A DNA stretch of 64,000 nt, taken from IMG/VR virus record IMGVR_UViG_3300037313_000833; one strand, given 5' to 3'. The number at the start of each line of letters is the position of its first letter. Position 1 is the first letter of the stretch. Below the pieces are notes generated by a model. It searched no databases and was not told the origin of the DNA. It worked only from the letters and a program-made list of their open reading frames with translations. Made by a program: the position numbers and the translations under genes. The DNA is from a virus. Of this stretch, positions 1-64,000 are shown one piece after another.

Positions 1-1
1 A

Positions 2-364
2 GGTCAAACTTTCGCTTTCACGAACAATGAAGACATCGATGACGGGATCTCGATTTCGACTGACGACCTTGCGTCCACCATGCAAACGGAAGGCTTTTTC
101 CGCGCCTCGAATGAGCGCGTGAAGCTTGAGACCCTTCAGGTGAAGTTCCCGAAATTGTCCTCCCGAAATGGCGAAGACACAAATTACAAAGGCCTCATCA
201 AGATGATGCGCTTTGTGGGAACGACCCAGCCTTTCCTCACGGTCGTTGACCCTAATGAGCCCTATTTCTCGCTCATGTGGGGTCAACTCAAAATGATCCC
301 AGGCCGGATGTATTCGATTAATCGTTACACCGACTTCAACATGTCCATCGAGGAAGTCTACTGA
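2..364 (+). CDS. hypothetical structural-module protein, 5' end cut by the window edge
   Basis: Frame 2 is open from nt 2 to TGA 362-364; the ORF track shows it only from Met at 80. It lies directly upstream of the tail-fibre genes. Confidence 0.6.
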   Translation, partial: GQTFAFTNNEDIDDGISISTDDLASTMQTEGFFRASNERVKLETLQVKFPKLSSRNGEDTNYKGLIKMMRFVGTTQPFLTVVDPNEPYFSLMWGQLKMIPGRMYSINRYTDFNMSIEEVY

Positions 365-373
365 TTTTGACAC

Positions 374-393
374 GAGTATATATCTAGTAGGAG
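374..393 (+). promoter_or_regulatory. copy 1 of the GAGTATATATCTAGTAGGAG upstream motif (putative late promoter plus SD-like AGGAG)
   Basis: A 20-mer identical to 6504-6523, with near-identical copies at 27515 and 32778. It precedes fibre gene 421. Confidence 0.55.
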
Positions 394-420
394 TTTCCAA
401 GCTTCGCGAGGTATACCTGA

Positions 421-3400
421 GTGAGTCAAACAATCTTTAAAGATCCAGTCGTTACATCCTCTCCGGTCCGTACTGGGACAGGCAACGGGTCCGTGCAGAT
501 TGACCGCTTGACCCATTTCACGGTCCCGCAGACCTATACCCTGACCTGTCTCGCGAAAACGCCTGACACCCTTTTCGTCGTCTCCGGTGACAAAGACGGG
601 AACGTCGGGATTGCGACCGTAGGAACCCAGTTTTTCGATCAGGATCTCAAAGTCTTTTTCACGATCACCCAAGGCTCCCAGGCGTTCGAAGTGGGCGACC
701 AGTTCGTTTTCACGGTCGGAAGCGGAACCGACCTGAACCAAGCGAACATCGACGAATACGACGAACTCCCTCAAAAGAACTTCGGCCCAGGGCTGAAGGG
801 TTTTGCGCGCGGCGATGATAACCTTCGTTTCAATGATGTCGCTGTTAAGGCCGCGAAATTTATCGATGATTTAAAATACGTCGCGCAAACCGCGGGCTCA
901 ACTGGAAACGACATCACGATCGAGTACGCTCAGACCGTTCCTGCGATCGCCGCAAGCCTTGTTCTCCAGGATCTCACCTTCACGGCCATCACCCCTGGTG
1001 CGGCTGGAAACAATTTAAATGTCCAGTACTTAGACTATACCCCCGCACAAAAAGCACGTGTAACGATTCAAAACTTGGAGTACCAAGCCGTTACCGCTGG
1101 AACTTCGGGGAACTCTATTACGGTTGCTTATACGACCGGCGGAACCGCTGGGTCGGAAGTCGTGACGGTTGTCGGAAGCGCCATTTCCGTCCAGATTCAA
1201 TCTGGAGTCTCGACGGCTGGACAAATTGCGGCCGCAATTGCTGCATTTCCTGCGGCCGCGGCGCTTGTCACGACTGCTTTTAAACCGTTGGCTGGAAACT
1301 CCAGTACGGCTCAATCCGCTCCAGTTTCCGCGACAAGCCTCACCGGGGGCTCGAATTCCATCGGTGCCGCTGGATCTGAAGTCGTCTCCGTTGTGGGGAA
1401 CGCGATCACTGTTACCCTCCAGTCTGGAACGTCAACTGCAACCCAAGTCAAAGCAGCTCTTGACGCCTCATCCGCGTTCACGGCTCTCGCATCCGTTGCG
1501 ATCAGTGGAACCGGCTCGCACGCTCAGACCTCATTTGTGACTGCTCAGAACTTCACGGGCGGCGCGAACATCAAAGGCCCTGCTGGATCTGAAGTCGTGG
1601 AAGTGACCGGATCTGCGATCAAGGTTTTCCTCGAGTCAGGAAAATCCACCTTCACTCAAGTCCGTACAGCTGTCCTCGCATCAACCCCAGCCTCGGCGCT
1701 TGTCGACTGTCAGCTCATCGGCTCAGGTTCGAACTTCGTTTATGCTCCGATGTCGGCCGTAAATCTGGTCGGCGGTCTTAATAAATTCTTTGCATTTAAT
1801 CATGATGAGTTTTCTGACGCTACGAACTTCACCGAAGGGAATGCGTCGATTCAAGCTCGCGATGCAACCCTTTCCGGAAAAGTCGAAATCTCCGGTCACA
1901 CGCATCTCTCTGATGTGCTCTCCCTTGCTGACGGAAGTTCTGGTCAGCCTATTTCGAACGTTCAGCGCGCAATCAATAGTCTCATCGGCCGTGGAAAACT
2001 TCAGCTCCATCTGAACAATGACGGAACCTTCCGATGGGATGGCTCTCAGCTTGTTCTCGCGCAGGACTTGAAAATCATGTTCCGCGACGGAACCGTTGTA
2101 AATACGATTTCTGCTGGAACCTTCTCCCTGTCTGATGGTCAAAGCTTGTACGCTTTCTTGTACGACCTTTCCAGTCAAACGCTTACGACTGCGGTCGGAT
2201 CAAGTGTCCCAGCAAACTTCCCAGCATTCCGTATCGCAACCCGCGTGGGCGATAAACTTTACTGGTTCAATAACGTTGTCTCGTATGCTTACGATGTCGG
2301 CCGAATCGGAGAAGGTGGAAATTTCCGTCAACAAATGATGACCCTTTTGACCGGCGGAGGAACTGTTTCGGTTCCATCCGGAGGCGGATCGGTTGCATGG
2401 TCAGGCGCGCTGTTCGTAAAACCGCTCGGCTCTTCAGCGCTCATCACGATCGCAACGGGTTCAGTCACCATGAACGATGACGATGTCGCGTACATCGATC
2501 TCGATGACCCGATCACAACGGCAACCAAAACCCTGACCGTTGTTCCTCGATCAACCGCAGGTTTGAACCGTCCAGACCGTCTTTGGATTTTCCATCGTGG
2601 CGGAAATCGCATTCATGTTCGCAATGGAACGGCGATCTCTCCAGGTGAAGAAACGACCATCGGCGACGCAATGTCAGACGACACTCTGACCTTCATCGGC
2701 GCGGCAAGCCGTACCGACAACGCTCCAGCATACACCACGGCAAACGGTGGATCGACTGCAAACAACTATATCGCTGACGGCGACAGCTTGACTAAAGCAG
2801 TCAAGAAACTCGACACGCAAGCGAAGACCGATGCGGACAATCTGACGACGCACGCGACTGCAACCTCCGGCGTTCACGGAGTCACGGGAAATGTTGTCGG
2901 AACAACTGACACCCAAACCCTGACGAATAAAACTTTCGATGACGCGATCACGATGAAAGAGATCGCAACCCCATCGAATCCAGCTTCCGGATACGGTAAG
3001 CTTTACCGCAAGGCTGATGGTAATCTGTATACCATCAACTCTTCTGGCACGGAAACCCAGGTCGGCACGGGCTCCGGTGGATCAGGCGCAGGAGGCGGGG
3101 CTCTTGTTAGCTTGAGTTACCGCGCGGAGTTTGCAGCTCCTCTCGATGATGCTCCGACGACTGATACCAGCGTCGACACCTCCACGGGGTACACTGACGC
3201 AAACACGTACCAGTCAACCGGCAAGCTCTATAAACTTTCTTATGATGCGACGAAGACGGTGACGACTAGCGGTACAAACTTCACGCTCTCAGGTGCTCCG
3301 GGCTTCACGATCAAGGCCGGTGACATGATCATCGTGTCCGGCGAGACTCCTAAGCGCATCACGACTGTCACGACCCAGACCACAGGTGTTTTAGAATCTG

Positions 3401-5946
3401 CGTTCAGCACGAATCAAACGGGCGCTGCATGTAACGTTTCTCAGGCTGTCCATACGGTTGACCTGAACAACTACGCGGGATCAGGACTTCCGATCTCGTC
3501 TGAAATCACGACCACGATCGATTCCGTTCTCGTCGATTATGACGACACCGTCACGGTCGGAGATTCTATCCTTGATGTTACGGCTTCAAACGTTGCTGTC
3601 TCGGCATCTGTCGACAACGGCTCAAGCTGGAGCGCTGTCTTCCGTCGCACGAATGATGTGAACACTTCTGCGACTCCTCAAGGCTTTACTACCGCAGGAA
3701 CCCAGCTCAAGCTTCGTTTCTTCGCCGACAAGACTTCCGGTTCTGGAACTGTAAACCTTCTTCGCTACACGGCCTATTTCCATACGCAAACCGTTACTCA
3801 GAACGGAAATATGGCGGCCCAAGCCGCGGGCTTTACGGATGGTTCAGGCTCTCTGAACTGTACGTTCTCCGTGGTCAACAATAAAACCCGCATCACTCTC
3901 ACGAATGGTGTGACTTACGTTCAGGGCGTTAATCCAGGCTCCGCAAACGGTCAGCTTGAAGTTTACGTCAACGGTCAAAAAATCCCTCGTTACGTTTCTT
4001 CAACTGTGACTCCGGATGCTTCTTACTCTGAAGTCGCTGCAAACGTGATCGATCTCGACAGCGATTACTCGGCTCTCAACCTTCTCGTTGAAGTCGTCAA
4101 GCGCGTCGGTGTCGTTGACACTGCGAACTCCAATACGGCTCGCATCACGGCTCTCGAACTGAAACCAGTAGGCATCAACTACATCACGGCTTCTGACGCT
4201 GAAAGCTCTTCTGCTGGATGGAATCGTTATCAGAATACGGCTTCGGCGACTCCTGTCTCAGGCACCGGGGGAACTCCTTCGGCTAGCACTACTTTTGGAA
4301 CGACGACCACAAATCCTCTTCGCGGACTCAGTTCCTTCCTTCTTTCGAAGGACGCTGCAAACCGTCAGGGTGAAGGACTCTCATATGACTTTACGATCGA
4401 CAGAACGGACCGTGCAAAGGTTCTCACGGTGTCGTTTGATTACGAAACGGGTGGAAGCTTCGTTCCTGCTGGCTTCGGCGTTGCTTCTGACCTCCAGATT
4501 TATCTTTATGATGTTACTAACAGTCTGGTCATTCAGCCTGCTGGTTATCTGATCGACGGAACTGGAAAACATAAAGCAACGTTTCAAACTGCATCGAACT
4601 CAACCTCGTATAGATTAATTTTTCACATCGCGAGTACGAACAGCTCAAGCTGGACGTTTAAGTTCGATAACATCAAGATCTCGCCAGAAACTACCATGCA
4701 AGGCGTTCCGGTCTCCGACTGGACTTCATATGTTCCTGCAAGTACCGCGGGTCTCGGAAATGCGACGACTAACCTTCAATGGCGTCGTAACGGAGGATCA
4801 GTTGAAGTTCGTGGAACTTTAGTCGCCGGATCAACTGTGGCAAGTGAAGCACGAGTCTCACTTCCTAGCGTTGTTTCTGACCCCGGACTTCCTACAATTT
4901 CCCACGCTGGAACATACGCCCGCTCTCCAAGTACCAGCAACCACGGCGGTCTAGTTCTCATTGAACCCGGCGTAAGTTACGTGACCTTTTCTGACCCCGG
5001 CACGTGGTCAGGTGTTTCAGCGGCATCGCTGTCTAAAGTTCTTGGAAACAGCATGGCGTCGGCTGGAGAAACGATTTCGATCAATTTCTCCGTTCCTATC
5101 CAAGGCTGGAGTTCAAACGTTGCAATGTCAAACGATACCGAGACTCGAATCGTATCGGCAAAAGCAGGTGGATCAGTGGGTTCCACAACTTCAGCTCCGC
5201 TGCTCTTCCCCACAGTAGAATTTGATACACATGGAATGTACTCTCCTTCAACGGGTAAGTTTACCGTGCCTGTTCCGGGATACTATGAGCTGTCATCTTA
5301 CATAAATGCCGCGGTAACTATCGTATACGATGCTGTCATTAATGGGGCCACGGCTAAACCATTCATGTGTTCAGCCCCAACGACTGGGCGTACAAGCGGA
5401 TCTATTATTCTGAAGCTGAATGCCGGAGACACAGTTTACGTCCAATCTGAAGGAGCAAGCGGAGCAATTGGCTCAGAGTCATGGATCGCATTGAAGAGAT
5501 TGTCCGGTCCTTCTGCAATTGCGGCGACTGAAGCCGTTAATGCAAAATATTATGTTTCATCAAGTCACACTGTGAGCACTAGCGCACAGGCGAACTTTGA
5601 TGGAAAGATTTACGACACTCATGGCGCGGTGACTACGGGTACGGCGGGCTCAGCAGGTACGTGGAAATTTACGGCGCCTGTGGCGGGAAAATACGCAGTC
5701 AAAACGTTCTGGAATAATAGTGTGTCAAACTCTTCATCGCACATATTCCTATACAAGAACGGCGTGAATCAAGAGTCCATGGGTTACATCCTTGGAACAA
5801 CCGGAGCTGGAACAGGCGCTACGACCATACAGCTCAATGCTGGAGATACTATCGATCTCAGATCCAGCGCAAGCTTCGGTCTGTTAGGCGCTGCGTATCC
5901 AGGAAACCTCGGTTCATGGATCGCAATTGAGAAGGTGGGTAACTAA
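421..5946 (+). CDS. giant tail fibre / receptor-binding protein (1841 aa) with tandem repeats, a CBM-like module and two C-terminal C1q/TNF-like domains
   Basis: GTG start just after an in-frame TGA, with GAGG 10 nt upstream. Internal AGSEVVxVxGxAIxV repeats. The C-terminus carries STGKFTVPVPGYYEL...LKLNAGDTVYVQ and WKFTAPVAGKYAV...IQLNAGDTIDL, both gC1q-like signatures. Confidence 0.9.
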   Translation: MSQTIFKDPVVTSSPVRTGTGNGSVQIDRLTHFTVPQTYTLTCLAKTPDTLFVVSGDKDGNVGIATVGTQFFDQDLKVFFTITQGSQAFEVGDQFVFTVGSGTDLNQANIDEYDELPQKNFGPGLKGFARGDDNLRFNDVAVKAAKFIDDLKYVAQTAGSTGNDITIEYAQTVPAIAASLVLQDLTFTAITPGAAGNNLNVQYLDYTPAQKARVTIQNLEYQAVTAGTSGNSITVAYTTGGTAGSEVVTVVGSAISVQIQSGVSTAGQIAAAIAAFPAAAALVTTAFKPLAGNSSTAQSAPVSATSLTGGSNSIGAAGSEVVSVVGNAITVTLQSGTSTATQVKAALDASSAFTALASVAISGTGSHAQTSFVTAQNFTGGANIKGPAGSEVVEVTGSAIKVFLESGKSTFTQVRTAVLASTPASALVDCQLIGSGSNFVYAPMSAVNLVGGLNKFFAFNHDEFSDATNFTEGNASIQARDATLSGKVEISGHTHLSDVLSLADGSSGQPISNVQRAINSLIGRGKLQLHLNNDGTFRWDGSQLVLAQDLKIMFRDGTVVNTISAGTFSLSDGQSLYAFLYDLSSQTLTTAVGSSVPANFPAFRIATRVGDKLYWFNNVVSYAYDVGRIGEGGNFRQQMMTLLTGGGTVSVPSGGGSVAWSGALFVKPLGSSALITIATGSVTMNDDDVAYIDLDDPITTATKTLTVVPRSTAGLNRPDRLWIFHRGGNRIHVRNGTAISPGEETTIGDAMSDDTLTFIGAASRTDNAPAYTTANGGSTANNYIADGDSLTKAVKKLDTQAKTDADNLTTHATATSGVHGVTGNVVGTTDTQTLTNKTFDDAITMKEIATPSNPASGYGKLYRKADGNLYTINSSGTETQVGTGSGGSGAGGGALVSLSYRAEFAAPLDDAPTTDTSVDTSTGYTDANTYQSTGKLYKLSYDATKTVTTSGTNFTLSGAPGFTIKAGDMIIVSGETPKRITTVTTQTTGVLESAFSTNQTGAACNVSQAVHTVDLNNYAGSGLPISSEITTTIDSVLVDYDDTVTVGDSILDVTASNVAVSASVDNGSSWSAVFRRTNDVNTSATPQGFTTAGTQLKLRFFADKTSGSGTVNLLRYTAYFHTQTVTQNGNMAAQAAGFTDGSGSLNCTFSVVNNKTRITLTNGVTYVQGVNPGSANGQLEVYVNGQKIPRYVSSTVTPDASYSEVAANVIDLDSDYSALNLLVEVVKRVGVVDTANSNTARITALELKPVGINYITASDAESSSAGWNRYQNTASATPVSGTGGTPSASTTFGTTTTNPLRGLSSFLLSKDAANRQGEGLSYDFTIDRTDRAKVLTVSFDYETGGSFVPAGFGVASDLQIYLYDVTNSLVIQPAGYLIDGTGKHKATFQTASNSTSYRLIFHIASTNSSSWTFKFDNIKISPETTMQGVPVSDWTSYVPASTAGLGNATTNLQWRRNGGSVEVRGTLVAGSTVASEARVSLPSVVSDPGLPTISHAGTYARSPSTSNHGGLVLIEPGVSYVTFSDPGTWSGVSAASLSKVLGNSMASAGETISINFSVPIQGWSSNVAMSNDTETRIVSAKAGGSVGSTTSAPLLFPTVEFDTHGMYSPSTGKFTVPVPGYYELSSYINAAVTIVYDAVINGATAKPFMCSAPTTGRTSGSIILKLNAGDTVYVQSEGASGAIGSESWIALKRLSGPSAIAATEAVNAKYYVSSSHTVSTSAQANFDGKIYDTHGAVTTGTAGSAGTWKFTAPVAGKYAVKTFWNNSVSNSSSHIFLYKNGVNQESMGYILGTTGAGTGATTIQLNAGDTIDLRSSASFGLLGAAYPGNLGSWIAIEKVGN
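1138..1790 (+). repeat. three tandem 71-75 aa coding repeats inside fibre 1
   Basis: Units begin near 1138, 1362 and 1575. Each reads (A/T)AGSEVVxVxGxAIxVxLQSGxSTxxQ(I/V)xxAxxA. More degenerate (Y/F)xAxTxGxxGNxIxVxY units precede them at about 870-1137. Confidence 0.85.
5524..5549 (+). repeat. 26-bp stretch identical to 8333-8358 at the linker between C1q-like domains
   Basis: GCGACTGAAGCCGTTAATGCAAAATA occurs in both fibre genes and encodes ATEAVNAKY. Confidence 0.9.
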
Positions 5947-5948
5947 TC

Positions 5949-6494
5949 ATGAGTAAGATCATAGGAGTTCACGCGAAGTCTCCCAGCACAAATTGGACAT
6001 CATACTCATTAACAATCGGCGGAACAACGACTGCTCCGACGAAAGGAACAACGACTAGGGACTCCGCACGATGGAGACGCGTCGGTGACTCAATCGAAAT
6101 TGAGTATGATTATAAACAAACAGGCGCAGGCTCCGCAGGAAGTGGATCATATTTGTTTTCGCTTCCATCGGGAATTACCATTGATTCTTCCAAAGCTCCC
6201 TTGTCCCTCGATGGTACAGTTGAGTTCGGTGTCGCCTCATTAGGCACTGGCGCAGATGGATATGTGAGCTTTTCCAATGGTATCGGAAAGGTGATCGCGC
6301 TCAGTTCAACTACATTCTCTATTGTGCGGCAAGTTGACTCCGGCGGTAACTTTGGAGTGACCAGGGACGTGATGGGTAGCTCCGTGTTTTCGCTTTCAAA
6401 TACCTCGATCATCCTCACGGTTCGGGCCAGATTCCCAGTTGTGGGATGGTCATCGAATGACCTTTTACGTACCTCTAACGGAACCAAGGTGTAA
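5949..6494 (+). CDS. fibre-associated protein carrying the W(R/Y)RR(V/N)GDS beta-domain shared with both fibres
   Basis: ATG lies 3 nt after the fibre 1 stop. NWTSYSL...ARWRRVGDSIEIEY...LPSGITIDSSK parallels DWTSYVP...LQWRRNGGSVEVRG in fibre 1 and IWYRRVGDSLHVRG...LPAGYTLDTSKF in fibre 2. Confidence 0.8.
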   Translation: MSKIIGVHAKSPSTNWTSYSLTIGGTTTAPTKGTTTRDSARWRRVGDSIEIEYDYKQTGAGSAGSGSYLFSLPSGITIDSSKAPLSLDGTVEFGVASLGTGADGYVSFSNGIGKVIALSSTTFSIVRQVDSGGNFGVTRDVMGSSVFSLSNTSIILTVRARFPVVGWSSNDLLRTSNGTKV

Positions 6495-6503
6495 CCGGAC
6501 CCT

Positions 6504-6523
6504 GAGTATATATCTAGTAGGAG
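6504..6523 (+). promoter_or_regulatory. copy 2 of the GAGTATATATCTAGTAGGAG motif
   Basis: Identical to 374-393. The AGGAG ends 7 nt before ATG 6530. Confidence 0.6.
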
Positions 6524-6529
6524 TTCCGG

Positions 6530-8749
6530 ATGAGCGTCGTAAAAACACTTAATAAAAACGCAACCGTTAAACAGCAGACCTCGGCTGATTTACCTAGTAA
6601 TCCGGTCAAGTATATTACTCAGCGCGGAAGCCAGACCTCGACTGACGGTCAGACGGTCATCAATCTAGGGTTTGCGGTTGACCTTAGTATCAAAGACGCT
6701 TTCCTTCTGATCGTGGACGGTAAGGTTCTTCTTGAAGGATCTGGAAACGACTACACTTTTACCTCCGTTCAATCGAACAATACTTCGGCTCAAGTCACGC
6801 TAACGCAATCCTTGACCGTCGGACTCAACATTTGTTACATCCTTCTCGGCGCCCTTGTTCAGACCGAACCATCGGTGAATACTCTTGCCGCAACCGTTGC
6901 AAGCCTTTCTAGTGGGAGCGGAACCGGCGGGATCAACTACATAACGGCTTACGATGCCGAAAAAACCGTTGCAGGCTGGAACAGATTTCAAGACGCGGCC
7001 GCGGCAACGCCTACCGACGGCACCGGGACTCTGACCGCGAATAACATCACGCTCACTCAGAACACTACTACTCCTCTTCGCGGAACGGCCGATTTTAAGA
7101 TCACAAAGGATGCTGTCAACCGTCAAGGTGAAGGAGTCTCTTACGACTTCACGATTGACCGTGCGGATCAAGCGAAACCTCTCACGATCACATTCGATTA
7201 TTCGGGCTCCGGTGTCACGTGGGCGACCTCGACAACCTCCATCGGTGATATACAAGTTTGGATTTACGATAAGGATGCAGCTCAACTTATTCAGCCAGCA
7301 GCGTATACGCTAGATGGATCAAAAAAGTTCAAAGGTGTTTTTCAAACCTCCGCATCAAGTTTGAACTATCGCCTGATTTTATTCGTCGGCGGAACGACAG
7401 CGACTTCCTGGACTTTCAATTTCGACAATGTAAAAGTAGGTCCAGATTATGCCTTGCTAGGCTGTCCAGTAACGGACTGGAAAAACGATCTCGCTTGGAC
7501 TTTTGGATCTGGTTACGCTGTTTCAAGTTATGGAATCTGGTATCGTCGCGTAGGGGATTCCTTACACGTTCGCGGATGGTTTCAATCCGGTACAGTATCA
7601 GCAGGAAGTCTTGGGTACATTCAGCTTCCTGCTGGCTATACACTTGACACATCTAAGTTTCCAAGCGGATCAAACGTACATAGAGTCGGCTTAGCAAGCC
7701 AACTGACCGCGGCGACAAACGCACTAGGTAGCTCGTCTCTTTATCAAGTCATATTCTATGACGGCTCTACAAATAATCAATTGTTCTTTGGATGGCAGGC
7801 GTCTAGCGCCCAGTACCAAAAAACCAACGCAAACAGTCTGATCAATTCCAATGAAAATTGTGCGTTTGAATTCAGCGTTCCTATAACAGGCTGGGGCTCG
7901 ACGACTCAGATGTCAAACGACACGGATACCCGTCTCGTTTCTTTTTACGCGCAAAACAATTCTAACCAGTCTCTTGCAACCGGCGTAAACCTTCAGTTTC
8001 CAAACAACATACAAGACTCGCATGGCGCTTGGAATGGAACGGATACCTATACTGTTCCAGTTCCAGGTGACTACTATGTGACAGGCTCCTTCAACATCAG
8101 CACACCTTCCGCTGGCGACGTTTACGTTTATAAAAATGGTGTCATGTTCATGCACCTAACAAGCTGGGTTTCAAACTCAAACTGTTACAACGGCGGAGCA
8201 TTATTGAGAGGTCTTAAGGCTGGCGATACTTTGAAGCTTCAGCATTCAGTATCGAGCGCAACATTTGTCGCAAACTCCGGATTGTATTTCTGGCTTTCGA
8301 TTTTCAGGTTGTCCGGACCTTCAGCGATCGCCGCGACTGAAGCCGTTAATGCAAAATACTATTGCACTGGGGTAGGCACTGCGAATGCTACTACTCCGAT
8401 CAATTTTGACGCTAAAGTTTACGACTCTCATGGGTTCGTTACCACTGGATCGGGCTGGAAAGCGACTGCGCCTGTCGCTGGAAAATACTCGATCAAGGTA
8501 CTGGTAAACCCTAACGTTGCCCCCGGCGGATCTGTCTATATGGACATTTATGTTAACGGGGTGCTGTATGAACATTTTGGATATGTCCCTGCGTCTTCGG
8601 GAAATCCGCTAAATTGCTCAACAACTATACCGCTTCTGGCTGGAGATACCGTTCAGATTAGAACAGGAAACTCATCACTCACCTACTTTGGAACCGCTTC
8701 GCTAGCGTCATTCCCGACAAAGATTGAGATTGAAAAGGTGGGTAACTGA
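6530..8749 (+). CDS. second tail fibre / receptor-binding protein (739 aa) with a CBM-like module and two C1q/TNF-like domains
   Basis: GINYITAYDAEK...NRQGEGVSYDFTIDR...WTFNFDNVKVGP is paralogous to fibre 1. The C-terminus carries TYTVPVPGDYYV...LKAGDTLKL and WKATAPVAGKYSI...LLAGDTVQI. Confidence 0.9.
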   Translation: MSVVKTLNKNATVKQQTSADLPSNPVKYITQRGSQTSTDGQTVINLGFAVDLSIKDAFLLIVDGKVLLEGSGNDYTFTSVQSNNTSAQVTLTQSLTVGLNICYILLGALVQTEPSVNTLAATVASLSSGSGTGGINYITAYDAEKTVAGWNRFQDAAAATPTDGTGTLTANNITLTQNTTTPLRGTADFKITKDAVNRQGEGVSYDFTIDRADQAKPLTITFDYSGSGVTWATSTTSIGDIQVWIYDKDAAQLIQPAAYTLDGSKKFKGVFQTSASSLNYRLILFVGGTTATSWTFNFDNVKVGPDYALLGCPVTDWKNDLAWTFGSGYAVSSYGIWYRRVGDSLHVRGWFQSGTVSAGSLGYIQLPAGYTLDTSKFPSGSNVHRVGLASQLTAATNALGSSSLYQVIFYDGSTNNQLFFGWQASSAQYQKTNANSLINSNENCAFEFSVPITGWGSTTQMSNDTDTRLVSFYAQNNSNQSLATGVNLQFPNNIQDSHGAWNGTDTYTVPVPGDYYVTGSFNISTPSAGDVYVYKNGVMFMHLTSWVSNSNCYNGGALLRGLKAGDTLKLQHSVSSATFVANSGLYFWLSIFRLSGPSAIAATEAVNAKYYCTGVGTANATTPINFDAKVYDSHGFVTTGSGWKATAPVAGKYSIKVLVNPNVAPGGSVYMDIYVNGVLYEHFGYVPASSGNPLNCSTTIPLLAGDTVQIRTGNSSLTYFGTASLASFPTKIEIEKVGN
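8333..8358 (+). repeat. 26-bp stretch identical to 5524-5549
   Basis: Same 26-mer, at the equivalent inter-domain position of fibre 2. Confidence 0.9.
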
Positions 8750-8751
8750 TC

Positions 8752-9201
8752 ATGGCGAAAACTAATCTAAATTTATCCATCAGAAGCGAGATATGGGTCA
8801 CATCTGCAAACGGATACGGCGCAACCAACACGAAAGTTCGTCGATGGACAACGGTTCAAAAAAACGTGGGAAGTGACATCACGTACACTGACGATGCGAA
8901 CTTAGGTGGAAAGTTCACCGTCAACACGGACGGTATTTATAACATTAGCTATGTGGATTCAATGGGCGCCGGTACGTTTCTAGGTATCGTTAAAAACGGA
9001 ACTCAAGGAACAACAAACGTCGGCCCGACGATCACTTCTTCAACGCTCCTAACGATTCAGCAGATCGTTGCAAACGCGATAGGATCAACCTCGGTGACAG
9101 TTAATCTGTCAGCAGGTGACTATGTTTGGGGACAAACAGAAGGATCAGCTACCACGGCCGGTACTATTCAAATGTTCAGAATCGTCAAGGTCAATAAGTA
9201 A
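8752..9201 (+). CDS. stand-alone C1q/TNF-like domain protein (149 aa)
   Basis: GGKFTVNTDGIYNISY...VKNGTQ...VNLSAGDYVWGQTEG. ATG lies 3 nt after the fibre 2 stop. Confidence 0.8.
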   Translation: MAKTNLNLSIRSEIWVTSANGYGATNTKVRRWTTVQKNVGSDITYTDDANLGGKFTVNTDGIYNISYVDSMGAGTFLGIVKNGTQGTTNVGPTITSSTLLTIQQIVANAIGSTSVTVNLSAGDYVWGQTEGSATTAGTIQMFRIVKVNK

Positions 9202-9213
9202 CCGAGGTTCCCG

Positions 9214-12200
9214 ATGTCTTGCGGATCAGGCGGTAAGAAAAGATATTTTTACACCGGGAATCAGGTCGGCGATCTAAATCAGGTCGGCGACTACAATTTC
9301 GTTGCCGGTGGACCTGCTGGCTCAGGACTCTCAGCTGGAACCGTACAGGGTGTTTTCTTTGCGAACACCATGACTCGCCGTCCATGGGAGCGTCAGGACG
9401 CCGTGTTCGATGACTCCCTTCTCGATGCAACCTATCCAGTCATCAACCTTCAATGGTTTGCAGAAATCGAACTCACTCCTGAAGTTGTTTTTCGCGTATC
9501 CGATCGCTCATTCTATGTCCAGGACAAGGATGGGAACAATCGTTATTACGATGCGCGCGTTCAATCCGGTCCTTCCATTCAAGTGACGACAGGTGAATGG
9601 CTTGCGAATAACTTTCAAGTCTCAAACTTCAACCTCGAGCTGAACAATCGCGATGGCTTCTTTAACCAGTACCTTCCAGGCGGAGCAAACTTCCGTCAAT
9701 GGTCGGGTGCAAAAGTCACAATCAAAATCGGATTCTCTGAGAAATACGATAACTATCTCTCAATTTTCTCAGGACAGATCACGTCAAAAGGCGGTCTATC
9801 CACGACCCGCGACACGATCAGCATTCAGGTTTACGATCGTCTTGATCCAGATGAGTCGACGTTCCCAGCGAATACCTATTCGTCTGACCAGTATCCTGAC
9901 ATCGACAGTGATTCTTCCGGAAAGTCCGTCCCTCTCGTTTATGGCGACTGGTCTGAAAACGTTCCAGCTTGGGGCTCCATTCCTGCAACGTGCGTGAACT
10001 CAGGCGAGGAAGACCCTACCGAGTACGTCTTCAAGGTTTCAGATCTCGAGCTTGAATCCATTGATTCCGTATGGCTCCATCGTGGCAACAATGCTGCTGA
10101 TAAGCCTGACGGTCCTATTCCAATCGATACGAACTGTTACGTCACAGATCTTGCACAAGGCCTATTTAAAATCCCGACAGGTACTCCAGTCTTTCAACAA
10201 CCTTTCATCCTTGTTGACCGCGGTAAGGCGGGTCCAGGCTCAGGTGTTGGGTTCATTACGTCTGACGGCTCGATCAACTTCCTCGAGCAAGGTGTCCGCG
10301 TAGGCGACCGCACCCAGCCATCCACTGAGCGCACGGCTTTCGTAACCTATGAGAACATCAAGTTCCAAGCCCAGAAGACCGGCCCGGTGCCTCGGAATGG
10401 AAGCCTTGGAAATGGAATCCGAGTTCAATACGTTCTCCTCACGCCGTACACCGACCCGAAGCTTCCGCTCGATCTCGTTGTGACCGTTTCGGGAACTGAC
10501 ATTACGGTCGGTATCCCCTCACGTGATCCAGGCACGGGACTTGTATACGGCGCCCACACTGCAAACGACATCAAAGCCGCGATCGCTGCAAACCCAGACG
10601 CCGCGGCTCTCGTTCAATGCGTGATCGTTGGAACCGTTCCTTCCGGATACCCAGCGGGAACGACAGTGGGTCAAGTTGTTCAAACCGTTCCATCCGGATG
10701 GCAAACCTTGTCCGGAGGCGTGGATGATGACGGCAACGGTATCATCACATCCGTCACAAACTTCCAGCTCACGGTTACGGGCTCAACGACCTATAACGAA
10801 GGCGACGAGTACACGATTGAGACCATTCAATATGCGTTCGTGAAAAATGACAAGTTCTCCGTCGTCTGTAAAGGAAAGCCGCTGAAGCTTCTCTCCCTCA
10901 CCCGTCTCTCAGACGTGTCAGCGGAGTTCACGGCTCCAAGAGCTGTCGCCCTGATCCGCGGGGAAGACACCTACTTCGTGTCTGACGACGCCTCAAGAAA
11001 AATTTATCAGCTCGGCTTTGATGGAGAGCTTGTCTCTTCGATCACTTACGACACGATCGATCCAGCGCTGGAACAGATCTCAGGCATGTCCTTTGGACTT
11101 GATGAGCGTCTTTGGATTACGGACCCAATCCAGTCAAAAATCTATCTCATCAACCCGGTCTCCGGTGAGGTGGGATATAGCCTCATGACTGGAACGATCA
11201 CCGGGATCAGCTCAAACCTCCCTTACCTGACTGGTATCTCCGTTCAACCGGACAATAAAATCTGGATCGCTGATAAAGATTCAACGACGATTTATCTCGT
11301 TGACGTGTTCGGCGGGATCAATCCAAACGTCGTGACGACCTTTGATTCGTCGGCGTTTGATCCTAACGCATCAGAAGTCACGGACCTCTCTTGGGATGAC
11401 ACCCGCACTGAGCTTGTGGTCGTTGACCGTGGCGCCCAGCAGATCTATAGGCTGACCGCTTCTGGCGATTACATCAGCGCTTTCTCGTACCTCGACATCG
11501 CGGATGACATCACGTACCCAGCCTCAATCGCCGCGGCTCAAGATGGAACGATTTTCCTCCTCGATGGTGATTCGGGAACGATTTACAACTGGAATGAAGC
11601 AAGTGACGCGAACACGAATCCATGCTGGATTGCGCGCGATATGCTTCAAAAGTTCAATGGTCTTAACTATTCGGACTTCGATCTGTCCTGGAACGCGACC
11701 GCGGTTCAGATGTACGGATATAAAACCCGCTGTTACATCAGCTCCTCGACAGCGCTTGTGACCTACATCAATAAGCTCCTGTCGCAATTCAACGTCGTAT
11801 TCTATGAACGCTTTCTGAAGTTCTCCCTCTTCTGGATTGAGTTCCAAAACTTCCGCACGACTGGAAAGAGAATCACGGAAGCTGACATCCAGATGGACAT
11901 GTTCAAGCCATCGAAGGAAACGAACCAATATTTCAACTCGATGACCGCAACCTTCGGTAAAGATGAGTTCACGGGTAAGTCCCAGACCTCGGACACGTAC
12001 ATCTCCCCATCAGGCGTTTCGTTCGCAGGTGAAGAGATCAACCGTAAGTTCGACATGCCAAACGTCTATCGTCGCGATGAGCTTGATAAACTCGTCCCAC
12101 TCCTGATCCGTCTATCGGTTCCTGAGCCTGAGTTTATTGACGTGACGTTCGGATTCCGCGTGATCCGCTCTCAGATCCACGACTTCATCAACATCGATTT

Positions 12201-12900
12201 CGATCAGGACTTCAATTATCGCACCCTTCGTTTTGAAGGCGGGAAGCGCTTTAAGAACGTTCCATCCATGGTTCGTCAGATCCGTTACAACCTGTCCACG
12301 ATGACGGTCCAGATGAAGCTGTGGTCGCTTGGAACAACTCCATTCGGTGCCTATGACCCAGTCGGAAACCACGTCGGCGGAGAAAATGACCCTGTCGTTT
12401 TGACCAGCGTTGGACGCCTTGGACGTTTCAGTCCTACCGGAATCATCACCGGGGTCGGCTCCAATTATGTCGACATCCAGGATCAGGACGCGATGAACGC
12501 TGAAAACCTTGAGACGGATGCCGCGGGCCTTGCCTACCAGCCCGGATTCAAGCTTGCCGTGATCGATCCGGTGACTCAGGCTCAGATCCAGCTCCTCACG
12601 ATCGACAGCGTCTCAGGCTCTCGGATCACGTTCGAAGAGACCTTGGACCCAGCTGTCGTCGCAACGGTCATCGGCGGATCAGGCTTCCCTGAAGGCGGGA
12701 CTTACCTCGAGTACGCAAAATATACGGACGCTGTCCAAGCTCAGCGCAACGTGTTCGGTTTCATTACCCGTCCGACAACCTCGTACCCAATCTCCAAAAC
12801 GCAGGAGCTTGAAGAGCAACGCGGCGGACTCCACTCGTTTGACGACGGCGGAAAACCTTACGTGTTCTATCCAGAAGGGTTCACCTACGTCGGGGAGTGA
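9214..12900 (+). CDS. large tail/baseplate-type protein (1228 aa) with one fibre-type repeat and an NHL-like beta-propeller
   Basis: Long ORF inside the tail module. It has five repeats of the type xKIYLINPVSGEV / TTIYLVDVFGG / QQIYRLTASGDY, plus LVVTVSGTDITVGI...ANDIKAAIAANPDAAALV resembling the fibre 1 repeats. Confidence 0.85.
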   Translation: MSCGSGGKKRYFYTGNQVGDLNQVGDYNFVAGGPAGSGLSAGTVQGVFFANTMTRRPWERQDAVFDDSLLDATYPVINLQWFAEIELTPEVVFRVSDRSFYVQDKDGNNRYYDARVQSGPSIQVTTGEWLANNFQVSNFNLELNNRDGFFNQYLPGGANFRQWSGAKVTIKIGFSEKYDNYLSIFSGQITSKGGLSTTRDTISIQVYDRLDPDESTFPANTYSSDQYPDIDSDSSGKSVPLVYGDWSENVPAWGSIPATCVNSGEEDPTEYVFKVSDLELESIDSVWLHRGNNAADKPDGPIPIDTNCYVTDLAQGLFKIPTGTPVFQQPFILVDRGKAGPGSGVGFITSDGSINFLEQGVRVGDRTQPSTERTAFVTYENIKFQAQKTGPVPRNGSLGNGIRVQYVLLTPYTDPKLPLDLVVTVSGTDITVGIPSRDPGTGLVYGAHTANDIKAAIAANPDAAALVQCVIVGTVPSGYPAGTTVGQVVQTVPSGWQTLSGGVDDDGNGIITSVTNFQLTVTGSTTYNEGDEYTIETIQYAFVKNDKFSVVCKGKPLKLLSLTRLSDVSAEFTAPRAVALIRGEDTYFVSDDASRKIYQLGFDGELVSSITYDTIDPALEQISGMSFGLDERLWITDPIQSKIYLINPVSGEVGYSLMTGTITGISSNLPYLTGISVQPDNKIWIADKDSTTIYLVDVFGGINPNVVTTFDSSAFDPNASEVTDLSWDDTRTELVVVDRGAQQIYRLTASGDYISAFSYLDIADDITYPASIAAAQDGTIFLLDGDSGTIYNWNEASDANTNPCWIARDMLQKFNGLNYSDFDLSWNATAVQMYGYKTRCYISSSTALVTYINKLLSQFNVVFYERFLKFSLFWIEFQNFRTTGKRITEADIQMDMFKPSKETNQYFNSMTATFGKDEFTGKSQTSDTYISPSGVSFAGEEINRKFDMPNVYRRDELDKLVPLLIRLSVPEPEFIDVTFGFRVIRSQIHDFINIDFDQDFNYRTLRFEGGKRFKNVPSMVRQIRYNLSTMTVQMKLWSLGTTPFGAYDPVGNHVGGENDPVVLTSVGRLGRFSPTGIITGVGSNYVDIQDQDAMNAENLETDAAGLAYQPGFKLAVIDPVTQAQIQLLTIDSVSGSRITFEETLDPAVVATVIGGSGFPEGGTYLEYAKYTDAVQAQRNVFGFITRPTTSYPISKTQELEEQRGGLHSFDDGGKPYVFYPEGFTYVGE

Positions 12901-12912
12901 GTATAAAAGAGT

Positions 12913-13431
12913 ATGGGCGTCACAACTCCAAAAACAGTAAAAAAGTTTCGAGACCTGGAAGCCGACTTCGGAACCTCTCAGGCTCAGGCGCTTTTCCAGA
13001 AAGCCGCTCAGACTGTCAATTATATCAACGCATGCGTCCCGGTCGGAAAAATCCTGCTTTTTCATGCCACGCAAGACAATCTCCCTGAAGGCATCGATAC
13101 CCGGTACTGGCAAAAAATGGACGGCTCAGCCGTTACAAACCCTTTGTCTCCCCTGTTCGGACAAACCCTCCCAGACCTCCGCAAACGGTTCTGGCGCCAT
13201 CCAACGACGGGCGAGACGGTCCACACCTTGGGCGGAGCGAATACGATCGATCTGACCCATAACCATGGCGGATACACGGGATATACGGACGACCGTGACG
13301 ACTTTCAGATGGATAACGGGGAAGAAAAACACGAAGCAAACGTTCATCGCCATTCCATTGCAAACGGTTCCGGTGTCGTTTCCACGATCCCGCAATACCG
13401 TGAACTTCAAGTCTGGGTGAGGATCGTATGA
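12913..13431 (+). CDS. tail-collar-domain fibre protein, paralogue 1
   Basis: VPVGKILLF...W..MDGS...SPLFGQTLPDLRKRF...GGANTIDLTHNHGG matches the phage tail collar pattern (G.I..F...W..CDG...LPDLRGR...H.H). Confidence 0.8.
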   Translation: MGVTTPKTVKKFRDLEADFGTSQAQALFQKAAQTVNYINACVPVGKILLFHATQDNLPEGIDTRYWQKMDGSAVTNPLSPLFGQTLPDLRKRFWRHPTTGETVHTLGGANTIDLTHNHGGYTGYTDDRDDFQMDNGEEKHEANVHRHSIANGSGVVSTIPQYRELQVWVRIV

Positions 13432-13928
13432 GCTTTGTACCTCTTGACGACAACTTAGATCAATACGGCGGGATCATCTCGGTTGAGTTCTTCTCAACCC
13501 TGACGGCAAACCTGAACTATCTGATGGAATCTGTTCCAGTCGGCGAGATCAGCCCTTTTTTCATCATCGATGGTGTAAACGAACCAGATCCACGCTTTTG
13601 GCAAGAATGTGACGGATCTCCGATCGTCGATCAGACTTCCCCACTCCGCGGCTATAACGCTCCTGACATGACTCAGAACGGCGGCCTCTATCTCAAAGGC
13701 GCTGACATTCTCCCGAATGCTGGTCAAGTCGCAGGTGCGAACACGAAAAACCTAGCCCACTCCCACGGCGGCAACACCCAGAACTTCCACATCAACAACG
13801 ATGCCGATACCGATGACGACCGTTGGAGCGCGCAAAACGATCACAGCCACACGATCTCCACAGATCTTGGGGTAACGAACTTTGAACCTGAGCGCGTGCT
13901 CTTGAGACATTTTATCAAGATCAATTGA
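13428..13928 (+). CDS. tail-collar-domain fibre protein, paralogue 2
   Basis: VPVGEISPFF...WQECDGSPI...SPLRGYNAPDM...NLAHSHGG. ATGA overlap with the previous gene. Confidence 0.8.
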   Translation: MSFVPLDDNLDQYGGIISVEFFSTLTANLNYLMESVPVGEISPFFIIDGVNEPDPRFWQECDGSPIVDQTSPLRGYNAPDMTQNGGLYLKGADILPNAGQVAGANTKNLAHSHGGNTQNFHINNDADTDDDRWSAQNDHSHTISTDLGVTNFEPERVLLRHFIKIN

Positions 13929-13934
13929 GGATTT

Positions 13935-14465
13935 ATGGCTGTCACCTATCCAAACAAACTCCCAATTCTGAACGACGAAGAGTACTCCCTCGAGCGCCCG
14001 GTATCAACTCAGGCCGCGCTCAAGCTCATTCGCGCATGCAACATGATGCAAAAGCTTGTTCCAATCGGCGAGCTTAAGGCCATGGCTGTCAATAACCAAG
14101 GTGTAAAGGCACCGAACGGAGATCTCTTTCAGTATTGCGACGGCGGAGAAATCACGAACGGGCTCTCCCCACTCAGGTCCACCGGACTGACTCAGCGCTA
14201 TACTCCTGACATGAAGGATCGTTTCCCTCGAGGTGCCGACGCAAGTACGGTTCTCGGAAGTGAGGCGGGAGGAAACGCAACCGTTGATCTCTCCCACACC
14301 CACACGACCGGAACGAATGAACCTCTCCGCGGGTCCGATGGAGAAGAGGGCGATGAACAAGCTCCCGGTGTCGATCATAATCACGGAGTGAATTCTGATC
14401 TCTCGAGTACCGAACCTTTGAATCCAGCCCATCTCAAAGTCGTTTATTACATGAAAGTGAGCTAA
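13935..14465 (+). CDS. tail-collar-domain fibre protein, paralogue 3
   Basis: VPIGELKAM...FQYCDGGEI...SPLRS...TPDMKDRFPRG...VDLSHTHT. Confidence 0.8.
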   Translation: MAVTYPNKLPILNDEEYSLERPVSTQAALKLIRACNMMQKLVPIGELKAMAVNNQGVKAPNGDLFQYCDGGEITNGLSPLRSTGLTQRYTPDMKDRFPRGADASTVLGSEAGGNATVDLSHTHTTGTNEPLRGSDGEEGDEQAPGVDHNHGVNSDLSSTEPLNPAHLKVVYYMKVS

Positions 14466-14467
14466 GT

Positions 14468-14902
14468 ATGGCAAAGCATCTCAACAATGGAAAATGTCCA
14501 GCCTGTCAGGAATTCTTAACCCGCGCTCGCCCTGAGCTTAAAGCTTGGTTTGAACCAGAACAAACGGCTGACCCTACGCTGCACATCTCTTGCTCGACTC
14601 GAGGGAAGGTTGATCAGGAAAATGACTTTGCGAATAAAAAATCTAAGGCGCATTACGGCGAGAGTCCGCATAACTATTACCCCTCCTGGGCTATTGATTT
14701 ATTTTTTATAATCAATGGTAACGCATCCTGGGTGATGAGTAAATACCAAGCTCTCGCATCACGCATTCCAGCGTGGATTACTTGGGGTGCTGACTGGAAT
14801 CACAATGGACGAACCGATGATGAGAAGTTCAAAGACGGTCCACATTTTGAAGTAACGAACTGGAAGCGCCTTGAGATGCGTTACCCGAAAGGCTCAGTTT
14901 AA
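14468..14902 (+). CDS. peptidoglycan peptidase, M15 family (L-alanyl-D-glutamate / D-Ala-D-Ala peptidase type lysin)
   Basis: SKAHYGESPHNYYPSWAIDLF...WGADWNHNG...FKDGPHFEV, i.e. the H..D...WGGDW...D.PHFE arrangement typical of phage M15 lysins. Confidence 0.75.
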   Translation: MAKHLNNGKCPACQEFLTRARPELKAWFEPEQTADPTLHISCSTRGKVDQENDFANKKSKAHYGESPHNYYPSWAIDLFFIINGNASWVMSKYQALASRIPAWITWGADWNHNGRTDDEKFKDGPHFEVTNWKRLEMRYPKGSV

Positions 14903-15137
14903 TCACTAGCCCGATCATCGTAACAATGATCAAAAACATAATCCCACACCATGCGACCTTGATGGTATCGAAGACTGGTTTCAACTGACTCTCCGGAATC
15001 AGTCTTCGTCCTCCACTCGGATACTCTACAATCGCCCAACGCTCCGACGCCATATAACGAAACCCGCGGATGACACCCACGGGCTGTTTCGTCTTTCCCC
15101 ATTTCAGTCGGACACAGTCGAGGGCTTTAAACTTCAT
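14829..15137 (-). CDS. small protein with a C-terminal transmembrane segment
   Basis: ATGA-coupled to the helicase gene stop. Hydrophobic VAWCGIMFLIIVTMIGLVI. The 3' end overlaps the convergent M15 gene by 74 nt. Confidence 0.5.
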   Translation of the reverse strand: MKFKALDCVRLKWGKTKQPVGVIRGFRYMASERWAIVEYPSGGRRLIPESQLKPVFDTIKVAWCGIMFLIIVTMIGLVIKLSLSGNASQGASSSLLQNVDRL

Positions 15138-16510
15138 AATTCAAGCTTTGCTGGAACGATTCCGTATTCTTCTTTTAGGTACTTCACTTGAGCTTTGAAA
15201 TGCTCCAAGGTCCATTTATGGGACGGATCGCGGAACAGGATGAGAACCCCACGCTCTTTCGTCGGATGAAGCCTGAAGAGGCGTCCCACGTTTTGCATGA
15301 ACTGGTTCTTTGACTTTCCTCCACCTGCAAGGACACAGTATTCGGTCGGGCGCGTATCGATACCCTCACCGATGACTGAAGTTCCCATCAGAACTTCTTC
15401 GATCCGTTCATTGAAAGCTGAAATTAAACTCTCATTGTTGTCGTTCTCACCCTTTGCGAAGGGGACGCGCACGCCGCGCTTCTGAAGCTCGAACTCAATT
15501 TTCAATCCATGCTCGACTTGCTTCAATAAAACGAGAGTCGACTTGTTACCGTTTTTGAGATTTTCGATCAGATCGCAGATGATCTGGTTACGATCTGCGC
15601 GATCGACGACAAGTTCTTTGTAAACCGAATGCCATTTCTCGCCCGAACATTTAAGCTTAACCGCGGGGAGATCAATGTAAAAGGCGTCGAATGGACAGAC
15701 GTACCCTTTGTCGAGAGCCGTCTTGTATGGAATCTGATAAATGACTTTTGAGAGCACCGACTCGAGAAGGAGGCGCTCTTCGGACTTTGAGCGGAACGGC
15801 GTCGCGGTGAGCCCGAATTTAAAATAAACGTCCTTCCAGGCTTTCATATTCAGCTCGCGGTAAGACTTCGCGCCTGAGTGATGGAACTCATCGATCAAAA
15901 CGAGATCGATTCCAGGGACCGGACACTTCGGATCAAGCTGGTCAATGTTCTCAACCGTGAATAAATGCCTCGCGCGTCCGCGGTAAAGAGGGCCGACCAT
16001 CTCATCTCCGAAAACCTTTTTCAGATCCTCGGTGAGCTGCTTCTTCAGGCCCAAGCTTGGAACGACGATCATGGATCTAACCTGAAAGCGATCCAGGATT
16101 AGGGCGGCTATTAAGCTCTTACCGCACCCGGTAGGCGCAACGACGATCCCGCGGCTCTCTTGGAATGCGACTTCTGGCGCTTCGGCTTGCTCAGGACGGG
16201 GAGTTTTGTCCAAACCGACCATCAGTGACCCGGCACCTTCCGCGCGCGTCTTAGGCCGAATGCGCGTGTCCTGGACGGTATATTCAATCCCATTGGACTT
16301 TAGGGTCTCCTCGACAAGATAAAGAAGCCCTGTCGGAAAGTTCCCGCTCTTATCGATCAGGTATTTCCGGACGGAGCCGAATCCAGAAAATCGAGAACGC
16401 GTCGTCTCGGTATAAGACAACGCGTTTCGAAGAAGTTTAAACTGCTCAGTTAGGAACCCCACGACTGTACTCGAGGAGTTCCCGATTCTTATCGTTAGTT
16501 GAGAGCCCAA
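15134..16510 (-). CDS. superfamily 2 DEAD/DEAH-type DNA helicase (UvsW-like architecture)
   Basis: APTGCGKS (Walker A), DEFHH (motif II), LTATP, GEGIDT, QNVGRLFR. No ATG is available. TTG at 16510 has GGAGCGGAGG 9 nt upstream; the track's alternative TTG at 16576 lacks an SD. Confidence 0.85.
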   Translation of the reverse strand: MGSQLTIRIGNSSSTVVGFLTEQFKLLRNALSYTETTRSRFSGFGSVRKYLIDKSGNFPTGLLYLVEETLKSNGIEYTVQDTRIRPKTRAEGAGSLMVGLDKTPRPEQAEAPEVAFQESRGIVVAPTGCGKSLIAALILDRFQVRSMIVVPSLGLKKQLTEDLKKVFGDEMVGPLYRGRARHLFTVENIDQLDPKCPVPGIDLVLIDEFHHSGAKSYRELNMKAWKDVYFKFGLTATPFRSKSEERLLLESVLSKVIYQIPYKTALDKGYVCPFDAFYIDLPAVKLKCSGEKWHSVYKELVVDRADRNQIICDLIENLKNGNKSTLVLLKQVEHGLKIEFELQKRGVRVPFAKGENDNNESLISAFNERIEEVLMGTSVIGEGIDTRPTEYCVLAGGGKSKNQFMQNVGRLFRLHPTKERGVLILFRDPSHKWTLEHFKAQVKYLKEEYGIVPAKLEL

Positions 16511-17040
16511 GACTGAGAACCTCCGCTCCACGATATAGTTCGGATGCCGTTGGAGGTTCCCACAGAGAAAACGCAATTCGTTCCGTCTGTCGTCGTGTAC
16601 CCAACGCCGTCAAAGATTTCCGAGAGACGGGTGTTCTTTCCATTCTTGTCGTCAGAGAAGCTCGCAATGAGGCTTCCGTCCGCGAGACGCAGAAAAATTT
16701 CATCTTGAGAGCTTTGGTTTCCGCAAGGATTGACGATCCCCATGATCGCGTAGGCGGTTTGAACTGGGACGCCGTCTTTTCCGTTCTGTCCCGGAGCGCC
16801 ATTCGAAATCAATACCGCACCATTCGCGCAAGTGATTAAGGCTCCGCCGTAAGGTAATACCGCATCGCCCGGAAGAATAATTTGTTGTGTGCATCCGACG
16901 CCGTCGTTCCCAGCAGTGCCGACAGGGCCTTGCGGACCTGCTGGACCCTGTGGGCCCGGAACCTGTTCAACTTTGCCGCATCCAGCGAGGATGCATGCCA
17001 TAATAATACAAATGACTGCTTTCAACATACGTTCAACCAT
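16495..17040 (-). CDS. lipoprotein with collagen-like G-X-Y repeats
   Basis: Signal peptide with lipobox ILAGC. GPQGPAGPQGPVGTAGNDG and GAPGQNGKDG runs. AAGGAG lies 8 nt upstream of the ATG. Confidence 0.8.
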   Translation of the reverse strand: MVERMLKAVICIIMACILAGCGKVEQVPGPQGPAGPQGPVGTAGNDGVGCTQQIILPGDAVLPYGGALITCANGAVLISNGAPGQNGKDGVPVQTAYAIMGIVNPCGNQSSQDEIFLRLADGSLIASFSDDKNGKNTRLSEIFDGVGYTTTDGTNCVFSVGTSNGIRTISWSGGSQSWALN

Positions 17041-17052
17041 TGTGGGACTCCT

Positions 17053-17523
17053 TCATTGAAAAAGCGAGCCCCTTGTGGGGCGCGCATGATAAATAGTCCA
17101 CCTCAACTCAACTGCGTCCTCGACCGGGAAAGGACGGCTCTCGTACTGCGAGCGGTCTAGTACATGTTGGGAGTGATGCCAGTACCCGATACTGATCTCG
17201 GGTGTGACTCTCACGCCTAGATTCAACTGGAGTCCGACTGCGCGGTATTGCGCGCCCGTCGTAAGGCTCTCAACCGTTGAATCAAAATAACCTGCTTTGA
17301 AGAGATCGATGTTCGTTTGAAGGTTCAAGGCCTCTTTCGCGGACTCCGGATAAATCAGGAGGGGCCTATTGTTCTCATTGAGCCACGCATAGTTTCTGTA
17401 AGTCAGGGTCAGCTCATCAAGCTTTACCACATCCGCTTTCGCGTAGTGAGCTATGAGGATCGAAGCAAGTCCGATCAGTGCGCAGATCAAAGAGGCCCTT
17501 TTATGCTTTGCGTCAACCTTCAT
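17053..17523 (-). CDS. secreted, beta-strand-rich (outer-membrane-like) protein
   Basis: N-terminal signal peptide ...LIAHYAKA/DV. Alternating hydrophobic pattern LQLNLGVRVTPEISIGYW. C-terminus ...GSLFQ. Confidence 0.7.
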   Translation of the reverse strand: MKVDAKHKRASLICALIGLASILIAHYAKADVVKLDELTLTYRNYAWLNENNRPLLIYPESAKEALNLQTNIDLFKAGYFDSTVESLTTGAQYRAVGLQLNLGVRVTPEISIGYWHHSQHVLDRSQYESRPFPVEDAVELRWTIYHARPTRGSLFQ

Positions 17524-17540
17524 ATTTTCAGCCTACACGT

Positions 17541-17556
17541 GCGGTAAGCCTTAACG
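17541..17556 (+). promoter_or_regulatory. GCGGTAAGCCTTAACG element facing into the ORF-poor region
   Basis: Exact consensus copy, 18 nt past the start of the divergent gene at 17523. Confidence 0.5.
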
Positions 17557-17585
17557 CAAGTATTTTTTAACTCACTGTGTCAATT

Positions 17586-17598
17586 ATTTCTTACCGCC
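17586..17598 (-). promoter_or_regulatory. GGCGGTAAGAAATAA element on the minus strand, upstream of the minus-strand cassette
   Basis: The reverse complement reads GGCGGTAAGAAATAA, matching 18277-18290 on the + strand. It lies about 65-75 nt upstream of ATG 17523. Confidence 0.45.
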
Positions 17599-18069
17599 TC
17601 TCAAGGCAAGCCTTCGGCATTGAGGCTTTGCCAGCCTCTCACCGGGACACATTATTAAAGTTTTGAACGTAAAATCTTAAGAAGAGATTTTTAGTTAAAA
17701 CTTAAGGCCGAATATAATTGGGCCCTTCTGACTGATTTAGTCAGATAATGTGCGGTTGCGTTTTGCGACGGTAGGATCTTTGTCATCTCTGTCTGGACAT
17801 CACCACACGGAATCCATCCGATTAGGCTTTGTCTCCCGGTGCTTCCGACACCGTGCTGTTCGACGCGAGAGAACCCGATGAAAGAACTCGCTTGTCGAGA
17901 TGACCGATCATTCCCGCGAATACTCGTCAAGTGAAAAGTGAAACCGTCCAGGGTATGAAGACTCGGGTCTCCATAGCCATCCCTGCTCTCCCTCAAGCCT
18001 GTTTCAATCGAGTTGAGAGGTTCAACGGTTTCTGACAAGGGCTCCCGCATACGCTTTAGCAGTATCCCC

Positions 18070-18115
18070 GGACCCCATGGCTTTAGAGCTTGTGACTCTT
18101 GGGGGTCCATTTTTT
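18070..18115 (+). terminator. intrinsic terminator
   Basis: GGACCCC (18070-76) pairs with GGGGTCC (18102-08). An inner AGAG/CTCT helix is present. T6 run at 18110-15. Confidence 0.6.
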
Positions 18116-18219
18116 CACTCACCTGAGAGACCTTTTTTCGGGACAAAAGTATCCCGGCGCACCCTGGGCGCGCGCCATCTAACGCATGGTCTACTGATTC
18201 GATGGAGAGGACTAACCTC

Positions 18220-18336
18220 ATGATGCATGAAAGTGTGCGCGCAATAAAGCGTACCGTCAATAAAAATTCTCCCGGTGCGGTAAGAAATACCGACAAAATA
18301 GTTGTTGCAGCTTCTCGGACACTGTGTCAGCATTGA
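18220..18336 (+). CDS. possible 38-aa basic peptide
   Basis: GGAGAGG lies 10 nt upstream of ATGATG. The ORF runs through the 18277 motif copy and is below the track's size cutoff. Confidence 0.25.
   Translation: MMHESVRAIKRTVNKNSPGAVRNTDKIVVAASRTLCQH
18277..18290 (+). promoter_or_regulatory. GCGGTAAGAAATAC element upstream of the 18376 operon
   Basis: TCTCCCGGTGCGGTAAG (18267-83) is identical to 50226-42. Confidence 0.45.
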
Positions 18337-18375
18337 ATTCTATAGTGCGTTCCTCCAAGACGGAGAAGAGAGGCG

Positions 18376-18786
18376 ATGACGATGACGACAGGTTCAAACG
18401 GGGATGGACTCAACTTAGAGCAATACAAGCTCGACCTTACGCAGGTAACAGTCAAAACTGTTTTTGACGTGTACGCCGAGGAGAAGCGTAAGTATGGTGA
18501 ACTATTCGCGAAAGAGCTGTTACTCGGAATCATCGCCTCTCTAATCTGTACGACGATGTATCACTCGCTCACCGAACCTACGGCTGACCGGGAACCCGTC
18601 GAGGGCGAGGATCAAGAAGGATACGAGATGACACGCGACTCCTTCTTGGAAATGCGAGAAGCCATTGAGAACACTGTGTCGTCAGCGTTTACCGGCGCTG
18701 TCAACTTGTGGAATCCGGATGGAAGAAATCCGGAGTATTGTTGTGAAATCGCTCCAGTCCCGGAGCCCGGAAAGTTCGAACACTGA
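18376..18786 (+). CDS. hypothetical protein
   Basis: GGAGAAGAGAGG upstream; first gene after the ORF-poor region. Confidence 0.65.
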   Translation: MTMTTGSNGDGLNLEQYKLDLTQVTVKTVFDVYAEEKRKYGELFAKELLLGIIASLICTTMYHSLTEPTADREPVEGEDQEGYEMTRDSFLEMREAIENTVSSAFTGAVNLWNPDGRNPEYCCEIAPVPEPGKFEH

Positions 18787-18804
18787 AAGAGAAGGAGAGA
18801 GACA

Positions 18805-19026
18805 ATGAAGCTGAAGAGGAATCAAAAGACGGCACGTTTTGGATGGAGCCTGCACATTCGTCGTGAAGGTGAAACAAAATTCGAACGCGTAGGTGAAAAC
18901 TTTGTATCAAGACACCTCGCTGATCAGCACCGTCAGCGCTACTATCCGACGGCCGCGGCGGCAAGGATTATGGGCATTCGTGCAAACGTGAAGCCCTTAA
19001 CTGCAACCCGTGAAGGTGACAAATGA
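18805..19026 (+). CDS. hypothetical basic protein
   Basis: AAGGAGAGAG upstream; coupled to the next gene by ATGA. Confidence 0.6.
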   Translation: MKLKRNQKTARFGWSLHIRREGETKFERVGENFVSRHLADQHRQRYYPTAAAARIMGIRANVKPLTATREGDK

Positions 19027-19415
19027 GATTTACGAAAAAAACTCAATACGGAATTATGTTCACGCTGCATCTCGCACGCGTGGGAAAAACGGGAACCCGT
19101 CAAGCTTCAAAAGAGCTTTCGATCTCCCCGACCTTCCTTGATCACGTCGTCATGGACCTCCGTCAAGCCGGAGTCATCGATGTGAAGAAAGGTCCAGGCG
19201 GAGGAGCGACACTTCGGAAGGATGCAACCCTTCTTGATGTCGTTGCAGCTCTTGAGAAGGACGTGATCCTGAACGATGAAGACGTGCGGTTTTATGAAGC
19301 AGGTGCGAGCGAAACGCACAAAAAATCGCTGCTCTTCTTGGACATGGCGGCCTCTTCGATGAAGCACCTTCTGTCCCAAACCATTAAAGAGTTTGCGACA
19401 AAGAGCGTGTTATGA
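19023..19415 (+). CDS. Rrf2-family (IscR/BadM-like) winged-helix transcriptional regulator
   Basis: MRFTKKTQYGIMFTLHLA...ISPTFLDHVVMDLRQAGVIDVKKGPGGGATL...LLDVVAALE fits the Rrf2 N-terminal pattern. Confidence 0.75.
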   Translation: MRFTKKTQYGIMFTLHLARVGKTGTRQASKELSISPTFLDHVVMDLRQAGVIDVKKGPGGGATLRKDATLLDVVAALEKDVILNDEDVRFYEAGASETHKKSLLFLDMAASSMKHLLSQTIKEFATKSVL

Positions 19416-19666
19416 CTTTGAAGAAAGCGCGACAAAAACTTCTCGAGCATGCATTGTCCTGGAAATTCCACTTGCTTTGTTTAAGCACGTGGCTCTTTTA
19501 CCATGACAAGCTCTCAGAGTCAGGCTGGCTGATGATGGCGGCATCCACAACCGGACTCCGCGAACTCGTCAACCTTGTCACGCTTAGGATGGGCGTCCAA
19601 TCTCAAGAACCGACCACGACGGTCGCAAACCCAGTCGTGGAGGAAAAATCAGATGGATCAAAATAA
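19412..19666 (+). CDS. hypothetical protein
   Basis: ATGA coupling at the start. Confidence 0.5.
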   Translation: MTLKKARQKLLEHALSWKFHLLCLSTWLFYHDKLSESGWLMMAASTTGLRELVNLVTLRMGVQSQEPTTTVANPVVEEKSDGSK

Positions 19667-20168
19667 AAAGCTCATCGCAATAGGCGCTGTGTTCATTGCT
19701 GTCGTGGCATTCGCGTTCGGTAGATACACAACGCCCGAAAAAGTCAAAGTCGAAACCGTAACCAAGACCGTGGAAGTGGAGAAGAAGACCCATGATGCGA
19801 CTACTCAGATTGATCAGAACCGAAATCGCAAACGCGAAATTGAGACTGTGGAACTGGTTCGTCCAGATGGATCAAAAGAGACTCGAACGAAAACTGTTGA
19901 AACTACAGAAACGAACCGAGACCGAACGACAACTGTATCTGATCGCGAAAAGAGCACAACGACGCGAGACGAAGAAACGCGAAAAGAAGTTTCAAAAGCA
20001 TCGGGCTCGACGGTTGTTAGCGTCCTCGGCGGCGCAAAACTCGACGACTGGGTAAGCGGTAAGCGCTATGGCCTTGCTGTGACCAGAAACGTAATCGGCC
20101 CGGTGACTATTGGGGTCTGGGGCCTCAACGATACAACGTGCGGCCTATCTGTAGGCCTGAGCTTTTAA
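19653..20168 (+). CDS. membrane-anchored T/E/K-rich protein
   Basis: GGAGGAAAAATCAG ATG. TM helix LIAIGAVFIAVVAFAF. C-terminus ends ...GLSVGLSF. Contains GGGTAAGCGGTAAG (20050-63). Confidence 0.65.
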   Translation: MDQNKKLIAIGAVFIAVVAFAFGRYTTPEKVKVETVTKTVEVEKKTHDATTQIDQNRNRKREIETVELVRPDGSKETRTKTVETTETNRDRTTTVSDREKSTTTRDEETRKEVSKASGSTVVSVLGGAKLDDWVSGKRYGLAVTRNVIGPVTIGVWGLNDTTCGLSVGLSF

Positions 20169-20178
20169 GGAGACCACT

Positions 20179-20718
20179 GTGGAAAAGACTCAAGAATTAG
20201 AACAGGAATTAAATAAACTGGGTGTTTATCTCGAGCCCCGGTGCAATTTCCTGGTTGATCCACGCCCGAACCTTATTGGGGTTCGCGTGGAGATCGCGAT
20301 CACGGACAAGATCAAGTTTGATCCTCCGAAGTTCAACATCATCACCGTGAGCAAGCGCGGGGTTCGTACAACGTTTTCAGACTTCATGATCGTTGATACT
20401 CACTCCCAAGGCAAAAAATTGACGTTCCTCTCGTATCAGCAGCTCCCAGACGGGACTATCCCACCGATGGAAACGGAGAAGCAGATCGCGACAAGCTTCC
20501 TTGATCTCTGTTTCTTCCAAGGGAATGAGGCTGTGGACCCTAACTATATTCCTGCTGTCACAACGCAGGTCGCTCCGAACGCCGTAAAGGAAGACTTGGG
20601 CTGGTACATGCCAGCGCGTTTCCTCGACAGCTTCATTGAAGCGGTCGCAAAGGTGAATGAAGTTTTTCTCTCGGGGCTTCTTGACGAAGCCATCGTGTAC
20701 GGTATCATCAAAAAGTGA
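20179..20718 (+). CDS. hypothetical protein
   Basis: AAGGAG lies 7 nt upstream of the GTG. Confidence 0.65.
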   Translation: MEKTQELEQELNKLGVYLEPRCNFLVDPRPNLIGVRVEIAITDKIKFDPPKFNIITVSKRGVRTTFSDFMIVDTHSQGKKLTFLSYQQLPDGTIPPMETEKQIATSFLDLCFFQGNEAVDPNYIPAVTTQVAPNAVKEDLGWYMPARFLDSFIEAVAKVNEVFLSGLLDEAIVYGIIKK

Positions 20719-20736
20719 GCGGTAAGGAGTAACGAC

Positions 20737-21180
20737 ATGGCAAGAAAAAGAGTGACTGAAGGCGATGAGTTGAACGCATACGGACAAACCGGCGAGGAAG
20801 GCGGAGTCGGTACTTTGATCCAGCCTGAAGCCGACCGTGAGATTGATGTCGCGGACTTGCAGCGCGAATTTAGAGTGTACCCTTCCGTTCTTTTCGCACA
20901 CAATGAAGCTAAGGCCGAAGCTGAAAAAACCTTCGATCTATTGAAGCTTCGATGCGAAGAAGCCGAAGCAGCGGCGTATATTAAGATCAAAAGCGGACCT
21001 GAGAAGGTCACAGAGAAACACGTGGAAGCTATGATCGCGACTGATAAAGCGATTCAAGAACTGAAGCGTGAAATGCTCGACGCGAAGCGTGATCTTGAGA
21101 CTCTGAAGAACGATGTCGAGTCCATGCGCGCAAAAAAAGATATGCTCATTCAACTGGGCGCAGACGCCCGCAAGGAGTAA
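20737..21180 (+). CDS. coiled-coil protein; possible recombination mediator
   Basis: Immediately upstream of the RecA-like gene. The mediator role is inferred only from position and loose UvsY-like heptad character. Confidence 0.6.
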   Translation: MARKRVTEGDELNAYGQTGEEGGVGTLIQPEADREIDVADLQREFRVYPSVLFAHNEAKAEAEKTFDLLKLRCEEAEAAAYIKIKSGPEKVTEKHVEAMIATDKAIQELKREMLDAKRDLETLKNDVESMRAKKDMLIQLGADARKE

Positions 21181-21183
21181 TTC

Positions 21184-22110
21184 ATGAGCAACGTTGACGT
21201 TAAAAAGCTTGCCGCACAGATGCGGGATCGCCTAAATGCCGATGCTGGTAAGGAGATCGCCCGTAATCTGACGACAGCTGAAGAGCTGGTTCAGGTTGAA
21301 GACTGGGTGAACATGCCTGAGTTCTTCGAAAGAGCCGCGGGCGGACCTGGATGGCCTCAAGGTCATATCTCCCAAGTGATCGGAGACTCCGACACTGGGA
21401 AGACGACTCTCGTTATGTACGGGATGCTCGAGTGTCAGAAGCAAGGCGGGATCGTTTTCTTGATCGATTCTGAGCACAAGTTCTCGTTTGAGCGCTTCAG
21501 AACCATGGGCGGAGTTCCCGAAGACATCATCGTCATCTCCATTGACTCTCTCGAAGAAGCTTGGAACGCTTGGAGCAAGGTATGCACCCAAGTCGAACAC
21601 CTTCGCAAGAAGGCTCCAAACGTTCCAATTTTCTGCGCATGGGACTCCGTCGCGGCCTCGGTGCCTGATGCAATCCTTGAGGGCGATGCTGAAGACGCAC
21701 ACGTTTCCGTTGAAGCAAAGATCAACAACAAGGAAGTCAGAAAGCTTCGTAAGCGTGTGAGACTGCTCAAGATCACCGCGGTTTTCATTAACCATTCCTA
21801 TATGACCATGCCGAAGTTCGGCATTCCAAAAGAAGTCATTAAAGGCGGATCTGAGATGTACTTCATGAGCACGCTGATCCTTAAGACGAAGCGTCGTGCA
21901 TGGCTCGATCGCGAAGTTAAAGGAATGCGTCAGCGCTATGGCACCCATTCGCACCTTGAGGTTTACAAAGGCCATCTCGGCGGCAAGCGCAATACGACTG
22001 AGTTTTTCATCGTTGAAGAGGGCGTCCTCTCTGACAAAGAAGCGCTCAAAGCGTACAACGCGAAGAACGGCGTTAAAGACGCTGGCACCGTCGAGGACGA
22101 AAGCGAATGA
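21184..22110 (+). CDS. RecA/UvsX-family recombinase-like ATPase
   Basis: GHISQVIGDSDTGKTTLV (Walker A), IVFLIDSEH (Walker B-like), RecA-like length. Confidence 0.75.
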   Translation: MSNVDVKKLAAQMRDRLNADAGKEIARNLTTAEELVQVEDWVNMPEFFERAAGGPGWPQGHISQVIGDSDTGKTTLVMYGMLECQKQGGIVFLIDSEHKFSFERFRTMGGVPEDIIVISIDSLEEAWNAWSKVCTQVEHLRKKAPNVPIFCAWDSVAASVPDAILEGDAEDAHVSVEAKINNKEVRKLRKRVRLLKITAVFINHSYMTMPKFGIPKEVIKGGSEMYFMSTLILKTKRRAWLDREVKGMRQRYGTHSHLEVYKGHLGGKRNTTEFFIVEEGVLSDKEALKAYNAKNGVKDAGTVEDESE

Positions 22111-23162
22111 GAAAAGCTGTCGGAGTTCTGATCAGCGACGTTCATTTCTCTTTGAGCACCTTGCAGCTTGCCGTTCAGGCATTCATGCGGGCGATTAAAA
22201 CGGCACGCGAGCTTAATGTTCCGCTATACGTGACCGGAGATCTCCACGACTCGAAAGCGCTCATCCGGGGAGAGTGTGCAAACGCTCTCCTCGAATGCAT
22301 GCGACAAGCGAAGAACTGGGGAGTGGAAGTCGTCATCCTGATCGGAAATCACGACATGATCAACGAGAAGGGTGAAGCCCACTCGCTGAACTTCCTTGAA
22401 GGTGCGGGAGCTGTGATCTTTGATCGGCCGAACTGCGTTCAGCTCGATAAAGGTCTTGTCGCTCATCTGATCCCTTATCAGAACGACGGCGAGAAGTTTG
22501 TTGAATTAGTTCATGGTCTGAAAAAAGGTTCTCTCATTCTCTGTCATCAAGGTGTCCGCGGAGCATACATGGGCGAGTACGTCGTCGATAAAACCTCCGT
22601 TGATCCCTCGCTGTTTAAAGATTACGCAATTATTTCCGGACACTATCATCGCCGTCAAACCATCGTCACTGATGGAAAAAAGCATGACACTTATTTTGGA
22701 GTCGGCACCTGGAACTATGTTGGCTCACCTTACTCCACGACGTTTGCCGAAGCAGGTGATGGCGATAAAGGAATCCAGATTCTTTTTAACGATATGAGCA
22801 TGCAGCTGGTTCCGACTGGACTCAGAAAGCATGTCATCATTGAAGTTGATCTGGAGGGGTTAGACATTTTGCTACACACTGCATCTCATCCAAACCCAGA
22901 TGATGCGGTATGGCTTAAGGTCACAGGTCCGGCTTTGATGCTCGATAAGCTTTCGAAAAAAGAAATCGGTATGAAGCTTTTAGGCCATGCGAATTACCGA
23001 CTCGATAAGATTCCGAATGATGAAGAGGTCCAGCTTCAAAAGCTCGACACCATGACACCCATGCAGATGATCGAAGAGCTGATCGATCAGAATCAGAACG
23101 ATCTCGAACAATCGAAGTATCTCAAGGCTTTAGCTAAGGAGATTATGGATGAAGCTCGGTAA
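22107..23162 (+). CDS. sbcD: SbcD/Mre11-type nuclease (metallophosphoesterase)
   Basis: ISDVHFS, GDLHDS, GNHD, HQGV, SGHYH motifs in canonical order. Confidence 0.85.
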   Translation: MRKAVGVLISDVHFSLSTLQLAVQAFMRAIKTARELNVPLYVTGDLHDSKALIRGECANALLECMRQAKNWGVEVVILIGNHDMINEKGEAHSLNFLEGAGAVIFDRPNCVQLDKGLVAHLIPYQNDGEKFVELVHGLKKGSLILCHQGVRGAYMGEYVVDKTSVDPSLFKDYAIISGHYHRRQTIVTDGKKHDTYFGVGTWNYVGSPYSTTFAEAGDGDKGIQILFNDMSMQLVPTGLRKHVIIEVDLEGLDILLHTASHPNPDDAVWLKVTGPALMLDKLSKKEIGMKLLGHANYRLDKIPNDEEVQLQKLDTMTPMQMIEELIDQNQNDLEQSKYLKALAKEIMDEAR

Positions 23163-24987
23163 AACGGTCATTGATAACTTCCAATCCTATGAGCACACGG
23201 AGTTCGATTACTCCGACCTCGGTATCGCCCTGATCTCCGGTGAGACTGGCGCCGGAAAGTCAACGTTCTTGGATGCACCGGCATGGTGTATTTTCGGAGT
23301 GACCTCAAAGGACGGCGCTGCTGATGACGTGCGCGCTTGGGGCTCAAACGAAGCGACTCGGGTTGAAACCGAAGTGTTTCTCCCCGATGGTAAAATTACA
23401 GTCACTCGTATCCGCGGGAAGTCCTCTCAGAACGATCTTTACTGGACGGAGAATGGTGGAGAGCCTATCCGCGGGAAGAACGCACCTGAGACTCAGAAAC
23501 TACTCGAGCAACGTCTCGGCATGACTGCGGAGCGGTTCCTGACAAGCTCCTACATGACCCAGTTTATGGACGGAGGGAAGTTCTTTACCCAGACCGGCAA
23601 GGAACGCAGACCCACGCTCGATAAGATCGCAGACCTCAAGACCCCAAACCTTTTGGCTGAAAGAGCAAGTGAAGCGCGAAAAAGCGCGAAAAAAGCGCTC
23701 GATAACGCTGTGGAATTAAACGCGAAAGCAAAAGGCCGCCTTGAGGTTCTTACGCGCACCGTTGAGCGCACGCGCGAGGATTGTGAACGCTGGGCGGACA
23801 TGCAGCTGATCCGGATCAACGACCTTCGCAAACAGGCTGAGAATTTTGAAGCTGACAGAAATAGTCAGATCGAAACACTTGTATCCCAGCTCGAGCAGGT
23901 TGACTCGATGATCAAAGAGGATTCGGAGTTCGACGCAAAGGAGAAGCAAGCTCAGGCCCAGCTCAAGGCCTTGACTCCGCTCAAGAGCGAGCGCAAAGAG
24001 CTGGAACCTCGGCTCAGAACTGCTCGCGTGAATGCGGCAACGCTTAAAGCACAGTTCGAAAAGCTCAGCACGATCAGCGCAGAGACCTGCTCGGTGTGTC
24101 TGGGCCCTACCAGAAACCCTAACCGTTTGAGAGAAATCGAAAAGGTTAAGCAGCAATGGTACGAAGCGAATGAAGCTGTCGAACCCCTTGAAGACCGGAT
24201 GAACAAGATCGACGAAGCTCTTGCTATCGAGGACTCGCTTCGTAAAGCGCTCGATAAAATTGTTCGTGACCGCTCTTCAAACAACGCCCTTGTCGAAAAA
24301 TTTAGGACGCTCCAGGCGAAAATTTTGGGGCTCAGGGATAGTGTGAACCGTCATGAAGCTCAGCTGGAACTCGCGAGAAAGGATCTTAATCCTCATACTG
24401 TCGCTCTTGATCGTGTCGAGCGTGAACTTGCGCAGGCGGAAGTTGAGCACGCGGAAACCGAAGGAACCGTCCAAGGTTTTCAGCACCGAGTGTTCTCCCT
24501 CACATGGCTTTACGACAAGGCATTCGCCCTCCGCGGGATGCTTTTACAGAAAGCCGTCCGATCCCTTAACAAGAGAATGAATGATATTCTCGAGCGGTAT
24601 TTCGGCGCAAACCTTCGCGTGACAATGACTTTGAGTGACGCGGACTCGCTCGAGGTTGTCATCAACAATTCCGGATACCCATGCAAGTTCGGTCAGCTCT
24701 CAGGCGGAGAGCGGGCTCAACTCAAGCTCGCATTCTCAATCGCTCTTCTTGAAGCGTCACAGAATACGGCGGGTCGTAAGTTTGAAACCATCATGTTTGA
24801 CGAAGCGTTGAATGGCATGAGCGATAAGCTCAAGCGTGAAGCTTTCGGCGTGTTCCAGGAACTCGGCAAAGAACATGGGACGGTACTGCTTATCGACCAC
24901 TGCGAGGAGTTAAAGAGCTTCTTTTCAAGACGATTTCTGGTCACGAAGAAGGGCTCGATTTCCGCCATACAGGAGCTTGACGGATAA
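23149..24987 (+). CDS. sbcC: SbcC/Rad50-type ATPase
   Basis: GETGAGKST Walker A, long coiled coil with a CSVC hook-like CxxC, LSGGERAQL signature, IMFDEALNG Walker B. Confidence 0.85.
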   Translation: MKLGKTVIDNFQSYEHTEFDYSDLGIALISGETGAGKSTFLDAPAWCIFGVTSKDGAADDVRAWGSNEATRVETEVFLPDGKITVTRIRGKSSQNDLYWTENGGEPIRGKNAPETQKLLEQRLGMTAERFLTSSYMTQFMDGGKFFTQTGKERRPTLDKIADLKTPNLLAERASEARKSAKKALDNAVELNAKAKGRLEVLTRTVERTREDCERWADMQLIRINDLRKQAENFEADRNSQIETLVSQLEQVDSMIKEDSEFDAKEKQAQAQLKALTPLKSERKELEPRLRTARVNAATLKAQFEKLSTISAETCSVCLGPTRNPNRLREIEKVKQQWYEANEAVEPLEDRMNKIDEALAIEDSLRKALDKIVRDRSSNNALVEKFRTLQAKILGLRDSVNRHEAQLELARKDLNPHTVALDRVERELAQAEVEHAETEGTVQGFQHRVFSLTWLYDKAFALRGMLLQKAVRSLNKRMNDILERYFGANLRVTMTLSDADSLEVVINNSGYPCKFGQLSGGERAQLKLAFSIALLEASQNTAGRKFETIMFDEALNGMSDKLKREAFGVFQELGKEHGTVLLIDHCEELKSFFSRRFLVTKKGSISAIQELDG

Positions 24988-25398
24988 ATGGCGGATAAAA
25001 AAGAAAAGAAGCCGAGACCTCCAGCAACGGATAATCAGCTCATCAAAGGGGCTCTTCGTCGGGCGTTTGCACGTTCAATGGTTCACGATGCGATTATCTC
25101 AGCAACAATAGTGCAAGGATATTCCGACCCTAATCGTAAGAGAGTCAAGACGTGGTGCAGGTGTCCTAACTGTGGGAACTATGAAGCAAAATCCTATATG
25201 CAGGTGGATCACCTGGACCCGGTTCAACCCCTCGGTGTAACCCTGGAGGAGATGGACAAACACGAACTTATGGACCGCATATGGTGCAGTCCGACTAATC
25301 TCATGGCAACGTGTAAGACCTGTCACAGGACGAAAACGAATGCCGAGAACGCGGAACGACGCAAGATCCGCAATGCTAAAAAGAAAACCTTGCGGTAA
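24988..25398 (+). CDS. HNH endonuclease
   Basis: CRCPNCG...QVDHLDP...NLMATCKTCHRTKT. Confidence 0.8.
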   Translation: MADKKEKKPRPPATDNQLIKGALRRAFARSMVHDAIISATIVQGYSDPNRKRVKTWCRCPNCGNYEAKSYMQVDHLDPVQPLGVTLEEMDKHELMDRIWCSPTNLMATCKTCHRTKTNAENAERRKIRNAKKKTLR

Positions 25399-25408
25399 GC
25401 GTTAACGC
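25392..25408 (+). promoter_or_regulatory. GCGGTAAGCGTTAACGC element (supplies the HNH gene's TAA stop)
   Basis: Consensus-like copy. CATACT follows 14 nt downstream, then GAGGAG and ATG 25447. Confidence 0.5.
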
Positions 25409-25446
25409 ATGTCACGATAGACATACTTTGAGGAGAGGACGTAAAA

Positions 25447-25905
25447 ATGAGCAAACAGGACAAGAAAATTAGAAACGTTGCTAAGGACTTGTACAAGTGT
25501 ATTACCGACGACATCATCAACCCCCGTCTCGACAAAATCGAAACTTATGTGAAAGAGTCCATGGCTCGCATGACGGCTCAAAACAATCGCATCCAGGGCT
25601 TCCTATTGGGTGAAGTGAAGTTCACGATCGCAAACGAACTGGACGATGCAAAGGTCACGCGCGAAGCGCTTCTCGAGATTCTCAATGAGAAACTCGGAGT
25701 GGAAGGGCTTACCGCACTGATCAATGAGCGCAAGCCTATCGTCAAGGCTCGCCTGATTAAGGAAGCTGAAGAGCGTATGGCGGCCGAACAAGAAGCCGCG
25801 CGCCTTGCAGCTGAACAAGAAAACAAAGGTCCAGGTGCCGAGAACATGACCTCGGATGAGACCCCAGTCACTCCATCCGAAGGAGCTGATAATGGCCAAA
25901 ACTAA
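25447..25905 (+). CDS. hypothetical coiled-coil protein
   Basis: GAGGAGAGG upstream. Confidence 0.65.
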   Translation: MSKQDKKIRNVAKDLYKCITDDIINPRLDKIETYVKESMARMTAQNNRIQGFLLGEVKFTIANELDDAKVTREALLEILNEKLGVEGLTALINERKPIVKARLIKEAEERMAAEQEAARLAAEQENKGPGAENMTSDETPVTPSEGADNGQN

Positions 25906-27493
25906 GAAGAGTGAACGTCAAGACGACATCGTCAAGATTTACCTTGACCTTGTCAAAGAGAAGAAGGCTCACCCATCTCTCATCGATATGAAAGCAAAGA
26001 AGGTCACGCGATCCATGATCCGTGAGTCCTTCGATACGCTTGCAGGACTCCGCAAGTTTGCGAAGAAGTATTATCCTGAAGCGTTTGCTGGTATCATCGA
26101 CTATGAGCTTTTCACCCCAGCGGCTTTCAAAAAGCTCCAGACGAAGACGAAGAAGTACAAGCGTTTCGTCGTGACGACCGCAGTGCAAGGCTGTAAAGTT
26201 CATCGTGGCTTTTTCAATAGCTTGAAGACGTACTGCGCTGAGAACGACGCGCTTCTTCTCGTCATGCTTTGTACCGATCCAGCGGCGCTTGTCGGAGATA
26301 AGATCGATCCGATCCTCAACAAAGAAGTTATCGTTTTTGATAACCTCGCTTTGAACTCGAACATCTTTACGAATCCGATTAAGTTGTCGGCAAAGCATAT
26401 CGACCCAGTCACGGGTCTCGGACGCTTGGGTCAGCGCAACGGTTCGTTTATCTATGCATCACCGAAGCAGCGCCTTAAGATGATCCCGACTTCAAACACG
26501 AAGCCCCCAGTCGCCCTGATGACGACGGGAGCTTGTACGATTCCAGCTTACAACTCTGAACGCTACCTCTCGGATCGTACCGCGGTCATCGCACACAACG
26601 ACCACGTCATGGGCGCGATCATCGTTGAAGTTGAGAGCGATCGATTCTTCCACTTCCGTCAGATCCAATCTGAGCGAAGCGGAAGCTTTATTGATCTTGA
26701 CAAGTATTTCCAAGGCGACGTGATCTCCGCGGCACGCCCTGAAGCGCTTGTTCTCGGTGACTGGCATTCCGGTTCGACGGACCCAGTCGCGAAGGCCGCA
26801 ACGTTTGACCAGATCTGTACGCTGAAACCACGACGCCTCATCATTCATGACGGCTTTGATGGTCGCTCGATCTCACACCATGCGGAGAAAAATAAGATCC
26901 TTCGAGCCCAACGCGCTTCGAAGAACCAGCTCTCTCTTGAGCAGGAGCTTCGTCAATACGCAAAGGACTTGAATGAGCTTGTCGAGCTTTGTGAAGACGT
27001 GGAAGAAATCGTCATCGTTGAATCGAATCACGATGAACACCTGGATCGTTACCTCACCGAGGCTCGGTACGTGGAAGACCCGCAGAACCATGCGCTAGGT
27101 CTCAAGCTTGCCGGAGCAATGGTTGAAGGACGCGACCCGGTGAGAGCAGGCGTTGAAATGTTCGGGCTCAAGTACCCGGAGAAAATCCGCTGGCTCAGTC
27201 GTGACGAAGACTTCAAGATCGCACGCATCGAACTCGGCGCCCATGGTGACAAGGGTGCAAACGGTTCACGTGGCTCTCTCCGTGCCATGGAACAAGCCTA
27301 CGGTCAATCTGTGTCAGGCCATGCCCACACAGCTGAGATCCTCCGCGGCGCGTTCCAGACCGGAACTCTCTCCCTCCTCAAGATGGACTACAATGTGGGT
27401 CCGTCATCCTGGACACAGACAAACTGCACCGTGAATAAAAACGGATCGCGTCAGCTCCTAAATATCTTTAATGGACGCTGGCGTTTGCGGTAA
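25892..27493 (+). CDS. large metallophosphoesterase-domain protein (533 aa)
   Basis: AAGGAG before ATG 25892. C-terminal half carries LGDWHSG, HDGFDG, ESNHDEH, GAHGDKG, SGHAH. Confidence 0.75.
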   Translation: MAKTKKSERQDDIVKIYLDLVKEKKAHPSLIDMKAKKVTRSMIRESFDTLAGLRKFAKKYYPEAFAGIIDYELFTPAAFKKLQTKTKKYKRFVVTTAVQGCKVHRGFFNSLKTYCAENDALLLVMLCTDPAALVGDKIDPILNKEVIVFDNLALNSNIFTNPIKLSAKHIDPVTGLGRLGQRNGSFIYASPKQRLKMIPTSNTKPPVALMTTGACTIPAYNSERYLSDRTAVIAHNDHVMGAIIVEVESDRFFHFRQIQSERSGSFIDLDKYFQGDVISAARPEALVLGDWHSGSTDPVAKAATFDQICTLKPRRLIIHDGFDGRSISHHAEKNKILRAQRASKNQLSLEQELRQYAKDLNELVELCEDVEEIVIVESNHDEHLDRYLTEARYVEDPQNHALGLKLAGAMVEGRDPVRAGVEMFGLKYPEKIRWLSRDEDFKIARIELGAHGDKGANGSRGSLRAMEQAYGQSVSGHAHTAEILRGAFQTGTLSLLKMDYNVGPSSWTQTNCTVNKNGSRQLLNIFNGRWRLR

Positions 27494-27500
27494 GGCTTAC
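27487..27500 (+). promoter_or_regulatory. GCGGTAAGGCTTAC element (perfect GGTAAG-G-CTTACC palindrome; supplies a TAA stop)
   Basis: Read directly from the sequence. Confidence 0.45.
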
Positions 27501-27505
27501 CACGC

Positions 27506-27538
27506 GGGGCTCCTGAGTATATATTTATCAGGAGCCCC
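27506..27538 (+). promoter_or_regulatory. 11-bp perfect inverted repeat enclosing late-motif copy 3 and the SD of gene 27540
   Basis: GGGGCTCCTGA ... TCAGGAGCCCC. The loop is GTATATATTTA. No T-run follows. Confidence 0.6.
27515..27534 (+). promoter_or_regulatory. copy 3 of the GAGTATATAT...AGGAG motif
   Basis: GAGTATATATTTATCAGGAG; ATG 27540 follows. Confidence 0.55.
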
Positions 27539-27539
27539 T

Positions 27540-27734
27540 ATGGCGAAAATCATTGAGTTTCCAAAATCCAAGCAAGTTCAAAATGTTGTGTCCCTCGAGA
27601 CATTCAAAAAGAACAAGATGGTTTTTGACTTAACTGATCATCTCCGTCGGCTTCGTGAATTGCAGGAAGAAGTTCAAACCCTTAAAAAACAGGTACTTTT
27701 GAGAGTCGTAAAAGATGGAGACGATAAGACTTGA
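27540..27734 (+). CDS. hypothetical small protein (64 aa)
   Basis: Met chosen at MAKIIEF, behind the AGGAG. Confidence 0.6.
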   Translation: MAKIIEFPKSKQVQNVVSLETFKKNKMVFDLTDHLRRLRELQEEVQTLKKQVLLRVVKDGDDKT

Positions 27735-28002
27735 GCCCAAGGCTCATGAAGAATTAAAGCTTCTTCGATTCGCGTTAGCGCTTACTGACGCAAACATCGA
27801 TCGTCTGTCGTCCAGAAAACTCAAGAGTTATGAGGAGTTAGCAAAACTCCATGACGAACGACAAGTCTTGACACGTCGCATCACCCAGGTTATCCTTGAT
27901 CATGGAGGCCGAGTACCCCATGACAAAGACGTGTATTACGCGGTTAGCAATACTTGCCATGTTCTCATTCCCGCTCTCTGTGGCTGGGAATGGAAAGCTT
28001 GA
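27715..28002 (+). CDS. hypothetical protein
   Basis: ORF overlaps both neighbours. Confidence 0.5.
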   Translation: METIRLEPKAHEELKLLRFALALTDANIDRLSSRKLKSYEELAKLHDERQVLTRRITQVILDHGGRVPHDKDVYYAVSNTCHVLIPALCGWEWKA

Positions 28003-28492
28003 CTCGAGCGTCGTCCGCGATCCTATTTTGGAATCCATCTCTAAGCTCCAGCCTCGCCTCAAAGGCGATGCTAAAGCACGCCTAGCCCGCGCCCTGCGCG
28101 ACGTTTCCCACGACAACGAATGCCAGATCTCTTGGAAGGTTTTGATCGCCGTAGCGTTCAATGAAAGCTCTCTTTGGGTCGGTAAGGTTAACCACAAAAC
28201 CAAAGATCATGGCTTGATGCAGATTAATGAAAAAAATATCTTGCGGATGGGTCTGGACAGACATAGACTCAAAACAGATGAGCGGTATGCCTTATCAGCA
28301 GGGTGCCGGATTCTGACTGACTTCAAGAAGGGATATGCGAAAAAGTTCCCAGCTTGGGTCGGAATGTATCGTGCGGGAGTTAATCTCCACAAACCTGCGG
28401 TAGTGCTTAGCGCACAGAAGTATGACACCATGATTCGTAAGACTGTCGCCCGCGTTGAAATGTCGGGCGTTCAGATCGCGAGGATGAAGTGA
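27920..28492 (+). CDS. lytic transglycosylase (SLT domain) with an N-terminal signal/SAR-like segment
   Basis: MTKTCITRLAILAMFSFPLSVAG; AFNESS (catalytic Glu-Ser); DHGLMQIN; MYRAGVN. An alternative ATG exists at 27896. Confidence 0.8.
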   Translation: MTKTCITRLAILAMFSFPLSVAGNGKLDSSVVRDPILESISKLQPRLKGDAKARLARALRDVSHDNECQISWKVLIAVAFNESSLWVGKVNHKTKDHGLMQINEKNILRMGLDRHRLKTDERYALSAGCRILTDFKKGYAKKFPAWVGMYRAGVNLHKPAVVLSAQKYDTMIRKTVARVEMSGVQIARMK

Positions 28493-28671
28493 GCGGGACT
28501 GAAGCCAAAATTCAAAAAGTGAAGAAGGTCATCGACCGCTCCGTTGAGCCCAAGATCGCGAAGGTCATTGAGGAATTCAACAAGTCCATCGCGAAAATGG
28601 GAATGCGTGTGGGCGCAGAGATTCAATGGTTCATCGAAGAAATTCCAAGCGAACCACGGAGAGACGGATGA
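28489..28671 (+). CDS. hypothetical small protein
   Basis: GTGA coupling upstream and ATGA coupling downstream. Confidence 0.5.
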   Translation: MSGTEAKIQKVKKVIDRSVEPKIAKVIEEFNKSIAKMGMRVGAEIQWFIEEIPSEPRRDG

Positions 28672-29222
28672 AGAAGAGAAAGATCGCCGGACGTTCGAGA
28701 TCTGCTGAAGACAGCGGTTGTTTCATCGATCGTAAGCTCAGCACGATTTACATCACGGGAGAAATTAATCAGCGGATGGCGAGTCTGTTTCGAAAGTATT
28801 TCCGATCTCTCGAAGCTGTAAAAGCTGAAATCATTATCGAGATCAATTCTCCAGGCGGAGACATCCAGGCCGGTCTTGCCATTGTGGACACGATTCGTCT
28901 TTGTAAAAAGAGCGTCGTGACTCGCGTGACAGGTGAGGCGATGTCCATGGGATCTGTGATCCTCGCCGTTGGAAAGAAGCGTGAAGCCCTGGAGCTTTCG
29001 AGCATCATGGTTCATCAAGGAAGCTTCTCTCTTCACGCTAGAGCGGATGAGATTGAGACGGAAGTAAAAGAGCTTCAGCGTCTCGAGACTCTCTGCTGGG
29101 CGATCCTTGACTCCCGGTGCGGTAAACCGTCGGGATACTGGGAGAAGCTTTGTAACAGAAAAAATAAATACCTTTCGGCGGCGCAAGCTAAGGCCGAAGG
29201 TCTTGTCGATGAGGTGCTCTAA
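28668..29222 (+). CDS. ClpP-family serine protease
   Basis: INSPGGDI, GEAMSMG (Ser), IMVHQG (His). Start taken at MKKRK, ATGA-coupled. Confidence 0.8.
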   Translation: MKKRKIAGRSRSAEDSGCFIDRKLSTIYITGEINQRMASLFRKYFRSLEAVKAEIIIEINSPGGDIQAGLAIVDTIRLCKKSVVTRVTGEAMSMGSVILAVGKKREALELSSIMVHQGSFSLHARADEIETEVKELQRLETLCWAILDSRCGKPSGYWEKLCNRKNKYLSAAQAKAEGLVDEVL

Positions 29223-29668
29223 TGAATGCAAAAGTCGTTACATGGCCACGTAAGCGCGAACTTTGTCAGGAGTTTGAACACCGTCTGAATCACGTCATCG
29301 CTGCATCTGGGGAGATCGAAGCCATTAGGCTTTTCGAACGCGGCGATTTTGTAGACGTTGTTCTTCTCATCAGTGATGCACCGGGATCAGGTCAGACCGC
29401 GATGGTCATGGCGCCTGATGAACTGGATGAAGTCATCGATGCGATGAACTTGAAAATTAAGAAGAGGGAGACAAACGCGAAGCTGATCGGACTTCTCGCC
29501 TTAGCGGGCGGAAGGTATGTTGGGACCGTCATCACTCGCCCTAATGTGGAAGTAGTAAAACGTGACGCAAACGAAGGGCAAGATGCGAAGTCTGATGGAG
29601 GCGCAAAACGCGGAAAGCAACGCGGCGCTGTCGCTCCGAATCGAAGAACTGATGGAGGGGATACTTGA
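29222..29668 (+). CDS. hypothetical protein
   Basis: ATG immediately after the ClpP-like gene stop. Confidence 0.55.
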   Translation: MNAKVVTWPRKRELCQEFEHRLNHVIAASGEIEAIRLFERGDFVDVVLLISDAPGSGQTAMVMAPDELDEVIDAMNLKIKKRETNAKLIGLLALAGGRYVGTVITRPNVEVVKRDANEGQDAKSDGGAKRGKQRGAVAPNRRTDGGDT

Positions 29669-30197
29669 ACCCACGATTACTTTCCACATCAACAAGTACG
29701 CAAAGAATCTCGGCGAGAAGCTAGGGATGGATGAGGATGACCTCCTCAACGATGTGAGAGAGCAGATCTGGAAAGGTCTCCTGAGCCACGATAAATCGAA
29801 GCCAGCCAGTGAATACACGTACCTAAGCTTCATTATCGCAAACAGATTTAAAACGCTTGCAAAGCGCTCCTCTCTCCCGAAGCATAACTGCGTGCAGTAT
29901 TACGCTGACGTGTACAGTGCTTCAGGAATCGAAGAAGAGGATCTCATCGATAATACGACCGGCGAGGCTTTACTCGAAGCCCGTCAGCAGCTTGCAATTT
30001 ATCTGAGTCTACTGAATGAGACGGACCGTGAAATCTATGGGTTTCTTGTCCACGGATACAGCTTGGATGAGATGGTCACGACCTACAACAAATTACATAA
30101 GGCACCCGGATTCCTCCCGGTGAATCGGGTATTCATCACCGGGATAATTAATCGGGTCCAAGAAACAATCGTAAGGCAAAGGAAGCTTACCCCATGA
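29583..30197 (+). CDS. sigma-70-family-like protein (region 2 and region 4 like)
   Basis: DDLLNDVREQIWKGLLSHD...YLSFIIANRFKTLAKR (region 2-like). LNETDREIYGFLVHGYSLDEM (region 4-like). Start uncertain, somewhere in 29562-29652. Confidence 0.55.
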   Translation: MRSLMEAQNAESNAALSLRIEELMEGILEPTITFHINKYAKNLGEKLGMDEDDLLNDVREQIWKGLLSHDKSKPASEYTYLSFIIANRFKTLAKRSSLPKHNCVQYYADVYSASGIEEEDLIDNTTGEALLEARQQLAIYLSLLNETDREIYGFLVHGYSLDEMVTTYNKLHKAPGFLPVNRVFITGIINRVQETIVRQRKLTP

Positions 30198-30787
30198 AGA
30201 AAAAGAAGACTCAAGCTCCCCCAGTAACAGACATTCAAGTCTCTGATTCCATTTCAAGAGATGTCGACATGTTCAAGAAGTGGATGTCAGGCGCGACGAA
30301 AGAGTCTATCGCTCAGGAGTATGGGCTCAGCACGCAAGCGATCTATGACATCGCCCGTAAAAACGATTGGAAGGGTAAGCGCCGGATGGTCAAGGACGCG
30401 GTTTACGCGGACGTAATGACTGAAGTCAAAGACCGTGCCGTTGAGCTTTTTGGCCTTCTTGCTACGGACTTAGGGCTCTTGAAGCAGTCCGCGCACCTTA
30501 AGAAGAAAAAGCGCCAGCTGACAAAAGAAGAGCGTCAGTACGCAATGAAGTTCCTGGAGATCTGTCTCCATGAACAAAAGCTTTCGGAAGGCAAGCCGAC
30601 GGCTATTACGTCAGGCGAGCAAGAGCTTCGTCTGGTTCTCCCTCAAGGCGTTGAGGACGCATGGGTCATCCCACCTGATCCAAGGCTTGCGATTCAACGC
30701 GAGACTCCTGAAACAAAGAACGAAGACATCAGTCCCGCGGACTTCGATGAGATCGTAAACGCAGAAAAAAATAAAAGCGGACGTTGA
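30194..30787 (+). CDS. HTH DNA-binding protein (small-terminase-like N-terminus, unproven)
   Basis: ATKESIAQEYGLSTQAIYDIARKNDW helix-turn-helix. Confidence 0.55.
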   Translation: MKKKKTQAPPVTDIQVSDSISRDVDMFKKWMSGATKESIAQEYGLSTQAIYDIARKNDWKGKRRMVKDAVYADVMTEVKDRAVELFGLLATDLGLLKQSAHLKKKKRQLTKEERQYAMKFLEICLHEQKLSEGKPTAITSGEQELRLVLPQGVEDAWVIPPDPRLAIQRETPETKNEDISPADFDEIVNAEKNKSGR

Positions 30788-30829
30788 CGCGGGCGCGATG
30801 TCGGTTAGAATTAGAGCAAGGAGTCGTCA

Positions 30830-31246
30830 GTGAACAATCCAAACTTTACGGCTGATGGTGTTCTCGTCCTGCGTTTGGATCACGAACCAGATGTGACTGG
30901 GCATACTATGCCGCCTAAAGCGCGGTTGCGTTACCGTCAGATGATCCCAGTTGTCTTTGACACAGAAGACGCTAGACCTGTCGGAATGGCAAAGCTTGTC
31001 CGTAATGGCGACGAAGTATTCGCTGACCTTACAATTGCGGTAAGCCCTTACGACAAAGCCCACGCGCTCAAGATGCTCAGGAAGCTTGTCCCAGCTATTG
31101 GGGGAGTGACTGTCAAGATTGTTGGTTCAGAGATTGTCGATTTTGAAATCAAGTTCATCATGCTGACGACTGAGAACCAAGATGACACCATCCCACCTCT
31201 CGGGGACAAAGTGATCCCGATCCCAGATAAAACGGAGATGCATTAA
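30830..31246 (+). CDS. hypothetical protein
   Basis: AAGGAG before the GTG. Contains an internal GCGGTAAGCCCTTAC (31037-51). Confidence 0.6.
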   Translation: MNNPNFTADGVLVLRLDHEPDVTGHTMPPKARLRYRQMIPVVFDTEDARPVGMAKLVRNGDEVFADLTIAVSPYDKAHALKMLRKLVPAIGGVTVKIVGSEIVDFEIKFIMLTTENQDDTIPPLGDKVIPIPDKTEMH

Positions 31247-31482
31247 TGAAACCGGGTCGCGCTCCAAACTATCGCCTAACCGAAGCCCATGAGGTTCGCA
31301 TGGGACAAGACTACGTCACACTACCGCAAGGCGCGTGGGTTCGTCCGGTTGAGGCTTGCTACCTACCAAAGCACATCACTGAGAGCGACGACTTCAGATG
31401 GTTTAATCCGGAGATGAAAGTCTATTGTTACACGCGTTTCGGGTTCCATCCGATCCCGCGAGATAAAGTGGAGACGGCTTAA
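31246..31482 (+). CDS. hypothetical protein
   Basis: TAATG junction: the A of the previous TAA stop is the A of this ATG (1-nt overlap). Confidence 0.6.
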   Translation: MKPGRAPNYRLTEAHEVRMGQDYVTLPQGAWVRPVEACYLPKHITESDDFRWFNPEMKVYCYTRFGFHPIPRDKVETA

Positions 31483-31955
31483 TGGAAGCGGATAGAATCA
31501 AAGCGATTAGAGCAAGCGCCATCTATAAAGCAACCCAGAAGGGGTACCCATTGGAGTGGGCCGAAGACTTCGCTCAGGAAGCTTGTGAGCGCATTTTCCA
31601 CGGCCGCAAAGCCACGGTGTCCCAGCTCTTGATCGACTACGTCCGCGAGACGCAAGGCGCGACAAGGCATGCCGAAAATAAGCGCATAAAGCTTGAGCTG
31701 CACGCTGATGGCTTTGACGACGAAGTGTTAAGCGATCCCGGCATTACTGGAACTGAGCCCGACCTTCTTAACTATCTCAATCTGCTCGAGGGTGATGACC
31801 GTGCCATCATGGCTTTAAAGTTCGCTTGGGATATGACCGAACCCGAGATCGGCGCGGTGTTTGGCGTTAGCGGAAGCCGCATTTCCCAAAAGGTCAAAGA
31901 AATCACGGCACGATTGAGAAAACGCCTTAACAATCTCGAGCGTGGTACGTCTTAA
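31482..31955 (+). CDS. small sigma-factor-like protein (ECF-size, region 4.2 HTH)
   Basis: DRAIMALKFAWDMTEPEIGAVFGVSGSRISQKVKEITARLRKRL. Confidence 0.65.
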   Translation: MEADRIKAIRASAIYKATQKGYPLEWAEDFAQEACERIFHGRKATVSQLLIDYVRETQGATRHAENKRIKLELHADGFDDEVLSDPGITGTEPDLLNYLNLLEGDDRAIMALKFAWDMTEPEIGAVFGVSGSRISQKVKEITARLRKRLNNLERGTS

Positions 31956-31960
31956 CAATT

Positions 31961-31988
31961 CGTCAAAAACCCGTCGAACTTTTTGACG
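31961..31988 (+). terminator. 9-bp hairpin after the sigma-like gene (possible terminator)
   Basis: CGTCAAAAA / TTTTTGACG with a 10-nt loop. Further hairpins at 32042-60 and 32063-77. Confidence 0.4.
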
Positions 31989-32098
31989 ATCGTCAGCGCT
32001 ATGCTAGGTCATTTTTGATTTCCTGCATTTTAGAGGGCTCCCACGCTGGCACACAGCGTGCAACGATAACGCGTATCGCACGTGCAGTTAGCGTGCTA

Positions 32099-32135
32099 GT
32101 AAGCCTTGACACCGGGGATTAATTAGGTGTACAAG
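32099..32135 (+). promoter_or_regulatory. GTAAGCCTTGACA element fused to a sigma70-like promoter
   Basis: TTGACA 32106-11, then 18 nt, then TACAAG; GAGAAGGAG and ATG 32163 follow. Confidence 0.5.
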
Positions 32136-32162
32136 CGCAGTTGAGAAGGAGATAAAACTAAA

Positions 32163-32726
32163 ATGCATACTCAAAAGGTTCAGGAAGTAAGTAACGAACA
32201 AGTGAAAGCGATCCAATCTATTGCGAATGAAATTCCTGGTTCTCTCGATCTTTTTGAATACATGTCCGCACGTATCCGCGGCCGTCAAGACTTCAGCTTT
32301 AAACGCGTGATCCGCGTTATGCGTGAGCATGGACGCAACATCACAAAAGACCAGCTTCAAACCATTTGTGAGAAGCTCCAGTCGATCGGTGTCGGCCGTA
32401 TCGAATACGGCAAGAACGGCAAAGACAACCGCTTCATCGTTGCCTTTCACCTGATCTCTATCGCGAAAGCCGCGAAGGGCGAGATCGCGGAACTCGATCC
32501 CGTTGGTAAACAGAAGGTTGTGCTCCCGCACCTTGCGCTTGTGAAAACCGCAGAAGAGCAGAAGGCAACCGAACTGCAACCGGCACCGATCGAACAGAAG
32601 AAGCCACGCATGATTCTGGTTCGTTGCGGAGCCTTTGAGATGGAACTCCCACTCAATATGACGGCTGAAGAGCGTGAGAGCGCTTCCGACCTCATCGCCT
32701 CCATGCCGCAAGTTTATCAGAACTAA
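32163..32726 (+). CDS. hypothetical protein
   Basis: Strong SD GAGAAGGAGA. Confidence 0.7.
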   Translation: MHTQKVQEVSNEQVKAIQSIANEIPGSLDLFEYMSARIRGRQDFSFKRVIRVMREHGRNITKDQLQTICEKLQSIGVGRIEYGKNGKDNRFIVAFHLISIAKAAKGEIAELDPVGKQKVVLPHLALVKTAEEQKATELQPAPIEQKKPRMILVRCGAFEMELPLNMTAEERESASDLIASMPQVYQN

Positions 32727-32777
32727 ACGAAAGTTCTGACTAACTTAATCGGGTATACAGGCCCGATCGAGCCGTCC

Positions 32778-32797
32778 GAGTATATATCTCTTAGGAG
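32778..32797 (+). promoter_or_regulatory. copy 4 of the GAGTATATAT...AGGAG motif
   Basis: GAGTATATATCTCTTAGGAG; ATG 32807 follows. Confidence 0.55.
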
Positions 32798-32806
32798 AGT
32801 ATACTC

Positions 32807-33202
32807 ATGGCGCTCAAGGTTCTCGCAAAAGCAAGACTGACGGTTTCTCAAGACAACGCACCGAATCCACAAGAGATCACTTTTGATTCGGGCGATAAGT
32901 CTGCAACCGACACGACGACCTACTCTGAGAGCGTCTCGCACACTTTCAACGTCGAGGCCGGTGCAACGGATGTCCAGGTTGACCTTGGATCTCTTGCCGA
33001 GGTTGACTTCTTATATCTCTTCGCAAAGGCGTCAGGCCTTACCATCAAGCTTGTCCCGGTCGGCAAGACCGTTGCGGACGTTTCGGCTTATGAAATCCTC
33101 CAGAACACTCCATGCGTAATCCCTTTTAAAATTAAAGAGATTTACGTTTCAAACCCCGGCGCAAGCGACGCGGTTATTGTTCTGGGAGCTGCTGGTAATT
33201 AA
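32807..33202 (+). CDS. small virion-type (decoration/structural?) protein
   Basis: Lies behind the late-type motif, directly upstream of the terminase. The beta-rich sequence has no recognisable motif. Confidence 0.6.
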   Translation: MALKVLAKARLTVSQDNAPNPQEITFDSGDKSATDTTTYSESVSHTFNVEAGATDVQVDLGSLAEVDFLYLFAKASGLTIKLVPVGKTVADVSAYEILQNTPCVIPFKIKEIYVSNPGASDAVIVLGAAGN

Positions 33203-33216
33203 CCGAGGGGTGTTGG

Positions 33217-34707
33217 ATGCTGAAGGTCCATTACCCATTCGGCAAGAAGCCGGACCCGACTTTCATTTACCCGCGGTATCAAGAGCATCCGGGTCAGCGC
33301 GAAATCACGCAAGCGCTGAAGAAAAACTTTTCCCTACCGGAAGAGGATCAAGCCAGCATCATCGAGATCATCTGCGGACGTGGCTGGGGTAAGACCCTGT
33401 ACTTCGTTTGCAAGATCCTGATCCCCTATCTCAACACCCATCCAGGTGCGAAGGTCATGTGGGTCGCACCATCCTATCTGGTCGCCCAGTCTCCGATCGA
33501 AGACGTGTTCAAGGGGATGAACGAACAGACCGGCGAGCGCTGGGTTGAGGAATTCGACTCCCAAGGGAACAAGATCTGGGAGTTCGCGACGACACGCTCC
33601 GGCCCGGTGCTCACGTGGTGGAACGGCGCGACTGTCACCTTCCGTTCGGCCGAAGCTCCGGAGTCCATCGTTTCCCGCGGATACAACTTGATCATCATGG
33701 ACGAAGCGGCTTTGATCGCTGAACAGGTGTTCAGGCTTCAGATTCTCGGAACTGCACGTAAAGCCGGAATTAAGATCTTTGCTATTACCACGCCGCGCGG
33801 TCGGAAGCATTGGACATACGACTTCTTTATTAAAGGTCAAGATCCATCCGAGAAAAATTATCTATCATTTCAGCAAGCGTACACACGGAATCCGTTCCAC
33901 AATAAAACTCAGGCCGCTCTCGTCAAGGACATTCCTGACTGGCTGTACCGTCAAGAGTATCTCGCCGAGTTCATCGAAGACGGCGACAGCGTATTCCGCG
34001 GGCTCGACTCCGTCATCGACGGGGCCGAGATCTCGTACCCTGGTCAGCATCAGGAATGGGCGGCCGAACAGAAGGACGTTATCCTCGATACGCCTCAAGG
34101 TCAGATCCGTCGCAAGTGGAGCGAGCGGCGCTTCGTTGTAGGGCTCGACCTTGCGAAGTCGGTTGACTATACCGTATATTGGGTTCTCGATTGTGAGACG
34201 GGAGAGACCGTCTATTACAAGCGCGTGAACAAGACGGATTACAAAGACATCCTCAAGACCGCGCAGTCGCTTTGCCAAACCTACAACGGCGCAGACCTAG
34301 TGTTCGACGCGACAGGCGTGGGCTCAGGTCTTGCCGACATGATGTCCGCTTACGACATCGTTGCACATCCATTCGTCTTCACAAACGATACGAAGTCCGA
34401 ACTCGTCACGCGCCTTGCGGTTGCGATCGAGCACGGACAGATTAAGATCCCAAACATTGTCACCGTAAAGAATGAGCTTTCTGCTTTCACCTACCAGATA
34501 ACTCGCACCGGGAAAATCACGTACAATGCGCCGACTGGCTTCCATGACGACATCGTCATGGCACTGGCGCTTGCTAACTGGTTCCGCGTGGAGAACGAGG
34601 GAACTGATCAGGTAAGCGCGATCGACGAAGTGATCGCGTTCAATGAGCGCCAGTCGCGCGGAAACAGCGGAAGCTTCTTTGACTTTATGGATGACGATAA
34701 TGACTAA
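33217..34707 (+). CDS. terL: terminase large subunit
   Basis: ICGRGWGKT (Walker A-like), IIMDEAA (Walker B), nuclease half with GLDLAKSVDYTV and GFHDDIVMALALA. Confidence 0.85.
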   Translation: MLKVHYPFGKKPDPTFIYPRYQEHPGQREITQALKKNFSLPEEDQASIIEIICGRGWGKTLYFVCKILIPYLNTHPGAKVMWVAPSYLVAQSPIEDVFKGMNEQTGERWVEEFDSQGNKIWEFATTRSGPVLTWWNGATVTFRSAEAPESIVSRGYNLIIMDEAALIAEQVFRLQILGTARKAGIKIFAITTPRGRKHWTYDFFIKGQDPSEKNYLSFQQAYTRNPFHNKTQAALVKDIPDWLYRQEYLAEFIEDGDSVFRGLDSVIDGAEISYPGQHQEWAAEQKDVILDTPQGQIRRKWSERRFVVGLDLAKSVDYTVYWVLDCETGETVYYKRVNKTDYKDILKTAQSLCQTYNGADLVFDATGVGSGLADMMSAYDIVAHPFVFTNDTKSELVTRLAVAIEHGQIKIPNIVTVKNELSAFTYQITRTGKITYNAPTGFHDDIVMALALANWFRVENEGTDQVSAIDEVIAFNERQSRGNSGSFFDFMDDDND

Positions 34708-35317
34708 GCTCCTAACGTTTATCGCCGCGGTAACGCTTATTGCTCTCCTACCACTGAAGGCTTCTGCGACTGTGGTTCAACTCCCGTCGCTCCACATCAT
34801 GCTGACCACGCAGAAAGTTGTTCACATCGGAGACGTGGAGAAGGCGGGGCTTGAGCGGTTCCGCAGAGAGTACAAAGAAGCAGACAAGCTCCCCGGTGAT
34901 ATGATCGTCCTCATCAACTCCAATGGCGGGTATCAGGAGATGGGTCAGGAGATGATTAACGCGATCAAGTTCCAGCAGAAAAAAGGCGTTAAGGTCATCT
35001 GCATTGTGGAAGACCATGCGGCATCTATGGCGTTTAATATCTTGACAAACTGTTCTGTTCGTGCAGCGACAAGGAATGCGCGCCTCATGTTCCATAAACT
35101 TTCTCTTGTGTCATGGCCTAAAGGGAAAAGACTTACCGCAAGAAATCTCCGAATTGCGGCGGATGATCTCGATAAAGATGACGAACCATACCGTCAAGCC
35201 AACGCAAAGGCTTTGAGCTTAACTCTTGAAGAGTACGACGCTTTTGCTGATCGGGATGCTGAATGGAAAGCACCTGAGCTTTTGATCATTGAGTACCTGC
35301 ACGCGGTCACAGAATAA
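34700..35317 (+). CDS. ClpP/SppA-family serine protease with a cleavable-looking signal peptide
   Basis: MTKLLTFIAAVTLIALLPLKASA; INSNGG; AASMAF (Ser); LMFHKL (His). An alternative ATG exists at 34691. Confidence 0.75.
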   Translation: MTKLLTFIAAVTLIALLPLKASATVVQLPSLHIMLTTQKVVHIGDVEKAGLERFRREYKEADKLPGDMIVLINSNGGYQEMGQEMINAIKFQQKKGVKVICIVEDHAASMAFNILTNCSVRAATRNARLMFHKLSLVSWPKGKRLTARNLRIAADDLDKDDEPYRQANAKALSLTLEEYDAFADRDAEWKAPELLIIEYLHAVTE

Positions 35318-35321
35318 AAGC

Positions 35322-35350
35322 TTGACGCGCGGTAAGCCGTACCGTACCGT
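35322..35350 (+). promoter_or_regulatory. TTGACG-N17-TACCGT promoter-like site containing GCGGTAAGCC
   Basis: Read directly from the sequence; GGGAGA and ATG 35374 follow. Confidence 0.45.
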
Positions 35351-35373
35351 GTCTATAGGGAGACAGGTACGAT

Positions 35374-35934
35374 ATGATTCGATTGATCGGATTTAATGGC
35401 GGCATGGGAAGCGGTAAGAGTACCGCAATTGAGTTCTTGAAAGCTCAGTACCCCGATCAAGAGATTGTGAATGTTAAGTTCGCCGGACCTCTCTATGAGA
35501 TCCAAGAGTTTATCTATAAACGAATCGAAAGCGTTTACAAACGCCCGCCGACATTCGTTAAGGATCGCAAGCTCTTGCAATGGATCGGAACCGATTGGGG
35601 CCGTGATACCATCAGCCAGAACCTATGGGTGGACATCTGGCGCGCGGAAGTTAACGATGCTTTGAAGCGTGGATGTCTTGTCGTATGCGATGACGTGCGC
35701 TTTGATAATGAAGCCGCGCTGGTTCGTGCGATGGGCGGTAGGGTCATACAGCTTCAGTGCAATAAGACACATGAACGTATTGACACAGCCGCAGGGATCG
35801 TGAATCATAAGAGTGAGGCGGGTATCGCTGTCGAGTTCATCGATGCGGTAGTGCTTAACGACGGCACGCTAGAGGATTTCAAAGTTTCGCTGACGGAGGT
35901 GTTTAATCACTTCGGCGTAGGATTCAGCGAGTAA
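35374..35934 (+). CDS. P-loop kinase, dNMP-kinase-like
   Basis: GFNGGMGSGKST Walker A. Size and genomic context match phage dNMP kinases. Confidence 0.6.
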   Translation: MIRLIGFNGGMGSGKSTAIEFLKAQYPDQEIVNVKFAGPLYEIQEFIYKRIESVYKRPPTFVKDRKLLQWIGTDWGRDTISQNLWVDIWRAEVNDALKRGCLVVCDDVRFDNEAALVRAMGGRVIQLQCNKTHERIDTAAGIVNHKSEAGIAVEFIDAVVLNDGTLEDFKVSLTEVFNHFGVGFSE

Positions 35935-35967
35935 CCGGGGGAGACCCCACAGAACGAGGAGCACACA

Positions 35968-36564
35968 ATGGCACGTAAAAAAGTATTAGACTTGGATGCA
36001 GATTCGACCGTTAAGTTCGAGAAGAAAGGCCAGCAATTCGAAGGCTTTTATATCGGTTCAAAGAAGGTGAAGTCAGACTACGGTATGTCTAACCTTCACG
36101 TCTTTCAAACCGAAGACGGGAACCAAGGTATCTGGGGTTCGGCAAAGCTTGACGCAAAGCTTGCCAACGTTCCAGCTGGCTTCATGACCTACATCACCTA
36201 TGAAGGTAAGGTCAAGATTCCAGGCGGTAAGACTATGCACAAGTACGAAGTCGATTTCGATGATGAGCTTTCCATCGATGTCGGCGGAGTGAACATCAAC
36301 TTCCAGCAATCGGAAGAACCTTCTGAAGACGAAGCAGGTGAAGGCGTTGAAGCCGCTGCTGACGATGAAGAAGAGATCGACGAAGAAGCCGCTGCTGATG
36401 AGGACGAAAACTCTGAAGACGAAGAAGAGGAAGAAGTTCAAGCCAACGCGAAGACTCCGAAGGGCGTGACCTCCAACGCTCCACGCGTCTCGAAGGCTCC
36501 AGCTTCCGCTCCTTCTCGCGCTGCTCAAGACAAGGTCGCATCGCTTCTCTCGAAGAAGCGCTAA
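35968..36564 (+). CDS. putative ssDNA-binding protein with an acidic tail region
   Basis: N-terminal beta-rich domain, then about 45 residues rich in D/E. Lies immediately upstream of the primase-helicase and polymerase genes. Confidence 0.55.
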   Translation: MARKKVLDLDADSTVKFEKKGQQFEGFYIGSKKVKSDYGMSNLHVFQTEDGNQGIWGSAKLDAKLANVPAGFMTYITYEGKVKIPGGKTMHKYEVDFDDELSIDVGGVNINFQQSEEPSEDEAGEGVEAAADDEEEIDEEAAADEDENSEDEEEEEVQANAKTPKGVTSNAPRVSKAPASAPSRAAQDKVASLLSKKR

Positions 36565-36600
36565 GTGTGCCTTGGGGATCTCCCCCAACACCCCACGGCC

Positions 36601-36646
36601 GGACGGCTCGGCCTTACCCTCCTTCGAGGCTGGGCCGTCCACTTTT
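36601..36646 (+). terminator. intrinsic terminator-like hairpin
   Basis: GGACGGC / GCCGTCC with an inner CCTC/GAGG helix, followed by ACTTTTA. Confidence 0.45.
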
Positions 36647-36679
36647 ATCAACGCGACAACTTGAACGAGGTTCAGCTTG

Positions 36680-38629
36680 ATGTATCGAGCGATCCCCGCG
36701 AAATGGTTATGGGAAGGCGAGACCGACCCACAACTCATTAAAGAAAAGCGGCGGAGCCGGAGCGGAGAGTTCACGGACGAAGAGCTTCGTGAGCTGAACG
36801 CTGCTGGCTATAACATTTATTATTTACCGAACCATCCTTCAAAGCCTGTCTATGGACGCCCAACAAACGGACGTGACGTGGACGTGTGGAACTATGTCTT
36901 TGCGGACATGGACCTGAAGGATAAGAAGTGGGAAAGCAAAGAAGCTTTCCTCGAAGTCGTGCGCCTGTTCCCATTGAAGCCGTCAGCGATCGTTGATTCC
37001 GGTCGCGGGATTCATGTGTATTGGAGAGTCACTGACCTCGACGCCATGAGCTTCTTGCGCTTACAGCGCCGGATCTCGGTGCAATTCAATACGGACCCAG
37101 CCGTCGCGAACATGCATCAACTGATGCGTGTACCCGGCACCGTGAACGTTAAAGATCCAAACCCAGACAACTGGGTTCTTTGTGAAGTCATTCAGTCTTC
37201 AGATAAAGAGTACGACGCCCAGACGATGGACGCTCACCTCCCGCGCATCACGCCCGAGGACGAAGCCCATTGCAAGCGTCACTACGAGAAGACCATGAAC
37301 GACCCTGGTCAGCTTGCGCCGCAAGAAGCCTTAGAGCTTTCGAACAAGGCAAAGCTGATGTGGGGTAAGATGCTCAAGGACAATGCTGAAGTCAAGAAGC
37401 TCATCAACTATGAAGAGGTGAAGGACCGAAGCACCGCGGACTGGCGCCTTGCTCACTTGCTTCTTGCCAGCGGCTTTAAGCGTAACGATGCTCGCGCTAT
37501 CCTGATGACGACGGGGAAAGCGATTGAGCGCGCACCGATCCATCAATTCAATTACGCTGAGAATATTGTCGACAAGCTTTGGGAAGAAAAGCCTGTAAAG
37601 AAAATCGAAGCAGGCGATGCGCTTGATGAAGCAGATGTCGCCGATGAGGACGATGACTTCGAGGATCTGTCTAGCACCGTGGAAGACATCCTGATCAAGT
37701 CAGCTGAAGCACCACGCAACACGCGCATCCGTTGCCATGAGGCGATCGACGCCACGGTCCACGGATACAGGCTCGGCGAAGTCTTGGGCCTAGTCGGAGG
37801 CGCAGGCTCCGGTAAGACTACGTTCTCGCTCAATATGTTCCACTGGTTCTTTGAGCGCAACCCTGAGTACATCCACATCTTTGTCACGCTCGAACAGCCC
37901 GAGGATGAAATCGCTGAGCGCTGGCGCCAGATGGCTGGAAGTAACTCCAAGCTTTATAAGCAAGTCCGCATCATTGGGAACTACGACAAGGACGGGATGT
38001 TCCGCAACCTATCGCTCCAGCGTATCGAGAAGCACGTCAAAGCGTTGGAGAAGAAGACCGGACAGAAGGTCGGATGCGTTGTCATCGACCACATCGCCAT
38101 CTTGAACTATGAGCGCGAGACGAAAGAGATGAAGGACAAGCTGTCTGGACTCTGCGAACAAATGAAACAGTTTGCGGTAAGGACTAACACCTTCCTGATC
38201 ATGCAGTCTCAAACCTCCCGTCAGAAGGCTGGCGTCGGTGACGTTGAGCTGGATAAGGACGCGGCATATGGGACTGGGTACTTCGAGTTCTATGCTGACT
38301 ATGTAGTCACGACGTGGCAACCGCTCAAGCGTTTGTACGGCGACGATAAGTTCAAAGAGTCAGATAATCCGCTGTACGTGAACTGCTGGAAGTATTGCAA
38401 GATCCGCCACAAGAAAGCGAACAAAGACAAGGTCCAAGAGGATCAGGTGTACGCGTTCCGATTCGACATCGATACGGATCGCTTGCGCCCACTTCATGAG
38501 GACGAATACTCCGCGTTTGAGTTCCAAGCGAAGAAAGCAACCCAGCTTCGAAATAAAGATAAGAAGCTTAATCCTGCACCGCTCAAGGTCATCTCTTGGG
38601 CGACTCCAGTTGAGGAGCCGAAGAAATGA
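36680..38629 (+). CDS. bifunctional primase-polymerase (AEP-type) / DnaB-like helicase
   Basis: DMDLKD and DSGRGIHVYW (prim-pol), GGAGSGKTT Walker A, VVIDHIA Walker B. A TTG one codon upstream (36677) is also possible. Confidence 0.85.
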   Translation: MYRAIPAKWLWEGETDPQLIKEKRRSRSGEFTDEELRELNAAGYNIYYLPNHPSKPVYGRPTNGRDVDVWNYVFADMDLKDKKWESKEAFLEVVRLFPLKPSAIVDSGRGIHVYWRVTDLDAMSFLRLQRRISVQFNTDPAVANMHQLMRVPGTVNVKDPNPDNWVLCEVIQSSDKEYDAQTMDAHLPRITPEDEAHCKRHYEKTMNDPGQLAPQEALELSNKAKLMWGKMLKDNAEVKKLINYEEVKDRSTADWRLAHLLLASGFKRNDARAILMTTGKAIERAPIHQFNYAENIVDKLWEEKPVKKIEAGDALDEADVADEDDDFEDLSSTVEDILIKSAEAPRNTRIRCHEAIDATVHGYRLGEVLGLVGGAGSGKTTFSLNMFHWFFERNPEYIHIFVTLEQPEDEIAERWRQMAGSNSKLYKQVRIIGNYDKDGMFRNLSLQRIEKHVKALEKKTGQKVGCVVIDHIAILNYERETKEMKDKLSGLCEQMKQFAVRTNTFLIMQSQTSRQKAGVGDVELDKDAAYGTGYFEFYADYVVTTWQPLKRLYGDDKFKESDNPLYVNCWKYCKIRHKKANKDKVQEDQVYAFRFDIDTDRLRPLHEDEYSAFEFQAKKATQLRNKDKKLNPAPLKVISWATPVEEPKK

Positions 38630-40743
38630 AAAAGAAGAAGGTGCAAGAGATTGTTGAGAAGCTGTATGTGCTCAGGACTTGCGAGGAGATCGACGCGGTC
38701 ATTGAGTACCTCGACAGCTTTGAGTTCGCGGCTTACGATACAGAAACCACGGGTCTTGAGCAGGACGCTGAGATCATTGGATTCTCTATCGCATGTGAAG
38801 TTGACTGCGGCTTTTACATCCTGACTTCTGAATGGGATAAAGAGAAACAGCAGCTCATCCGTTATGCAACCGGAGAGTATCTCGAGAAGGTGAAGGAGCT
38901 GCTCCGTAAGCTCACGACGAAGAAGCTTGTCATGCACAACGCGACAGTCGACGTGAACTGGACGCGTAGGAACTTCGGCATTGATCTCATGCCAGCGCTC
39001 CACACTGACACCATGATCCTTGCTCACTTGCTCGACGAAGAGTCGCTGGTCGGCTTGAAAGAGCTTGGATACCGGATCTTCGGTGAGGGCGCAAAGAAAG
39101 AGCAAGAGGAGATGATGGCGTCAGTTCTCGCGAACGGCGGCATCTGGGAGAAGAAGCGCGGCGGGAATAAAGAGATGTACAAGGCCGACGCCGAGATCAT
39201 CGGGCGTTACGGCGCGAAGGATACCATCCTCACGCTCAAACTCTTTTATCACTTCATCCCACAGCTCTTTGAGCAAGGGCTCGACAAGTTCTTTTATGAC
39301 GATGAGTCCATGCCTTTGTTCCGCGGTCCTACCTATGATCTCAATACCACGGGCCTTAAGATCGATATGGAGAAGCTCAAGAAGCTTGAGCAGGATCTCG
39401 AGCTTGAGTGTGTGACCTTGCGCGCTGAGATCATGGAGATCATCACGCCATGGATCAAGGACAAGTATCCAGGCACGAAGAAGAACAACACGTTCAACCT
39501 GAACGCTGGACAACAACTCTCATGGCTTCTCTTCATCAAGCTCAACAACGACTGGAAGAAGCTCACGAAGAAAGGCCGTGAGTTTGCGAAGGAGCACATG
39601 GGGAAAGTCCCATACAATCCTTCGGGTAAGCGCGAGTTCATGCGCATCTGTAATGAGCTTGGAGTCCCACCGCAGAAGTACATTCAGTGCGACAAGAATG
39701 CGCTGATGAACTATGCCGTTAAATATAAATGGGTTGAGAAGCTTCTTCAGCTCAAGGCCGCAGATAAGCTGCTCGGCACCTACGCCCGCGGGATGCAACG
39801 CTTCATTCGTTACGGCGTGATCTATCCAAGCTTCCGTCAGACTGGAACCACTGGAGGCCGTTACTCAAGCTCGAATCCTAACTTCCAAAACCTTCCACGT
39901 AAGGACAAGCGCATCAAGTCATGCGTGATCTCGCGCCCAGGCAAGTCCTTCGTCGGTGCCGACTATGAGCAGCTCGAGCCGCGGGTGTTCGCATCTCAGT
40001 CTCAAGACCCGGAGCTGATGGGATGTTTCGCGAAGAAGGAAGACTTTTACTCCGTCATCGGGATGCCCGTGTTCCGTAAGTACGACTGTCACAAAAAGAA
40101 GGGCGATGACCCGAAGTTCTTCGGTAACAAGTATCCAGTCCTTCGTGACATCTCGAAAGGCGTTGCGCTGTCGGCGACGTATGGAACCACGGCGTTCAAG
40201 ATGGCTGACCTTCTTCGTGATGATGAAGGAAAGAACCTGAGCCCTAAACAGACCCAGCAGATCATCGACGATTACTTCAAGTCATTCCCAATGGTTAAAA
40301 AGCTTCAGCTTGAAAGCCATGTGATGGCGATGAAAGACGGCGTCGTTTACAACCTCTTCGGTCGTCCTCGCCGTATTCCAGCGGCGAAAAAGATCCCAAA
40401 GATGTTCCCCGGTGCTGAGCACCATGAGCTTCCATACGTGTGGCGCTCATTGCTTAACCTATCGATTAACCATCGGATTCAATCCACGGCGGCATCCATT
40501 ATGAATCGTGCAGCTATCGCATTCTATGAGAAGTGTCGGGCTCTTGAGGCCGAAGACTCAGCATGGGCTGAAGTCAAGATCGTAATGCAGATCCACGACG
40601 AACTCATCGTCGAAGCACCGGATCATCTTGCTGAACAGGTGCGGGTAGTGCTTAAGGACGCAATGGAAAATACTGTGACGCTTCCAGGCGTTGCGCTTGT
40701 TGCGGAACCAAAGATCGCAAAATGTTTGGCTGACTTGAAATAA
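38626..40743 (+). CDS. family A DNA polymerase with 3'-5' exonuclease domain
   Basis: DTETTGL, HNATVD, YGAKDT (exo I-III); DYEQLEPRV, RDISKGVALSATYG, QIHDELIVE (pol A-C). Confidence 0.9.
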   Translation: MKKKKVQEIVEKLYVLRTCEEIDAVIEYLDSFEFAAYDTETTGLEQDAEIIGFSIACEVDCGFYILTSEWDKEKQQLIRYATGEYLEKVKELLRKLTTKKLVMHNATVDVNWTRRNFGIDLMPALHTDTMILAHLLDEESLVGLKELGYRIFGEGAKKEQEEMMASVLANGGIWEKKRGGNKEMYKADAEIIGRYGAKDTILTLKLFYHFIPQLFEQGLDKFFYDDESMPLFRGPTYDLNTTGLKIDMEKLKKLEQDLELECVTLRAEIMEIITPWIKDKYPGTKKNNTFNLNAGQQLSWLLFIKLNNDWKKLTKKGREFAKEHMGKVPYNPSGKREFMRICNELGVPPQKYIQCDKNALMNYAVKYKWVEKLLQLKAADKLLGTYARGMQRFIRYGVIYPSFRQTGTTGGRYSSSNPNFQNLPRKDKRIKSCVISRPGKSFVGADYEQLEPRVFASQSQDPELMGCFAKKEDFYSVIGMPVFRKYDCHKKKGDDPKFFGNKYPVLRDISKGVALSATYGTTAFKMADLLRDDEGKNLSPKQTQQIIDDYFKSFPMVKKLQLESHVMAMKDGVVYNLFGRPRRIPAAKKIPKMFPGAEHHELPYVWRSLLNLSINHRIQSTAASIMNRAAIAFYEKCRALEAEDSAWAEVKIVMQIHDELIVEAPDHLAEQVRVVLKDAMENTVTLPGVALVAEPKIAKCLADLK

Positions 40744-40746
40744 TTC

Positions 40747-40775
40747 TTGCCGACACATGTGCGGTAAGACATACT
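40747..40775 (+). promoter_or_regulatory. TTGCCG-N17-CATACT promoter-like site containing GCGGTAAG
   Basis: The downstream CATACTGACAAAGCAGGAG leader is nearly identical to 50412-50431. Confidence 0.5.
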
Positions 40776-40792
40776 GACAAAGCAGGAGGAGA

Positions 40793-42694
40793 GTGGACGT
40801 GAACGATTGGAGCAACCTAGCTAAAGTAGTGTACAAGCGGACGTATGCGAGAGATGACAAGGGGACTGGAAAAGAAAGCTGGAGAGAGACGATCGATAGA
40901 GTTATCGCAGGGAACTTTAGAATCGCGCGTGAGCGCGCAGGAACTTCAGGAGCACGATTAGATCTTGACGTTGAGGCTGAGACCCTCCGCATGATCATGA
41001 TCGATCGCAAGGGCGGTCCAGCTGGACGCGGCCTATGGTTCAGCGGAGCCCCAGCGCATGAGCGCATCGGCGGGATCGCTTTGAACAACTGCTGGTTCCT
41101 GACCGCGGATCATTGGAATAATTTCGTGATCGGTATGGATCTCCTCATGTTAGGCGGAGGAGTGGGACTCAGCGTGGAGCATCGCTTTGTCTCGAAGTTA
41201 CCGAGAGTTAAGAAGGATGTACAGATTGTCAACAAAAATACCAAAGACGCCGACTTCATCGTCCCGGACTCGCGCGAGGGATGGTGCGAACTCATGCGAC
41301 GAGTGTTGGAAGCATTCTTCGTTACGGGTCGCGGGTTCTCGTATTCGACGGTCTGCGTCCGTGGTTATGGAGAGAGGATTGAGGGATTCGGGGGTACAGC
41401 GAGCGGCCCTATGCCTCTTATCGCTTTTGTCGAAAATCTTATTAAGATTCTCTCGGCGAGAGCAGGACGCACCGTAAGACCAGTCGACGCGATGGACATC
41501 ATCTGCGCAACGGGTGAGATGGTCGTCGCAGGCAACGTCAGACGTTCAGCGATCATCATCCTCGGCGATGCACACGACAAAGAGTACCTGAAGGCAAAGC
41601 GCTGGGATCTAGGCCCGGTGCCGACCTATCGCTCATGTGCGAACCTGTCCATCGTGGCTGATGATCCTGAGAATGATCTGACCCCACTCTTCTGGAAAAC
41701 CTATGAGCAGGGTGAGCCCTTCGGGATTGTAAACCGTGCGAACATCCAGACTTATGGACGCATGGGCGAGATGATGGAAGACTCAGCCGTCGGTGTGAAT
41801 CCATGTGCGGAAGCAACGCTCGAACCGTTTGAGCCTTGCAACCTTCAGGAGATCCCACTCGGCAACCTCTCGACACCTCAAGAGTTCATGAACATCGCAC
41901 GTCTTCTCCATCGTTATGGAAAGCGTGTGACCCTTGAGCACTACCATCACCCTGAGATCATGGATGTGATCGAGCGCAACCGTCGCATCGGCACCGGGAT
42001 CACGGGCTGTCTTCAGTCCCCGCTCTTCAAGCCTGAAGTGTTGGACGATGTGTATCGTGAGATCCAAAGAGAGAACCATGAATACTCTAAGTTTCTCGGG
42101 ATCGCACCATCCATTCGCACCACAGTTGTTAAGCCATCGGGAACGATGTCAAAGCTTCTTGACCAGCGTTGCGAAGGGATTCATCCAGCCTACTCACGCC
42201 ACATGATTCAGCGTGTGCGCTTTGCTTCGAACGATCCACTCATTCCAGTCTTGCGAGCCGCGGGACACCACATGGAACCAGTTGTGAAGTTCGATGGCAC
42301 GATGGACACTGGAACGCTGGTCGTGGACTTTTATCTGGAAGCTCCAGAAGGAGTCCCATGCGCTGATGAGGGCTTTGATACTTGGAAGCAGCTTGACGCC
42401 TTACTCCTTGCGCAAAAGCATTGGGCGGATCAGGCGGTAAGCGTTACCGTCTATTACAAGCGCGAAGAGCTGTCACAAATAAAGGCATGGATTTGTGACA
42501 ACCTCAAGTACCTCAAGACGATCAGCTTCCTATGTCACAGCGATCATGGATTCAAACAAGCCCCTAAAGAGGCGATCGATAGGGAAACGTTTGAGAAGCT
42601 CAGCTCCAAGATCAAGCCGATCGATGTGGATCAGATCCAAGGCGACGCAATTGTCGCCGCTGAATGTGAAGGCGGAGTATGCCCGATCAGGTGA
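40793..42694 (+). CDS. nrdJ: class II (adenosylcobalamin-dependent) ribonucleotide reductase
   Basis: NPCAEATLEPFEPCNLQEI active-site loop and C-terminal CEGGVCPI cysteine pair. Single large subunit, with no NrdB-like gene nearby. Confidence 0.8.
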   Translation: MDVNDWSNLAKVVYKRTYARDDKGTGKESWRETIDRVIAGNFRIARERAGTSGARLDLDVEAETLRMIMIDRKGGPAGRGLWFSGAPAHERIGGIALNNCWFLTADHWNNFVIGMDLLMLGGGVGLSVEHRFVSKLPRVKKDVQIVNKNTKDADFIVPDSREGWCELMRRVLEAFFVTGRGFSYSTVCVRGYGERIEGFGGTASGPMPLIAFVENLIKILSARAGRTVRPVDAMDIICATGEMVVAGNVRRSAIIILGDAHDKEYLKAKRWDLGPVPTYRSCANLSIVADDPENDLTPLFWKTYEQGEPFGIVNRANIQTYGRMGEMMEDSAVGVNPCAEATLEPFEPCNLQEIPLGNLSTPQEFMNIARLLHRYGKRVTLEHYHHPEIMDVIERNRRIGTGITGCLQSPLFKPEVLDDVYREIQRENHEYSKFLGIAPSIRTTVVKPSGTMSKLLDQRCEGIHPAYSRHMIQRVRFASNDPLIPVLRAAGHHMEPVVKFDGTMDTGTLVVDFYLEAPEGVPCADEGFDTWKQLDALLLAQKHWADQAVSVTVYYKREELSQIKAWICDNLKYLKTISFLCHSDHGFKQAPKEAIDRETFEKLSSKIKPIDVDQIQGDAIVAAECEGGVCPIR

Positions 42695-42701
42695 GGTGAA
42701 C

Positions 42702-42908
42702 ATGTGTAAAGACGGATTCAAAGCTCAGATCATCTGGAACGTCCTCAATCGCAACGGCGTCAAGATCGGAACCGTAACCGGGAACGATGAGACGAAGCTG
42801 AAGAAAGAGGCATCGGTGATCCTAAAAGTTCCCGAGGACTACATCACCCTTGTTGACTCGGGCGCCCGCAAAGAACGATGCGGGGGTTGTGGAAATAAAG
42901 CAACGTGA
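42702..42908 (+). CDS. hypothetical small protein
   Basis: AGGTGAGGTGA before the ATG; C-terminal CGGCG. Confidence 0.6.
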   Translation: MCKDGFKAQIIWNVLNRNGVKIGTVTGNDETKLKKEASVILKVPEDYITLVDSGARKERCGGCGNKAT

Positions 42909-42916
42909 GGACACGG

Positions 42917-43162
42917 ATGAAAGACGGAAAAGTTGTTGTTCTGAGTGATGGAGTGATCGGGACCGTCATCGGCAAGATAAGCGAGGACGGAGCTGAGAAG
43001 CTTCAAGTTGTAACGAACAAGGGATACATCCGTTATGTGTCCCCGTCCGAAGTGTACGAATGGCAAGAAGGTATTGAATCGAAGGAGGAAAACGATGTCG
43101 GAAGTAAATCTCAAGGTGAAGCTGCTCCATCCAAACGCAAAGGCTCCGGCTCGCGCGCATGA
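42917..43162 (+). CDS. hypothetical small protein
   Basis: GAGGA lies 5 nt upstream. The 3' end overlaps the dut start by 68 nt. Confidence 0.45.
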   Translation: MKDGKVVVLSDGVIGTVIGKISEDGAEKLQVVTNKGYIRYVSPSEVYEWQEGIESKEENDVGSKSQGEAAPSKRKGSGSRA

Positions 43163-43532
43163 TGACGATGCATGCTTTGACATCACATGCGTCGATAAAA
43201 ATTACGACAACGCCCAAGAAGGTTACTGGTATCGTCTAGGGTTTGCCGCGGAGATCCCACCGGGACACGTTGGGCTCCTGTTCCCACGCTCATCCGTATG
43301 TAAGCGGGGCTTAGGCCTTGCGAACTGCGTGGGCGTCATCGATCCAGGATACCGCGGGGAGTGGATGGCGTTCTTCCGTCCAACGACCCTCAACCCTGAG
43401 CCGTATCAAGTGGGTGAGCGAATCCTTCAACTTTTAATCTTGCCTACCCCGTCGGTAAGCATTACCATCGTCGATGAGCTGTCAGATACGACACGGGGTC
43501 AAGGCGGCTTCGGAAGCTCAGGCCGGACATGA
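43095..43532 (+). CDS. dut: dUTP diphosphatase
   Basis: GVIDPGYRGEW and RGQGGFGSSG motifs; GGAGG before ATG 43095. Confidence 0.9.
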   Translation: MSEVNLKVKLLHPNAKAPARAHDDDACFDITCVDKNYDNAQEGYWYRLGFAAEIPPGHVGLLFPRSSVCKRGLGLANCVGVIDPGYRGEWMAFFRPTTLNPEPYQVGERILQLLILPTPSVSITIVDELSDTTRGQGGFGSSGRT

Positions 43533-43858
43533 GAGAGATCGACGCAACGGGCGGAGTTCTAACCGTCGAGACCCTTGAGAGAGTGAGGAAAGTTATGGAA
43601 GAAAATAACAGAAGTGTTGGACCCTCGATGTCCGAAGTGAAAGAAGCTGAAGAGCAGTCCAAACAAAAAGTCGTGGAACAGCCACGTCAGCCCGGTGAAG
43701 CTCCAAAGCCCACCGAGTATCAGAAGCGTTTGATCGCTCAATGGCATGAGACCGGACACTCCGGCCCAGCGCCGTTCGCGTCAGACGGTAAGGAACTCTT
43801 CTGGCTCAATCGTCAACAACGTCGCGCGCGTGCGGCGATTGCGAGGAAGCGGAAGTGA
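43529..43858 (+). CDS. hypothetical protein
   Basis: ATGA coupling. Confidence 0.6.
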   Translation: MREIDATGGVLTVETLERVRKVMEENNRSVGPSMSEVKEAEEQSKQKVVEQPRQPGEAPKPTEYQKRLIAQWHETGHSGPAPFASDGKELFWLNRQQRRARAAIARKRK

Positions 43859-44355
43859 TCACAAACAAGAACCCCATCGTTCTGAAAATAGCCGCATGTT
43901 ATCATGCGGATCAGAACTTTTGGAAGCAGTTGTGGGAAGTCTTACCGACAGACACGGAGCTTGCGGACGTTCATACGGATCACAGCCCGCCGAACTATGT
44001 GGACCGGATTTTCCAGTTCAAGTTCATGTCGGATAGATTCCCACCTGTTCCAGCATGGGTTTCGGTTCCCGAGATGATCCCGGTCATGTCTGCGGTTCCA
44101 GGTCGGCCCTCAAAGCTTACGGGGATGATGGTGGATGGAGTTGAGCCCCTTTGGTTCAAGGAGCGCCTGATGGAACGGGATAAGGCCGAGAAGCCTGAAC
44201 CTATCCGGATGCCAGCTGCAACGTACATGGAAGCCATCAGAGATCAGATCGCACGTGGCGTTCAGATCCCGAAAGGCGCTTTAGGAAACTGCATCTGCGA
44301 CATGGAGTACACGGGTCTGAAGACTCACCGAAAGGATTGTCCATGCCATCCCTAG
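43855..44355 (+). CDS. hypothetical protein
   Basis: GTGA coupling. Confidence 0.6.
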   Translation: MITNKNPIVLKIAACYHADQNFWKQLWEVLPTDTELADVHTDHSPPNYVDRIFQFKFMSDRFPPVPAWVSVPEMIPVMSAVPGRPSKLTGMMVDGVEPLWFKERLMERDKAEKPEPIRMPAATYMEAIRDQIARGVQIPKGALGNCICDMEYTGLKTHRKDCPCHP

Positions 44356-44738
44356 TTTTCCATCCAGCCGGTGAGCAACAAGCTGACGCATTCCGTCGGT
44401 TATTCAAAGGCTATTCAGAGTACCAGCAGAAGCAATACCCAATCCCTGAGAATGCAAACAAGGATTATGGGGAGTGGGTTCATCAGAAGCCGACTGTGCT
44501 CTCACCGCTGAGTTACAAACAACCCGAGGAAGAATACGCAAAGAATCGGAACATCGTGTTCACCCGAATCCGCGTGTGTCTCGATGGGTACGAAGAAGAC
44601 CCAAGATTCCCACGCAATTGGAATACGATCAGAGAGAAGTTTTACATCTGGCATAACGCCGAAGTCTGGAGGGCGTTCCAAGATCAGTTACAGCTCCAGA
44701 TAATATTAGCTGACGAGTTCAATAAAGAACTCAAGTGA
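44343..44738 (+). CDS. hypothetical protein
   Basis: AAAGGA before ATG 44343. Confidence 0.6.
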   Translation: MPSLVFHPAGEQQADAFRRLFKGYSEYQQKQYPIPENANKDYGEWVHQKPTVLSPLSYKQPEEEYAKNRNIVFTRIRVCLDGYEEDPRFPRNWNTIREKFYIWHNAEVWRAFQDQLQLQIILADEFNKELK

Positions 44739-44749
44739 AGGAGATCCTA

Positions 44750-45235
44750 ATGTCAAAAGAAAATAAACACCCAAACGACATCCTGAATGAATACGTGTCC
44801 GAGAAAGTCCTGAAAGCAATTCCTGAATACGTGAAGGAAGAAATGGACACGATGGGTGAGGAAGAACTCCGTCAAGTGATTGTCCAGGCCCACGGTGCTA
44901 TGAAGCAGGTGGAAGAAGAACTCGCTGCAAACGAGAAGTATCAGCAGGCAAAGCAAGCCGTGTCAGATCTCTCGCAAGGAAAGCGCGAGACGAATAAATA
45001 CCAGAAGGCAAAGATCGCGTACAGCCTTGGAAGACTCGAGCAGATTGGAAAGCTCGATCTGAATCAGAAGTATGACCTAGCCCTTGCGCTCCGTGAAGCA
45101 AGAGCAAAGCTTGAGCAAAAGCGCGCAAAGTCAAAGGACATTGTGGAGGTTGCTGAGACTGGGAAGGTCACGGTGACTCATGCTCCAGAAGGGTCTGAAA
45201 GCGATGATACCTCAAGCGAGGAAGAAAATAGCTAA
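44750..45235 (+). CDS. hypothetical coiled-coil acidic protein
   Basis: GGAG before ATG 44750. Confidence 0.65.
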   Translation: MSKENKHPNDILNEYVSEKVLKAIPEYVKEEMDTMGEEELRQVIVQAHGAMKQVEEELAANEKYQQAKQAVSDLSQGKRETNKYQKAKIAYSLGRLEQIGKLDLNQKYDLALALREARAKLEQKRAKSKDIVEVAETGKVTVTHAPEGSESDDTSSEEENS

Positions 45236-45265
45236 GTCATTGAAATCATAGAGGGGAAGTATTAC

Positions 45266-45517
45266 ATGACAAAATCGATCAGCTTGTTGTTCACTATAGG
45301 TCTAATAACATTAGGCTTTTTGAGCGTGGTAAGTCTAACCGCATGTACGGAAGGGCCCTGCATGGAGACAGACAAGGTCGCAGAAGTAGGTCAATGTGCA
45401 TACAGTAAGCTGTGGGACGTTGGCGACTCCGACTGTGTGGCGCTTACTGAGCGCGGGTACAAGGTCCACTCGAACAACCCCTACGTGAAGGGCGAACTCG
45501 TTTGTATCCGGAGATGA
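45266..45517 (+). CDS. small lipoprotein
   Basis: Signal peptide with lipobox SLTAC. Confidence 0.65.
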   Translation: MTKSISLLFTIGLITLGFLSVVSLTACTEGPCMETDKVAEVGQCAYSKLWDVGDSDCVALTERGYKVHSNNPYVKGELVCIRR

Positions 45518-45771
45518 CCATGAAACAAAAACGATTTAGCATTGAATACTCCCTGCTATGGACCGCGGCGATGTGCGGTTTGATTTACCTCACCGTGTCG
45601 GCCTTGACAGGGTGCAGTCAACCCGAGGTAGTATGTGAAGAGCGGGATTTTATTGACGGCGCAAGGGGTGCTGTTCCTGTATGCCGTAAGTGGGGCCCTA
45701 ATCCCTACTATCGGCCTAGTTCAAGACCGTCCCAAGGGCCCAGCGCTTCGGCAAAGGGCTTGCAACCCTGA
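45514..45771 (+). CDS. small lipoprotein
   Basis: ATGA coupling; signal peptide with lipobox ALTGC. Confidence 0.6.
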   Translation: MTMKQKRFSIEYSLLWTAAMCGLIYLTVSALTGCSQPEVVCEERDFIDGARGAVPVCRKWGPNPYYRPSSRPSQGPSASAKGLQP

Positions 45772-45790
45772 TGACGCAAGGAGACGCGAC

Positions 45791-46147
45791 ATGAGCGATA
45801 ACGGAAAGAAGAGAGACCTCGAGCAGAACGAAAGACAGGTGATGGAGCTGATCAACACCTGGAATCGTCTATGCGATGAGGGGAAGCAAGTGGGAACGCT
45901 TACCATGACGGAAGAAGGGGCTGAGACCCTCATGCGGCACGGCATAGCGCAACCGTACAAAGTCGAGTCCATGAACAATGGACGGATCAGGATGTTCTTC
46001 ACCCTAGTCGAGATGGAGAAGTATCTGTACTTCGCTGCAAAGCAAGTGGGCTTCACCCTGCTTCTGAACGGCGGAGTCAGGACCGGAGACGGCCTCTTTG
46101 TCGAACCGACCCCGGTGAACCTAAGCCCTAATCAGGTGTTCTCATGA
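45791..46147 (+). CDS. hypothetical protein
   Basis: AAGGAG before ATG 45791. Confidence 0.65.
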   Translation: MSDNGKKRDLEQNERQVMELINTWNRLCDEGKQVGTLTMTEEGAETLMRHGIAQPYKVESMNNGRIRMFFTLVEMEKYLYFAAKQVGFTLLLNGGVRTGDGLFVEPTPVNLSPNQVFS

Positions 46148-46569
46148 TCGAGTGTATTAAGACCCGTGGCACCGGAAGAACCATTAGGATCGCTTTATCG
46201 GCGATCCTTGAGGCTTGCAGCAATACGGACAAGGGTGCAGTAGTCTCAGACCATTCGGATCATCCTGGAGCGATTAGGCACCTCCAGGACGTGATCCATA
46301 GGGTTGCCTATGTCCTGGACATCCCGCTCTTCATTACCCGGTCTGTGACCCTAGAGGGACATCCGAAGCTGTGCGTGAGCCTGAACATGATGGAAGTCCA
46401 GAAGCGGCGGGAGTACATTGAGCGGATGCATCCCTGTCACCCTAGCTGTCACTGCGCGTTTCCTTCAATCCTCGAGGCCCATGAAATACGTCGAGAGTTT
46501 AAAGTTGAGTATGTCGGGCCCAAGCGTAAATCCAAAACCAAGAAGAAAAGAAAGGCAAAGAAGAAATGA
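46144..46569 (+). CDS. hypothetical protein
   Basis: ATGA coupling; lysine-rich tail. Confidence 0.6.
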   Translation: MIECIKTRGTGRTIRIALSAILEACSNTDKGAVVSDHSDHPGAIRHLQDVIHRVAYVLDIPLFITRSVTLEGHPKLCVSLNMMEVQKRREYIERMHPCHPSCHCAFPSILEAHEIRREFKVEYVGPKRKSKTKKKRKAKKK

Positions 46570-46832
46570 GAGTCACCTGTCAAGAAGTTATTATCAAGTT
46601 CCGCTCGAGCGTCGGCGGTCACAATAATCAGCGGATCACTTTGGGTGACGGCGGAACCTCAACACAGCGGATCGCGGTAACGGATACCGGCGAACGTCTC
46701 ATGCTCGCCTTTATGGATAAAGACAACCAAGTTCGCAAAGTCATTGCGTTTCCTATGGACGTTGTCCAGGAATACAGCCTTGACCGATGCGATACGGTTC
46801 CAGCTCCTAAGCCATTCCAAGGCGACATATGA
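46566..46832 (+). CDS. hypothetical protein
   Basis: ATGA coupling. Confidence 0.6.
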   Translation: MRVTCQEVIIKFRSSVGGHNNQRITLGDGGTSTQRIAVTDTGERLMLAFMDKDNQVRKVIAFPMDVVQEYSLDRCDTVPAPKPFQGDI

Positions 46833-46934
46833 TGGGTGAACCGCATCAAGGGGACGATGCGGTTGCGCTTATTGCTATTGCGTTCTATATTTTGATGCTG
46901 TACGATCTAGTCAGGTATTACCGAAGGAGGATTC

Positions 46935-47432
46935 ATGGGACGAAAACTAACAGACCGGCAAGCGATAACGCTTCTGAAGGAAAAGCTCGAGAAAGCTGAG
47001 GCAAGTATCAGCTGTCTCTCGGAGTCAAACCGAGTTCATCAAGAGAATTATGCTTTTGTTGAGAGCGAGCGCAAGCGACTCGAGCTGGAACTCGATGAGA
47101 CTCAAGGGGCCCTTCAAGAATGGACTAGCCTTGCACGGAGCAAAGAGGAGGAACTGGGACGCCGTCTAGCTAGGCTCCAGGTTCTCGAGGAGAAGCTCAA
47201 GAACTCAATGGACGCTCAAGAGCGATACCGCGAAATGCTCCGCAAGCGCACAGACGCTCAGGCGCGCATGAGCCGGGAGATGTTCGAAGGACGACGCGCA
47301 AACATCGCGGCAACGCTTATGAGCACCATGAGCCGTGGTCTCTTTGGAGACTCAGCGCGTCAGAGAGCTGAGAAGGCTGTCCTCGAAGCTGACATCCTTC
47401 TTCAAAAACTTGGAATGAGGAGACCACAATGA
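46935..47432 (+). CDS. hypothetical coiled-coil protein
   Basis: GAAGGAGG before the ATG. Confidence 0.7.
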   Translation: MGRKLTDRQAITLLKEKLEKAEASISCLSESNRVHQENYAFVESERKRLELELDETQGALQEWTSLARSKEEELGRRLARLQVLEEKLKNSMDAQERYREMLRKRTDAQARMSREMFEGRRANIAATLMSTMSRGLFGDSARQRAEKAVLEADILLQKLGMRRPQ

Positions 47433-47680
47433 TCACTGGAATCGTTCAAGTACCTATGGACTTAAACGCAACGATGGATCAGATCGAACTCGGATTCATC
47501 TCAGAAGCCCTGAAGCGTTCGGACTTCAGCAAGACGAAGGCCGCAAAGCTCTTGGGCATCAACCGCACCACGCTGATCCAAAAGCTTAAGAAGCATGGCA
47601 TCCCACTCAACGCTCCAGTCCAGAAGGGCCGCGCAAACATCCGAGTGACCCCGGTGCTTCCACCATGGAGGTCCACATGA
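47429..47680 (+). CDS. Fis-type HTH DNA-binding protein
   Basis: ISEALKRSDFSKTKAAKLLGINRTTLIQKLKKHGI matches the Fis/NtrC C-terminal HTH. Confidence 0.7.
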   Translation: MITGIVQVPMDLNATMDQIELGFISEALKRSDFSKTKAAKLLGINRTTLIQKLKKHGIPLNAPVQKGRANIRVTPVLPPWRST

Positions 47681-48027
47681 GCAACGCCACATATGGTTAC
47701 TTGTACATTGCGAGCTTTGTGATCATCACCCTAGCTCTACTCGGCGACAAGAGTGAGGATCGTCCCTTTGCTCAGATCACAGCTCTAATCCCGTTCCTGA
47801 ACGTCGTATTCGCGATCCCGATGGCTTATGAGCTGATCAAGCGGATCGCGATCAGCAAAGGTCGCTGCACCTTCGGACATCACATGGTCAGGAGCTACAG
47901 CTCCGAGGAAGTAAAGAATCGGGCGAGACGTGCAGGGGTTCCGCTCCTATGCTCAATTGCGGGCATTGAGGACTATAAATGCACCCGATGCCCAGGTGAA
48001 CAAACCATAACGTGGAAGGCGTTTTGA
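47677..48027 (+). CDS. membrane protein
   Basis: ATGA coupling; two hydrophobic helices; C-terminal CxxC. Confidence 0.6.
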   Translation: MSNATYGYLYIASFVIITLALLGDKSEDRPFAQITALIPFLNVVFAIPMAYELIKRIAISKGRCTFGHHMVRSYSSEEVKNRARRAGVPLLCSIAGIEDYKCTRCPGEQTITWKAF

Positions 48028-48028
48028 T

Positions 48029-48295
48029 ATGAGAACCATTCAAGAAGCAAGTATCGAGGAACTGGAAGCGGCGATCGCTGAGAAGCGCAAGGCTCAGTAT
48101 GCGAATCGGATCGCACAGATCCATGAGACGACCGCTCTTCTCCACAAGATTGTAGACCAGCGGAAGCAAGTCAGGGACTACCTGAAGTCGCTGCTCTTCA
48201 TCCCAGAAGAATGTCCGAATAAACATCCACGTGATGAGTTTGGATACTATCCAAGCGACTGTGAACTCTGCTCCCTTCCGATCAGGCGCCCATGA
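48029..48295 (+). CDS. hypothetical protein
   Basis: Compact spacing with its neighbours. Confidence 0.6.
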   Translation: MRTIQEASIEELEAAIAEKRKAQYANRIAQIHETTALLHKIVDQRKQVRDYLKSLLFIPEECPNKHPRDEFGYYPSDCELCSLPIRRP

Positions 48296-48600
48296 ACAAC
48301 CCAAGACATAGAATCCTTACGCATTCTGATCTGAGCTGTGCTCCCGTGGATGAGATGGGGGAGTGTATTGAAGAAATGCATGTGACTGCAAGAAAGCTTA
48401 TTGCAATCCATGATCAGATCAGTAAGGTAATAAAGAGAGCGAGGCCCTATGCAATTCACAGCCACATGCAACCGCTGCAAAAAGCAAGTCGCGATGCCAG
48501 TGTCGTCCATGAGCAAGGACGTGTTCAGGGATTGGGACGAAGCGAAGGCGGAGCACATCAAGAACTGCACAGCGAAAATCCTGACCATTGGGGAGCTTAG
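48292..48600 (+). CDS. hypothetical protein (3' half doubtful)
   Basis: ATGA-coupled start. After about codon 52 the sequence is low-quality (H/Q/G/R rich) and overlaps the next ORF by 152 nt. Confidence 0.35.
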   Translation: MNNPRHRILTHSDLSCAPVDEMGECIEEMHVTARKLIAIHDQISKVIKRARPYAIHSHMQPLQKASRDASVVHEQGRVQGLGRSEGGAHQELHSENPDHWGA

Positions 48601-48760
48601 GAAAGCGCTCGAGGGTTTGCCTGATGGTGGAGAGGTACTCATCCCCACGAAGGGCGTCCTATGGAACGCGACTGGCTTTGAAGTGAGCTTCTTCACATCG
48701 AAGGAGAATAAGCACATCAAGCTTCTCTCTGATCTCCAGGATGAGGACGTGAAGTCATGA
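48449..48760 (+). CDS. hypothetical protein
   Basis: GAGCGAGG before the ATG. Protein-like composition. Its stop is ATGA-coupled to the next gene. Confidence 0.6.
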   Translation: MQFTATCNRCKKQVAMPVSSMSKDVFRDWDEAKAEHIKNCTAKILTIGELRKALEGLPDGGEVLIPTKGVLWNATGFEVSFFTSKENKHIKLLSDLQDEDVKS

Positions 48761-49023
48761 ACGGGATGAGACGCGGTCGGTTAGGCATGTCATCTGCGAT
48801 CATGGCGATGATCCTTGCTGGTCAGGTTGACATGCTGGGTCTGCTAGGTGATACTGGACTGGGAAGGTCAGCAACCGACGAAGAGATCAGGTTCCTGAAA
48901 ACCCTGAGCGGTACGCCTTACCGGATCTGGGCTAGGCGTGTTGCAAGAGGGCTTACCCCAAGCGAGACGGAGTACATCCGTGAAAGGCTGAAGGAGCATG
49001 TCGAGACAACTCGGGACGCTTAA
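48757..49023 (+). CDS. hypothetical protein
   Basis: ATGA coupling. Confidence 0.6.
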   Translation: MNGMRRGRLGMSSAIMAMILAGQVDMLGLLGDTGLGRSATDEEIRFLKTLSGTPYRIWARRVARGLTPSETEYIRERLKEHVETTRDA

Positions 49024-49429
49024 ATGGTTCAATAAAACCCGCGGGTATGGATTCATCATTCCCGATGAGGGCGAGAAGCGCGACATCTTTGTGAGCTTCA
49101 AGTGGATTGAGGGCTGGCGCAAGCTCTTGTTTGAAGGCGAGCGTCTGGAGTTTGAGATCGAAGAGGGTCCGACTGGACCGCTCGCAAAACATGTAACCAA
49201 AGTCAAGGAGATCAATATGGGACGAACAATGAAGCAGAACTGGACAAAGACAGCGGATAACACCTGGAGCTGTACAGCTCACCGGGGATACACGGCTCAA
49301 GTCGTTTACTCAGCCGGTGTCGGTTACACGCTCACCATTACGGGAACTGGAGCGCCAGCCGCGGTTGCGTATACCACGCTGAAGCTCGCGAAAGCAGCGT
49401 TCTCGAAGTTCTTGAGGACGAAGTCATGA
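48998..49429 (+). CDS. cold-shock-domain protein fused to a C-terminal extension
   Basis: GTLKWFNKTRGYGFIIPDEGEKRDIFVSF (CspA RNP motifs), followed by about 70 unrelated residues in the same frame. Confidence 0.75.
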   Translation: MSRQLGTLKWFNKTRGYGFIIPDEGEKRDIFVSFKWIEGWRKLLFEGERLEFEIEEGPTGPLAKHVTKVKEINMGRTMKQNWTKTADNTWSCTAHRGYTAQVVYSAGVGYTLTITGTGAPAAVAYTTLKLAKAAFSKFLRTKS

Positions 49430-49656
49430 TGGTCGCTGGACCTAAGTTTTATCATTGTGAGGTCGGATACGAGGTTCGTCTCAAGGGAGGAAAGGACGTA
49501 TGGATCATTACAAGCTACGACGCTTGCGGATCAGACGGACACCGATATGTCACGATCACTCATAAAGTGAGTGAGGTCTCTGTAGCATTAAATAGTAAGA
49601 AGCTTGGACCTGCACGCAAACCAAGGGTGAAGTCATGCCATACGATCCAGAACTAG
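49426..49656 (+). CDS. hypothetical protein
   Basis: ATGATG coupling. Confidence 0.6.
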   Translation: MMVAGPKFYHCEVGYEVRLKGGKDVWIITSYDACGSDGHRYVTITHKVSEVSVALNSKKLGPARKPRVKSCHTIQN

Positions 49657-49811
49657 ATAGGTACTTGGAGAGGCGGGAAAGGTTTCGTGCGAGAGTGAAG
49701 CATGAACTGGTTCAGTTCTTGGGCTGTCTCATTGCGTCCGCCGCGGTAGGGCTTGCCGTGTTCACAGTCCTGACTGTATTGTTCTACGCGGCAAAGGGTA
49801 TCGCGAAATAA
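49635..49811 (+). CDS. 58-aa single-pass membrane protein (below the track cutoff)
   Basis: MPYDPELDRYLERRERF...LGCLIASAAVGLAVFTVLTVLFYAAKGIAK. Ends just before the hairpin at 49816. Confidence 0.5.
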   Translation: MPYDPELDRYLERRERFRARVKHELVQFLGCLIASAAVGLAVFTVLTVLFYAAKGIAK

Positions 49812-49815
49812 GAAA

Positions 49816-49843
49816 AGCCGGGAATCATCCTGATAACCCGGCT
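49816..49843. terminator. hairpin between convergent genes (better T-run for the minus-strand gene)
   Basis: AGCCGGG / CCCGGCT with a 14-nt loop. The minus-strand reading is followed by TTTTCTTATTT. Confidence 0.5.
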
Positions 49844-49857
49844 CTCTTAAACCCAGA

Positions 49858-50094
49858 TTAAGCTTTTGGAGTCGTGTCGGTAGTTGTTACCGCTGGCGTC
49901 TCCACAGCTTGAGGCTGGGGTTTAAATTGCTCCACGAAGGTCATGATCAGGGTGCGGACAAGGCCGTACCACGTATTCGCCTTGATGCTGTCGGTTTCCG
50001 ACATGACCGTTTGAGCGATCAAAAGAAGAAGGAGAATAGCGTTCATCACGCTGAAGTTATGAACTACGTTCGTAAGAGCTGTTTGAATATCCAT
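49858..50094 (-). CDS. small membrane protein
   Basis: Hydrophobic NAILLLLLIAQTVM. A minus-strand motif copy lies upstream at 50154-68. Confidence 0.6.
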   Translation of the reverse strand: MDIQTALTNVVHNFSVMNAILLLLLIAQTVMSETDSIKANTWYGLVRTLIMTFVEQFKPQPQAVETPAVTTTDTTPKA

Positions 50095-50153
50095 TGTTTG
50101 ATTCCTTTCATGAAAGCGCGCCGATCATTGACGCGTGAATCTATAGTAAATGC

Positions 50154-50168
50154 GTTTAGCGTTACCGC
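50154..50168 (-). promoter_or_regulatory. GCGGTAACGCTAAAC element on the minus strand
   Basis: The reverse complement reads ATAGTTATTGCGGTAACGCTAAACG; compare 54517-46. It lies upstream of minus gene 50094. Confidence 0.45.
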
Positions 50169-50234
50169 AATAACTATTTGAAGTCGCTCGCTTAAAAAAT
50201 GTCAGAAGTGACACAATTGCGGAAATCTCCCGGT

Positions 50235-50250
50235 GCGGTAAGCTCTAATC
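50235..50250 (+). promoter_or_regulatory. GCGGTAAGCTCTAATC element
   Basis: Preceded by TCTCCCGGT, as at 18267; ATG 50251 follows directly. Confidence 0.4.
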
Positions 50251-50388
50251 ATGAGCAAGTTTGAATATAAGACGGTTGATACGAGTACGCTGAAAGGCCT
50301 GAAGGAAGCTGAGAAGCTTCACATGAGCGGATGGAAAATGATCCGTGTGGGTTTGTTCAGTATCCTGTTCGAGCGCAAGAAAAAGTAA
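50251..50388 (+). CDS. possible 45-aa protein
   Basis: MSKFEYKTVDTSTLKGLKEAEKLHMSGWKMIRVGLFSILFERKKK. No SD is visible. Confidence 0.4.
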   Translation: MSKFEYKTVDTSTLKGLKEAEKLHMSGWKMIRVGLFSILFERKKK

Positions 50389-50417
50389 TTGACTGACGGT
50401 AACAACTACCGCAAACT
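50389..50417 (+). promoter_or_regulatory. TTGACT-N17-CAAACT promoter-like site
   Basis: The leader CAAACTGACAAAGAAGGAG parallels the nrdJ leader. Confidence 0.45.
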
Positions 50418-50433
50418 GACAAAGAAGGAGAGA

Positions 50434-50709
50434 ATGATGAAGGACGTAAAAGAGATTCAGCTGGGATCGGAAGTGATGGACCTAGTGACAGGCTTCAAGG
50501 GGATCGCGATGGGACGCACACTCTTCTTGAACGGTTGCGCGCGCATCGGTGTTCAACCCCCAATGGATAAGGACGGCAAGATCCCAGATGCTCAATGGTT
50601 CGACGAACCACAGCTCAAGGTCTTGAAAGAGGGAAAGGTGAAAGTGGGATCGCGTGATACAGGCGGCCCATGTCCTTCCACTCCACAACGTCGAAAGGAC
50701 TACAAGTAA
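50434..50709 (+). CDS. hypothetical protein
   Basis: AAGGAGAGA before ATGATG. Confidence 0.65.
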   Translation: MMKDVKEIQLGSEVMDLVTGFKGIAMGRTLFLNGCARIGVQPPMDKDGKIPDAQWFDEPQLKVLKEGKVKVGSRDTGGPCPSTPQRRKDYK

Positions 50710-51079
50710 ACCAAGTTCCGACAGGCACCCGCTGAAAGTCTCGGATAAAAGTTATCGGTCTGAGAGTCTGTCGGTTAAGTTCCAATACCCTGACCCAAAG
50801 GATGCAAAGTAAGAGTCGAAATGGGGTAACGCCCGGACTCCCAAACGGTCGCGAGTAGGTGCATGGTGCGGAAGTCGAAAACCTGGACACTAAAGCAGGT
50901 GGGTAGTAGTCGCCCTGTACGCGCCTTTCCGGTTGGGCGCAAGAGATTGCAAACTGGACCCGGCGGGGGATAACCCGTAAAGGAGAGGGCTTAGCGGCCC
51001 CGGTGAAAAGGCGAAAGGCTCGATGCATAGGGCCCTAGCAACGGTTCCGAATGGAGCCTCCCACTCCGCCGGTTCATAT
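50710..51079 (+). ncRNA. candidate structured RNA upstream of the tRNA (unclassified)
   Basis: 370 nt, GC-rich, with no credible ORF. Helices at 50718-24/50768-74 and 50921-25/50936-40. Direct repeats AAGTTCC x2 and AGTCGAAA x2. Confidence 0.25.
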
Positions 51080-51155
51080 GTTGAGGTAGCTCAGCGAAGA
51101 GCGCCGGGATTCCAGCCCGGAGGTCGTGTGGTTCAAGTCCACACCCTCAACTCCA
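51080..51155 (+). tRNA. tRNA-Gly (anticodon UCC), slightly non-canonical
   Basis: Acceptor GTTGAGG/CCTCAAC. U8-A9. D arm GCTC-AGCGAA-GAGC. Anticodon arm CCGGG-AUUCCAG-CCCGG with U33 and A37. T arm GTGTGG-TTCAAGT-CCACAC. Discriminator U plus an encoded CCA. Confidence 0.75.
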
Positions 51156-51272
51156 ATTTCGAACCGGCTCTCAGGAGTACCGGGCGGTCCGAGAAGGCCG
51201 GGTTGTCGCAAGACGCCCCTCGGGAAGCGAACTGGGCGCGAACGTGGCGTTTGGGACTCCTCGGTTTTATAG

Positions 51273-51302
51273 TTGACAACAATTGTCGGTAAGCCTTAAC
51301 GT
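51273..51302 (+). promoter_or_regulatory. ATAGTTGACA-N18-TAACGT promoter with TCGGTAAGCC in the spacer
   Basis: Read directly from the sequence; GGGAGGA and ATG 51321 follow. Confidence 0.55.
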
Positions 51303-51320
51303 CAGATCAGGGAGGAACGC

Positions 51321-51716
51321 ATGTTCAAGAACAAGTGTGAGAAGAAAGAAAACCACAAGCCTAAAGCGGAGAAGCCAGTTGTATCACCTCACGGCGTCGG
51401 TGAGATCGAAGCAGCTCTTCAGATCATTAACGACGCGTTGAAGACTGGACAGCTCCCACACAACGTACACGGCCGCGACGCAATGCTTTGTATCATCCCA
51501 TGCCCGGTGCCAACGAGTCCATTCGATGATCGTTACATCGGGTACATCCACAGCTTTGTCACCGTCATCGAGCCTAAGAACATCCGCTCATGGGAAGACA
51601 TCCAAGCTGAGCAACGTAAGCAGAAGGAAGACATGCTGCTCGCTGCAAAGAAGTCGCTTGCTGAAGCAGCGGACCGGGTTGAAACGCTTTCAAGAGAACT
51701 CGGGATCAGCTCATGA
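51321..51716 (+). CDS. hypothetical protein
   Basis: GGGAGGA before the ATG. Confidence 0.65.
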   Translation: MFKNKCEKKENHKPKAEKPVVSPHGVGEIEAALQIINDALKTGQLPHNVHGRDAMLCIIPCPVPTSPFDDRYIGYIHSFVTVIEPKNIRSWEDIQAEQRKQKEDMLLAAKKSLAEAADRVETLSRELGISS

Positions 51717-52045
51717 GCGAGCGTCCTAAGTTCGTCAAGATCAAAGCTAAGCTAGGCGATGGATCGCCTAGATCTGCGATGCGATTGACGGGTAATACCA
51801 AGTATTACAGAGACGCAGGGAACTGGGAGATCGGCTCAAAGTTTATTAACGGGAAGCTTGTATCTATCGGTCCTCTTGATCATTGGGAGGTTCGTCAGGA
51901 TAAGAACGGACACTGGAAACAGTTTGTCAGAGAGAAGCCTGTCCACATGGAACATCTCCATGAGTGTGAGCTGGTTCCTTGCACATACGAAGAATGGCTC
52001 GAGGATAACGGAGAGTACGCACCGAAAGGAGTTCAACGTGAATAA
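51713..52045 (+). CDS. hypothetical protein
   Basis: ATGA coupling. Confidence 0.6.
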   Translation: MSERPKFVKIKAKLGDGSPRSAMRLTGNTKYYRDAGNWEIGSKFINGKLVSIGPLDHWEVRQDKNGHWKQFVREKPVHMEHLHECELVPCTYEEWLEDNGEYAPKGVQRE

Positions 52046-52337
52046 CGTGGTATCGCTTAAAGACTGGAAAGAGAAGAGAACCGAACAGATTGATCTGTAC
52101 CGTTATGAGATCGAGCTGATGGGTATGGACAAGCTCGAGCTTCTTGAGGAGATGGTACGCTTTCAAGAGCTTAGAGGAAAGCAGCGTGACGTTTGTGGTG
52201 AGCACATTCCACCTGAGACCATTGAGCGGGGCCTGATTTTATTCAAACAGCTTAAGAAAAACGCCGAGACGCCTGAGCTTGAAACGCTTTGCGCGTCTTA
52301 CTTGAAGTCCCTCGAAGCGAAGAAAGGTTCCGCATGA
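52038..52337 (+). CDS. hypothetical protein
   Basis: AAAGGAG before GTG 52038. Confidence 0.55.
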   Translation: MNNVVSLKDWKEKRTEQIDLYRYEIELMGMDKLELLEEMVRFQELRGKQRDVCGEHIPPETIERGLILFKQLKKNAETPELETLCASYLKSLEAKKGSA

Positions 52338-52582
52338 CAATGAACGAACTGAAAAAGATGTGCGCTGAGACGCGCGCCCAAGGTGGATCAAGCCTTTACC
52401 TGAAGGTTAACCAGACTAGGGCCCCAAGAAACCCACGTGTACGAGTCGCTGGCTTTGGTAATGGAACCATCGTCAACTGGAACCAGCTTCCGGACGGCTC
52501 TTACGATCTCACGTGCATGTTCAAGCTCTCAACGGTTGAGAAGAACATCGCAAAGCATGAGATGGGAGTTAAGTTTAAATGA
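52334..52582 (+). CDS. hypothetical protein
   Basis: ATGA coupling at MTMNELKK. Confidence 0.6.
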   Translation: MTMNELKKMCAETRAQGGSSLYLKVNQTRAPRNPRVRVAGFGNGTIVNWNQLPDGSYDLTCMFKLSTVEKNIAKHEMGVKFK

Positions 52583-52767
52583 ACGATTGGAAAGAAGCAC
52601 GGATCGCACAGCTTGAGCGTCAGCGGTTTCTCTTACAAACCAAGCTCAAGGAAATCGACACTGAAGTCAGTAAGATAAGGGAGCTTCAAGTATTGGAGCG
52701 TCCAAACATCCTCATCAAGAAAAGGGACGACGATGACTCGATACGAGATCGCGCAACATCTCGCTAA
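52579..52767 (+). CDS. hypothetical small protein
   Basis: ATGA coupling. Confidence 0.5.
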   Translation: MNDWKEARIAQLERQRFLLQTKLKEIDTEVSKIRELQVLERPNILIKKRDDDDSIRDRATSR

Positions 52768-53119
52768 CATGAAATACAAGCCGGGCGTCACGTTCGGCGT
52801 GCGGCAAGGCTATGGGCTCGATGTTCTCGAGATCTGGATTCAAGCGTATGTGGATGATGCGCTTTATGTTCCAAGTCCAGCGAACCCGAATTACCCAAAG
52901 ATTCCGCTAAGGCTCGCCGAATGCGTACCGCCTTATGTGGTAACGCTTGCCGCTCTCAAAGAGTTCATGAGATACTTGTTTCGTAAGCTCGAGAACCATG
53001 AGGTTGACGAATGGTTCAAGTACGATGGGGAGTGTGTGACTGATCCACACCCCGAATTTAAATATGGAGATCTTGGAGATGACTCTAGCACTACTGCAAC
53101 AACTAATCGATCTCGGTAA
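52733..53119 (+). CDS. hypothetical protein
   Basis: ORF with protein-like composition. Confidence 0.6.
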   Translation: MTRYEIAQHLANMKYKPGVTFGVRQGYGLDVLEIWIQAYVDDALYVPSPANPNYPKIPLRLAECVPPYVVTLAALKEFMRYLFRKLENHEVDEWFKYDGECVTDPHPEFKYGDLGDDSSTTATTNRSR

Positions 53120-53297
53120 ACGGGACGGCGCTGGCTTCCACATGGAACCAGATAACTCCGGCTTGGGAGATATGCGTCTCTCCATTGGAGACTGGGCGTG
53201 GATCACTCGAGCCCCACTCACTGATGAGCAGCTCATAGACGCGCTGATCTCAGCAAGCGTTCACATCGAACTGAAGAAAAGGACGAAGTACGAATGA
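53064..53297 (+). CDS. hypothetical small protein
   Basis: The stop is ATGA-coupled to the next gene; the start is uncertain. Confidence 0.45.
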   Translation: MEILEMTLALLQQLIDLGKRDGAGFHMEPDNSGLGDMRLSIGDWAWITRAPLTDEQLIDALISASVHIELKKRTKYE

Positions 53298-54061
53298 CAC
53301 TGAAGTCAAGAATCGGGAATGGATACCTAGATAAGAACAGCCTTGTGTGTCCCAAACGGGATACAGGCTCAAACAATGGCGTGATGTATAGCGGGGAGTT
53401 CTTGTGGCTTCTCGTTAAGAATCAAGAGATGCGTCCTGAGATCGTAAGTCAATGGGCTGTGATCTTAGATCGCTGCTTTAAAGAGCCGGGGCTTCTCATG
53501 CGCTCACCGGATAATGCAGGTGGACAGGAAGGTCCGGATGATTATCTGGGCGTTTGTCTCGCTGCAAAGGCCATGAACGAAGGGATCAAAGGCAAGCCCT
53601 ACAGCGTTGCGATTGGAAACCACATCCTCCGCTATGGGCTCAAACACTTCGGCTTCTTCCGAAACGACCCCGGCGCATCGACATTCGGTCCGTTCCTATG
53701 GCGCCAGCCCCAGCTCATCGCCGCGGCTTTCAGTGTGGCTGTAGGTCCATGGTATAGCAGATTGCTATATTTCATCCTAAGCCGTCCGTTCATGTGGTAC
53801 ACAGCCGCGGTTATCTTTTTCGCGTGCCGCGGGAAGTTCGATGGCACGGACCCATGGCGTCTCACCTGGATCTTGATCCAGCTCACCGAGGATAAATCGT
53901 GGCTGTGTAAGTGGGCCGTGAAGGGCTGGTACTACCGCCTTGCGTGCCGCTTTGGATACCCCGGCATGTGTCTAGTCGCTCGAGACTACTATGAGCCTGA
54001 TCATCCCTTCGCGACTTATCATGAGCGTGCAGACCGCACCTACCTTGGAGATAGATCATGA
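53294..54061 (+). CDS. hypothetical protein with C-terminal hydrophobic helices
   Basis: LIAAAFSVAVGPWYSRLLYFIL and FMWYTAAVIFFAC. Confidence 0.65.
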   Translation: MTLKSRIGNGYLDKNSLVCPKRDTGSNNGVMYSGEFLWLLVKNQEMRPEIVSQWAVILDRCFKEPGLLMRSPDNAGGQEGPDDYLGVCLAAKAMNEGIKGKPYSVAIGNHILRYGLKHFGFFRNDPGASTFGPFLWRQPQLIAAAFSVAVGPWYSRLLYFILSRPFMWYTAAVIFFACRGKFDGTDPWRLTWILIQLTEDKSWLCKWAVKGWYYRLACRFGYPGMCLVARDYYEPDHPFATYHERADRTYLGDRS

Positions 54062-54288
54062 AAGACTTTATTGTTGAACTTCATTTCGCAGGGAACCTCA
54101 TCTTGACCCGTCTTACATCAGCGGAAACCGAAGCCATGGCGATCAGTAACGTCATGGAGACGAGACTGTTTTACGGCTTCAATGGCTTTTACTATCCACG
54201 GCATTCAATCGTGAAAGCGAGGGCGTATGAGGAGAAAAGCGAAGACGAATCAGGAAAAAAGGGCCGAGACCTCGCTTCAGCGTGCTGA
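54058..54288 (+). CDS. hypothetical small protein
   Basis: ATGA coupling. Confidence 0.55.
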   Translation: MKDFIVELHFAGNLILTRLTSAETEAMAISNVMETRLFYGFNGFYYPRHSIVKARAYEEKSEDESGKKGRDLASAC

Positions 54289-54520
54289 GCGGATCGCGCC
54301 GAACTTCGAGTTCGTCATCTCCTGTCGCAAGTTCTACACTGAGCGCGGCTTCCTAAGCGACAAACAAGTCAAGGCCCTGGATTCCATTCAGGAACGTGGA
54401 TACCGCATGGGCGTGGATCTCAGTCGGATCTTTGGGGATGGAAGCTGTCCGAATGGCCTCTTTGACTTTGAGGACGATTGGGACTTTGACGGTTTCGATC
54501 CCACGGATCTTTACGATTGA
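54227..54520 (+). CDS. hypothetical small acidic protein
   Basis: Its TGA stop lies inside the TTGACA hexamer of the next promoter. Confidence 0.5.
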   Translation: MRRKAKTNQEKRAETSLQRAERIAPNFEFVISCRKFYTERGFLSDKQVKALDSIQERGYRMGVDLSRIFGDGSCPNGLFDFEDDWDFDGFDPTDLYD

Positions 54521-54546
54521 CAGCGTGACGCGGTAACGCTTAACAT
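54517..54546 (+). promoter_or_regulatory. TTGACA-N18-TAACAT promoter with GCGGTAACGC in the spacer
   Basis: Read directly from the sequence; AAAGGAGA and ATG 54571 follow. Confidence 0.6.
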
Positions 54547-54570
54547 CAAACCAGACAAAGGAGATCAGGT

Positions 54571-55317
54571 ATGTACATTCCCCCAGAAAAAGAAATCGAG
54601 AAGAAGCTTGAAGCAGTTTACACGGAAATCTTTTCAAACCTTGGACGGTTCAAAGGCTCATTCATCGCAGGGGGATCGATCACATCCCTCGTTCTCGGAG
54701 AAGAGCCAAACGATTATGACATCTGGTTTGAGACCGTGGCTGACTGGGAGAACGCTTGTCACCTTGCACGTCGCGCTGTGGGCGATTTCAACGAAGGGCC
54801 TGTCACCATCATTTGTGAAACGGAACACGCGCTCACGTTCAAGCTCTTAGGCATGACCCCGGTGCTCCAGTTCGTAAAATCCCGCACCGGAGCATATGAC
54901 GAAGTCATTGAGCAGTTTGATTTCCTGCACGCTCAGGCCGCGTACCTCCCGTCTGATGAAGACGGGCTCGAGGGTGAGCTTTTGTTCGGGAACCGGAACT
55001 GCATCGACTTCATCAAAGAAAAAGTCCTCGTATTCGAAGGGAAGCTCGATTACCCAATCCATACGCTTTCGCGTCTCCAGAAGTTTGCAAAGCGTGGCTG
55101 GATCGTCCCCGACCAGACCCTTGCATGTCTGATTCGTGAGATCCGCAGGGCTGATCAAGATCTCATCGATCGGGATCAGAACGCTTGCGGTATGAAGTAC
55201 GGCGGGGAGGATTATCTGGGAGCAAAGAAAGCCGCGCTTGAAGCGGAGCATAAAATCATACACGATCCTGAGACCCAGCAATGCACGTGCGCCATCTGCG
55301 AAGGGATCTTTACTTGA
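54571..55317 (+). CDS. Pol-beta-superfamily nucleotidyltransferase-like protein
   Basis: GGSITSLVLGEEPNDYDIW fits the G[GS]-x(9-13)-DxD signature; C-terminal CTCAIC. Confidence 0.5.
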   Translation: MYIPPEKEIEKKLEAVYTEIFSNLGRFKGSFIAGGSITSLVLGEEPNDYDIWFETVADWENACHLARRAVGDFNEGPVTIICETEHALTFKLLGMTPVLQFVKSRTGAYDEVIEQFDFLHAQAAYLPSDEDGLEGELLFGNRNCIDFIKEKVLVFEGKLDYPIHTLSRLQKFAKRGWIVPDQTLACLIREIRRADQDLIDRDQNACGMKYGGEDYLGAKKAALEAEHKIIHDPETQQCTCAICEGIFT

Positions 55318-55343
55318 CAGCCCTTAGCGGTAAGCCTTAACAT
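55314..55343 (+). promoter_or_regulatory. TTGACA-N18-TAACAT promoter with GCGGTAAGCC in the spacer
   Basis: The TGA stop of the upstream gene lies inside TTGACA. The leader TCAAAGAAGAAGGAGA precedes ATG 55364. Confidence 0.6.
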
Positions 55344-55363
55344 CAAAGAAGAAGGAGAACAAC

Positions 55364-55930
55364 ATGAAACGGAATCTTGGGAGCATTAAGTATTGGACAC
55401 CTGCACGTATTTTGGAAGAAGCAAAAAAGTACAAACAGCGTGGAGAGTGGATTAAAAAGAGTCCTGTCAGTTACACTGAATCGATCAAGCTCGGGCATCG
55501 ATTCCACCGCAAAGCCTGTAAGCATATGAGCTGGGGTCGTAAACTTAAGAACCCGCCTTTGAAGCCGCATGGTTATTGGACAAAAGAGCGCGTGACTCAA
55601 GAGGCTCTTAAGTGGGGGTCTTTCGCTCGCTGGCGTAAAAAGAGCTTCAGTTCTTACCTTATCGCTTATCAGCGTGGCTGGCGAAATCAGATTAGACGGC
55701 TTTTAGGTGATTACTCACATGGCGATGTGGGTCGAAAGTATTGGACTGAAAAGCGTATCGTGAATTACGTCGAGCGAAGCGACTACATGAAGTCCATGAA
55801 AGACTGGGCTAAAGAGTCTCCATCGACTTTTAAAGCTGCAAAGTCGTTGAGCAAAAAGAACAAAAAACTGATGCTGATTTGCAAGGTAGTGATCGAAAAG
55901 CGCGCCGCTCTTGACACACTGACGCGGTAA
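55364..55930 (+). CDS. protein made of three ~45-aa (K/G)YWT-type repeats
   Basis: IKYWTPARILEEAKKY..., HGYWTKERVTQEALKW..., RKYWTEKRIVNYVERS... Confidence 0.65.
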   Translation: MKRNLGSIKYWTPARILEEAKKYKQRGEWIKKSPVSYTESIKLGHRFHRKACKHMSWGRKLKNPPLKPHGYWTKERVTQEALKWGSFARWRKKSFSSYLIAYQRGWRNQIRRLLGDYSHGDVGRKYWTEKRIVNYVERSDYMKSMKDWAKESPSTFKAAKSLSKKNKKLMLICKVVIEKRAALDTLTR

Positions 55931-55940
55931 GCCTTAACAT
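55911..55940 (+). promoter_or_regulatory. TTGACA-N18-TAACAT promoter with GCGGTAAGCC in the spacer
   Basis: Lies inside the 3' end of gene 55364; the TAA stop is the TAA of GGTAAG. Confidence 0.6.
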
Positions 55941-55959
55941 CAAAGAAGGAGAACCTAGA

Positions 55960-56283
55960 ATGAAAGTCGAATATATCTGCAAGGAATGCGATCACAACCG
56001 AATGTACAAAAAGCGTCGCCCTAAAGTTTCGTCAAGAGCTGGAACCTATCCAGTTCTGTCGGGCTTTATTCGTATGCGCCGGATGGAACTCAAGATCAAA
56101 CAGCGGGATCTAGGTAAGATCTTGGGACTCCTTCCATCGGGCATGACCTCGATCGAGCAGGGGAAGGTAAGCGTCAAAACGACCCACCTTCCAACGATCG
56201 CAGAAGCGCTCCAGGTGGATCTCAGAACCATCGTGGACATGGCTGAGCTTGATCGGTTTATTGCGGCAAAAGGAGCGCGGTAA
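55960..56283 (+). CDS. XRE-family HTH regulator with an N-terminal CxxC element
   Basis: LSGFIRMRRMELKIKQRDLGKILGLLPSGMTSIEQGK. Confidence 0.7.
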   Translation: MKVEYICKECDHNRMYKKRRPKVSSRAGTYPVLSGFIRMRRMELKIKQRDLGKILGLLPSGMTSIEQGKVSVKTTHLPTIAEALQVDLRTIVDMAELDRFIAAKGAR

Positions 56284-56291
56284 GGCTTATG
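56277..56291 (+). promoter_or_regulatory. GCGGTAAGGCTTATG element spanning a stop codon and the next start codon
   Basis: TAA 56281-83 and ATG 56289-91 both fall inside the element. Confidence 0.4.
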
Positions 56292-56630
56292 GCATCAAAG
56301 AAAAATAGTCGTAAAAAAGTTTCAAAGAAAGTCGCAAAGACTACCTCAAAAGTAGGTCATATGACCTACAAACTAGGTGATCTGTTTTACGTGGGTAAGG
56401 ATCTCCAGACCATGGAAGTCGCGTTCATCAACGCAGGGAAAGCATTCATGAAACCGATCGGAGGTTTCATCGTTGAGGCTGTCCTCGATGAGCGTGGATA
56501 CGATCGCAAAGGCGTTCCAGCCGTTGCTCTCCAGGTCGTGGAGAAAATCGGTCAGGAAGTCGTTGAGAAGGTCTATAAAGAACAAGAGCGCGTCCTCTTC
56601 GGACACGCCATGGGATCAGGTGCAGTATGA
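56289..56630 (+). CDS. hypothetical protein with a lysine-rich N-terminus
   Basis: ORF; an alternative Met exists at 56361. Confidence 0.55.
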   Translation: MASKKNSRKKVSKKVAKTTSKVGHMTYKLGDLFYVGKDLQTMEVAFINAGKAFMKPIGGFIVEAVLDERGYDRKGVPAVALQVVEKIGQEVVEKVYKEQERVLFGHAMGSGAV

Positions 56631-56818
56631 GTGAACGCTTCGGTCCTTGTCGAACCTGCAAAGGCCGCGGCGTCGTTATCGCTGCAACGGGAACCCGTGA
56701 CCCGGTGCTCTTACGCCCTGAGTACAAAGAACAAGAATGTGGAACGTGTGAAGGCACCGGACACAGCGGTCACGTTGAAGACTGTCCGTGGCTTCAGCCG
56801 GAGGATGAAAACAGATGA
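56627..56818 (+). CDS. DnaJ-type zinc-finger mini-protein
   Basis: CRTCKGRG and CGTCEGTG (CxxCxGxG twice). Confidence 0.6.
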   Translation: MSERFGPCRTCKGRGVVIAATGTRDPVLLRPEYKEQECGTCEGTGHSGHVEDCPWLQPEDENR

Positions 56819-57093
56819 GTCTCCCAATCGATCCCCCAAAACCTTCAGCCTGTCACGGTAACGTTCACTTCTGGGCGGCATCAGAAGCCGAAGGCACCTA
56901 CTGCATTTGTGGTAAGGCCTATAGCCCTAAGCAACCTTACGGCGAGAGAGTCGCTGTAAAGGCTGGAGAGACCCGTGAGTTTCCAGAAGGCTTCAAGGTC
57001 ACATTCCCATTCGCAGGCTTTTGGCAAGTCACCGTCAAGCCTCAAGAGGATCTGGTCAACTCGAAAGCCGCGATTATGGTGATGCGACTATGA
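56815..57093 (+). CDS. hypothetical protein
   Basis: ATGA coupling at both ends. Confidence 0.55.
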   Translation: MSLPIDPPKPSACHGNVHFWAASEAEGTYCICGKAYSPKQPYGERVAVKAGETREFPEGFKVTFPFAGFWQVTVKPQEDLVNSKAAIMVMRL

Positions 57094-57623
57094 GAACATC
57101 CAAGTACCTGAACAACAAAAAGCCCATCTCTGAATGCACTGACAAAGAGCTGAAGGAAGTGATGTCCATTGCACGGATGCATGCGAAGCGCAAAGGCAAG
57201 GATGAGCTTGCTGACGACTTCGCTTCATTCCTCATGGAAGACTTAGCCCGTCAAGGCGTTCTGTATTACAATCTGCAATGGCGCTGGGCTCAGTTCCTAC
57301 GTGAACAAAAAGGGAATCTGGCTCAAAAGAAGGGTCAGGCAAGAGCCCTCGGTGAGTTTAAGCCTGTCCAGATTGACCACGTCGTTGAGGGTGAGACACC
57401 TCTACAGCCCGTGGATCTATCACCCTTGCCAGATGAACCAGACGACATTAACCTATTCTCAACCCGTGTACGTGGGGCTCAAGAGCGAGGTTTCTTGATT
57501 CTCAAGTCTAAGTGGGGATTCACAAACGCCGAGATAGGCGAGGTCTTTGGAGTGTCCGTCCAGCGCATCGAGCAGATCCATAGAACGATCGAGCGTCGAC
57601 TCAAGGCAAGAGGTTTTGCATGA
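57090..57623 (+). CDS. small sigma-factor-like protein (region 4 HTH)
   Basis: ERGFLILKSKWGFTNAEIGEVFGVSVQRIEQIHRTIERRLKARG. Confidence 0.65.
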   Translation: MRTSKYLNNKKPISECTDKELKEVMSIARMHAKRKGKDELADDFASFLMEDLARQGVLYYNLQWRWAQFLREQKGNLAQKKGQARALGEFKPVQIDHVVEGETPLQPVDLSPLPDEPDDINLFSTRVRGAQERGFLILKSKWGFTNAEIGEVFGVSVQRIEQIHRTIERRLKARGFA

Positions 57624-57703
57624 ACACGACATTCGCAACCTTCGGCGCATTGTATTTCGCCATGAGCTTGATCTGGTTCGGGCTTGCTTTATACTGGAGA
57701 TAA
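57620..57703 (+). CDS. possible 27-aa hydrophobic peptide
   Basis: ATGA-coupled; MNTTFATFGALYFAMSLIWFGLALYWR. Confidence 0.3.
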   Translation: MNTTFATFGALYFAMSLIWFGLALYWR

Positions 57704-57705
57704 CT

Positions 57706-58314
57706 ATGAACAGGTACTTCACGTCAGATCAACATTTCTCCCACGCAAACATCATCAAGTATTGCAACCGTCCGTTTGCTGACATCGAAGAGATGAATGA
57801 AGCCATGGTCGCACGTCACAATGCGATCGTGAAGCCGGGAGATGAAGTGTGGCACCTTGGAGACTTCTCGATGGGCCTTTCTGCGTTGAAGTATGTGGCA
57901 AGGCTTAACGGCATCCATAAGCTAGTGATGGGGAACCACGACAAGCCCCATCCCGTTTGCGCGAAGAGCGCCGCACATTCCATTGCAGCGTCAAAAACCT
58001 ACCACGCCGCGGGCTTCGATGAGATCATGCAGACGGCAAGCCTTATCATCGGCGAGGATCGTGTTCTTCTCCATCACATGCCGTACACCGGGGATACGCA
58101 TCCGAAAGAGGAGCGCTATAAAGACTACCGCTTGACGGATGAAGGCTTGTACCTGCTCCACGGTCACGTTCACAACGCTTGGTTAAAGCGTGGACGCCAG
58201 ATCAATGTCGGCGTCGATGTCTGGGCCTTTGCTCCGGTGAGCGAGGACGAAATTCTCGCCGTGATCAATTGCGGTAAGCGCGATCTAAAGAACATGGGAG
58301 AGTTCCCGTGGTAG
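57706..58314 (+). CDS. small metallophosphoesterase
   Basis: SDQHFSH, LGDFS, GNHD, HGHVH. Confidence 0.75.
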   Translation: MNRYFTSDQHFSHANIIKYCNRPFADIEEMNEAMVARHNAIVKPGDEVWHLGDFSMGLSALKYVARLNGIHKLVMGNHDKPHPVCAKSAAHSIAASKTYHAAGFDEIMQTASLIIGEDRVLLHHMPYTGDTHPKEERYKDYRLTDEGLYLLHGHVHNAWLKRGRQINVGVDVWAFAPVSEDEILAVINCGKRDLKNMGEFPW

Positions 58315-58463
58315 TCATTAGCGCGCTCATTATGGCGAACCTCATTGTCCATCCTGACACACCTAACCGCGGTTTCGGCGTATTCTTCGTTATATTGACG
58401 CTGGCCTTTGCTATAGCCGAGGCTGAGCACGCCGCACGTAAGAAAAATCCCCCTCAAAAATAG
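58308..58463 (+). CDS. possible 51-aa membrane peptide
   Basis: GTG overlaps the previous stop; GFGVFFVILTLAFAIA. Confidence 0.35.
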   Translation: MVVISALIMANLIVHPDTPNRGFGVFFVILTLAFAIAEAEHAARKKNPPQK

Positions 58464-58492
58464 TTGACGAAGTCGGTAAGGCTTAGTATCCT
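58464..58492 (+). promoter_or_regulatory. ATAGTTGACG-N17-TATCCT promoter with TCGGTAAGGC in the spacer
   Basis: Read directly from the sequence; AGGAGG and ATG 58518 follow. Confidence 0.6.
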
Positions 58493-58517
58493 TGACTCAT
58501 AGGTACTAGGAGGCTTT

Positions 58518-58616
58518 ATGTTGAGACTTTGGATTAAGCTCTTCGGAATGCACGGTAAGTCCCACGCTAAAAAAGAACAGCGCCGTATTGCAGCGCTGGA
58601 AATGGCGGGTATCTAA
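58518..58616 (+). CDS. possible 32-aa basic peptide
   Basis: AGGAGG lies 4 nt upstream of the ATG. The TAATG junction overlaps the next start by 1 nt. Confidence 0.45.
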   Translation: MLRLWIKLFGMHGKSHAKKEQRRIAALEMAGI

Positions 58617-58885
58617 TGCCTAAGCGATGGATGATCGGCGAAATCGTTCTCGCGCGCTCCTGTCAGTTCTGCGGCGGAGACGGGCTTGTTGAAGTGTTCG
58701 GCGATCAGCAGATTGAAGCCATTCGAAGCCGAGACAAATGCGGTCCTCTTACAGCGGCGGAAATCGCTAAAGATGAGCCTGAAGGGACAGCGATCGAATG
58801 TGGAGAATGTGAAGGCAAAGGCGGTTTTCTTACCGACGCTGGCGCGGACATGTTAAGCTTCATGAAACAGTTTGGAGATAAGTAA
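58616..58885 (+). CDS. DnaJ-type zinc-finger mini-protein
   Basis: CQFCGGDG and CGECEGKG. Confidence 0.6.
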   Translation: MPKRWMIGEIVLARSCQFCGGDGLVEVFGDQQIEAIRSRDKCGPLTAAEIAKDEPEGTAIECGECEGKGGFLTDAGADMLSFMKQFGDK

Positions 58886-58886
58886 A

Positions 58887-59072
58887 ATGAACTTCATGCA
58901 AGCTATAGGAATATTCATGGCTGGGGTAGGTATGACCATCGCAGTTCAAGGCTGTGGACCGACGGAGTCCAAGGCCGGAGGAAATTACGAGAACCACTGG
59001 CGAGGCGCTGATGGTTCAGACTGTTACGTGGTCTATGACTCAGGCCGCGCTGTAGGAGGTAACTGTAAATGA
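58887..59072 (+). CDS. small lipoprotein
   Basis: MNFMQAIGIFMAGVGMTIAVQGC lipobox. Confidence 0.55.
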   Translation: MNFMQAIGIFMAGVGMTIAVQGCGPTESKAGGNYENHWRGADGSDCYVVYDSGRAVGGNCK

Positions 59073-59842
59073 ACGCCTGTAAGAAATGCGGTCGCATGAC
59101 GACCCGTAAAGAACTCTTCAGTTCCTTTTATGATCATTGCGATGTCTGCGACGCACCGAAGAAAAAACCGGATGCCGTCGGTGATGTCGTCATAGGGGAT
59201 GAAACGATTCTCACACTCCCACCGGGGATGAAGTTTAATCACGAATGGAAGCAGTACGATCCTCAATTCGGAAGCCCAGCGAATAAGGTAGTACGCTGGA
59301 GCACGCGGAAGGACACCCTCGTTATGAACGGGACGCATGAGATCATGTCGGTTGCTCCAGGCGCTAGGGGCTATTGGAGCGACGACATCAACTCCGGAGA
59401 CGTGTTCCAGATCAACACCCACAGCTGGACCTGTCTCGTTACAGGCTTCCATCAATTCGACTTCGATGGATCGATCCTGATCATTACTCGAAGCTCGGAT
59501 GGTACGCGCTGGTTCATGGACCCAAACCAAGGGCTGATCGCTGGAAGCGTGAGGGGAAAGCTTCCACATTCTGCACCCCAGATACAGTCGATTCCAAAGA
59601 CAACGCGATCAGCGTTTGCAGTAGGCTCAGGCCCTTGTTATGTTGACTCGAAAGACCCGACCACGATGATTCATGTCATTGGACATAAGCCTAACGGCGT
59701 GTGCTCTTGTGGTCAAACGACTGGCTCTTTCCACATGAGCAACGGAGTCCCAGCGCGTCCAGCCCACAGCCTGAAGTCGTTAAGCGACGCGGTTGATGAC
59801 GCAAAGAAAAAACTCGATGAGATCAAGAAAGGCACCCCATGA
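59069..59842 (+). CDS. hypothetical protein with an N-terminal zinc ribbon
   Basis: CKKCG...CDVCD. Confidence 0.65.
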   Translation: MNACKKCGRMTTRKELFSSFYDHCDVCDAPKKKPDAVGDVVIGDETILTLPPGMKFNHEWKQYDPQFGSPANKVVRWSTRKDTLVMNGTHEIMSVAPGARGYWSDDINSGDVFQINTHSWTCLVTGFHQFDFDGSILIITRSSDGTRWFMDPNQGLIAGSVRGKLPHSAPQIQSIPKTTRSAFAVGSGPCYVDSKDPTTMIHVIGHKPNGVCSCGQTTGSFHMSNGVPARPAHSLKSLSDAVDDAKKKLDEIKKGTP

Positions 59843-60231
59843 AAATCAATGACTGGGAAAGCTTTAAACCAAAGGACGGAACGCAAGCGAGTTACCGAAG
59901 GATCGGGAACGAAGTGGAGATGTTCTTTGTCACCGACGACTCCTTCTTCGATGTGCTCATGGAAGTCGATGCAGGGCTTGACATTGATTACTCGAAAATC
60001 GCTCCCGGTGCGAAACTCGTTTCGGAGACGTACACGTGGGAGATCACCCAGCGCATGCAACCAAGCTTCTGGCGCAGACTCATGGGCGATAAGCCTTGGA
60101 CCGAAACGTTCAAGGTCTACACGATCGGCGGACGCCCTCCCTATGATCCGTCTTACGTGAAGGTGCGGTTCCTGAAGAAAGCTGGAAGCGTTCGGTTCCC
60201 AGGCGTGCCGCGGCAAAAGGAAGAAGGGTAA
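59839..60231 (+). CDS. hypothetical protein
   Basis: ATGA coupling. The stop lies inside GGGTAAGCGGTAAG. Confidence 0.6.
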   Translation: MKINDWESFKPKDGTQASYRRIGNEVEMFFVTDDSFFDVLMEVDAGLDIDYSKIAPGAKLVSETYTWEITQRMQPSFWRRLMGDKPWTETFKVYTIGGRPPYDPSYVKVRFLKKAGSVRFPGVPRQKEEG

Positions 60232-60269
60232 GCGGTAAGGCTTGACACTATTGACAGGATGAGTCAGCA
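60232..60269 (+). promoter_or_regulatory. GCGGTAAGGCTTGACA element with tandem TTGACA hexamers
   Basis: TTGACA at 60242-47 and 60251-56; GGAGG and ATG 60288 follow. Confidence 0.45.
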
Positions 60270-60287
60270 TCTAGCACGGAGGTTATT

Positions 60288-60536
60288 ATGAGCGATTCAT
60301 GGGAAAAAGTTAGAGTCATCGAAGCCGAGACGAAGCTGGTCGAGGCGCAGGCACGTGACAAAGAAGCAAAGGCGAAAGTCCTTGCCGAGTCAAAGCATAC
60401 GACTGCGGTAAAGCTTTTCGGCTTGTCCGTCCTGGACGTACCTCCACTCTTTATCTGGGGAACGTTGTGGCTCAGTCAGATCTTGACGTGGGGCTTCCTC
60501 ATGATGGTTTTCAGAAAGGACGTATTCCCACGATGA
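60288..60536 (+). CDS. membrane protein
   Basis: PPLFIWGTLWLSQILTWGFLMMVF. Confidence 0.6.
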   Translation: MSDSWEKVRVIEAETKLVEAQARDKEAKAKVLAESKHTTAVKLFGLSVLDVPPLFIWGTLWLSQILTWGFLMMVFRKDVFPR

Positions 60537-60745
60537 GCGAATTGAAAGAGCACGTTAAAGGAGTTGTTCGATTCGAGTATTACCGTGACGGGAATCTTTG
60601 GTACATCACTGAGTCCGGATTCAAGTTCCCGGTGCCAATCGACGACATAGGAAACGCCACATTCAAAGCTGAAGACAAAGCCATGCTCTTTATGCGTTAC
60701 ATCAGAAAACACATGGCTTTACGCGACAAGGGAGGTACGGCATGA
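60533..60745 (+). CDS. hypothetical small protein
   Basis: ATGA coupling at MSELKEH. Confidence 0.6.
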   Translation: MSELKEHVKGVVRFEYYRDGNLWYITESGFKFPVPIDDIGNATFKAEDKAMLFMRYIRKHMALRDKGGTA

Positions 60746-61407
60746 GCGCTGAGATCAAAGTTCATTTCATCGATAAAATGGGTAAGGATCTGACGGTTGT
60801 GAATGCCGCACGGATCAGCTTTGCGAACGAGAGCGCTGAGTTCTCGGAGAAAGACCAGAAGCTTGTCGACTACCTCGCAAAGCATGAGCACCTCTCACCC
60901 TTCGAGCATTGCACGCTGACGGTCATGGTGGAGTGTCCGCTGTACATTCGGTCCCAGATTCATCGCCATCGGACGTTTGCATACAATGAAGTCTCCCGAC
61001 GCTATACGGCTGACGGCTTGGAGTTTTATCTCCCGCCGATGGATGACATCCGCGTCCAGTCGAAAAACAATAAACAAGCTTCGGAAGGCGCAATCGATGA
61101 AGCGACCGCACAAAAAGCGCTCGCACGCATGGAGTACGTCGTGATGGTCGCGTCCCAGGTGTTTGACGACCTCATCGGGATGGGCGTCTCACGCGAGCAA
61201 GCCCGCGGCATTCTCCCTCAATGCCTGATGACGAAGTTCTACATGACGGGGAATCTGCGGAACTTTGCTCACTTCGTCCGTCTTCGCGTGGATAACCACG
61301 CTCAAAAAGAAGCGCAGTACGTGGGACAGCAGGTGAAAAATATCATGCTGGAACATTTTCCAAACGCCGCGGCATCGCTCTTCGCGCATTCCGCAAAGGT
61401 GGGTTGA
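60742..61407 (+). CDS. thyX: FAD-dependent thymidylate synthase
   Basis: QIHRHRTFAYNEVSRRY contains the ThyX RHRxxSxxxxSxR motif. Confidence 0.9.
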   Translation: MSAEIKVHFIDKMGKDLTVVNAARISFANESAEFSEKDQKLVDYLAKHEHLSPFEHCTLTVMVECPLYIRSQIHRHRTFAYNEVSRRYTADGLEFYLPPMDDIRVQSKNNKQASEGAIDEATAQKALARMEYVVMVASQVFDDLIGMGVSREQARGILPQCLMTKFYMTGNLRNFAHFVRLRVDNHAQKEAQYVGQQVKNIMLEHFPNAAASLFAHSAKVG

Positions 61408-61655
61408 TGCTTCTGTTCATGGTGGGGCTTTACCTCTTGGGAAGTAAACATCCGATCTGCGGAATCATCTGCATAGTGAGTTCATTGCATGCCTAAACGC
61501 ACCTTAAGAAAATTTGTTGAGGAGCTTGGACCTGATTTATCTTGGGCGATGCTCATCATGCTCGCGCTTTTTTACGCTAAACTGATTCGCGAGAGGCACG
61601 AAGTACCGCAAAATCAAAGCGAAAAGTATGAGGCCCTGAGTCCGGAGAGACACAA

Positions 61656-61684
61656 TTGAAAAGTATTCTTCACAGTGTAATACT
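61656..61684 (+). promoter_or_regulatory. TTGAAA-N17-AATACT promoter placing the predicted start at the ATG of the lipoprotein gene (leaderless)
   Basis: No SD. The -10 ends 6 nt before ATG 61691. Confidence 0.45.
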
Positions 61685-61690
61685 GTATTC

Positions 61691-62263
61691 ATGAATACGA
61701 AAACTTCGTCCCTCCTACTCGTCGCGATCCTAGTTCCACTTTCAGCCTGTGAATCAGGCGGATCGCCGACGAAATCATCCGGTGTGCTCACGGATAAGAC
61801 CACACCGGCTGTAGCTCCGACTTTAAGCCCAACACCTTCACCCATTCCAAGTCCCGTCCCCTCTCCGACATCCACACCATTGAGTCTGGATGGGACTTGG
61901 AAATTCCAGTATGACGTTTGCGGGACAACCGTCACGTCCTTACCCTACAACCATTACCTCGACATCTCAGGTTCCCAGATGATCATCCGGACCCGCGTCG
62001 GAGATGGAAGCGCATGGTGTCCGGGTTCAAACCCATCCATGATCGAGACGCTTGATTACTCGAATGGAGACTTCACCACGACCCCGGTCCAGGCCTACGA
62101 CTACACGGGGAACTGTGCGAACCCGACTCTGAATTATGTGACGGGGCCGCAGACCTCTTACGAAACTTTCACGATGGCAAACGCCACAACCCTAGTGATC
62201 TTTTCCGCGACGAATTGCGGAACGTCCGGCGCTCCAAAGCGCACCTACTACTATAAGCAGTAA
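61691..62263 (+). CDS. lipoprotein with a Pro/Ser/Thr linker and a Cys-containing beta domain
   Basis: LLLVAILVPLSAC lipobox; PTLSPTPSPIPSPVPSPTSTP linker. Confidence 0.8.
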   Translation: MNTKTSSLLLVAILVPLSACESGGSPTKSSGVLTDKTTPAVAPTLSPTPSPIPSPVPSPTSTPLSLDGTWKFQYDVCGTTVTSLPYNHYLDISGSQMIIRTRVGDGSAWCPGSNPSMIETLDYSNGDFTTTPVQAYDYTGNCANPTLNYVTGPQTSYETFTMANATTLVIFSATNCGTSGAPKRTYYYKQ

Positions 62264-62292
62264 TCACGTTTCACGCTCAGAACGTGATCATG

Positions 62293-62330
62293 AGGCCTGA
62301 GAGGTAACACTCTCGGGCCTTTTTGTTTTT
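62293..62330 (+). terminator. strong intrinsic terminator
   Basis: AGGCCTGAGAG / CTCTCGGGCCT stem, then TTTTGTTTTT. Confidence 0.8.
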
Positions 62331-62341
62331 AGACCCCCGGT

Positions 62342-62357
62342 GCGGTAAGCCTTGACA
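62342..62357 (+). promoter_or_regulatory. GCGGTAAGCCTTGACA element
   Basis: Preceded by CCCGGT, as at 18271 and 50230. Confidence 0.45.
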
Positions 62358-62543
62358 AAAACGCAGAAGTGAGAAACAAGATCAGAATCGCCGAAAGCAC
62401 GATGTACACGCAGGCGATGAGGGTCAAACAAGATTTTACGACGCGACGCATCATGAGTTTAAGTTTATGCCCGACCGCTAGGGTGTGTCAACAAGGACAA
62501 CCGACAATTCGACATCAATCTAAAAAATGTATGCGGATAGTAA

Positions 62544-62572
62544 TTGACATGCGAAGTCAAGTATTGTAACCT
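62544..62572 (+). promoter_or_regulatory. TTGACA-N17-TAACCT sigma70-like promoter
   Basis: The TAACCTGAG -10 context is shared with 63425. AAAAGGAGA and ATG 62631 lie downstream. Confidence 0.6.
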
Positions 62573-62630
62573 GAGTTTAGATAGTGGGGAATTAACAACT
62601 TCTTCACAACTGAAAAGGAGACCTGATAAA

Positions 62631-62849
62631 ATGGACCTCAAGAATATGCTGTACTGGGAGAAGTTCCGTAAACTCCAAGCTAAGGCCGCTCAAAAAGGTT
62701 TGTACTGCGTCCCATGCAATGCCCGTCGCACATTAGGTAAGGATGTGACCCCTGAAGTCGCATTAAACGCCTACCGCTGCAAAACCTGCAAAACCCTGTG
62801 TCTTTTTCGATCCAGTGCTCCCCTCTCGAATCGTGCATTGTGCAATTGA
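62631..62849 (+). CDS. small zinc-ribbon protein
   Basis: CVPC...CKTC; AAAAGGAGA upstream. Confidence 0.65.
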   Translation: MDLKNMLYWEKFRKLQAKAAQKGLYCVPCNARRTLGKDVTPEVALNAYRCKTCKTLCLFRSSAPLSNRALCN

Positions 62850-62852
62850 TAG

Positions 62853-62881
62853 TTGACAAGTTTAATCGGACTTGAGATCCT
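62853..62881 (+). promoter_or_regulatory. ATAGTTGACA-N17-GATCCT promoter-like site
   Basis: Shares the ATAGTTGAC context with 51269, 58460 and 63398; the -10 is weak. Confidence 0.4.
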
Positions 62882-62912
62882 GTATCTGTGGAACGTCGGA
62901 TAGGAGGACACC

Positions 62913-63167
62913 ATGGATACTAACAAGAAAGTACAGCTACTCAGAAGCCCAGCACGTGAAGGAATCGAACTCGTAATCGGAACGGACCGCGTAACTCTGA
63001 AACTGGACAATACAGTGGACGATGCTGAAGTGGAATCGCTTGTGGAGTTTGCACAGCTTGTCGCTCAAAAGTGTGGTAAGACAAAAGTAATCGTTCGCGG
63101 AAAAGTAGAACGAACCTTGGACGGCGGTTTCAGTACCGCCATCCCAGCAGCAAGTCTCGGAGCCTGA
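62913..63167 (+). CDS. hypothetical small protein
   Basis: TAGGAGGA upstream; a terminator lies downstream. Confidence 0.7.
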   Translation: MDTNKKVQLLRSPAREGIELVIGTDRVTLKLDNTVDDAEVESLVEFAQLVAQKCGKTKVIVRGKVERTLDGGFSTAIPAASLGA

Positions 63168-63196
63168 GCAATAGGTTCCCGAGTGGAGGAACGAAA

Positions 63197-63231
63197 GGCC
63201 CGGTGGGAAACCATCGGGCCTTTTGCTTTTT
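63197..63231 (+). terminator. strong intrinsic terminator
   Basis: 10-bp stem GGCCCGGTGG / CCATCGGGCC with a GAAA loop, then TTTTGCTTTTT. Confidence 0.85.
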
Positions 63232-63401
63232 ATGGTGTCATATAGGGCGTCAGACGCGTGCGGTAAGGTGCCTTAAAAGACATCATTCGAGGGTGTGCGC
63301 TAAGCGCTATGTGCAAAAATCTGCACCTAATTTTGTGCAAAAAAGTGTACATACGATAAATTCCCTAATGGTTTCAACGAAAGATTTTTTGAAAATAATA
63401 G

Positions 63402-63430
63402 TTGACGGTAGCAGTAAGGCTTAGTAACCT
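63402..63430 (+). promoter_or_regulatory. ATAGTTGACG-N17-TAACCT promoter with GCAGTAAGGC in the spacer
   Basis: Read directly from the sequence; AGGAAGGA and ATG 63486 lie downstream. Confidence 0.6.
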
Positions 63431-63485
63431 GAGAGTGTAGGTAAGACAACGCGGCAAGATGCCGCACAGAAGGAAGGACGTAAGT

Positions 63486-63806
63486 ATGATCAAGATCGTA
63501 AGAACCAAAGACAACAAGTGGGGAATCATGGCACCGCAAGCAGGTGTGGTGATGGAGCCAGCTGAGTTCAGCGAAATGATTGATCAGGCCGCGGCCTTGG
63601 GAATCGCTCCAGAAGAATTAGAGTGTGCATTCACCGAGATGTATGCGAGAGAACACAACTGCGCTCATTTCGGTGCGGTTAACCGTATGTTCATCTTTAC
63701 GGAGGTTGTCACCATCATTACCCGTCAGGACGCTCTCCAGCCGTCCATCCAGCAAGAGTTCGTGCGAACGGACTCGGCTCCCATCCTCATGGTGGGGTTA
63801 GCATGA
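63486..63806 (+). CDS. hypothetical protein
   Basis: AGGAAGGA before ATG 63486 (MIKIVRTKDNKWG). Confidence 0.65.
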   Translation: MIKIVRTKDNKWGIMAPQAGVVMEPAEFSEMIDQAAALGIAPEELECAFTEMYAREHNCAHFGAVNRMFIFTEVVTIITRQDALQPSIQQEFVRTDSAPILMVGLA

Positions 63807-63895
63807 AGAACTCATATCGCATCGCCTGTGCGCAGGCTGTGGCGGTTTGGAGTCTCGTTGCGATACTCGCCATATCCCACACATTCGGCGGATAA
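63803..63895 (+). CDS. possible 30-aa hydrophobic peptide
   Basis: ATGA-coupled; AVAVWSLVAILAISHTFGG. Confidence 0.3.
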   Translation: MKNSYRIACAQAVAVWSLVAILAISHTFGG

Positions 63896-63922
63896 CATCC
63901 ACCGAATATCTTGACAACGGAT

Positions 63923-63980
63923 CGGCCCCGTGTAAATCCCCTCCTCCGATGGGAAACTTGCACGGGGCCGAATACGTTTT
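63923..63980 (+). terminator. 10-bp hairpin with a long loop, then a short T-run
   Basis: CGGCCCCGTG / CACGGGGCCG, with TTTT at 63977-80. Confidence 0.4.
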
Positions 63981-64000
63981 AGTCGTCGAGGACGACAATA

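What the first reader, a model, noticed from the sequence alone, without database searches (positions are those of the whole stretch)
17524..18375. ORF-poor 0.85-kb region with its own promoter-type element and terminator: candidate large ncRNA, or an origin/packaging region
This is the longest stretch without a convincing gene in an otherwise tightly packed genome.
- A consensus GCGGTAAGCCTTAACG at 17541 points into it.
- A hairpin plus T6 terminator closes it at 18070-18115, delimiting a roughly 560-nt + strand unit.
- The unit contains several stable local hairpins: nested AT-rich 17658-17702, CTGACT/AGTCAG at 17729-45, and CGGTG/CACCG at 17836-53.
- Divergent GCGGTAAGAAATA copies (17586-98 on the minus strand, 18277-90 on the + strand) flank it and face the minus-strand cassette and the 18376 operon.
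- The only long ORF (17691-18296, minus strand, TTG start) runs straight through the terminator hairpin and has un-phage-like composition.

Large structured RNAs of this size (ROOL and GOLLD classes) are known from phages. I cannot show homology to them.
Basis: partly seen in the sequence, partly recalled or inferred. Interest (0 to 1): 0.72.

Follow-up and report, generated by a model that had tools for sequence, protein, structure and literature searches.

The report
Large structured phage RNA, opposite strand
The gene-poor stretch holds a roughly 510-nt, elaborately folded RNA element of a kind not catalogued before. It is conserved in a group of uncultured ~80-kb phages, lies on the strand opposite to the one first proposed, and oddly keeps an open reading frame whose protein sequence does not matter.

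Summary
Window 17524-18375 is the longest stretch in the window without a coding-like ORF, and the hairpins, the T-run and the GCGGTAAG motif copies are all present.

Related uncultured phages, found through the adjacent UvsW-like helicase, keep a 530-1400-nt gap at the same place. In eight loci from three helicase clades the gap holds a homologous, strongly covarying structure:
- two multi-helix domains;
- a hairpin with a conserved loop, UUCUUUCGCCGGUUUCU;
- a long-range pseudoknot (X-Y) spanning about 380 nt.

Rfam 15 has no match.

G·U versus A·C asymmetry, consensus folding energies and upstream promoter-like elements all place the RNA on the minus strand (core 17614-18125). It points toward the 156-aa/helicase cassette. 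Its "promoter" motif is a palindromic operator-type site.

One finding is unexplained. The RNA strand keeps a 112-172-codon ORF open in every member. Substitutions are nevertheless flat across codon positions, and the invariant loop is read in two different frames in different members.

Best reading: a new family of large structured phage RNA, probably a translated leader. A trans-acting RNA or an origin-primer RNA is not excluded.

The parts
17614..18125 (-). Core of the conserved structured RNA element (about 510 nt). It runs from helix 1 to the Y strand of the long-range pseudoknot.
   Evidence: On the minus-sense alignment A5 of five phages, 92.7% of cells are paired. 53 of 110 pairs change on both sides, against 18.4 +/- 3.4 in shuffles (0 of 500 reach 53) and at most 12 in slid controls. 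A covariance model of domain B finds one copy only in the window.
17923..18125 (-). Domain A. It is closed by helix 1 (18112-18125 with 17923-17937). It contains helix 2, helix 3, the helix 4/5 hairpin (18038-18069), helix 6, helix 7 and the hairpin of helices 9-11.
   Evidence: Helix 1 has 7 of 12 pairs with compensatory change plus 10 G·U cells in minus sense. Helix 6 has 5 of 8 pairs with compensatory change. Helices 4 and 7 are kept with different sequences in all 8 loci.
18070..18108 (-). Helix 2 with helix 3 inside. The adjacent T6 (18110-18115) reads as an A-run between the SD-like element and the ATG in minus sense.
   Evidence: 7 pairs, 100% paired, 5 with changes on both sides. The T-run is absent in L003, L004, L006 and L134.
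17991..18001 (-). X strand of the long-range pseudoknot. It sits in the loop closed by helix 7 (18015-18019 with 17986-17990).
   Evidence: X-Y pairs across the loci:
- most of clade 1: GGGCAAUGCGG/CCGCAUUGCCC
- L004: GGGCACUGCGG/CCGCAGUGCCC
- window: GGCUUGAGG/CCUCAAUGCC
- L137 and L143: GGCCAUAGG/CCUAUGGCC
- L135: GCCAUAGGG/CCCUAUGGC
. Within clade 1, 98.1% of cells are paired.
17614..17625 (-). Y strand of the pseudoknot. It lies inside the conserved 3' block 17614-17644.
   Evidence: The 3' block YCYGGUG..AAAGCC..GCC.GA.GUGUAYC is shared across clades.
17768..17917 (-). Domain B. It has three closing helices and a junction that carries the signature hairpin and the covarying hairpin 17833-17854.
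   Evidence: Helices 12-21. Covariance model R1 scores 93-146 bits in the five clade-1 loci. L135 gives a weak syntenic match, E = 0.18.
17866..17890 (-). Signature hairpin. The conserved loop is GUUCUUUCAUCGGGUUCUCU in the window and UUCUUUCGCCGGUUUCU in relatives. The closing stem covaries.
   Evidence: Stem variants: GCGAG/CUCGC, ACAG/CUGU, GCAG/CUGU (G·U), CGCAG/CUGCG, CGAGAG/CUCUCG and CUCGAG/CUCGAG.
17645..17767 (-). Variable AT-rich linker between domain B and the 3' block.
   Evidence: Poorly alignable but AT-rich in clade 1 and L135. The ORFs of all members end in this stretch.
17691..18110 (-). Embedded ORF of 139 codons with an ATG start. An SD-like AGGTGA lies at 18119-18124, inside helix 1. 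The 201-aa ORF (from TTG at 18296) and the 189-aa gene call are longer versions of the same frame.
   Evidence: - The frame is open in all five clade-1 members. P(0 stops) is 0.001-0.011 when variable sites are permuted.
- The longest-ORF P value is 0.009-0.019 in clade 1, 0.001 in L135 and 0.05-0.10 in clade 2.
- A start codon sits at the same column in 4 of 5 members (ATG/GTG/TTG/TTG), with GAGGAG-type purines 8 nt upstream.
- Substitutions are flat over codon positions and frames shift between members.
- There is no Pfam or PHROG match and no homologue other than itself.
17541..17557 (.). Palindromic operator-type site GCGGTAAGCCTTAACGC. It lies 18 nt upstream of the start codon (17523) of the minus-strand 156-aa gene.
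   Evidence: Palindromic sites occupy the same position in L003, L004, L006 and L134.
17585..17597 (-). GCGGTAAGAAATA half-site followed by TTGACA (17577-17582), just downstream of the RNA 3' block.
18277..18292 (.). Palindromic site GCGGTAAGAAATACCG between the RNA region and the plus-strand operon. In relatives the site at this position abuts a TTGACA that faces the RNA.
18176..18270 (.). Insertion of about 95 nt found only in the window. It has a GC-rich palindrome, a minus-strand TTGACG (18256-18261) and a minus-strand terminator-like hairpin (18155-18177).
   Evidence: Absent from L003, L004 and L006. The hairpin is reported.
18148..18153 (-). GATACT, which aligns with the conserved GTATAAR element of relatives. 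It is a candidate -10 of the RNA's promoter, with low confidence.
   Evidence: Alignment A5. Relatives carry TTGACA-N18/19-TATAAG, TATATA or TATAAA. L135 carries TTGTGC-N18-TATAGT. None of these passes the strict sigma-70 scan.

Best explanation
The region encodes a large (about 510-560 nt), conserved, pseudoknotted RNA on the MINUS strand. It is transcribed leftward from the divergent control region toward the 156-aa gene, the collagen-like lipoprotein gene and the UvsW-like helicase gene.

**Shown**
- The fold has two multi-helix domains, a signature hairpin with a conserved pyrimidine-rich loop, and a helix of about 11 bp (X-Y). X-Y ties a hairpin loop of domain A to a 3' block about 380 nt away.
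- The fold is maintained by compensatory changes in eight loci from three helicase clades.
- The RNA strand carries a 112-172-codon frame that is kept open, although its amino-acid sequence is not conserved.

**Inferred mechanism**
- The element works as RNA, as the structured and translated head of the leftward operon.
- In clade 1 the SD-like purines and the start codon lie in helices 1 and 2, so the folded state (X-Y formed) and translation of the embedded frame exclude each other.
- Ribosomes that enter must run to the AT-rich linker. A premature stop would uncouple translation from transcription and, by polarity or decay, lower expression of the downstream genes. That would explain why the frame is kept open while the peptide is free to change.
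- The fold would therefore set how much transcription and translation passes into the cassette.

The palindromic CGGTAAG-NN-CTTACCG sites on both flanks are DNA operators of the divergent promoters. They are not parts of the RNA.

The confidence given (0.4) is for the whole statement including the inferred mechanism. The shown part alone (a conserved structured RNA element on the minus strand) I would put near 0.9.
For: **Conservation.** Among L003, L004, L006 and L134 the gap is the best-conserved 300 nt in a 6-kb neighbourhood, at 0.77-0.86 identity. Its indels are not multiples of three.

**Structure.**
- 53 of 110 pairs change on both sides, against 18.4 +/- 3.4 in shuffles and at most 12 in slid controls.
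- Column-shuffle z is -8.7.
- Helices 4 and 7, the signature stem and X-Y are intact with different sequences in all 8 loci.
- The second clade alone gives 20 compensatory pairs and z = -6.3.

**Direction.** Promoter-like elements face the RNA on that strand in L003, L004 and L006 (TTGACA-N18/19-TATAAR) and in L135 (TTGTGC-N18-TATAGT).

**Embedded frame.**
- It is open in all members.
- A 1-nt indel pair 32 nt apart restores the frame around the invariant loop.
- SD-like purines and a start codon align in 4 of 5 clade-1 members.
- In L135 the ATG lies 6 nt after the -10.
- Substitutions are flat over codon positions.

**3' end.** No strong intrinsic terminator follows the RNA on its own strand.
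Against: - There is no transcript, end-mapping or ribosome data.
- The promoter-like -10 elements lack the usual T at position 6 and fail the strict scan. The window's own promoter is unclear because of a 95-nt insertion.
- L003 lacks a start codon at the shared column. The clade-2 ORFs have no convincing SD.
- L004 has a good separate promoter between the RNA and the next gene, so the cassette may not depend on read-through.
- A compact pseudoknotted fold is not what one expects of a translated message.
- No alternative terminator/antiterminator pair was found.
- Only 8 loci were available. The alignments were partly fitted by hand across clades.
Confidence: 0.4

Rival explanations
1. A free-standing, trans-acting large ornate RNA, in the manner of ROOL, GOLLD or OLE. 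It would be made early from its own promoter and act on a host or phage target, or self-assemble. The open frame would be a by-product or only occasionally translated.
For: - The element has the size, multi-domain fold, pseudoknot and invariant loops typical of ornate RNAs.
- L004 has a weak terminator-like hairpin plus U-rich tail right after the 3' block, and a separate promoter for the next gene.
- The strongest conservation is in loops, not in any reading frame.
Against: - The frame is kept open across three clades, which an untranslated RNA does not need.
- No clear terminator is shared by the family.
- No target or partner protein was identified.
Confidence: 0.25
2. A replication-origin element. 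The transcript would form a persistent RNA-DNA hybrid in the AT-rich stretch and prime leading-strand synthesis (ColE1 RNA II or T4 oriF/oriG style). The neighbouring UvsW-like helicase would later remove R-loops.
For: - The cumulative G-C minimum of the window is at 18183. The sign change is not explained by gene orientation, because the plus-strand genes at 421-14465 have negative skew.
- The minimum lies in or near the gap in L004 (6706) and L006 (3836).
- The layout is promoter, then structured RNA, then AT-rich stretch.
- The phage encodes a family-A polymerase and a primase-helicase, and a UvsW-like helicase sits in the same operon.
Against: - The skew minima are 2 kb away in L003 and L134, and elsewhere in L135, L137 and L139.
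- No iterons or tandem repeats were found.
- The RNA is not consistently G-rich.
- An open frame is not expected for a primer RNA.
- The Y strand lies beyond the AT-rich stretch, so the fold spans it.
Confidence: 0.12
3. An ordinary but very fast-evolving small protein gene on the minus strand (139-201 aa), with incidental mRNA structure.
For: - Gene callers call it in the window (189 aa), L134 (140 aa) and L135 (172 aa).
- The frame is open in all members.
- SD-like purines and a start codon are present in 4 of 5 clade-1 members.
Against: - Mismatches are flat over codon positions, for example [25, 24, 24] and [9, 21, 8]. Amino-acid identity is about what nucleotide identity cubed predicts.
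- The most conserved block is read in two frames in different phages.
- BLASTP of the window ORF against the L134 ORF gives E = 6.
- Codon usage scores -0.18 bits/codon.
- There is no family match.
- The compensatory-pair excess is far above the controls.
Confidence: 0.08
4. One reading: a ~560-nt plus-strand ncRNA starting after the 17541 motif and ending at the 18115 hairpin plus T6.
For: - The hairpin plus T6 exists.
- The plus-strand consensus fold also beats its controls: 41 covarying pairs and z = -5.9.
Against: - All strand tests favour the minus strand.
- The T-run is missing in relatives.
- The motif is palindromic and sits 18 nt before a minus-strand start codon.
- No -35 element lies upstream of 17541.
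Confidence: 0.03

Closest known systems
Large ornate bacterial and phage RNAs (ROOL, GOLLD, OLE; Rfam; cryo-EM structures in PMC12286853)
   Same: It is 500-600 nt long, with many helices, long-range pairing, invariant loops and an unknown biochemical role. It is phage-borne, as many ROOL and GOLLD copies are.
   Different: There is no sequence or structure match to any of them. It is not next to tRNA genes; the only tRNA is 33 kb away. It sits at the head of an operon in a divergent control region, and it carries a maintained open frame.
Structured regulatory leaders whose function depends on translation of an embedded frame. Examples are the phage P1 c4/icd/ant leader (where icd translation prevents Rho-dependent termination), classical attenuator leader peptides, and hok/mok mRNAs with long-range 5'-3' pairing. 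(From my own knowledge, not tested here.)
   Same: The position is the same: promoter, then structured RNA with an SD and start buried in helices, then operon. Selection acts on the act of translation rather than on the peptide. Long-range pairing locks the fold.
   Different: The element is several times larger than those leaders, at 135-170 codons and about 510 nt. No terminator/antiterminator alternative or antisense partner was found. The frame's start is not conserved in every member.
ColE1 RNA II and the T4 oriF/oriG R-loop origins. (From my own knowledge.)
   Same: It is a ~550-nt folded transcript made from a constitutive-type promoter, with an AT-rich stretch downstream. The phage encodes a family-A polymerase, there is a UvsW-like helicase nearby, and a GC-skew switch occurs in the window.
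   Different: There is no evidence of hybrid formation. The skew is inconsistent in relatives. There is no sequence similarity, and primer RNAs are not known to keep open frames.
Dual-function RNAs (SgrS/SgrT, RNAIII/hld, SR1/SR1P). (From my own knowledge.)
   Same: A structured RNA that also contains a translatable frame.
   Different: In those RNAs the peptide is short and its sequence is conserved. Here the frame is long and its sequence is unconstrained.

Membership tests
ROOL / GOLLD / HEARO / OLE and every other Rfam 15 family | Covariance-model match at or near the family's gathering score | tested here: not met
   There were 0 matches at gathering score over the whole window. Only two chance snoRNA-model hits appeared at E up to 10 in 17300-18600. 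There were 0 matches at E up to 1 in five related loci.
tmRNA / tRNA-like RNA | tRNA-like domain and tag frame detectable by ARAGORN | tested here: not met
   ARAGORN finds only tRNA-Gly at 51080-51155.
Structured non-coding RNA (generic) | Base pairs maintained by compensatory changes above phylogeny-aware controls | tested here: met
   53 of 110 pairs against 18.4 +/- 3.4 in shuffles, and at most 12 in slid controls. Four helices are kept with 4-6 different sequence versions across 8 loci.
Structured non-coding RNA (generic) | No reading frame under selection | tested here: not met
   An open frame of 112-172 codons is kept on the RNA strand in all members.
Protein-coding gene | Open frame with a start codon and ribosome-binding site | tested here: inconclusive
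   Present in the window, L004, L006, L134 and L135. There is no start at the shared column in L003, and no SD in L137 or L143.
Protein-coding gene | Excess of third-position and synonymous change; frame conserved among relatives | tested here: not met
   Mismatches are flat over codon positions and synonymous changes are 16-37% of single-nucleotide differences. The frame differs between members over conserved blocks.
Protein-coding gene | Detectable protein homologues or family | tested here: not met
   The only hit among 5.8 billion proteins is the ORF itself, though the real neighbouring 136-aa gene also finds only itself. There is no Pfam or PHROG match for six versions.
Intrinsic terminator on the plus strand at 18070-18115 | GC-rich hairpin followed by a U-run, conserved in relatives | tested here: not met
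   The hairpin and T6 are present in the window. The stem is conserved, but the T-run is absent in four relatives.
Replication origin | GC-skew switch at the site, reproducible in relatives | tested here: inconclusive
   The window minimum is at 18183. L004 and L006 have minima in or near the gap; L003, L134, L135, L137 and L139 do not.
Replication origin | Iterons, initiator-binding repeats or a mapped initiation site | tested here: not met
   No tandem or dispersed repeat family was found in the region beyond the operator motif. Initiation mapping is not possible with these tools.
Sigma-70-type promoter facing the RNA | -35 and -10 hexamers at 16-19 nt spacing, conserved in position | tested here: inconclusive
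   L003, L004 and L006 have TTGACA-N18/19-TATAAG, TATATA or TATAAA, and L135 has TTGTGC-N18-TATAGT. All fail the strict scan, through no T at position 6 or a weak -35. The window has only GATACT at the aligned place.

The most novel reading that the evidence does not exclude
This is a new class of large, pseudoknotted phage RNA that must be translated to work. The ~140-codon frame would be selected only for staying open, so that ribosome passage remodels or protects the fold while the peptide is irrelevant. That would make it a 'translated ornate RNA' at the head of an early operon.
Probability: 0.3. Interest if true: 0.85.

Novelty: new variant of a known kind. Interest (0 to 1): 0.76.

Why it matters
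Large structured RNAs with no known function are rare, and each new family has opened new biology. This one comes with a well-defined genomic setting:
- it sits in a divergent, operator-controlled early region;
- it is always upstream of the same cassette, which includes a UvsW-like helicase;
- it is present in at least three clades of an uncultured ~80-89-kb phage group.

Its fold is already supported by compensatory changes, including a 380-nt-range pseudoknot. The combination of strong selection on structure with selection for an open frame but not for a peptide is unusual. That combination is directly testable with start and stop codon mutants paired with pairing mutants.

The result also corrects annotation. 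Gene callers report a 140-189-aa 'hypothetical protein' here that does not evolve as a protein.

Tried and rejected
- **Close relatives in IMG/VR.** Searches through four window proteins found none. A helicase-profile scan found only distant 55-60-kb phages (38-49% identity) with no nhmmer hit to the element.
- **Pattern scans.** AGAGAANCCGNNGAAAGAACT gave 1 viral and 46 metagenome loci, all chance matches by nhmmer. CCCGCTGACGNNNTCGCAGTTTC gave 0 viral loci and 2 genome loci that were not followed up. A clade-2 pattern gave 0.
- **Cultured phages.** blastn of the window region and of the L004 core against GenBank phages found no match.
- **Covariance model.** Model R1 of domain B finds only clade 1 with default filters. 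With filters off it gives a marginal syntenic hit in L135.
- **RNase P idea.** The plus-strand block CGACAGAGAAACCGGC resembles the CR-V region of RNase P RNA. I dropped this because no Rfam RNase P model matches, there is no CR-I-like block, and it is on the wrong strand.
- **CsrB-like sponge.** GGA motifs are not in loops, so this was dropped.
- **Loop-to-SD kissing.** Complementarity between the signature loop and the SD-like region is good in L004 and L006 but poor in L003, L134 and the window. I did not pursue it.
- **Peptide charge.** The basic character of the peptide (pI 10-11.7) is no signal, because the other frames are equally basic and the window version has pI 8.0.
- **L142 and L144.** These carry a different or much diverged sequence in the same gap, and the strand test is uninformative.
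- **L139.** It shows no recognisable element.
Full report
**Setting**

The window is most of an ~83.8-kb phage-like contig (Logan SRR35147159_5970; a JGI copy is 83,922 bp). It encodes a terminase, a family-A DNA polymerase, a primase-helicase, SbcCD, a RecA-like protein and a ribonucleotide reductase.

Region 17524-18375 lies between two divergent units:
- a minus-strand cassette: a 156-aa signal-peptide protein at 17053-17523, a collagen-like lipoprotein, a UvsW-like helicase at 15134-16462 and a 102-aa ORF;
- a plus-strand operon starting at 18376: a 136-aa protein, a 73-aa protein, an Rrf2-family regulator at 19023-19415, and further genes.

No GenBank phage resembles it at the DNA level. 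The helicase reaches only about 25% identity to UvsW-type helicases of cultured phages.

**Checking the observation**

- With a codon-usage log-odds trained on twelve long ORFs, the 852-nt stretch is the longest part of the window not covered by a coding-like ORF.
- All six frames score negative. The 201-aa minus ORF scores -0.18 bits/codon, against +0.06 to +0.31 for its neighbours.
- GCGGTAAG occurs 28 times against 1.2 expected.
- The divergent 13-mers, the local hairpins and the hairpin plus T6 are real.
- Both strands fold better than dinucleotide shuffles: z = -3.25 (plus) and -4.43 (minus).
- Rfam 15 gives nothing at gathering thresholds over the window, and only noise at E up to 10 over the region.

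**Relatives**

The two genes directly flanking the region have no detectable homologues other than themselves. The helicase has more than 500 homologues, many on 80-89-kb contigs.

Looking up eleven helicase homologues gave fourteen new loci. All of them that include the gap show the same synteny: the Rrf2 operon on one side, a gap of 530-1400 nt, then the 156-aa family gene and the helicase.

The closest clade is L003, L004/L005, L006 and L134, with helicase identity of 60-73% to the window. In this clade the gap aligns along about 550 nt, with 175 invariant columns. Among these four phages it is the best-conserved segment of a 6-kb neighbourhood. Identity is 0.77-0.86, against 0.5-0.8 in the helicase and about 0.7 in the Rrf2 gene. 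Its indels (13, 4 and 1 nt) are not multiples of three.

**Structure**

- RNAalifold finds 111-113 consensus pairs on either strand, of which 41-50 have compensatory double changes.
- On the minus-sense alignment A5 the final model includes the pseudoknot. It has 92.7% of cells paired. 53 pairs change on both sides, against 18.4 +/- 3.4 in 500 shuffles (none reaches 53) and at most 12 when partners are slid by 1-3 columns.
- Column-shuffled alignments give z = -8.7.
- A second clade (L137 and L143, 80% identical) independently gives 20 compensatory pairs and z = -6.3.

A cross-clade alignment and an explicit helix table show that four helices are intact in all eight loci with different sequences:

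| Helix | Sequence versions |
|---|---|
| Helix 7 | CCUUC/GAAGG; CUCUC/GAGAG; UCUAC/GUAGA; UCGCC/GGCGG |
| Signature-hairpin stem | six versions |
| Helix 4 | several versions |
| X-Y | five versions, for example GGGCAAUGCGG/CCGCAUUGCCC and GGCCAUAGG/CCUAUGGCC |

X lies in the loop closed by helix 7, and Y lies about 380 nt downstream. X-Y is therefore a long-range pseudoknot.

The signature hairpin carries a nearly invariant loop. It reads UUCUUUCGCCGGUUUCU in clade 1, UUCUUCGCCGAGUUCU in L137 and UUCUUUUUGAAUUUCU in L135. Rfam finds nothing in the relatives either. GenBank phages have no match to the conserved core.

**Strand**

Four independent tests favour the minus strand.
1. In the 60 pairs predicted on both strands, 12 cells are A·C in plus sense (G·U in minus sense), against 3 cells that are G·U in plus sense.
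2. In the four cross-clade helices there are 7 G·U and no A·C in minus sense.
3. In clade 1 the consensus energy, z-score and structure conservation index all favour minus: -101.6 against -83.1 kcal/mol, z -8.7 against -5.9, and SCI 0.56 against 0.48. This holds even though the plus strand has more G+U.
4. In clade 2 the consensus energy is -147.9 against -106.4 kcal/mol, and z is -6.3 against -1.9.

Helices found only in the minus-strand prediction carry most of the strand-specific covariation. Helix 1 has 7 of 12 pairs with double changes and helix 6 has 5 of 8.

Promoter-like elements face the RNA on this strand:
- TTGACA-N18/19-TATAAG, TATATA or TATAAA in L004, L003 and L006;
- TTGTGC-N18-TATAGT in L135, with an operator half-site in the spacer.

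These elements fail a strict sigma-70 scan, so they are supporting evidence only.

In window coordinates:

| Feature | Coordinates |
|---|---|
| Core | 17614-18125 (minus) |
| Domain A | 17923-18125 |
| Domain B | 17768-17917 |
| Signature hairpin | 17866-17890 |
| X | 17991-18001 |
| Y | 17614-17625 |

The 'terminator' stem (18070-18108) is helix 2. It is 100% paired, with 5 of 7 pairs covarying. Its T-run is absent from relatives.

**The flanking motif**

GCGGTAAGCCTTAACG is one arm-biased form of an imperfect palindrome, CGGTAAG-NN-CTTACCG. At several plus-strand genes it lies between a TTGACA and a TAACAT, in the arrangement TTGACA-N7-GCGGTAAGCCTTAACAT at 51286, 54530, 55327 and 55924. That is an operator position.

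The copy at 17541 sits 18 nt before the minus-strand start codon at 17523 and has no -35 element upstream on the plus strand. Relatives carry different palindromes at the equivalent places. I read these as DNA operators of the divergent promoters, possibly for the syntenic Rrf2-family regulator. This is an untested inference.

**The unexpected frame**

On the RNA-sense strand every clade-1 member has one frame without stops over about 430-520 alignment columns. The other two frames have 5-9 stops each.
- Permuting only the variable sites gives P(0 stops) of 0.001-0.011 per sequence.
- Dinucleotide shuffles give P of 0.009-0.019 for clade 1, 0.001 for L135 (172 codons) and 0.05-0.10 for the GC-rich clade 2. 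The antisense strand gives 0.2-0.95, except in L137.
- In four of five clade-1 members a start codon (ATG, GTG, TTG, TTG) sits at the same column, 8 nt after GAGGAG- or AGGTGA-type purines. In L135 the ATG lies six bases after the -10.

Yet the frame does not evolve like a protein gene.
- Mismatches are flat over codon positions, for example [20, 28, 18], [41, 40, 45] and [25, 24, 24].
- Amino-acid identity (0.52-0.63) is about what 0.70-0.78 nucleotide identity predicts for non-coding DNA.
- The invariant loop block is read as AVLSPVSL in L004, L134 and L135, and as SSFAGFSV in L003, L006 and the window.
- A pair of 1-nt indels 32 nt apart restores the frame.
- The window and L134 products are unrelated by BLASTP, with E = 6.
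- No version matches Pfam or PHROGs.

The simplest reading is that an open frame, meaning translation, is selected, and not the peptide.

**Mechanism**

Shown:
- a conserved, pseudoknotted minus-strand RNA structure;
- a maintained but sequence-free frame;
- a position between a divergent control region and the cassette.

Inferred: the RNA is the structured, translated head of the leftward operon. In clade 1 the SD-like purines lie in helix 1 and the start codon lies at the foot of helix 2. The fold and translation would therefore compete. Premature stops would be counter-selected because they uncouple ribosomes from the polymerase.

I give this model about 0.4. The weaknesses are:
- there are no transcript data;
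- the start and SD are not conserved in L003 or clade 2;
- L004 has a good separate promoter after the RNA;
- no alternative terminator structure was found.

**Rivals**

- A free, trans-acting ornate RNA (0.25) fits the architecture but not the frame.
- An origin-primer RNA (0.12) fits four things: the cumulative G-C minimum at 18183, skew that is independent of gene orientation, the AT-rich stretch, and the UvsW-like neighbour. Against it, the minima scatter in relatives, there are no iterons, and the frame is unexplained.
- A fast-evolving protein gene (0.08) and the plus-strand model (0.03) are contradicted by the tests above.

**Novelty and limits**

The element matches no catalogued RNA family and no cultured phage. 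It is a new family within the known kind of large structured phage and bacterial RNAs, with an unusual translated-frame property.

The evidence rests on eight loci from three clades. L142/L144 and L139 carry something different or unrecognisable in the same gap. A full-length covariance-model search of the large assemblies could not be run.

Noticed in passing
window, 28 sites, e.g. 20719, 25392, 27487, 35329, 51286, 54530, 55327, 55924, 56277, 60232, 62342: The site is an imperfect palindrome CGGTAAG-NN-CTTACCG, 24-fold over-represented and mostly on the plus strand in intergenic spots. It often occurs as TTGACA-N7-GCGGTAAGCCTTAACAT, between -35 and -10, and several copies contain the stop codon of the upstream gene. 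It is probably the operator of a phage regulator, perhaps the Rrf2-family protein at 19023-19415. Relatives carry different palindromes at the equivalent sites.
   Followed up: partly
window 18176-18270: A 95-nt insertion found only in the window and absent from L003, L004 and L006. It has a GC-rich palindrome (GGCGCGCGCC), a minus-strand TTGACG and a minus-strand terminator-like hairpin (18155-18177). It separates the RNA from the divergent control region.
   Followed up: no
window 18183 (whole-window profile): The global minimum of cumulative G-C lies here. The plus-strand structural genes at 421-14465 have negative skew, and the plus-strand genes right of 18376 mostly have positive skew. 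The switch is therefore not just gene orientation.
   Followed up: partly
window 50710-51320 and 62264-62912: These are two further stretches (611 and 649 nt) without a coding-like ORF. The first holds tRNA-Gly(UCC) at 51080-51155. The second has a CTGCAAAAC tandem repeat at 62777-62795.
   Followed up: no
L142:2760-3466 and L144:3367-3900: Another helicase clade has a different conserved sequence in the same syntenic gap. It includes GAGTTTCTTGC(A/G)CTCTTTCTCA, which recalls the signature loop. Both strands give z of about -5.4, so it may be a diverged or replaced element.
   Followed up: partly
L004:6793-6820: A good sigma-70-like promoter (ATGACA-N16-TAAAAT, 10 of 12) lies directly after the RNA's 3' block and before the 163-aa gene, with an operator palindrome just downstream of it.
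   Followed up: no
window 17053-17523 and 16495-17040 (minus): The two genes just downstream of the RNA encode a signal-peptide protein with a conserved HHSQH(V/M)LD motif and a collagen-repeat lipoprotein (lipobox LAGC). This looks like an envelope-directed early cassette that shares an operon with a UvsW-like helicase.
   Followed up: no
L001:9316-9885 (= window 17691-18260), L134:4324-4746, L135:3558-4076: Public gene calls annotate 140-189-aa hypothetical proteins over the RNA element. These calls do not evolve as protein genes.
   Followed up: yes

What the first reader, a model, noticed from the sequence alone, without database searches (positions are those of the whole stretch)
17541..63430. 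Strand-oriented GCGGTAAG(C/G)CTTAAC element with at least 20 copies, overlapping promoters, stop codons and some coding sequence
**Copy number and orientation**
- The exact octamer GCGGTAAG occurs on the + strand at least at 9230, 17541, 18277, 20056, 20719, 25392, 27487, 31037, 35329, 38174, 40761, 42434, 50235, 55327, 55924, 56277, 58271, 60232, 62342 and 63260.
- One-mismatch copies lie at 43452, 51286, 54530, 58473 and 63411.
- A random 8-mer is expected about once per strand in 64 kb.
- Minus-strand copies (17591-98, 35132-39, 50161-68) are few. Two of the three sit upstream of the only minus-strand genes, so the element is co-oriented with transcription.

**Extended form**
- Intergenic copies extend to GCGGTAAG(C/G)CTTAAC(A/G).
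- This is an imperfect palindrome, GGTAA-N3-TTA(A/C)C. It is perfect at 27489, 42436 and 43454.

**Relationship to promoters**
- In four cases (51273, 54517, 55314, 55911) it fills the spacer of a TTGACA-N18-TAAC(A/G)T promoter.
- Elsewhere (32099, 60232, 62342) its 3' half is itself the TTGACA hexamer.
- In others (25392, 40761) it lies at a different distance from a CATACT -10.
- The variable register, palindromic character and presence inside CDSs in several reading frames point to selection at the DNA level.

**Possible roles**
- An operator for a dimeric phage regulator. Candidates in the window are Rrf2 (19023), XRE (55960) and Fis-like (47429).
- A recognition element for one of the phage sigma-like proteins.
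- Less likely, a Chi-like oriented signal.
Basis: seen in the sequence. Interest (0 to 1): 0.8.

Follow-up and report, generated by a model that had tools for sequence, protein, structure and literature searches.

The report
Dispersed palindromic phage operator network
A 17-bp palindromic DNA site (GCGGTAAG-N-CTTACCGC) occurs about 50 times in this uncultured ~84-kb phage, sits on its host-type promoters, and is most likely the binding site of a phage-encoded dimeric regulator (best candidate an Rrf2-family protein), so it is a new example of a known kind of phage-wide control circuit.

Summary
The octamer enrichment is real: 28 exact copies against 1.2 expected, 24 on the + strand. The full unit is a 17-19 bp dyad, tGCGGTAAG-S-CTTACCGCa, with 49 sites at >=12/16 matches against 2.7 expected. 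Nineteen sites lie at gene boundaries and 30 inside genes, in both orientations. Synonymous-codon shuffles show the intragenic copies are selected at the DNA level. Seven exact copies are only in-frame Gly-Lys codons. Fourteen of the 19 intergenic sites overlap sigma70-type promoters. Their right arm often doubles as the -10 (TAnnnT) or -35 (TTGACA) hexamer, which explains the degenerate right arm and the apparent strand bias. In relatives the register between element and promoter slides, so it behaves as an operator, not a promoter element. The element is conserved at syntenic positions in five related phage genomes, changes to GCGATAAG in a 60% relative, and is absent from more distant ones. 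No RNA structure, Rfam family or second promoter box is associated. A cysteine-free Rrf2-family regulator (19023-19415) is the only candidate binder conserved in every motif-bearing relative that could be checked. Binding is untested. Verdict: a new variant of dispersed phage operator systems (L5 stoperators, phiC31 CIRs).

The parts
19023..19415 (+). Rrf2-family regulator gene (130 aa, no cysteines); best candidate binder of the dyad
   Evidence: Pfam Rrf2 E 1.6e-14, above the cut-off. AF2 model pLDDT 81; the top 36 PDB fold matches are all Rrf2 dimers. Conserved at 66-90% in L133, L134 and L135.
17541..17557 (+). Dyad GCGGTAAGCCTTAACGC (15/16) between minus-strand genes, just upstream of the ATG of gene 17053-17523(-)
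   Evidence: Identical in L133, where flanks are 69% identical.
17590..17597 (-). Isolated exact half-site GCGGTAAG, 6 nt upstream of a minus-strand TTGACA
18241..18257 (.). Weak dyad lying in the spacer of a minus-strand TTGACG-N17-CACACT promoter-like pair
   Evidence: read from the sequence.
18277..18293 (+). Dyad GCGGTAAGAAATACCGA in the divergent control region upstream of the Rrf2 operon; preceded by CCCGGTG
   Evidence: Conserved block CCCGGTG-[dyad ...TACCGAC]-AAAATAGTTGTTG in L133, L134 and L135.
20719..20735 (+). Dyad overlapping the TGA stop of 20179-20718 and the AAGGAG ribosome-binding site of 20737
   Evidence: Syntenic in L133 (11702) and L134 (11654).
25392..25408 (+). Dyad GCGGTAAGCGTTAACGC; the TAA stop of the HNH gene lies inside the left arm
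   Evidence: Conserved in L133, L134 and L135; 88% identity against 70% in flanks.
27487..27503 (+). Dyad GCGGTAAGGCTTACCAC (15/16); the TAA stop of 25892-27493 lies inside the left arm; followed by a hairpin carrying AGTATATA
32096..32112 (+). Degenerate dyad CTAGTAAGCCTTGACAC; the right arm is a TTGACA hexamer
35329..35345 (+). Dyad in the promoter of the dNMP kinase gene: TTGACG(35322)-N1-dyad, then TACCGT as -10
   Evidence: Syntenic in L129, L130, L132, L137 and L136, with the register shifted by 6 nt.
40761..40777 (+). Dyad in the PolA/RNR junction promoter TTGCCG(40747)-N17-CATACT
   Evidence: Syntenic in L129, L130, L132 and L137.
43452..43468 (+). Dyad TCGGTAAGCATTACCAT with TTGCCT-N17-TACCAT
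45326..45342 (.). Dyad GTGGTAAGTCTAACCGC (14/16), intergenic
49743..49759 (+). Dyad GCGGTAGGGCTTGCCGT, part of the 49.7-50.4 kb cluster
50152..50168 (-). Dyad upstream of the only minus-strand gene of the right arm (49858-50094); the better arm reads on the minus strand
50235..50251 (+). Exact octamer with a weak right arm, 16 nt before the ATG at 50251; preceded by CCCGGTG
50396..50412 (.). Dyad ACGGTAACAACTACCGC directly after TTGACT (50389)
51286..51302 (+). Dyad in TTGACA(51273)-N18-TAACGT; the right arm is the -10 hexamer
54530..54546 (+). Dyad in TTGACA(54517)-N18-TAACAT, upstream of the Gad2-like gene
55327..55343 (+). Dyad in TTGACA(55314)-N18-TAACAT
55924..55940 (+). Dyad in TTGACA(55911)-N18-TAACAT, upstream of the XRE gene; the TAA stop of 55364-55930 lies inside the left arm
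56277..56293 (+). Dyad with the TAA stop of the XRE gene inside the left arm, 12 nt before the ATG at 56289
58473..58489 (+). Dyad TCGGTAAGGCTTAGTAT inside TTGACG(58464)-N17-TATCCT
60232..60248 (+). Dyad whose right arm is the -35 hexamer TTGACA (60242)
62342..62358 (+). Dyad whose right arm is TTGACA (62352); lies 20 nt after the strong terminator 62292-62321; preceded by CCCGGTG
63260..63276 (+). Exact octamer with an atypical right arm, 35 nt after the terminator 63192-63225
63411..63427 (+). Dyad GCAGTAAGGCTTAGTAA after TTGACG
1330..1346 (.). Intragenic dyad, 12/16
2701..2717 (.). Intragenic dyad, 13/16
2993..3009 (.). Intragenic dyad ACGGTAAGCTTTACCGC, 14/16
7001..7017 (.). Intragenic dyad, 12/16
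15857..15873 (.). Intragenic dyad in the minus-strand helicase gene, 14/16; left arm kept in L133 and L134
22905..22921 (.). Intragenic dyad, 12/16; not conserved in L133
24034..24050 (.). Intragenic dyad, 12/16; not conserved in L133
25699..25715 (.). Intragenic dyad with the exact arm on the minus strand, 13/16
28179..28195 (.). Intragenic dyad in the SLT gene, 12/16
28282..28298 (.). Intragenic dyad in the SLT gene, 12/16; 94% conserved in L133 and L134
28397..28413 (.). Intragenic dyad in the SLT gene; conserved in L133, L134 and L135, which use the rarest Val and Arg codons (GTA-AGG) here
31037..31053 (.). Intragenic copy with an exact left arm and the right arm shifted by 1 nt
34727..34743 (.). 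Intragenic dyad, 13/16
35123..35139 (.). Intragenic dyad with the exact arm on the minus strand, 13/16
35845..35861 (.). Intragenic dyad, 12/16; kept in L129
38174..38190 (.). Intragenic copy with an exact left arm, 12/16; lost in relatives
42434..42450 (.). Intragenic dyad GCGGTAAGCGTTACCGT in the RNR gene, 14/16
43932..43948 (.). Intragenic dyad, 13/16
45575..45591 (.). Intragenic dyad, 12/16
45934..45950 (.). Intragenic dyad, 12/16
46674..46690 (.). Intragenic dyad, 12/16
48908..48924 (.). Intragenic dyad GCGGTACGCCTTACCGG, 14/16
49877..49893 (.). Dyad inside the minus-strand gene 49858-50094, 12/16
52937..52953 (.). Intragenic dyad GTGGTAACGCTTGCCGC, 13/16
55187..55203 (.). Intragenic dyad, 12/16
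56909..56925 (.). Intragenic dyad, 12/16
57895..57911 (.). Intragenic dyad, 12/16
60405..60421 (.). Intragenic dyad, 12/16

Best explanation
The element is the operator of a phage-encoded, dyad-symmetric (homodimeric) DNA-binding regulator. Its consensus is tGCGGTAAG-S-CTTACCGCa. The conserved core of about 20-25 sites lies on the host-sigma70-type promoters of the early and DNA-metabolism genes.

In those promoters the dyad covers roughly -23 to -7, with its right arm doubling as the TAnnnT -10 hexamer. In other promoters it covers the -35 hexamer (right arm = TTGACA). A bound dimer would therefore exclude RNA polymerase, so the regulator most likely acts as a repressor that shuts off or throttles these promoters.

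A further ~30 weaker sites inside genes are kept in number by selection but turn over in position. They may act as auxiliary sites or roadblocks.

The most likely binder is the cysteine-free Rrf2-family protein encoded at 19023-19415. It sits in the first + strand operon, next to a divergent control region that itself carries several dyads.

Shown here: the existence, symmetry, enrichment, promoter overlap and conservation of the sites, and the Rrf2 fold of the candidate. Inferred: protein binding, the identity of the binder, repression rather than activation, and the role of the intragenic sites.
For: - Dyad: GCGGTAAGNCTTACCGC with <=3 mismatches gives 25 hits against 0.12 expected. The symmetric criterion gives 49 sites against 2.7. 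Information content is confined to positions 1-16, with T12 A13 C15 mirroring T5 A6 G3.
- DNA-level selection in both orientations inside genes: 17 sense and 9 antisense against 0.78 and 0.42 in 200 synonymous shuffles. Replicated in relatives: 17 against 4.1 summed.
- Promoter overlap: 14 of 19 intergenic sites against 4 of 30 intragenic sites overlap a -35/-10 pair. Three of the best sigma70-like hits of the region are TTGACA-N18-TAACAT with the dyad in the spacer and -10.
- Sliding register: at the dNMP-kinase promoter the dyad is 1 nt after TTGACG in the window and L129, but 7 nt after it in L130, L132 and L137, where its right arm TACCGT is the -10.
- Conservation: syntenic sites in L129/L133, L130/L134, L132, L135 and L137. 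Intergenic sites are 88-100% identical against 68-78% for their flanks in the 84% relative. The variant GCGATAAG occurs in L136, including the perfect palindrome TGCGATAAGGCTTATCGCA. The dyad is absent from L138, L002 and L121.
- Binder: Rrf2 by Pfam and by fold (the family includes dimers solved on palindromic operators). The winged HTH is nearly invariant across relatives. Rrf2 is present in 3 of 3 covered motif-bearing relatives. The Fis-like and 31482 sigma-like proteins are not conserved, and the sigma-r2-like protein is also present in motif-free L138.
- No RNA-level signal.
Against: - No binding data exist.
- The two arms are not equivalent. Left position 4 is G in 38 of 44 sites, whereas its mirror in the right arm is variable (G 16, T 15, A 7, C 6). 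The mirrored change in L136 is only a trend.
- No Rrf2 homolog was retrieved for the L136 genome, which carries the variant dyad. Its Rrf2-equivalent region could not be fetched.
- The window's XRE (55960) is flanked by two dyads, and its true ortholog position in relatives lies beyond the fetched flanks, so XRE is not excluded.
- Several conserved sites (20719, 25392, 50235, 56277) have no recognisable promoter and lie 12-55 nt from the next start codon.
- About 30 intragenic sites are more than a simple promoter repressor needs.
- Known Rrf2 operators are longer; for example, NsrR was solved on a 23-bp operator.
Confidence: 0.6

Rival explanations
1. The system is a stoperator-like genome-wide silencer. 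The main job of the protein-dyad pair is to block elongating RNA polymerase at many sites, at gene boundaries and inside genes, as the cluster A mycobacteriophage repressor does. This would keep most of the genome silent in a dormant, pseudolysogenic or late state. Promoter occlusion would be only one part of the mechanism.
For: - Density is about one site per kb across 17-64 kb, with 30 intragenic sites enriched about 20-fold over synonymous shuffles.
- Conserved boundary sites lack a recognisable promoter and overlap stop codons (20719, 25392, 27487, 56277).
- The stronger arm usually lies upstream relative to transcription (7.5 against 5.6 matches).
- L5 stoperators are >20 sites in short intergenic spaces, oriented with transcription (PMC9283540).
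Against: - The site is a dyad, not an asymmetric 13-mer bound by a monomer.
- Intragenic sites occur in both orientations, and about half are not conserved in the 84% relative.
- No integrase or other lysogeny gene was seen in the ~70 kb examined.
- Roadblock activity is unknown for Rrf2 proteins.
Confidence: 0.12
2. The dyad is the binding site of a host transcription factor that the phage exploits. The site varies between phage clades because their hosts differ.
For: - The site variant tracks clade and GC content: GCGGTAAG at 51-57% GC, GCGATAAG at 46% GC, and none at 39-43% GC.
- No Rrf2 homolog was found for the L136 genome.
Against: - A conserved phage-encoded dimeric regulator sits beside the control region in all covered motif-bearing genomes.
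- About 50 sites, including intragenic ones, would be unusual for hijacking a host factor.
- The host is unknown, so host genomes could not be scanned.
Confidence: 0.08
3. The dyad has a non-transcriptional DNA role. It could be a loading or marking site for replication, recombination, partition, compaction or self-recognition, for example a centromere-like or Chi-like signal.
For: - Sites are spread genome-wide, including inside genes.
- Clusters at 17.5-18.3 kb and 49.7-50.4 kb coincide with strand switches, and the first also with the minimum of cumulative GC skew.
- The phage encodes RecA-like and SbcCD proteins.
Against: - A palindrome cannot give the polarity of a Chi-like signal.
- No ParA/ParB or similar genes were found.
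- Sites are 5.6-fold over-represented at gene boundaries: 19 of 49 sites lie in 13% of the sequence.
- The conserved sites are the promoter-overlapping ones.
- Sites are 3.5-fold rarer in the tail-gene module.
Confidence: 0.08
4. The element is a promoter recognition element for a phage sigma-like factor (31482 ECF-like, 29595 r2-like, 57162) or for another phage-directed polymerase.
For: - The phage encodes sigma-like proteins.
- Exact octamers are mostly co-oriented with genes, 24:4.
Against: - No second conserved box exists from -40 to +60.
- The distance to -35/-10 and to start codons varies, and three copies lie 12-18 nt from the ATG.
- Both orientations are enriched in genes.
- The 31482 sigma-like gene is not conserved among motif-bearing relatives, and the r2-like gene is present in motif-free L138.
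- A separate -35-less motif, AGTATA(T/A)A, before the late genes is the better candidate for the phage sigma.
Confidence: 0.05
5. The element acts at the RNA level, as a hairpin, a processing site or the site of an RNA-binding protein in the transcripts.
For: - It is located in 5' UTRs and at stop codons.
- A cold-shock-domain protein is encoded at 48998.
Against: - Six of 8 representative copies fold no better than shuffles, and an 8-1-8 palindrome cannot form its full stem.
- There is no Rfam match.
- Antisense intragenic copies are enriched too.
- Sequence, not pairing, is conserved.
Confidence: 0.02

Closest known systems
Operator/stoperator sites of cluster A mycobacteriophages (L5 gp71 type repressors)
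   Same: More than 20 copies of one short site are spread over the phage genome, in promoters and in short intergenic spaces, often at gene junctions. The stronger reading is co-oriented with transcription. One phage regulator is expected to control most of the genome (PMC9283540).
   Different: L5 sites are asymmetric 13-mers bound by a two-domain monomer and work only in one orientation. Here the site is a 17-19 bp dyad found in both orientations, the candidate binder is an Rrf2 dimer, and no lysogeny genes were found.
phiC31 conserved inverted repeats (CIRs) bound by the c repressor (Ingham et al. 1994, cited from memory; not in the searchable library)
   Same: A 17-bp inverted repeat is present in many highly conserved copies in the intergenic regions of the early region, acts as operator of a phage regulator, and includes the regulator's own promoter region.
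   Different: phiC31 is temperate and its repressor is unrelated to Rrf2. CIRs are, as far as I recall, intergenic, whereas here 30 of 49 sites are intragenic.
22-bp oriented intergenic repeats of lytic T1-like phages (T1, Stevie)
   Same: They occur at 16-20 copies, are predominantly intergenic, are oriented with transcription, and belong to a virulent phage. Their function is unknown (PMC4319613).
   Different: The sequence is different and asymmetric, no dyad is present, and no regulator has been assigned.
Rrf2-family regulators and their operators (IscR, NsrR, RsrR, CymR)
   Same: The candidate binder has the Rrf2 winged-HTH plus dimerisation-helix fold. These proteins bind inverted repeats as homodimers and often repress by covering -35/-10. 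CymR likewise lacks an Fe-S cluster.
   Different: Known members are cellular regulators of iron-sulfur, NO, redox or cysteine regulons with longer sites; for example, NsrR was solved on a 23-bp operator. None is known as a phage-wide regulator, and the literature search found none. The site sequence here is unrelated to published Rrf2 boxes (from memory).
KorB operators (OB) of IncP plasmids (from memory)
   Same: A palindromic operator is repeated about a dozen times around a mobile genome. Some copies lie at promoters and some far from any promoter, and all are bound by one global regulator.
   Different: KorB is a ParB-family protein on a plasmid with a partition function. No ParB homolog is present here.

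Membership tests
Dyad-symmetric operator of a homodimeric transcription regulator | Inverted-repeat symmetry beyond chance | tested here: met
   25 hits within 3 mismatches against 0.12 expected. 49 sites against 2.7 with each arm >=4/8.
Dyad-symmetric operator of a homodimeric transcription regulator | Overlap with core promoter elements at variable register | tested here: met
   14 of 19 intergenic sites overlap a -35/-10 pair. The register slides by 6 nt between relatives.
Dyad-symmetric operator of a homodimeric transcription regulator | Both half-sites change together when specificity changes | tested here: inconclusive
   The left arm changes G to A in L136 (38/44 G against 7/13 A). The mirrored change in the right arm is only a trend. 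One perfect variant palindrome lies at L136:18822.
Dyad-symmetric operator of a homodimeric transcription regulator | Specific binding by the regulator | not testable with these tools
   Needs EMSA, footprinting or DAP-seq.
Rrf2-family regulon | An Rrf2 protein (winged HTH plus dimerisation helix) is encoded | tested here: met
   Pfam PF02082 at 54.6 bits against a cut-off of 30. AF2 pLDDT 81; the top 36 PDB fold hits are all Rrf2, TM 0.68-0.74.
Rrf2-family regulon | Three cluster-ligating cysteines (IscR/NsrR/RsrR type) | tested here: not met
   None of the six orthologs has any cysteine. It is therefore a cluster-less member like CymR, not an Fe-S sensor.
Rrf2-family regulon | Regulator and motif co-occur across genomes | tested here: inconclusive
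   Present in 3 of 3 covered motif-bearing relatives. Close homologs were found only on contigs of the motif-bearing clade. The Rrf2 region of L136 (variant motif) and of the motif-free L138 and L002 could not be fetched.
Cluster A mycobacteriophage stoperators | Asymmetric 13-bp site bound by a monomer | tested here: not met
   The site is a 17-19 bp dyad.
Cluster A mycobacteriophage stoperators | Orientation strictly correlated with the direction of transcription | tested here: inconclusive
   Exact octamers are 24 co-oriented against 4 anti-oriented. However, dyads are enriched in both orientations in genes, and the bias is explained by promoter overlap and Gly-Lys codons.
Cluster A mycobacteriophage stoperators | Temperate phage with an immunity repressor and an integration or partition module | tested here: not met
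   No integrase, ParAB or L5-type repressor was found among the proteins scanned or in the flanks. About 14 kb of the genome was not seen.
Sigma-factor or phage RNA polymerase promoter | Fixed geometry: a second box at 16-19 nt or a fixed distance to the start, one orientation only, not inside genes | tested here: not met
   No information outside positions 1-16. Distances to ATG range from 12 to 289 nt. Antisense intragenic enrichment.
Chi-like oriented recombination signal | Asymmetric sequence with polarity relative to DNA ends or replication | tested here: not met
   The sequence is palindromic, concentrated at promoters, and depleted in the tail-gene module.
Structured RNA element or intrinsic terminator | Stable hairpin, covariation of pairs, known family | tested here: not met
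   Six of 8 copies fold no better than shuffles. There are no Rfam hits at gathering score.

The most novel reading that the evidence does not exclude
A cluster-less Rrf2 protein and its ~50 dyads form a genome-wide switch in an apparently virulent ~84-kb soil phage. The switch silences, or holds poised, nearly all early and middle transcription, both by promoter occlusion and by intragenic roadblocks, in response to a host physiological signal sensed by the Rrf2 protein. It would amount to a lysogeny-independent 'dormancy' or timing circuit, built from a regulator family never before implicated in phage-wide control.
Probability: 0.15. Interest if true: 0.75.

Novelty: new variant of a known kind. 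Interest (0 to 1): 0.5.

Why it matters
If confirmed, it defines the regulatory code of a large, uncultured clade of ~80-kb phages, for which more than 1,400 PolA relatives are in public assemblies. One dyad would mark the early and middle promoters, and a second, -35-less motif would mark the late genes.

It would add Rrf2 proteins to the short list of regulator families that phages use for genome-wide control. It also gives a compact promoter/operator/regulator set, with natural specificity variants (GCGGTAAG against GCGATAAG), that could be tested directly and reused as orthogonal parts. The enrichment of labile intragenic sites poses a clear question: what does a dimeric repressor do inside genes?

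Tried and rejected
- **Nucleotide search of the phage collection:** no match. PolA and TerL by tblastn reach at most 30% identity to cultured phages.
- **Exact-motif scan of IMG/VR:** only single chance hits, uninformative.
- **IMG/VR and JGI metagenome relatives of PolA (L001, L002, L121-L126):** too distant or too short. L124 is not syntenic after PolA.
- **Natural variation:** contigs from other runs are identical to the window, with 0 mismatches over 18 kb, so none could be used.
- **CCCGGTG / CCCCGGTG word:** examined as a possible second regulatory motif and rejected as mostly coding (Pro-Gly / Pro-Val). The exceptions are four junctions with the dyad.
- **Generic sigma70 scan:** total promoter-like sites are not above shuffles (17 against 13.9; 21 against 14.2). 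Only the specific top hits are informative.
- **Rrf2 relatives:** the profile search, the IMG/VR scan and the GTDB genome scan found no further phage or prophage relatives.
- **L138 palindrome:** the perfect palindrome at its syntenic promoter is a singleton. No alternative dispersed dyad exists in L138 or L002.
- **Other operon proteins:** p18376 and p18805 have no PDB relatives, so they remain unassessed as binders.
- **'Compensatory change in both arms':** I first read the L136 variant this way. A criterion blind to positions 4 and 14 shows only the left-arm change is solid.

Full report
**What the window is.** The window is part of an uncultured tailed phage of about 84 kb. The same sequence occurs in Logan assemblies SRR35147159 (83.8 kb) and SRR35148586 (83.4 kb), with no mismatch over 18 kb.
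- No nucleotide relative exists in the cultured-phage collection.
- PolA and TerL are at most 30% identical to cultured phages.
- Positions 1-14.9 kb carry large + strand structural genes.
- Positions 15.1-18.3 kb carry minus-strand genes, including a helicase.
- Positions 18.4-64 kb carry + strand genes: Rrf2, a RecA-like protein, SbcCD, HNH, SLT, two ClpP-like proteins, sigma-like proteins, TerL, dNMP kinase, primase-helicase, PolA, RNR, dUTPase, ThyX and many small ORFs.

**Checking the observation.** Exact GCGGTAAG occurs 28 times (24 +, 4 -) against 1.17 expected. It is the most enriched 8-mer in the window.
- Seven exact copies are in-frame GGT-AAG codons (Gly-Lys). They include the Walker A motifs of the dNMP kinase (35411) and the helicase (16125-), and they have no right arm. 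These are coding coincidences (contexts; conserved as coding sequence).

**What the element really is.** Iterating a weight matrix from the exact copies converged on a palindrome, tGCGGTAAG-S-CTTACCGCa. That matrix was trained on its own hits, so I tested the idea independently in three ways.
1. The fixed pattern GCGGTAAGNCTTACCGC with up to 3 mismatches has 25 matches against 0.12 expected.
2. A symmetric rule (>=12 of 16 matches, each arm >=4) finds 49 sites against 2.7 in Markov-2 random sequence.
3. A matrix trained only on 20 intergenic or boundary sites finds 17 sense and 9 antisense hits (>=12 bits) inside genes of 17.5-64 kb. The same genes after synonymous-codon shuffling give 0.78 and 0.42.

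The dyad is therefore selected at the DNA level inside genes as well, in both orientations. A weaker version of this enrichment is seen in five relatives: 17 against 4.1 summed. Information content is confined to positions 1-16 of the dyad, and nothing is conserved at a fixed distance from -40 to +60.

**Where the sites are.** Forty-four of the 49 sites lie beyond 17.4 kb, and the tail-gene module has about 3.5-fold fewer per kb. Nineteen sites lie in the 13% of the sequence that is intergenic or within 12 nt of a gene end.
- Fourteen of these 19 overlap a sigma70-like -35/-10 pair, against 4 of 30 intragenic sites.
- Four promoters read TTGACA-N18-TAAC(A/G)T with the dyad covering the last 11 nt of the spacer and the whole -10. 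Three of them are among the best sigma70-like matches of the region.
- At 60232, 62342 and 32096 the right arm is TTGACA itself.
- Two strong terminators (62292-62321 and 63192-63225) are each followed within 20-35 nt by a copy, marking the start of a new transcription unit.
- Several copies contain the TAA stop codon of the upstream gene in their left arm (25392, 27487, 55924, 56277).

**Why it looks strand-oriented.** In intergenic sites the upstream arm matches the consensus far better than the downstream arm (7.5 against 5.6 of 8). In genes the difference is small (6.7 against 5.8). The alignments of syntenic promoters explain this. The downstream arm is repeatedly used as the -10 hexamer (TACCGT, TAACAT, TAACGT, TAGTAT, that is TAnnnT) or as the -35 hexamer. 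Together with the Gly-Lys coincidences, this accounts for the 24:4 strand bias. One feature is not explained: position 4 is almost always G in the left arm, but its mirror in the right arm is variable.

**Relatives.** A search with PolA found a graded series of relatives. I fetched the following loci:

| Locus | PolA identity | Note |
|---|---|---|
| L129/L133 | 84% | same phage |
| L130/L134 | 73% | same phage |
| L132 | 73% | |
| L137 | 71% | |
| L135 | not known | its Rrf2 is 66-68% identical |
| L136 | 60% | |
| L138 | 58% | |

- All genomes down to 71% carry the same dyad far above chance. It sits at syntenic positions: the site between the minus-strand genes, the stop-codon sites before and after the 'DNA transfer'-like genes, the dNMP-kinase/MazZ promoter, the PolA/RNR promoter, and one site inside the SLT gene.
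- In three relatives the SLT site (A-V-R-L-S-A) uses GTA and AGG, the rarest Val and Arg codons of the window phage.
- In the 84% relative, intergenic sites are 88-100% identical while their flanks are 68-78% identical. About half of the intragenic sites are not conserved. This gives a conserved promoter-associated core and a labile intragenic population.
- At the dNMP-kinase/MazZ promoter the dyad lies 1 nt after TTGACG in the window and L129, with a separate TACCGT/TAGCGT -10. It lies 7 nt after TTGACG in L130, L132 and L137, where the right arm is the -10. Such sliding fits an operator laid over a promoter, not a promoter element.
- L136 (46% GC) has a variant, TGCGATAAG-N-CTTA(A/T)CGCA. 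It includes a perfect palindrome and four near-identical promoters in which the dyad fills the TTGTGC-N17-TATGCT spacer.
- With a criterion blind to positions 4 and 14, the left-arm G-to-A switch is solid (38/44 against 7/13). The mirrored right-arm switch is only a trend.
- L138 (43% GC) and L002 and L121 (39-40% GC) have no dispersed dyad. The CGGTAAG words in L138 are all Gly-Lys codons.

**Who binds it.** The candidates in the window are:
- Rrf2 (19023);
- an ECF-like small sigma (31482);
- a weak sigma-r2-like protein (29595);
- a Mor-like protein (30194);
- a Fis-type HTH (47429);
- an XRE (55960);
- a weak sigma-r4-like protein (57162).

Local tblastn against the relatives gave these results:
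- Rrf2 is present in all three relatives whose equivalent region is covered (90%, 71% and 66%).
- Fis-like is absent from four motif-bearing relatives that cover its position.
- The 31482 sigma is found only in the closest relative.
- The r2-like protein is also present in motif-free L138.

The XRE genes of L130 and L132 are only about 20% identical to the window's XRE. However, the true XRE position lies outside the fetched flanks, so XRE is weakened but not excluded.

The phage Rrf2 has no cysteine, so it is a cluster-less member like CymR, and its winged HTH is nearly invariant among orthologs. Its AlphaFold model (pLDDT 81) matches only Rrf2 dimers among the top 36 PDB hits, several of them solved on inverted-repeat operators. 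Its gene lies in the first + strand operon, next to a divergent control region (17.5-18.4 kb) that carries four to five dyads and a block conserved in all relatives.

Two points count against the assignment. No Rrf2 homolog was retrieved from the L136 genome (its Rrf2-equivalent region could not be fetched). Known Rrf2 operators are longer.

**Mechanism proposed.** A dimer bound at -23 to -7, or across the -35 hexamer, of promoters with near-consensus -35 boxes would exclude RNA polymerase. The regulator is therefore most likely a repressor of the early and DNA-metabolism promoters. It would be made from an operon that is itself flanked by dyads, giving feedback or timing. This step is inference from geometry.

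The late genes carry a different, -35-less motif, AGTATA(T/A)A. It lies 10-20 nt upstream of their ribosome-binding sites (375, 6505, 12900, 27516, 32779) and is conserved in relatives. This motif is the better partner for the phage sigma-like proteins. The role of the intragenic sites is open: auxiliary binding, roadblocks, or something unrelated to transcription.

**Rivals.**
- A sigma or polymerase promoter element is disfavoured.
- An RNA element is disfavoured: Rfam gives nothing, and 6 of 8 copies fold no better than shuffles.
- A Chi-like signal is incompatible with a palindrome.
- A host factor, a stoperator-like silencing role and a non-transcriptional DNA role cannot be excluded. They are scored in the rival list.

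**Comparison with what is known.** The logic is that of dispersed phage operators.
- L5 stoperators are more than twenty asymmetric 13-mers, oriented with transcription and bound by a monomer (PMC9283540).
- The phiC31 17-bp conserved inverted repeats are cited from memory.
- The unexplained 22-bp oriented repeats of T1 and Stevie are a further parallel (PMC4319613).

This element differs in four ways: it is a dyad, it is abundant inside genes, it sits in a phage without visible lysogeny genes, and it is probably read by an Rrf2 protein. A full-text search found no report of an Rrf2 regulator with a phage-wide operator set. I therefore rate it a new variant of a known kind, of moderate interest.

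Noticed in passing
window 375-382, 6505-6512, 12900-12907, 27516-23, 32779-86 (+ strand); also L133:4095, L133:18990, L135:3548, L129:4174, L132:12227: A second conserved motif, (G)AGTATA(T/A)A, lies 10-20 nt upstream of the ribosome-binding sites of structural and late genes (1841-aa protein, 739-aa protein, 12913 gene, 27540 gene, and the gene before TerL). It has no -35 box and resembles a T4-late-type promoter. It probably pairs with the phage sigma-like proteins.
   Followed up: partly
window 18271-18277, 29113-29119, 50229-50235, 62336-62342: CCCGGTG directly abuts the dyad (CCCGGTGCGGTAA) four times. CCCGGTG followed by the dyad is also conserved upstream of the Rrf2 operon in L133, L134 and L135. 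Elsewhere the word is mostly Pro-Gly or Pro-Val coding. The meaning of the composite is unexplained.
   Followed up: partly
window 27506-27538: A hairpin (GGGGCTCCTGA...TCAGGAGCCCC) lies immediately after the 27487 dyad, with the AGTATATA motif in its loop. An equivalent hairpin is present in L133.
   Followed up: no
window 51080-51155: A tRNA-Gly (anticodon TCC) is encoded in the early region.
   Followed up: no
window 31482-31955 and 29595-30197: A small ECF-like sigma factor (157 aa; NCBIfam sigma70-ECF E 5.8e-9, below the cut-off) and a weak sigma-region-2-like protein are encoded. The latter is conserved even in the motif-free relative L138.
   Followed up: partly
window 54571-55317: This protein carries a precomputed Pfam hit to Gad2 (anti-Gabija, PF26128) and is expressed from one of the dyad-controlled TTGACA-N18-TAACAT promoters. 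My own Pfam scan at E <= 0.01 did not return the hit.
   Followed up: no
L130:6954-7361, L132:1036-1455, L136:7082-7456, L137:2184-2579: Relatives carry a MazZ-like dGTP diphosphohydrolase N-domain gene (PF18909) at the place where the window and L129 have a dNMP kinase. This may hint at modified-base metabolism in part of the clade.
   Followed up: no
window ~12-20 kb: Cumulative GC skew has its minimum here. Genes at 1-15 kb are on the + strand yet have negative GC skew, whereas + strand genes beyond 20 kb have positive skew. The switch coincides with the divergent control region at 17.5-18.4 kb, which could be a replication origin.
   Followed up: no
L138:7452-7468: A perfect 8-1-8 palindrome, CTTTACTTCAAGTAAAG, lies at the promoter position syntenic to the window's 35329 dyad in the dyad-free relative L138. 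It is a singleton in the 22 kb available.
   Followed up: yes
window 421-5946; 28668-29222 and 34700-35317: The 1841-aa structural protein has a C1q domain near its C-terminus. The phage also encodes two ClpP-like proteases.
   Followed up: no
L127:17990-18361 (about 2 kb beyond the right end of the window): A stand-alone response-regulator receiver-domain protein (123 aa) is encoded just before the portal/Mu-F gene.
   Followed up: no
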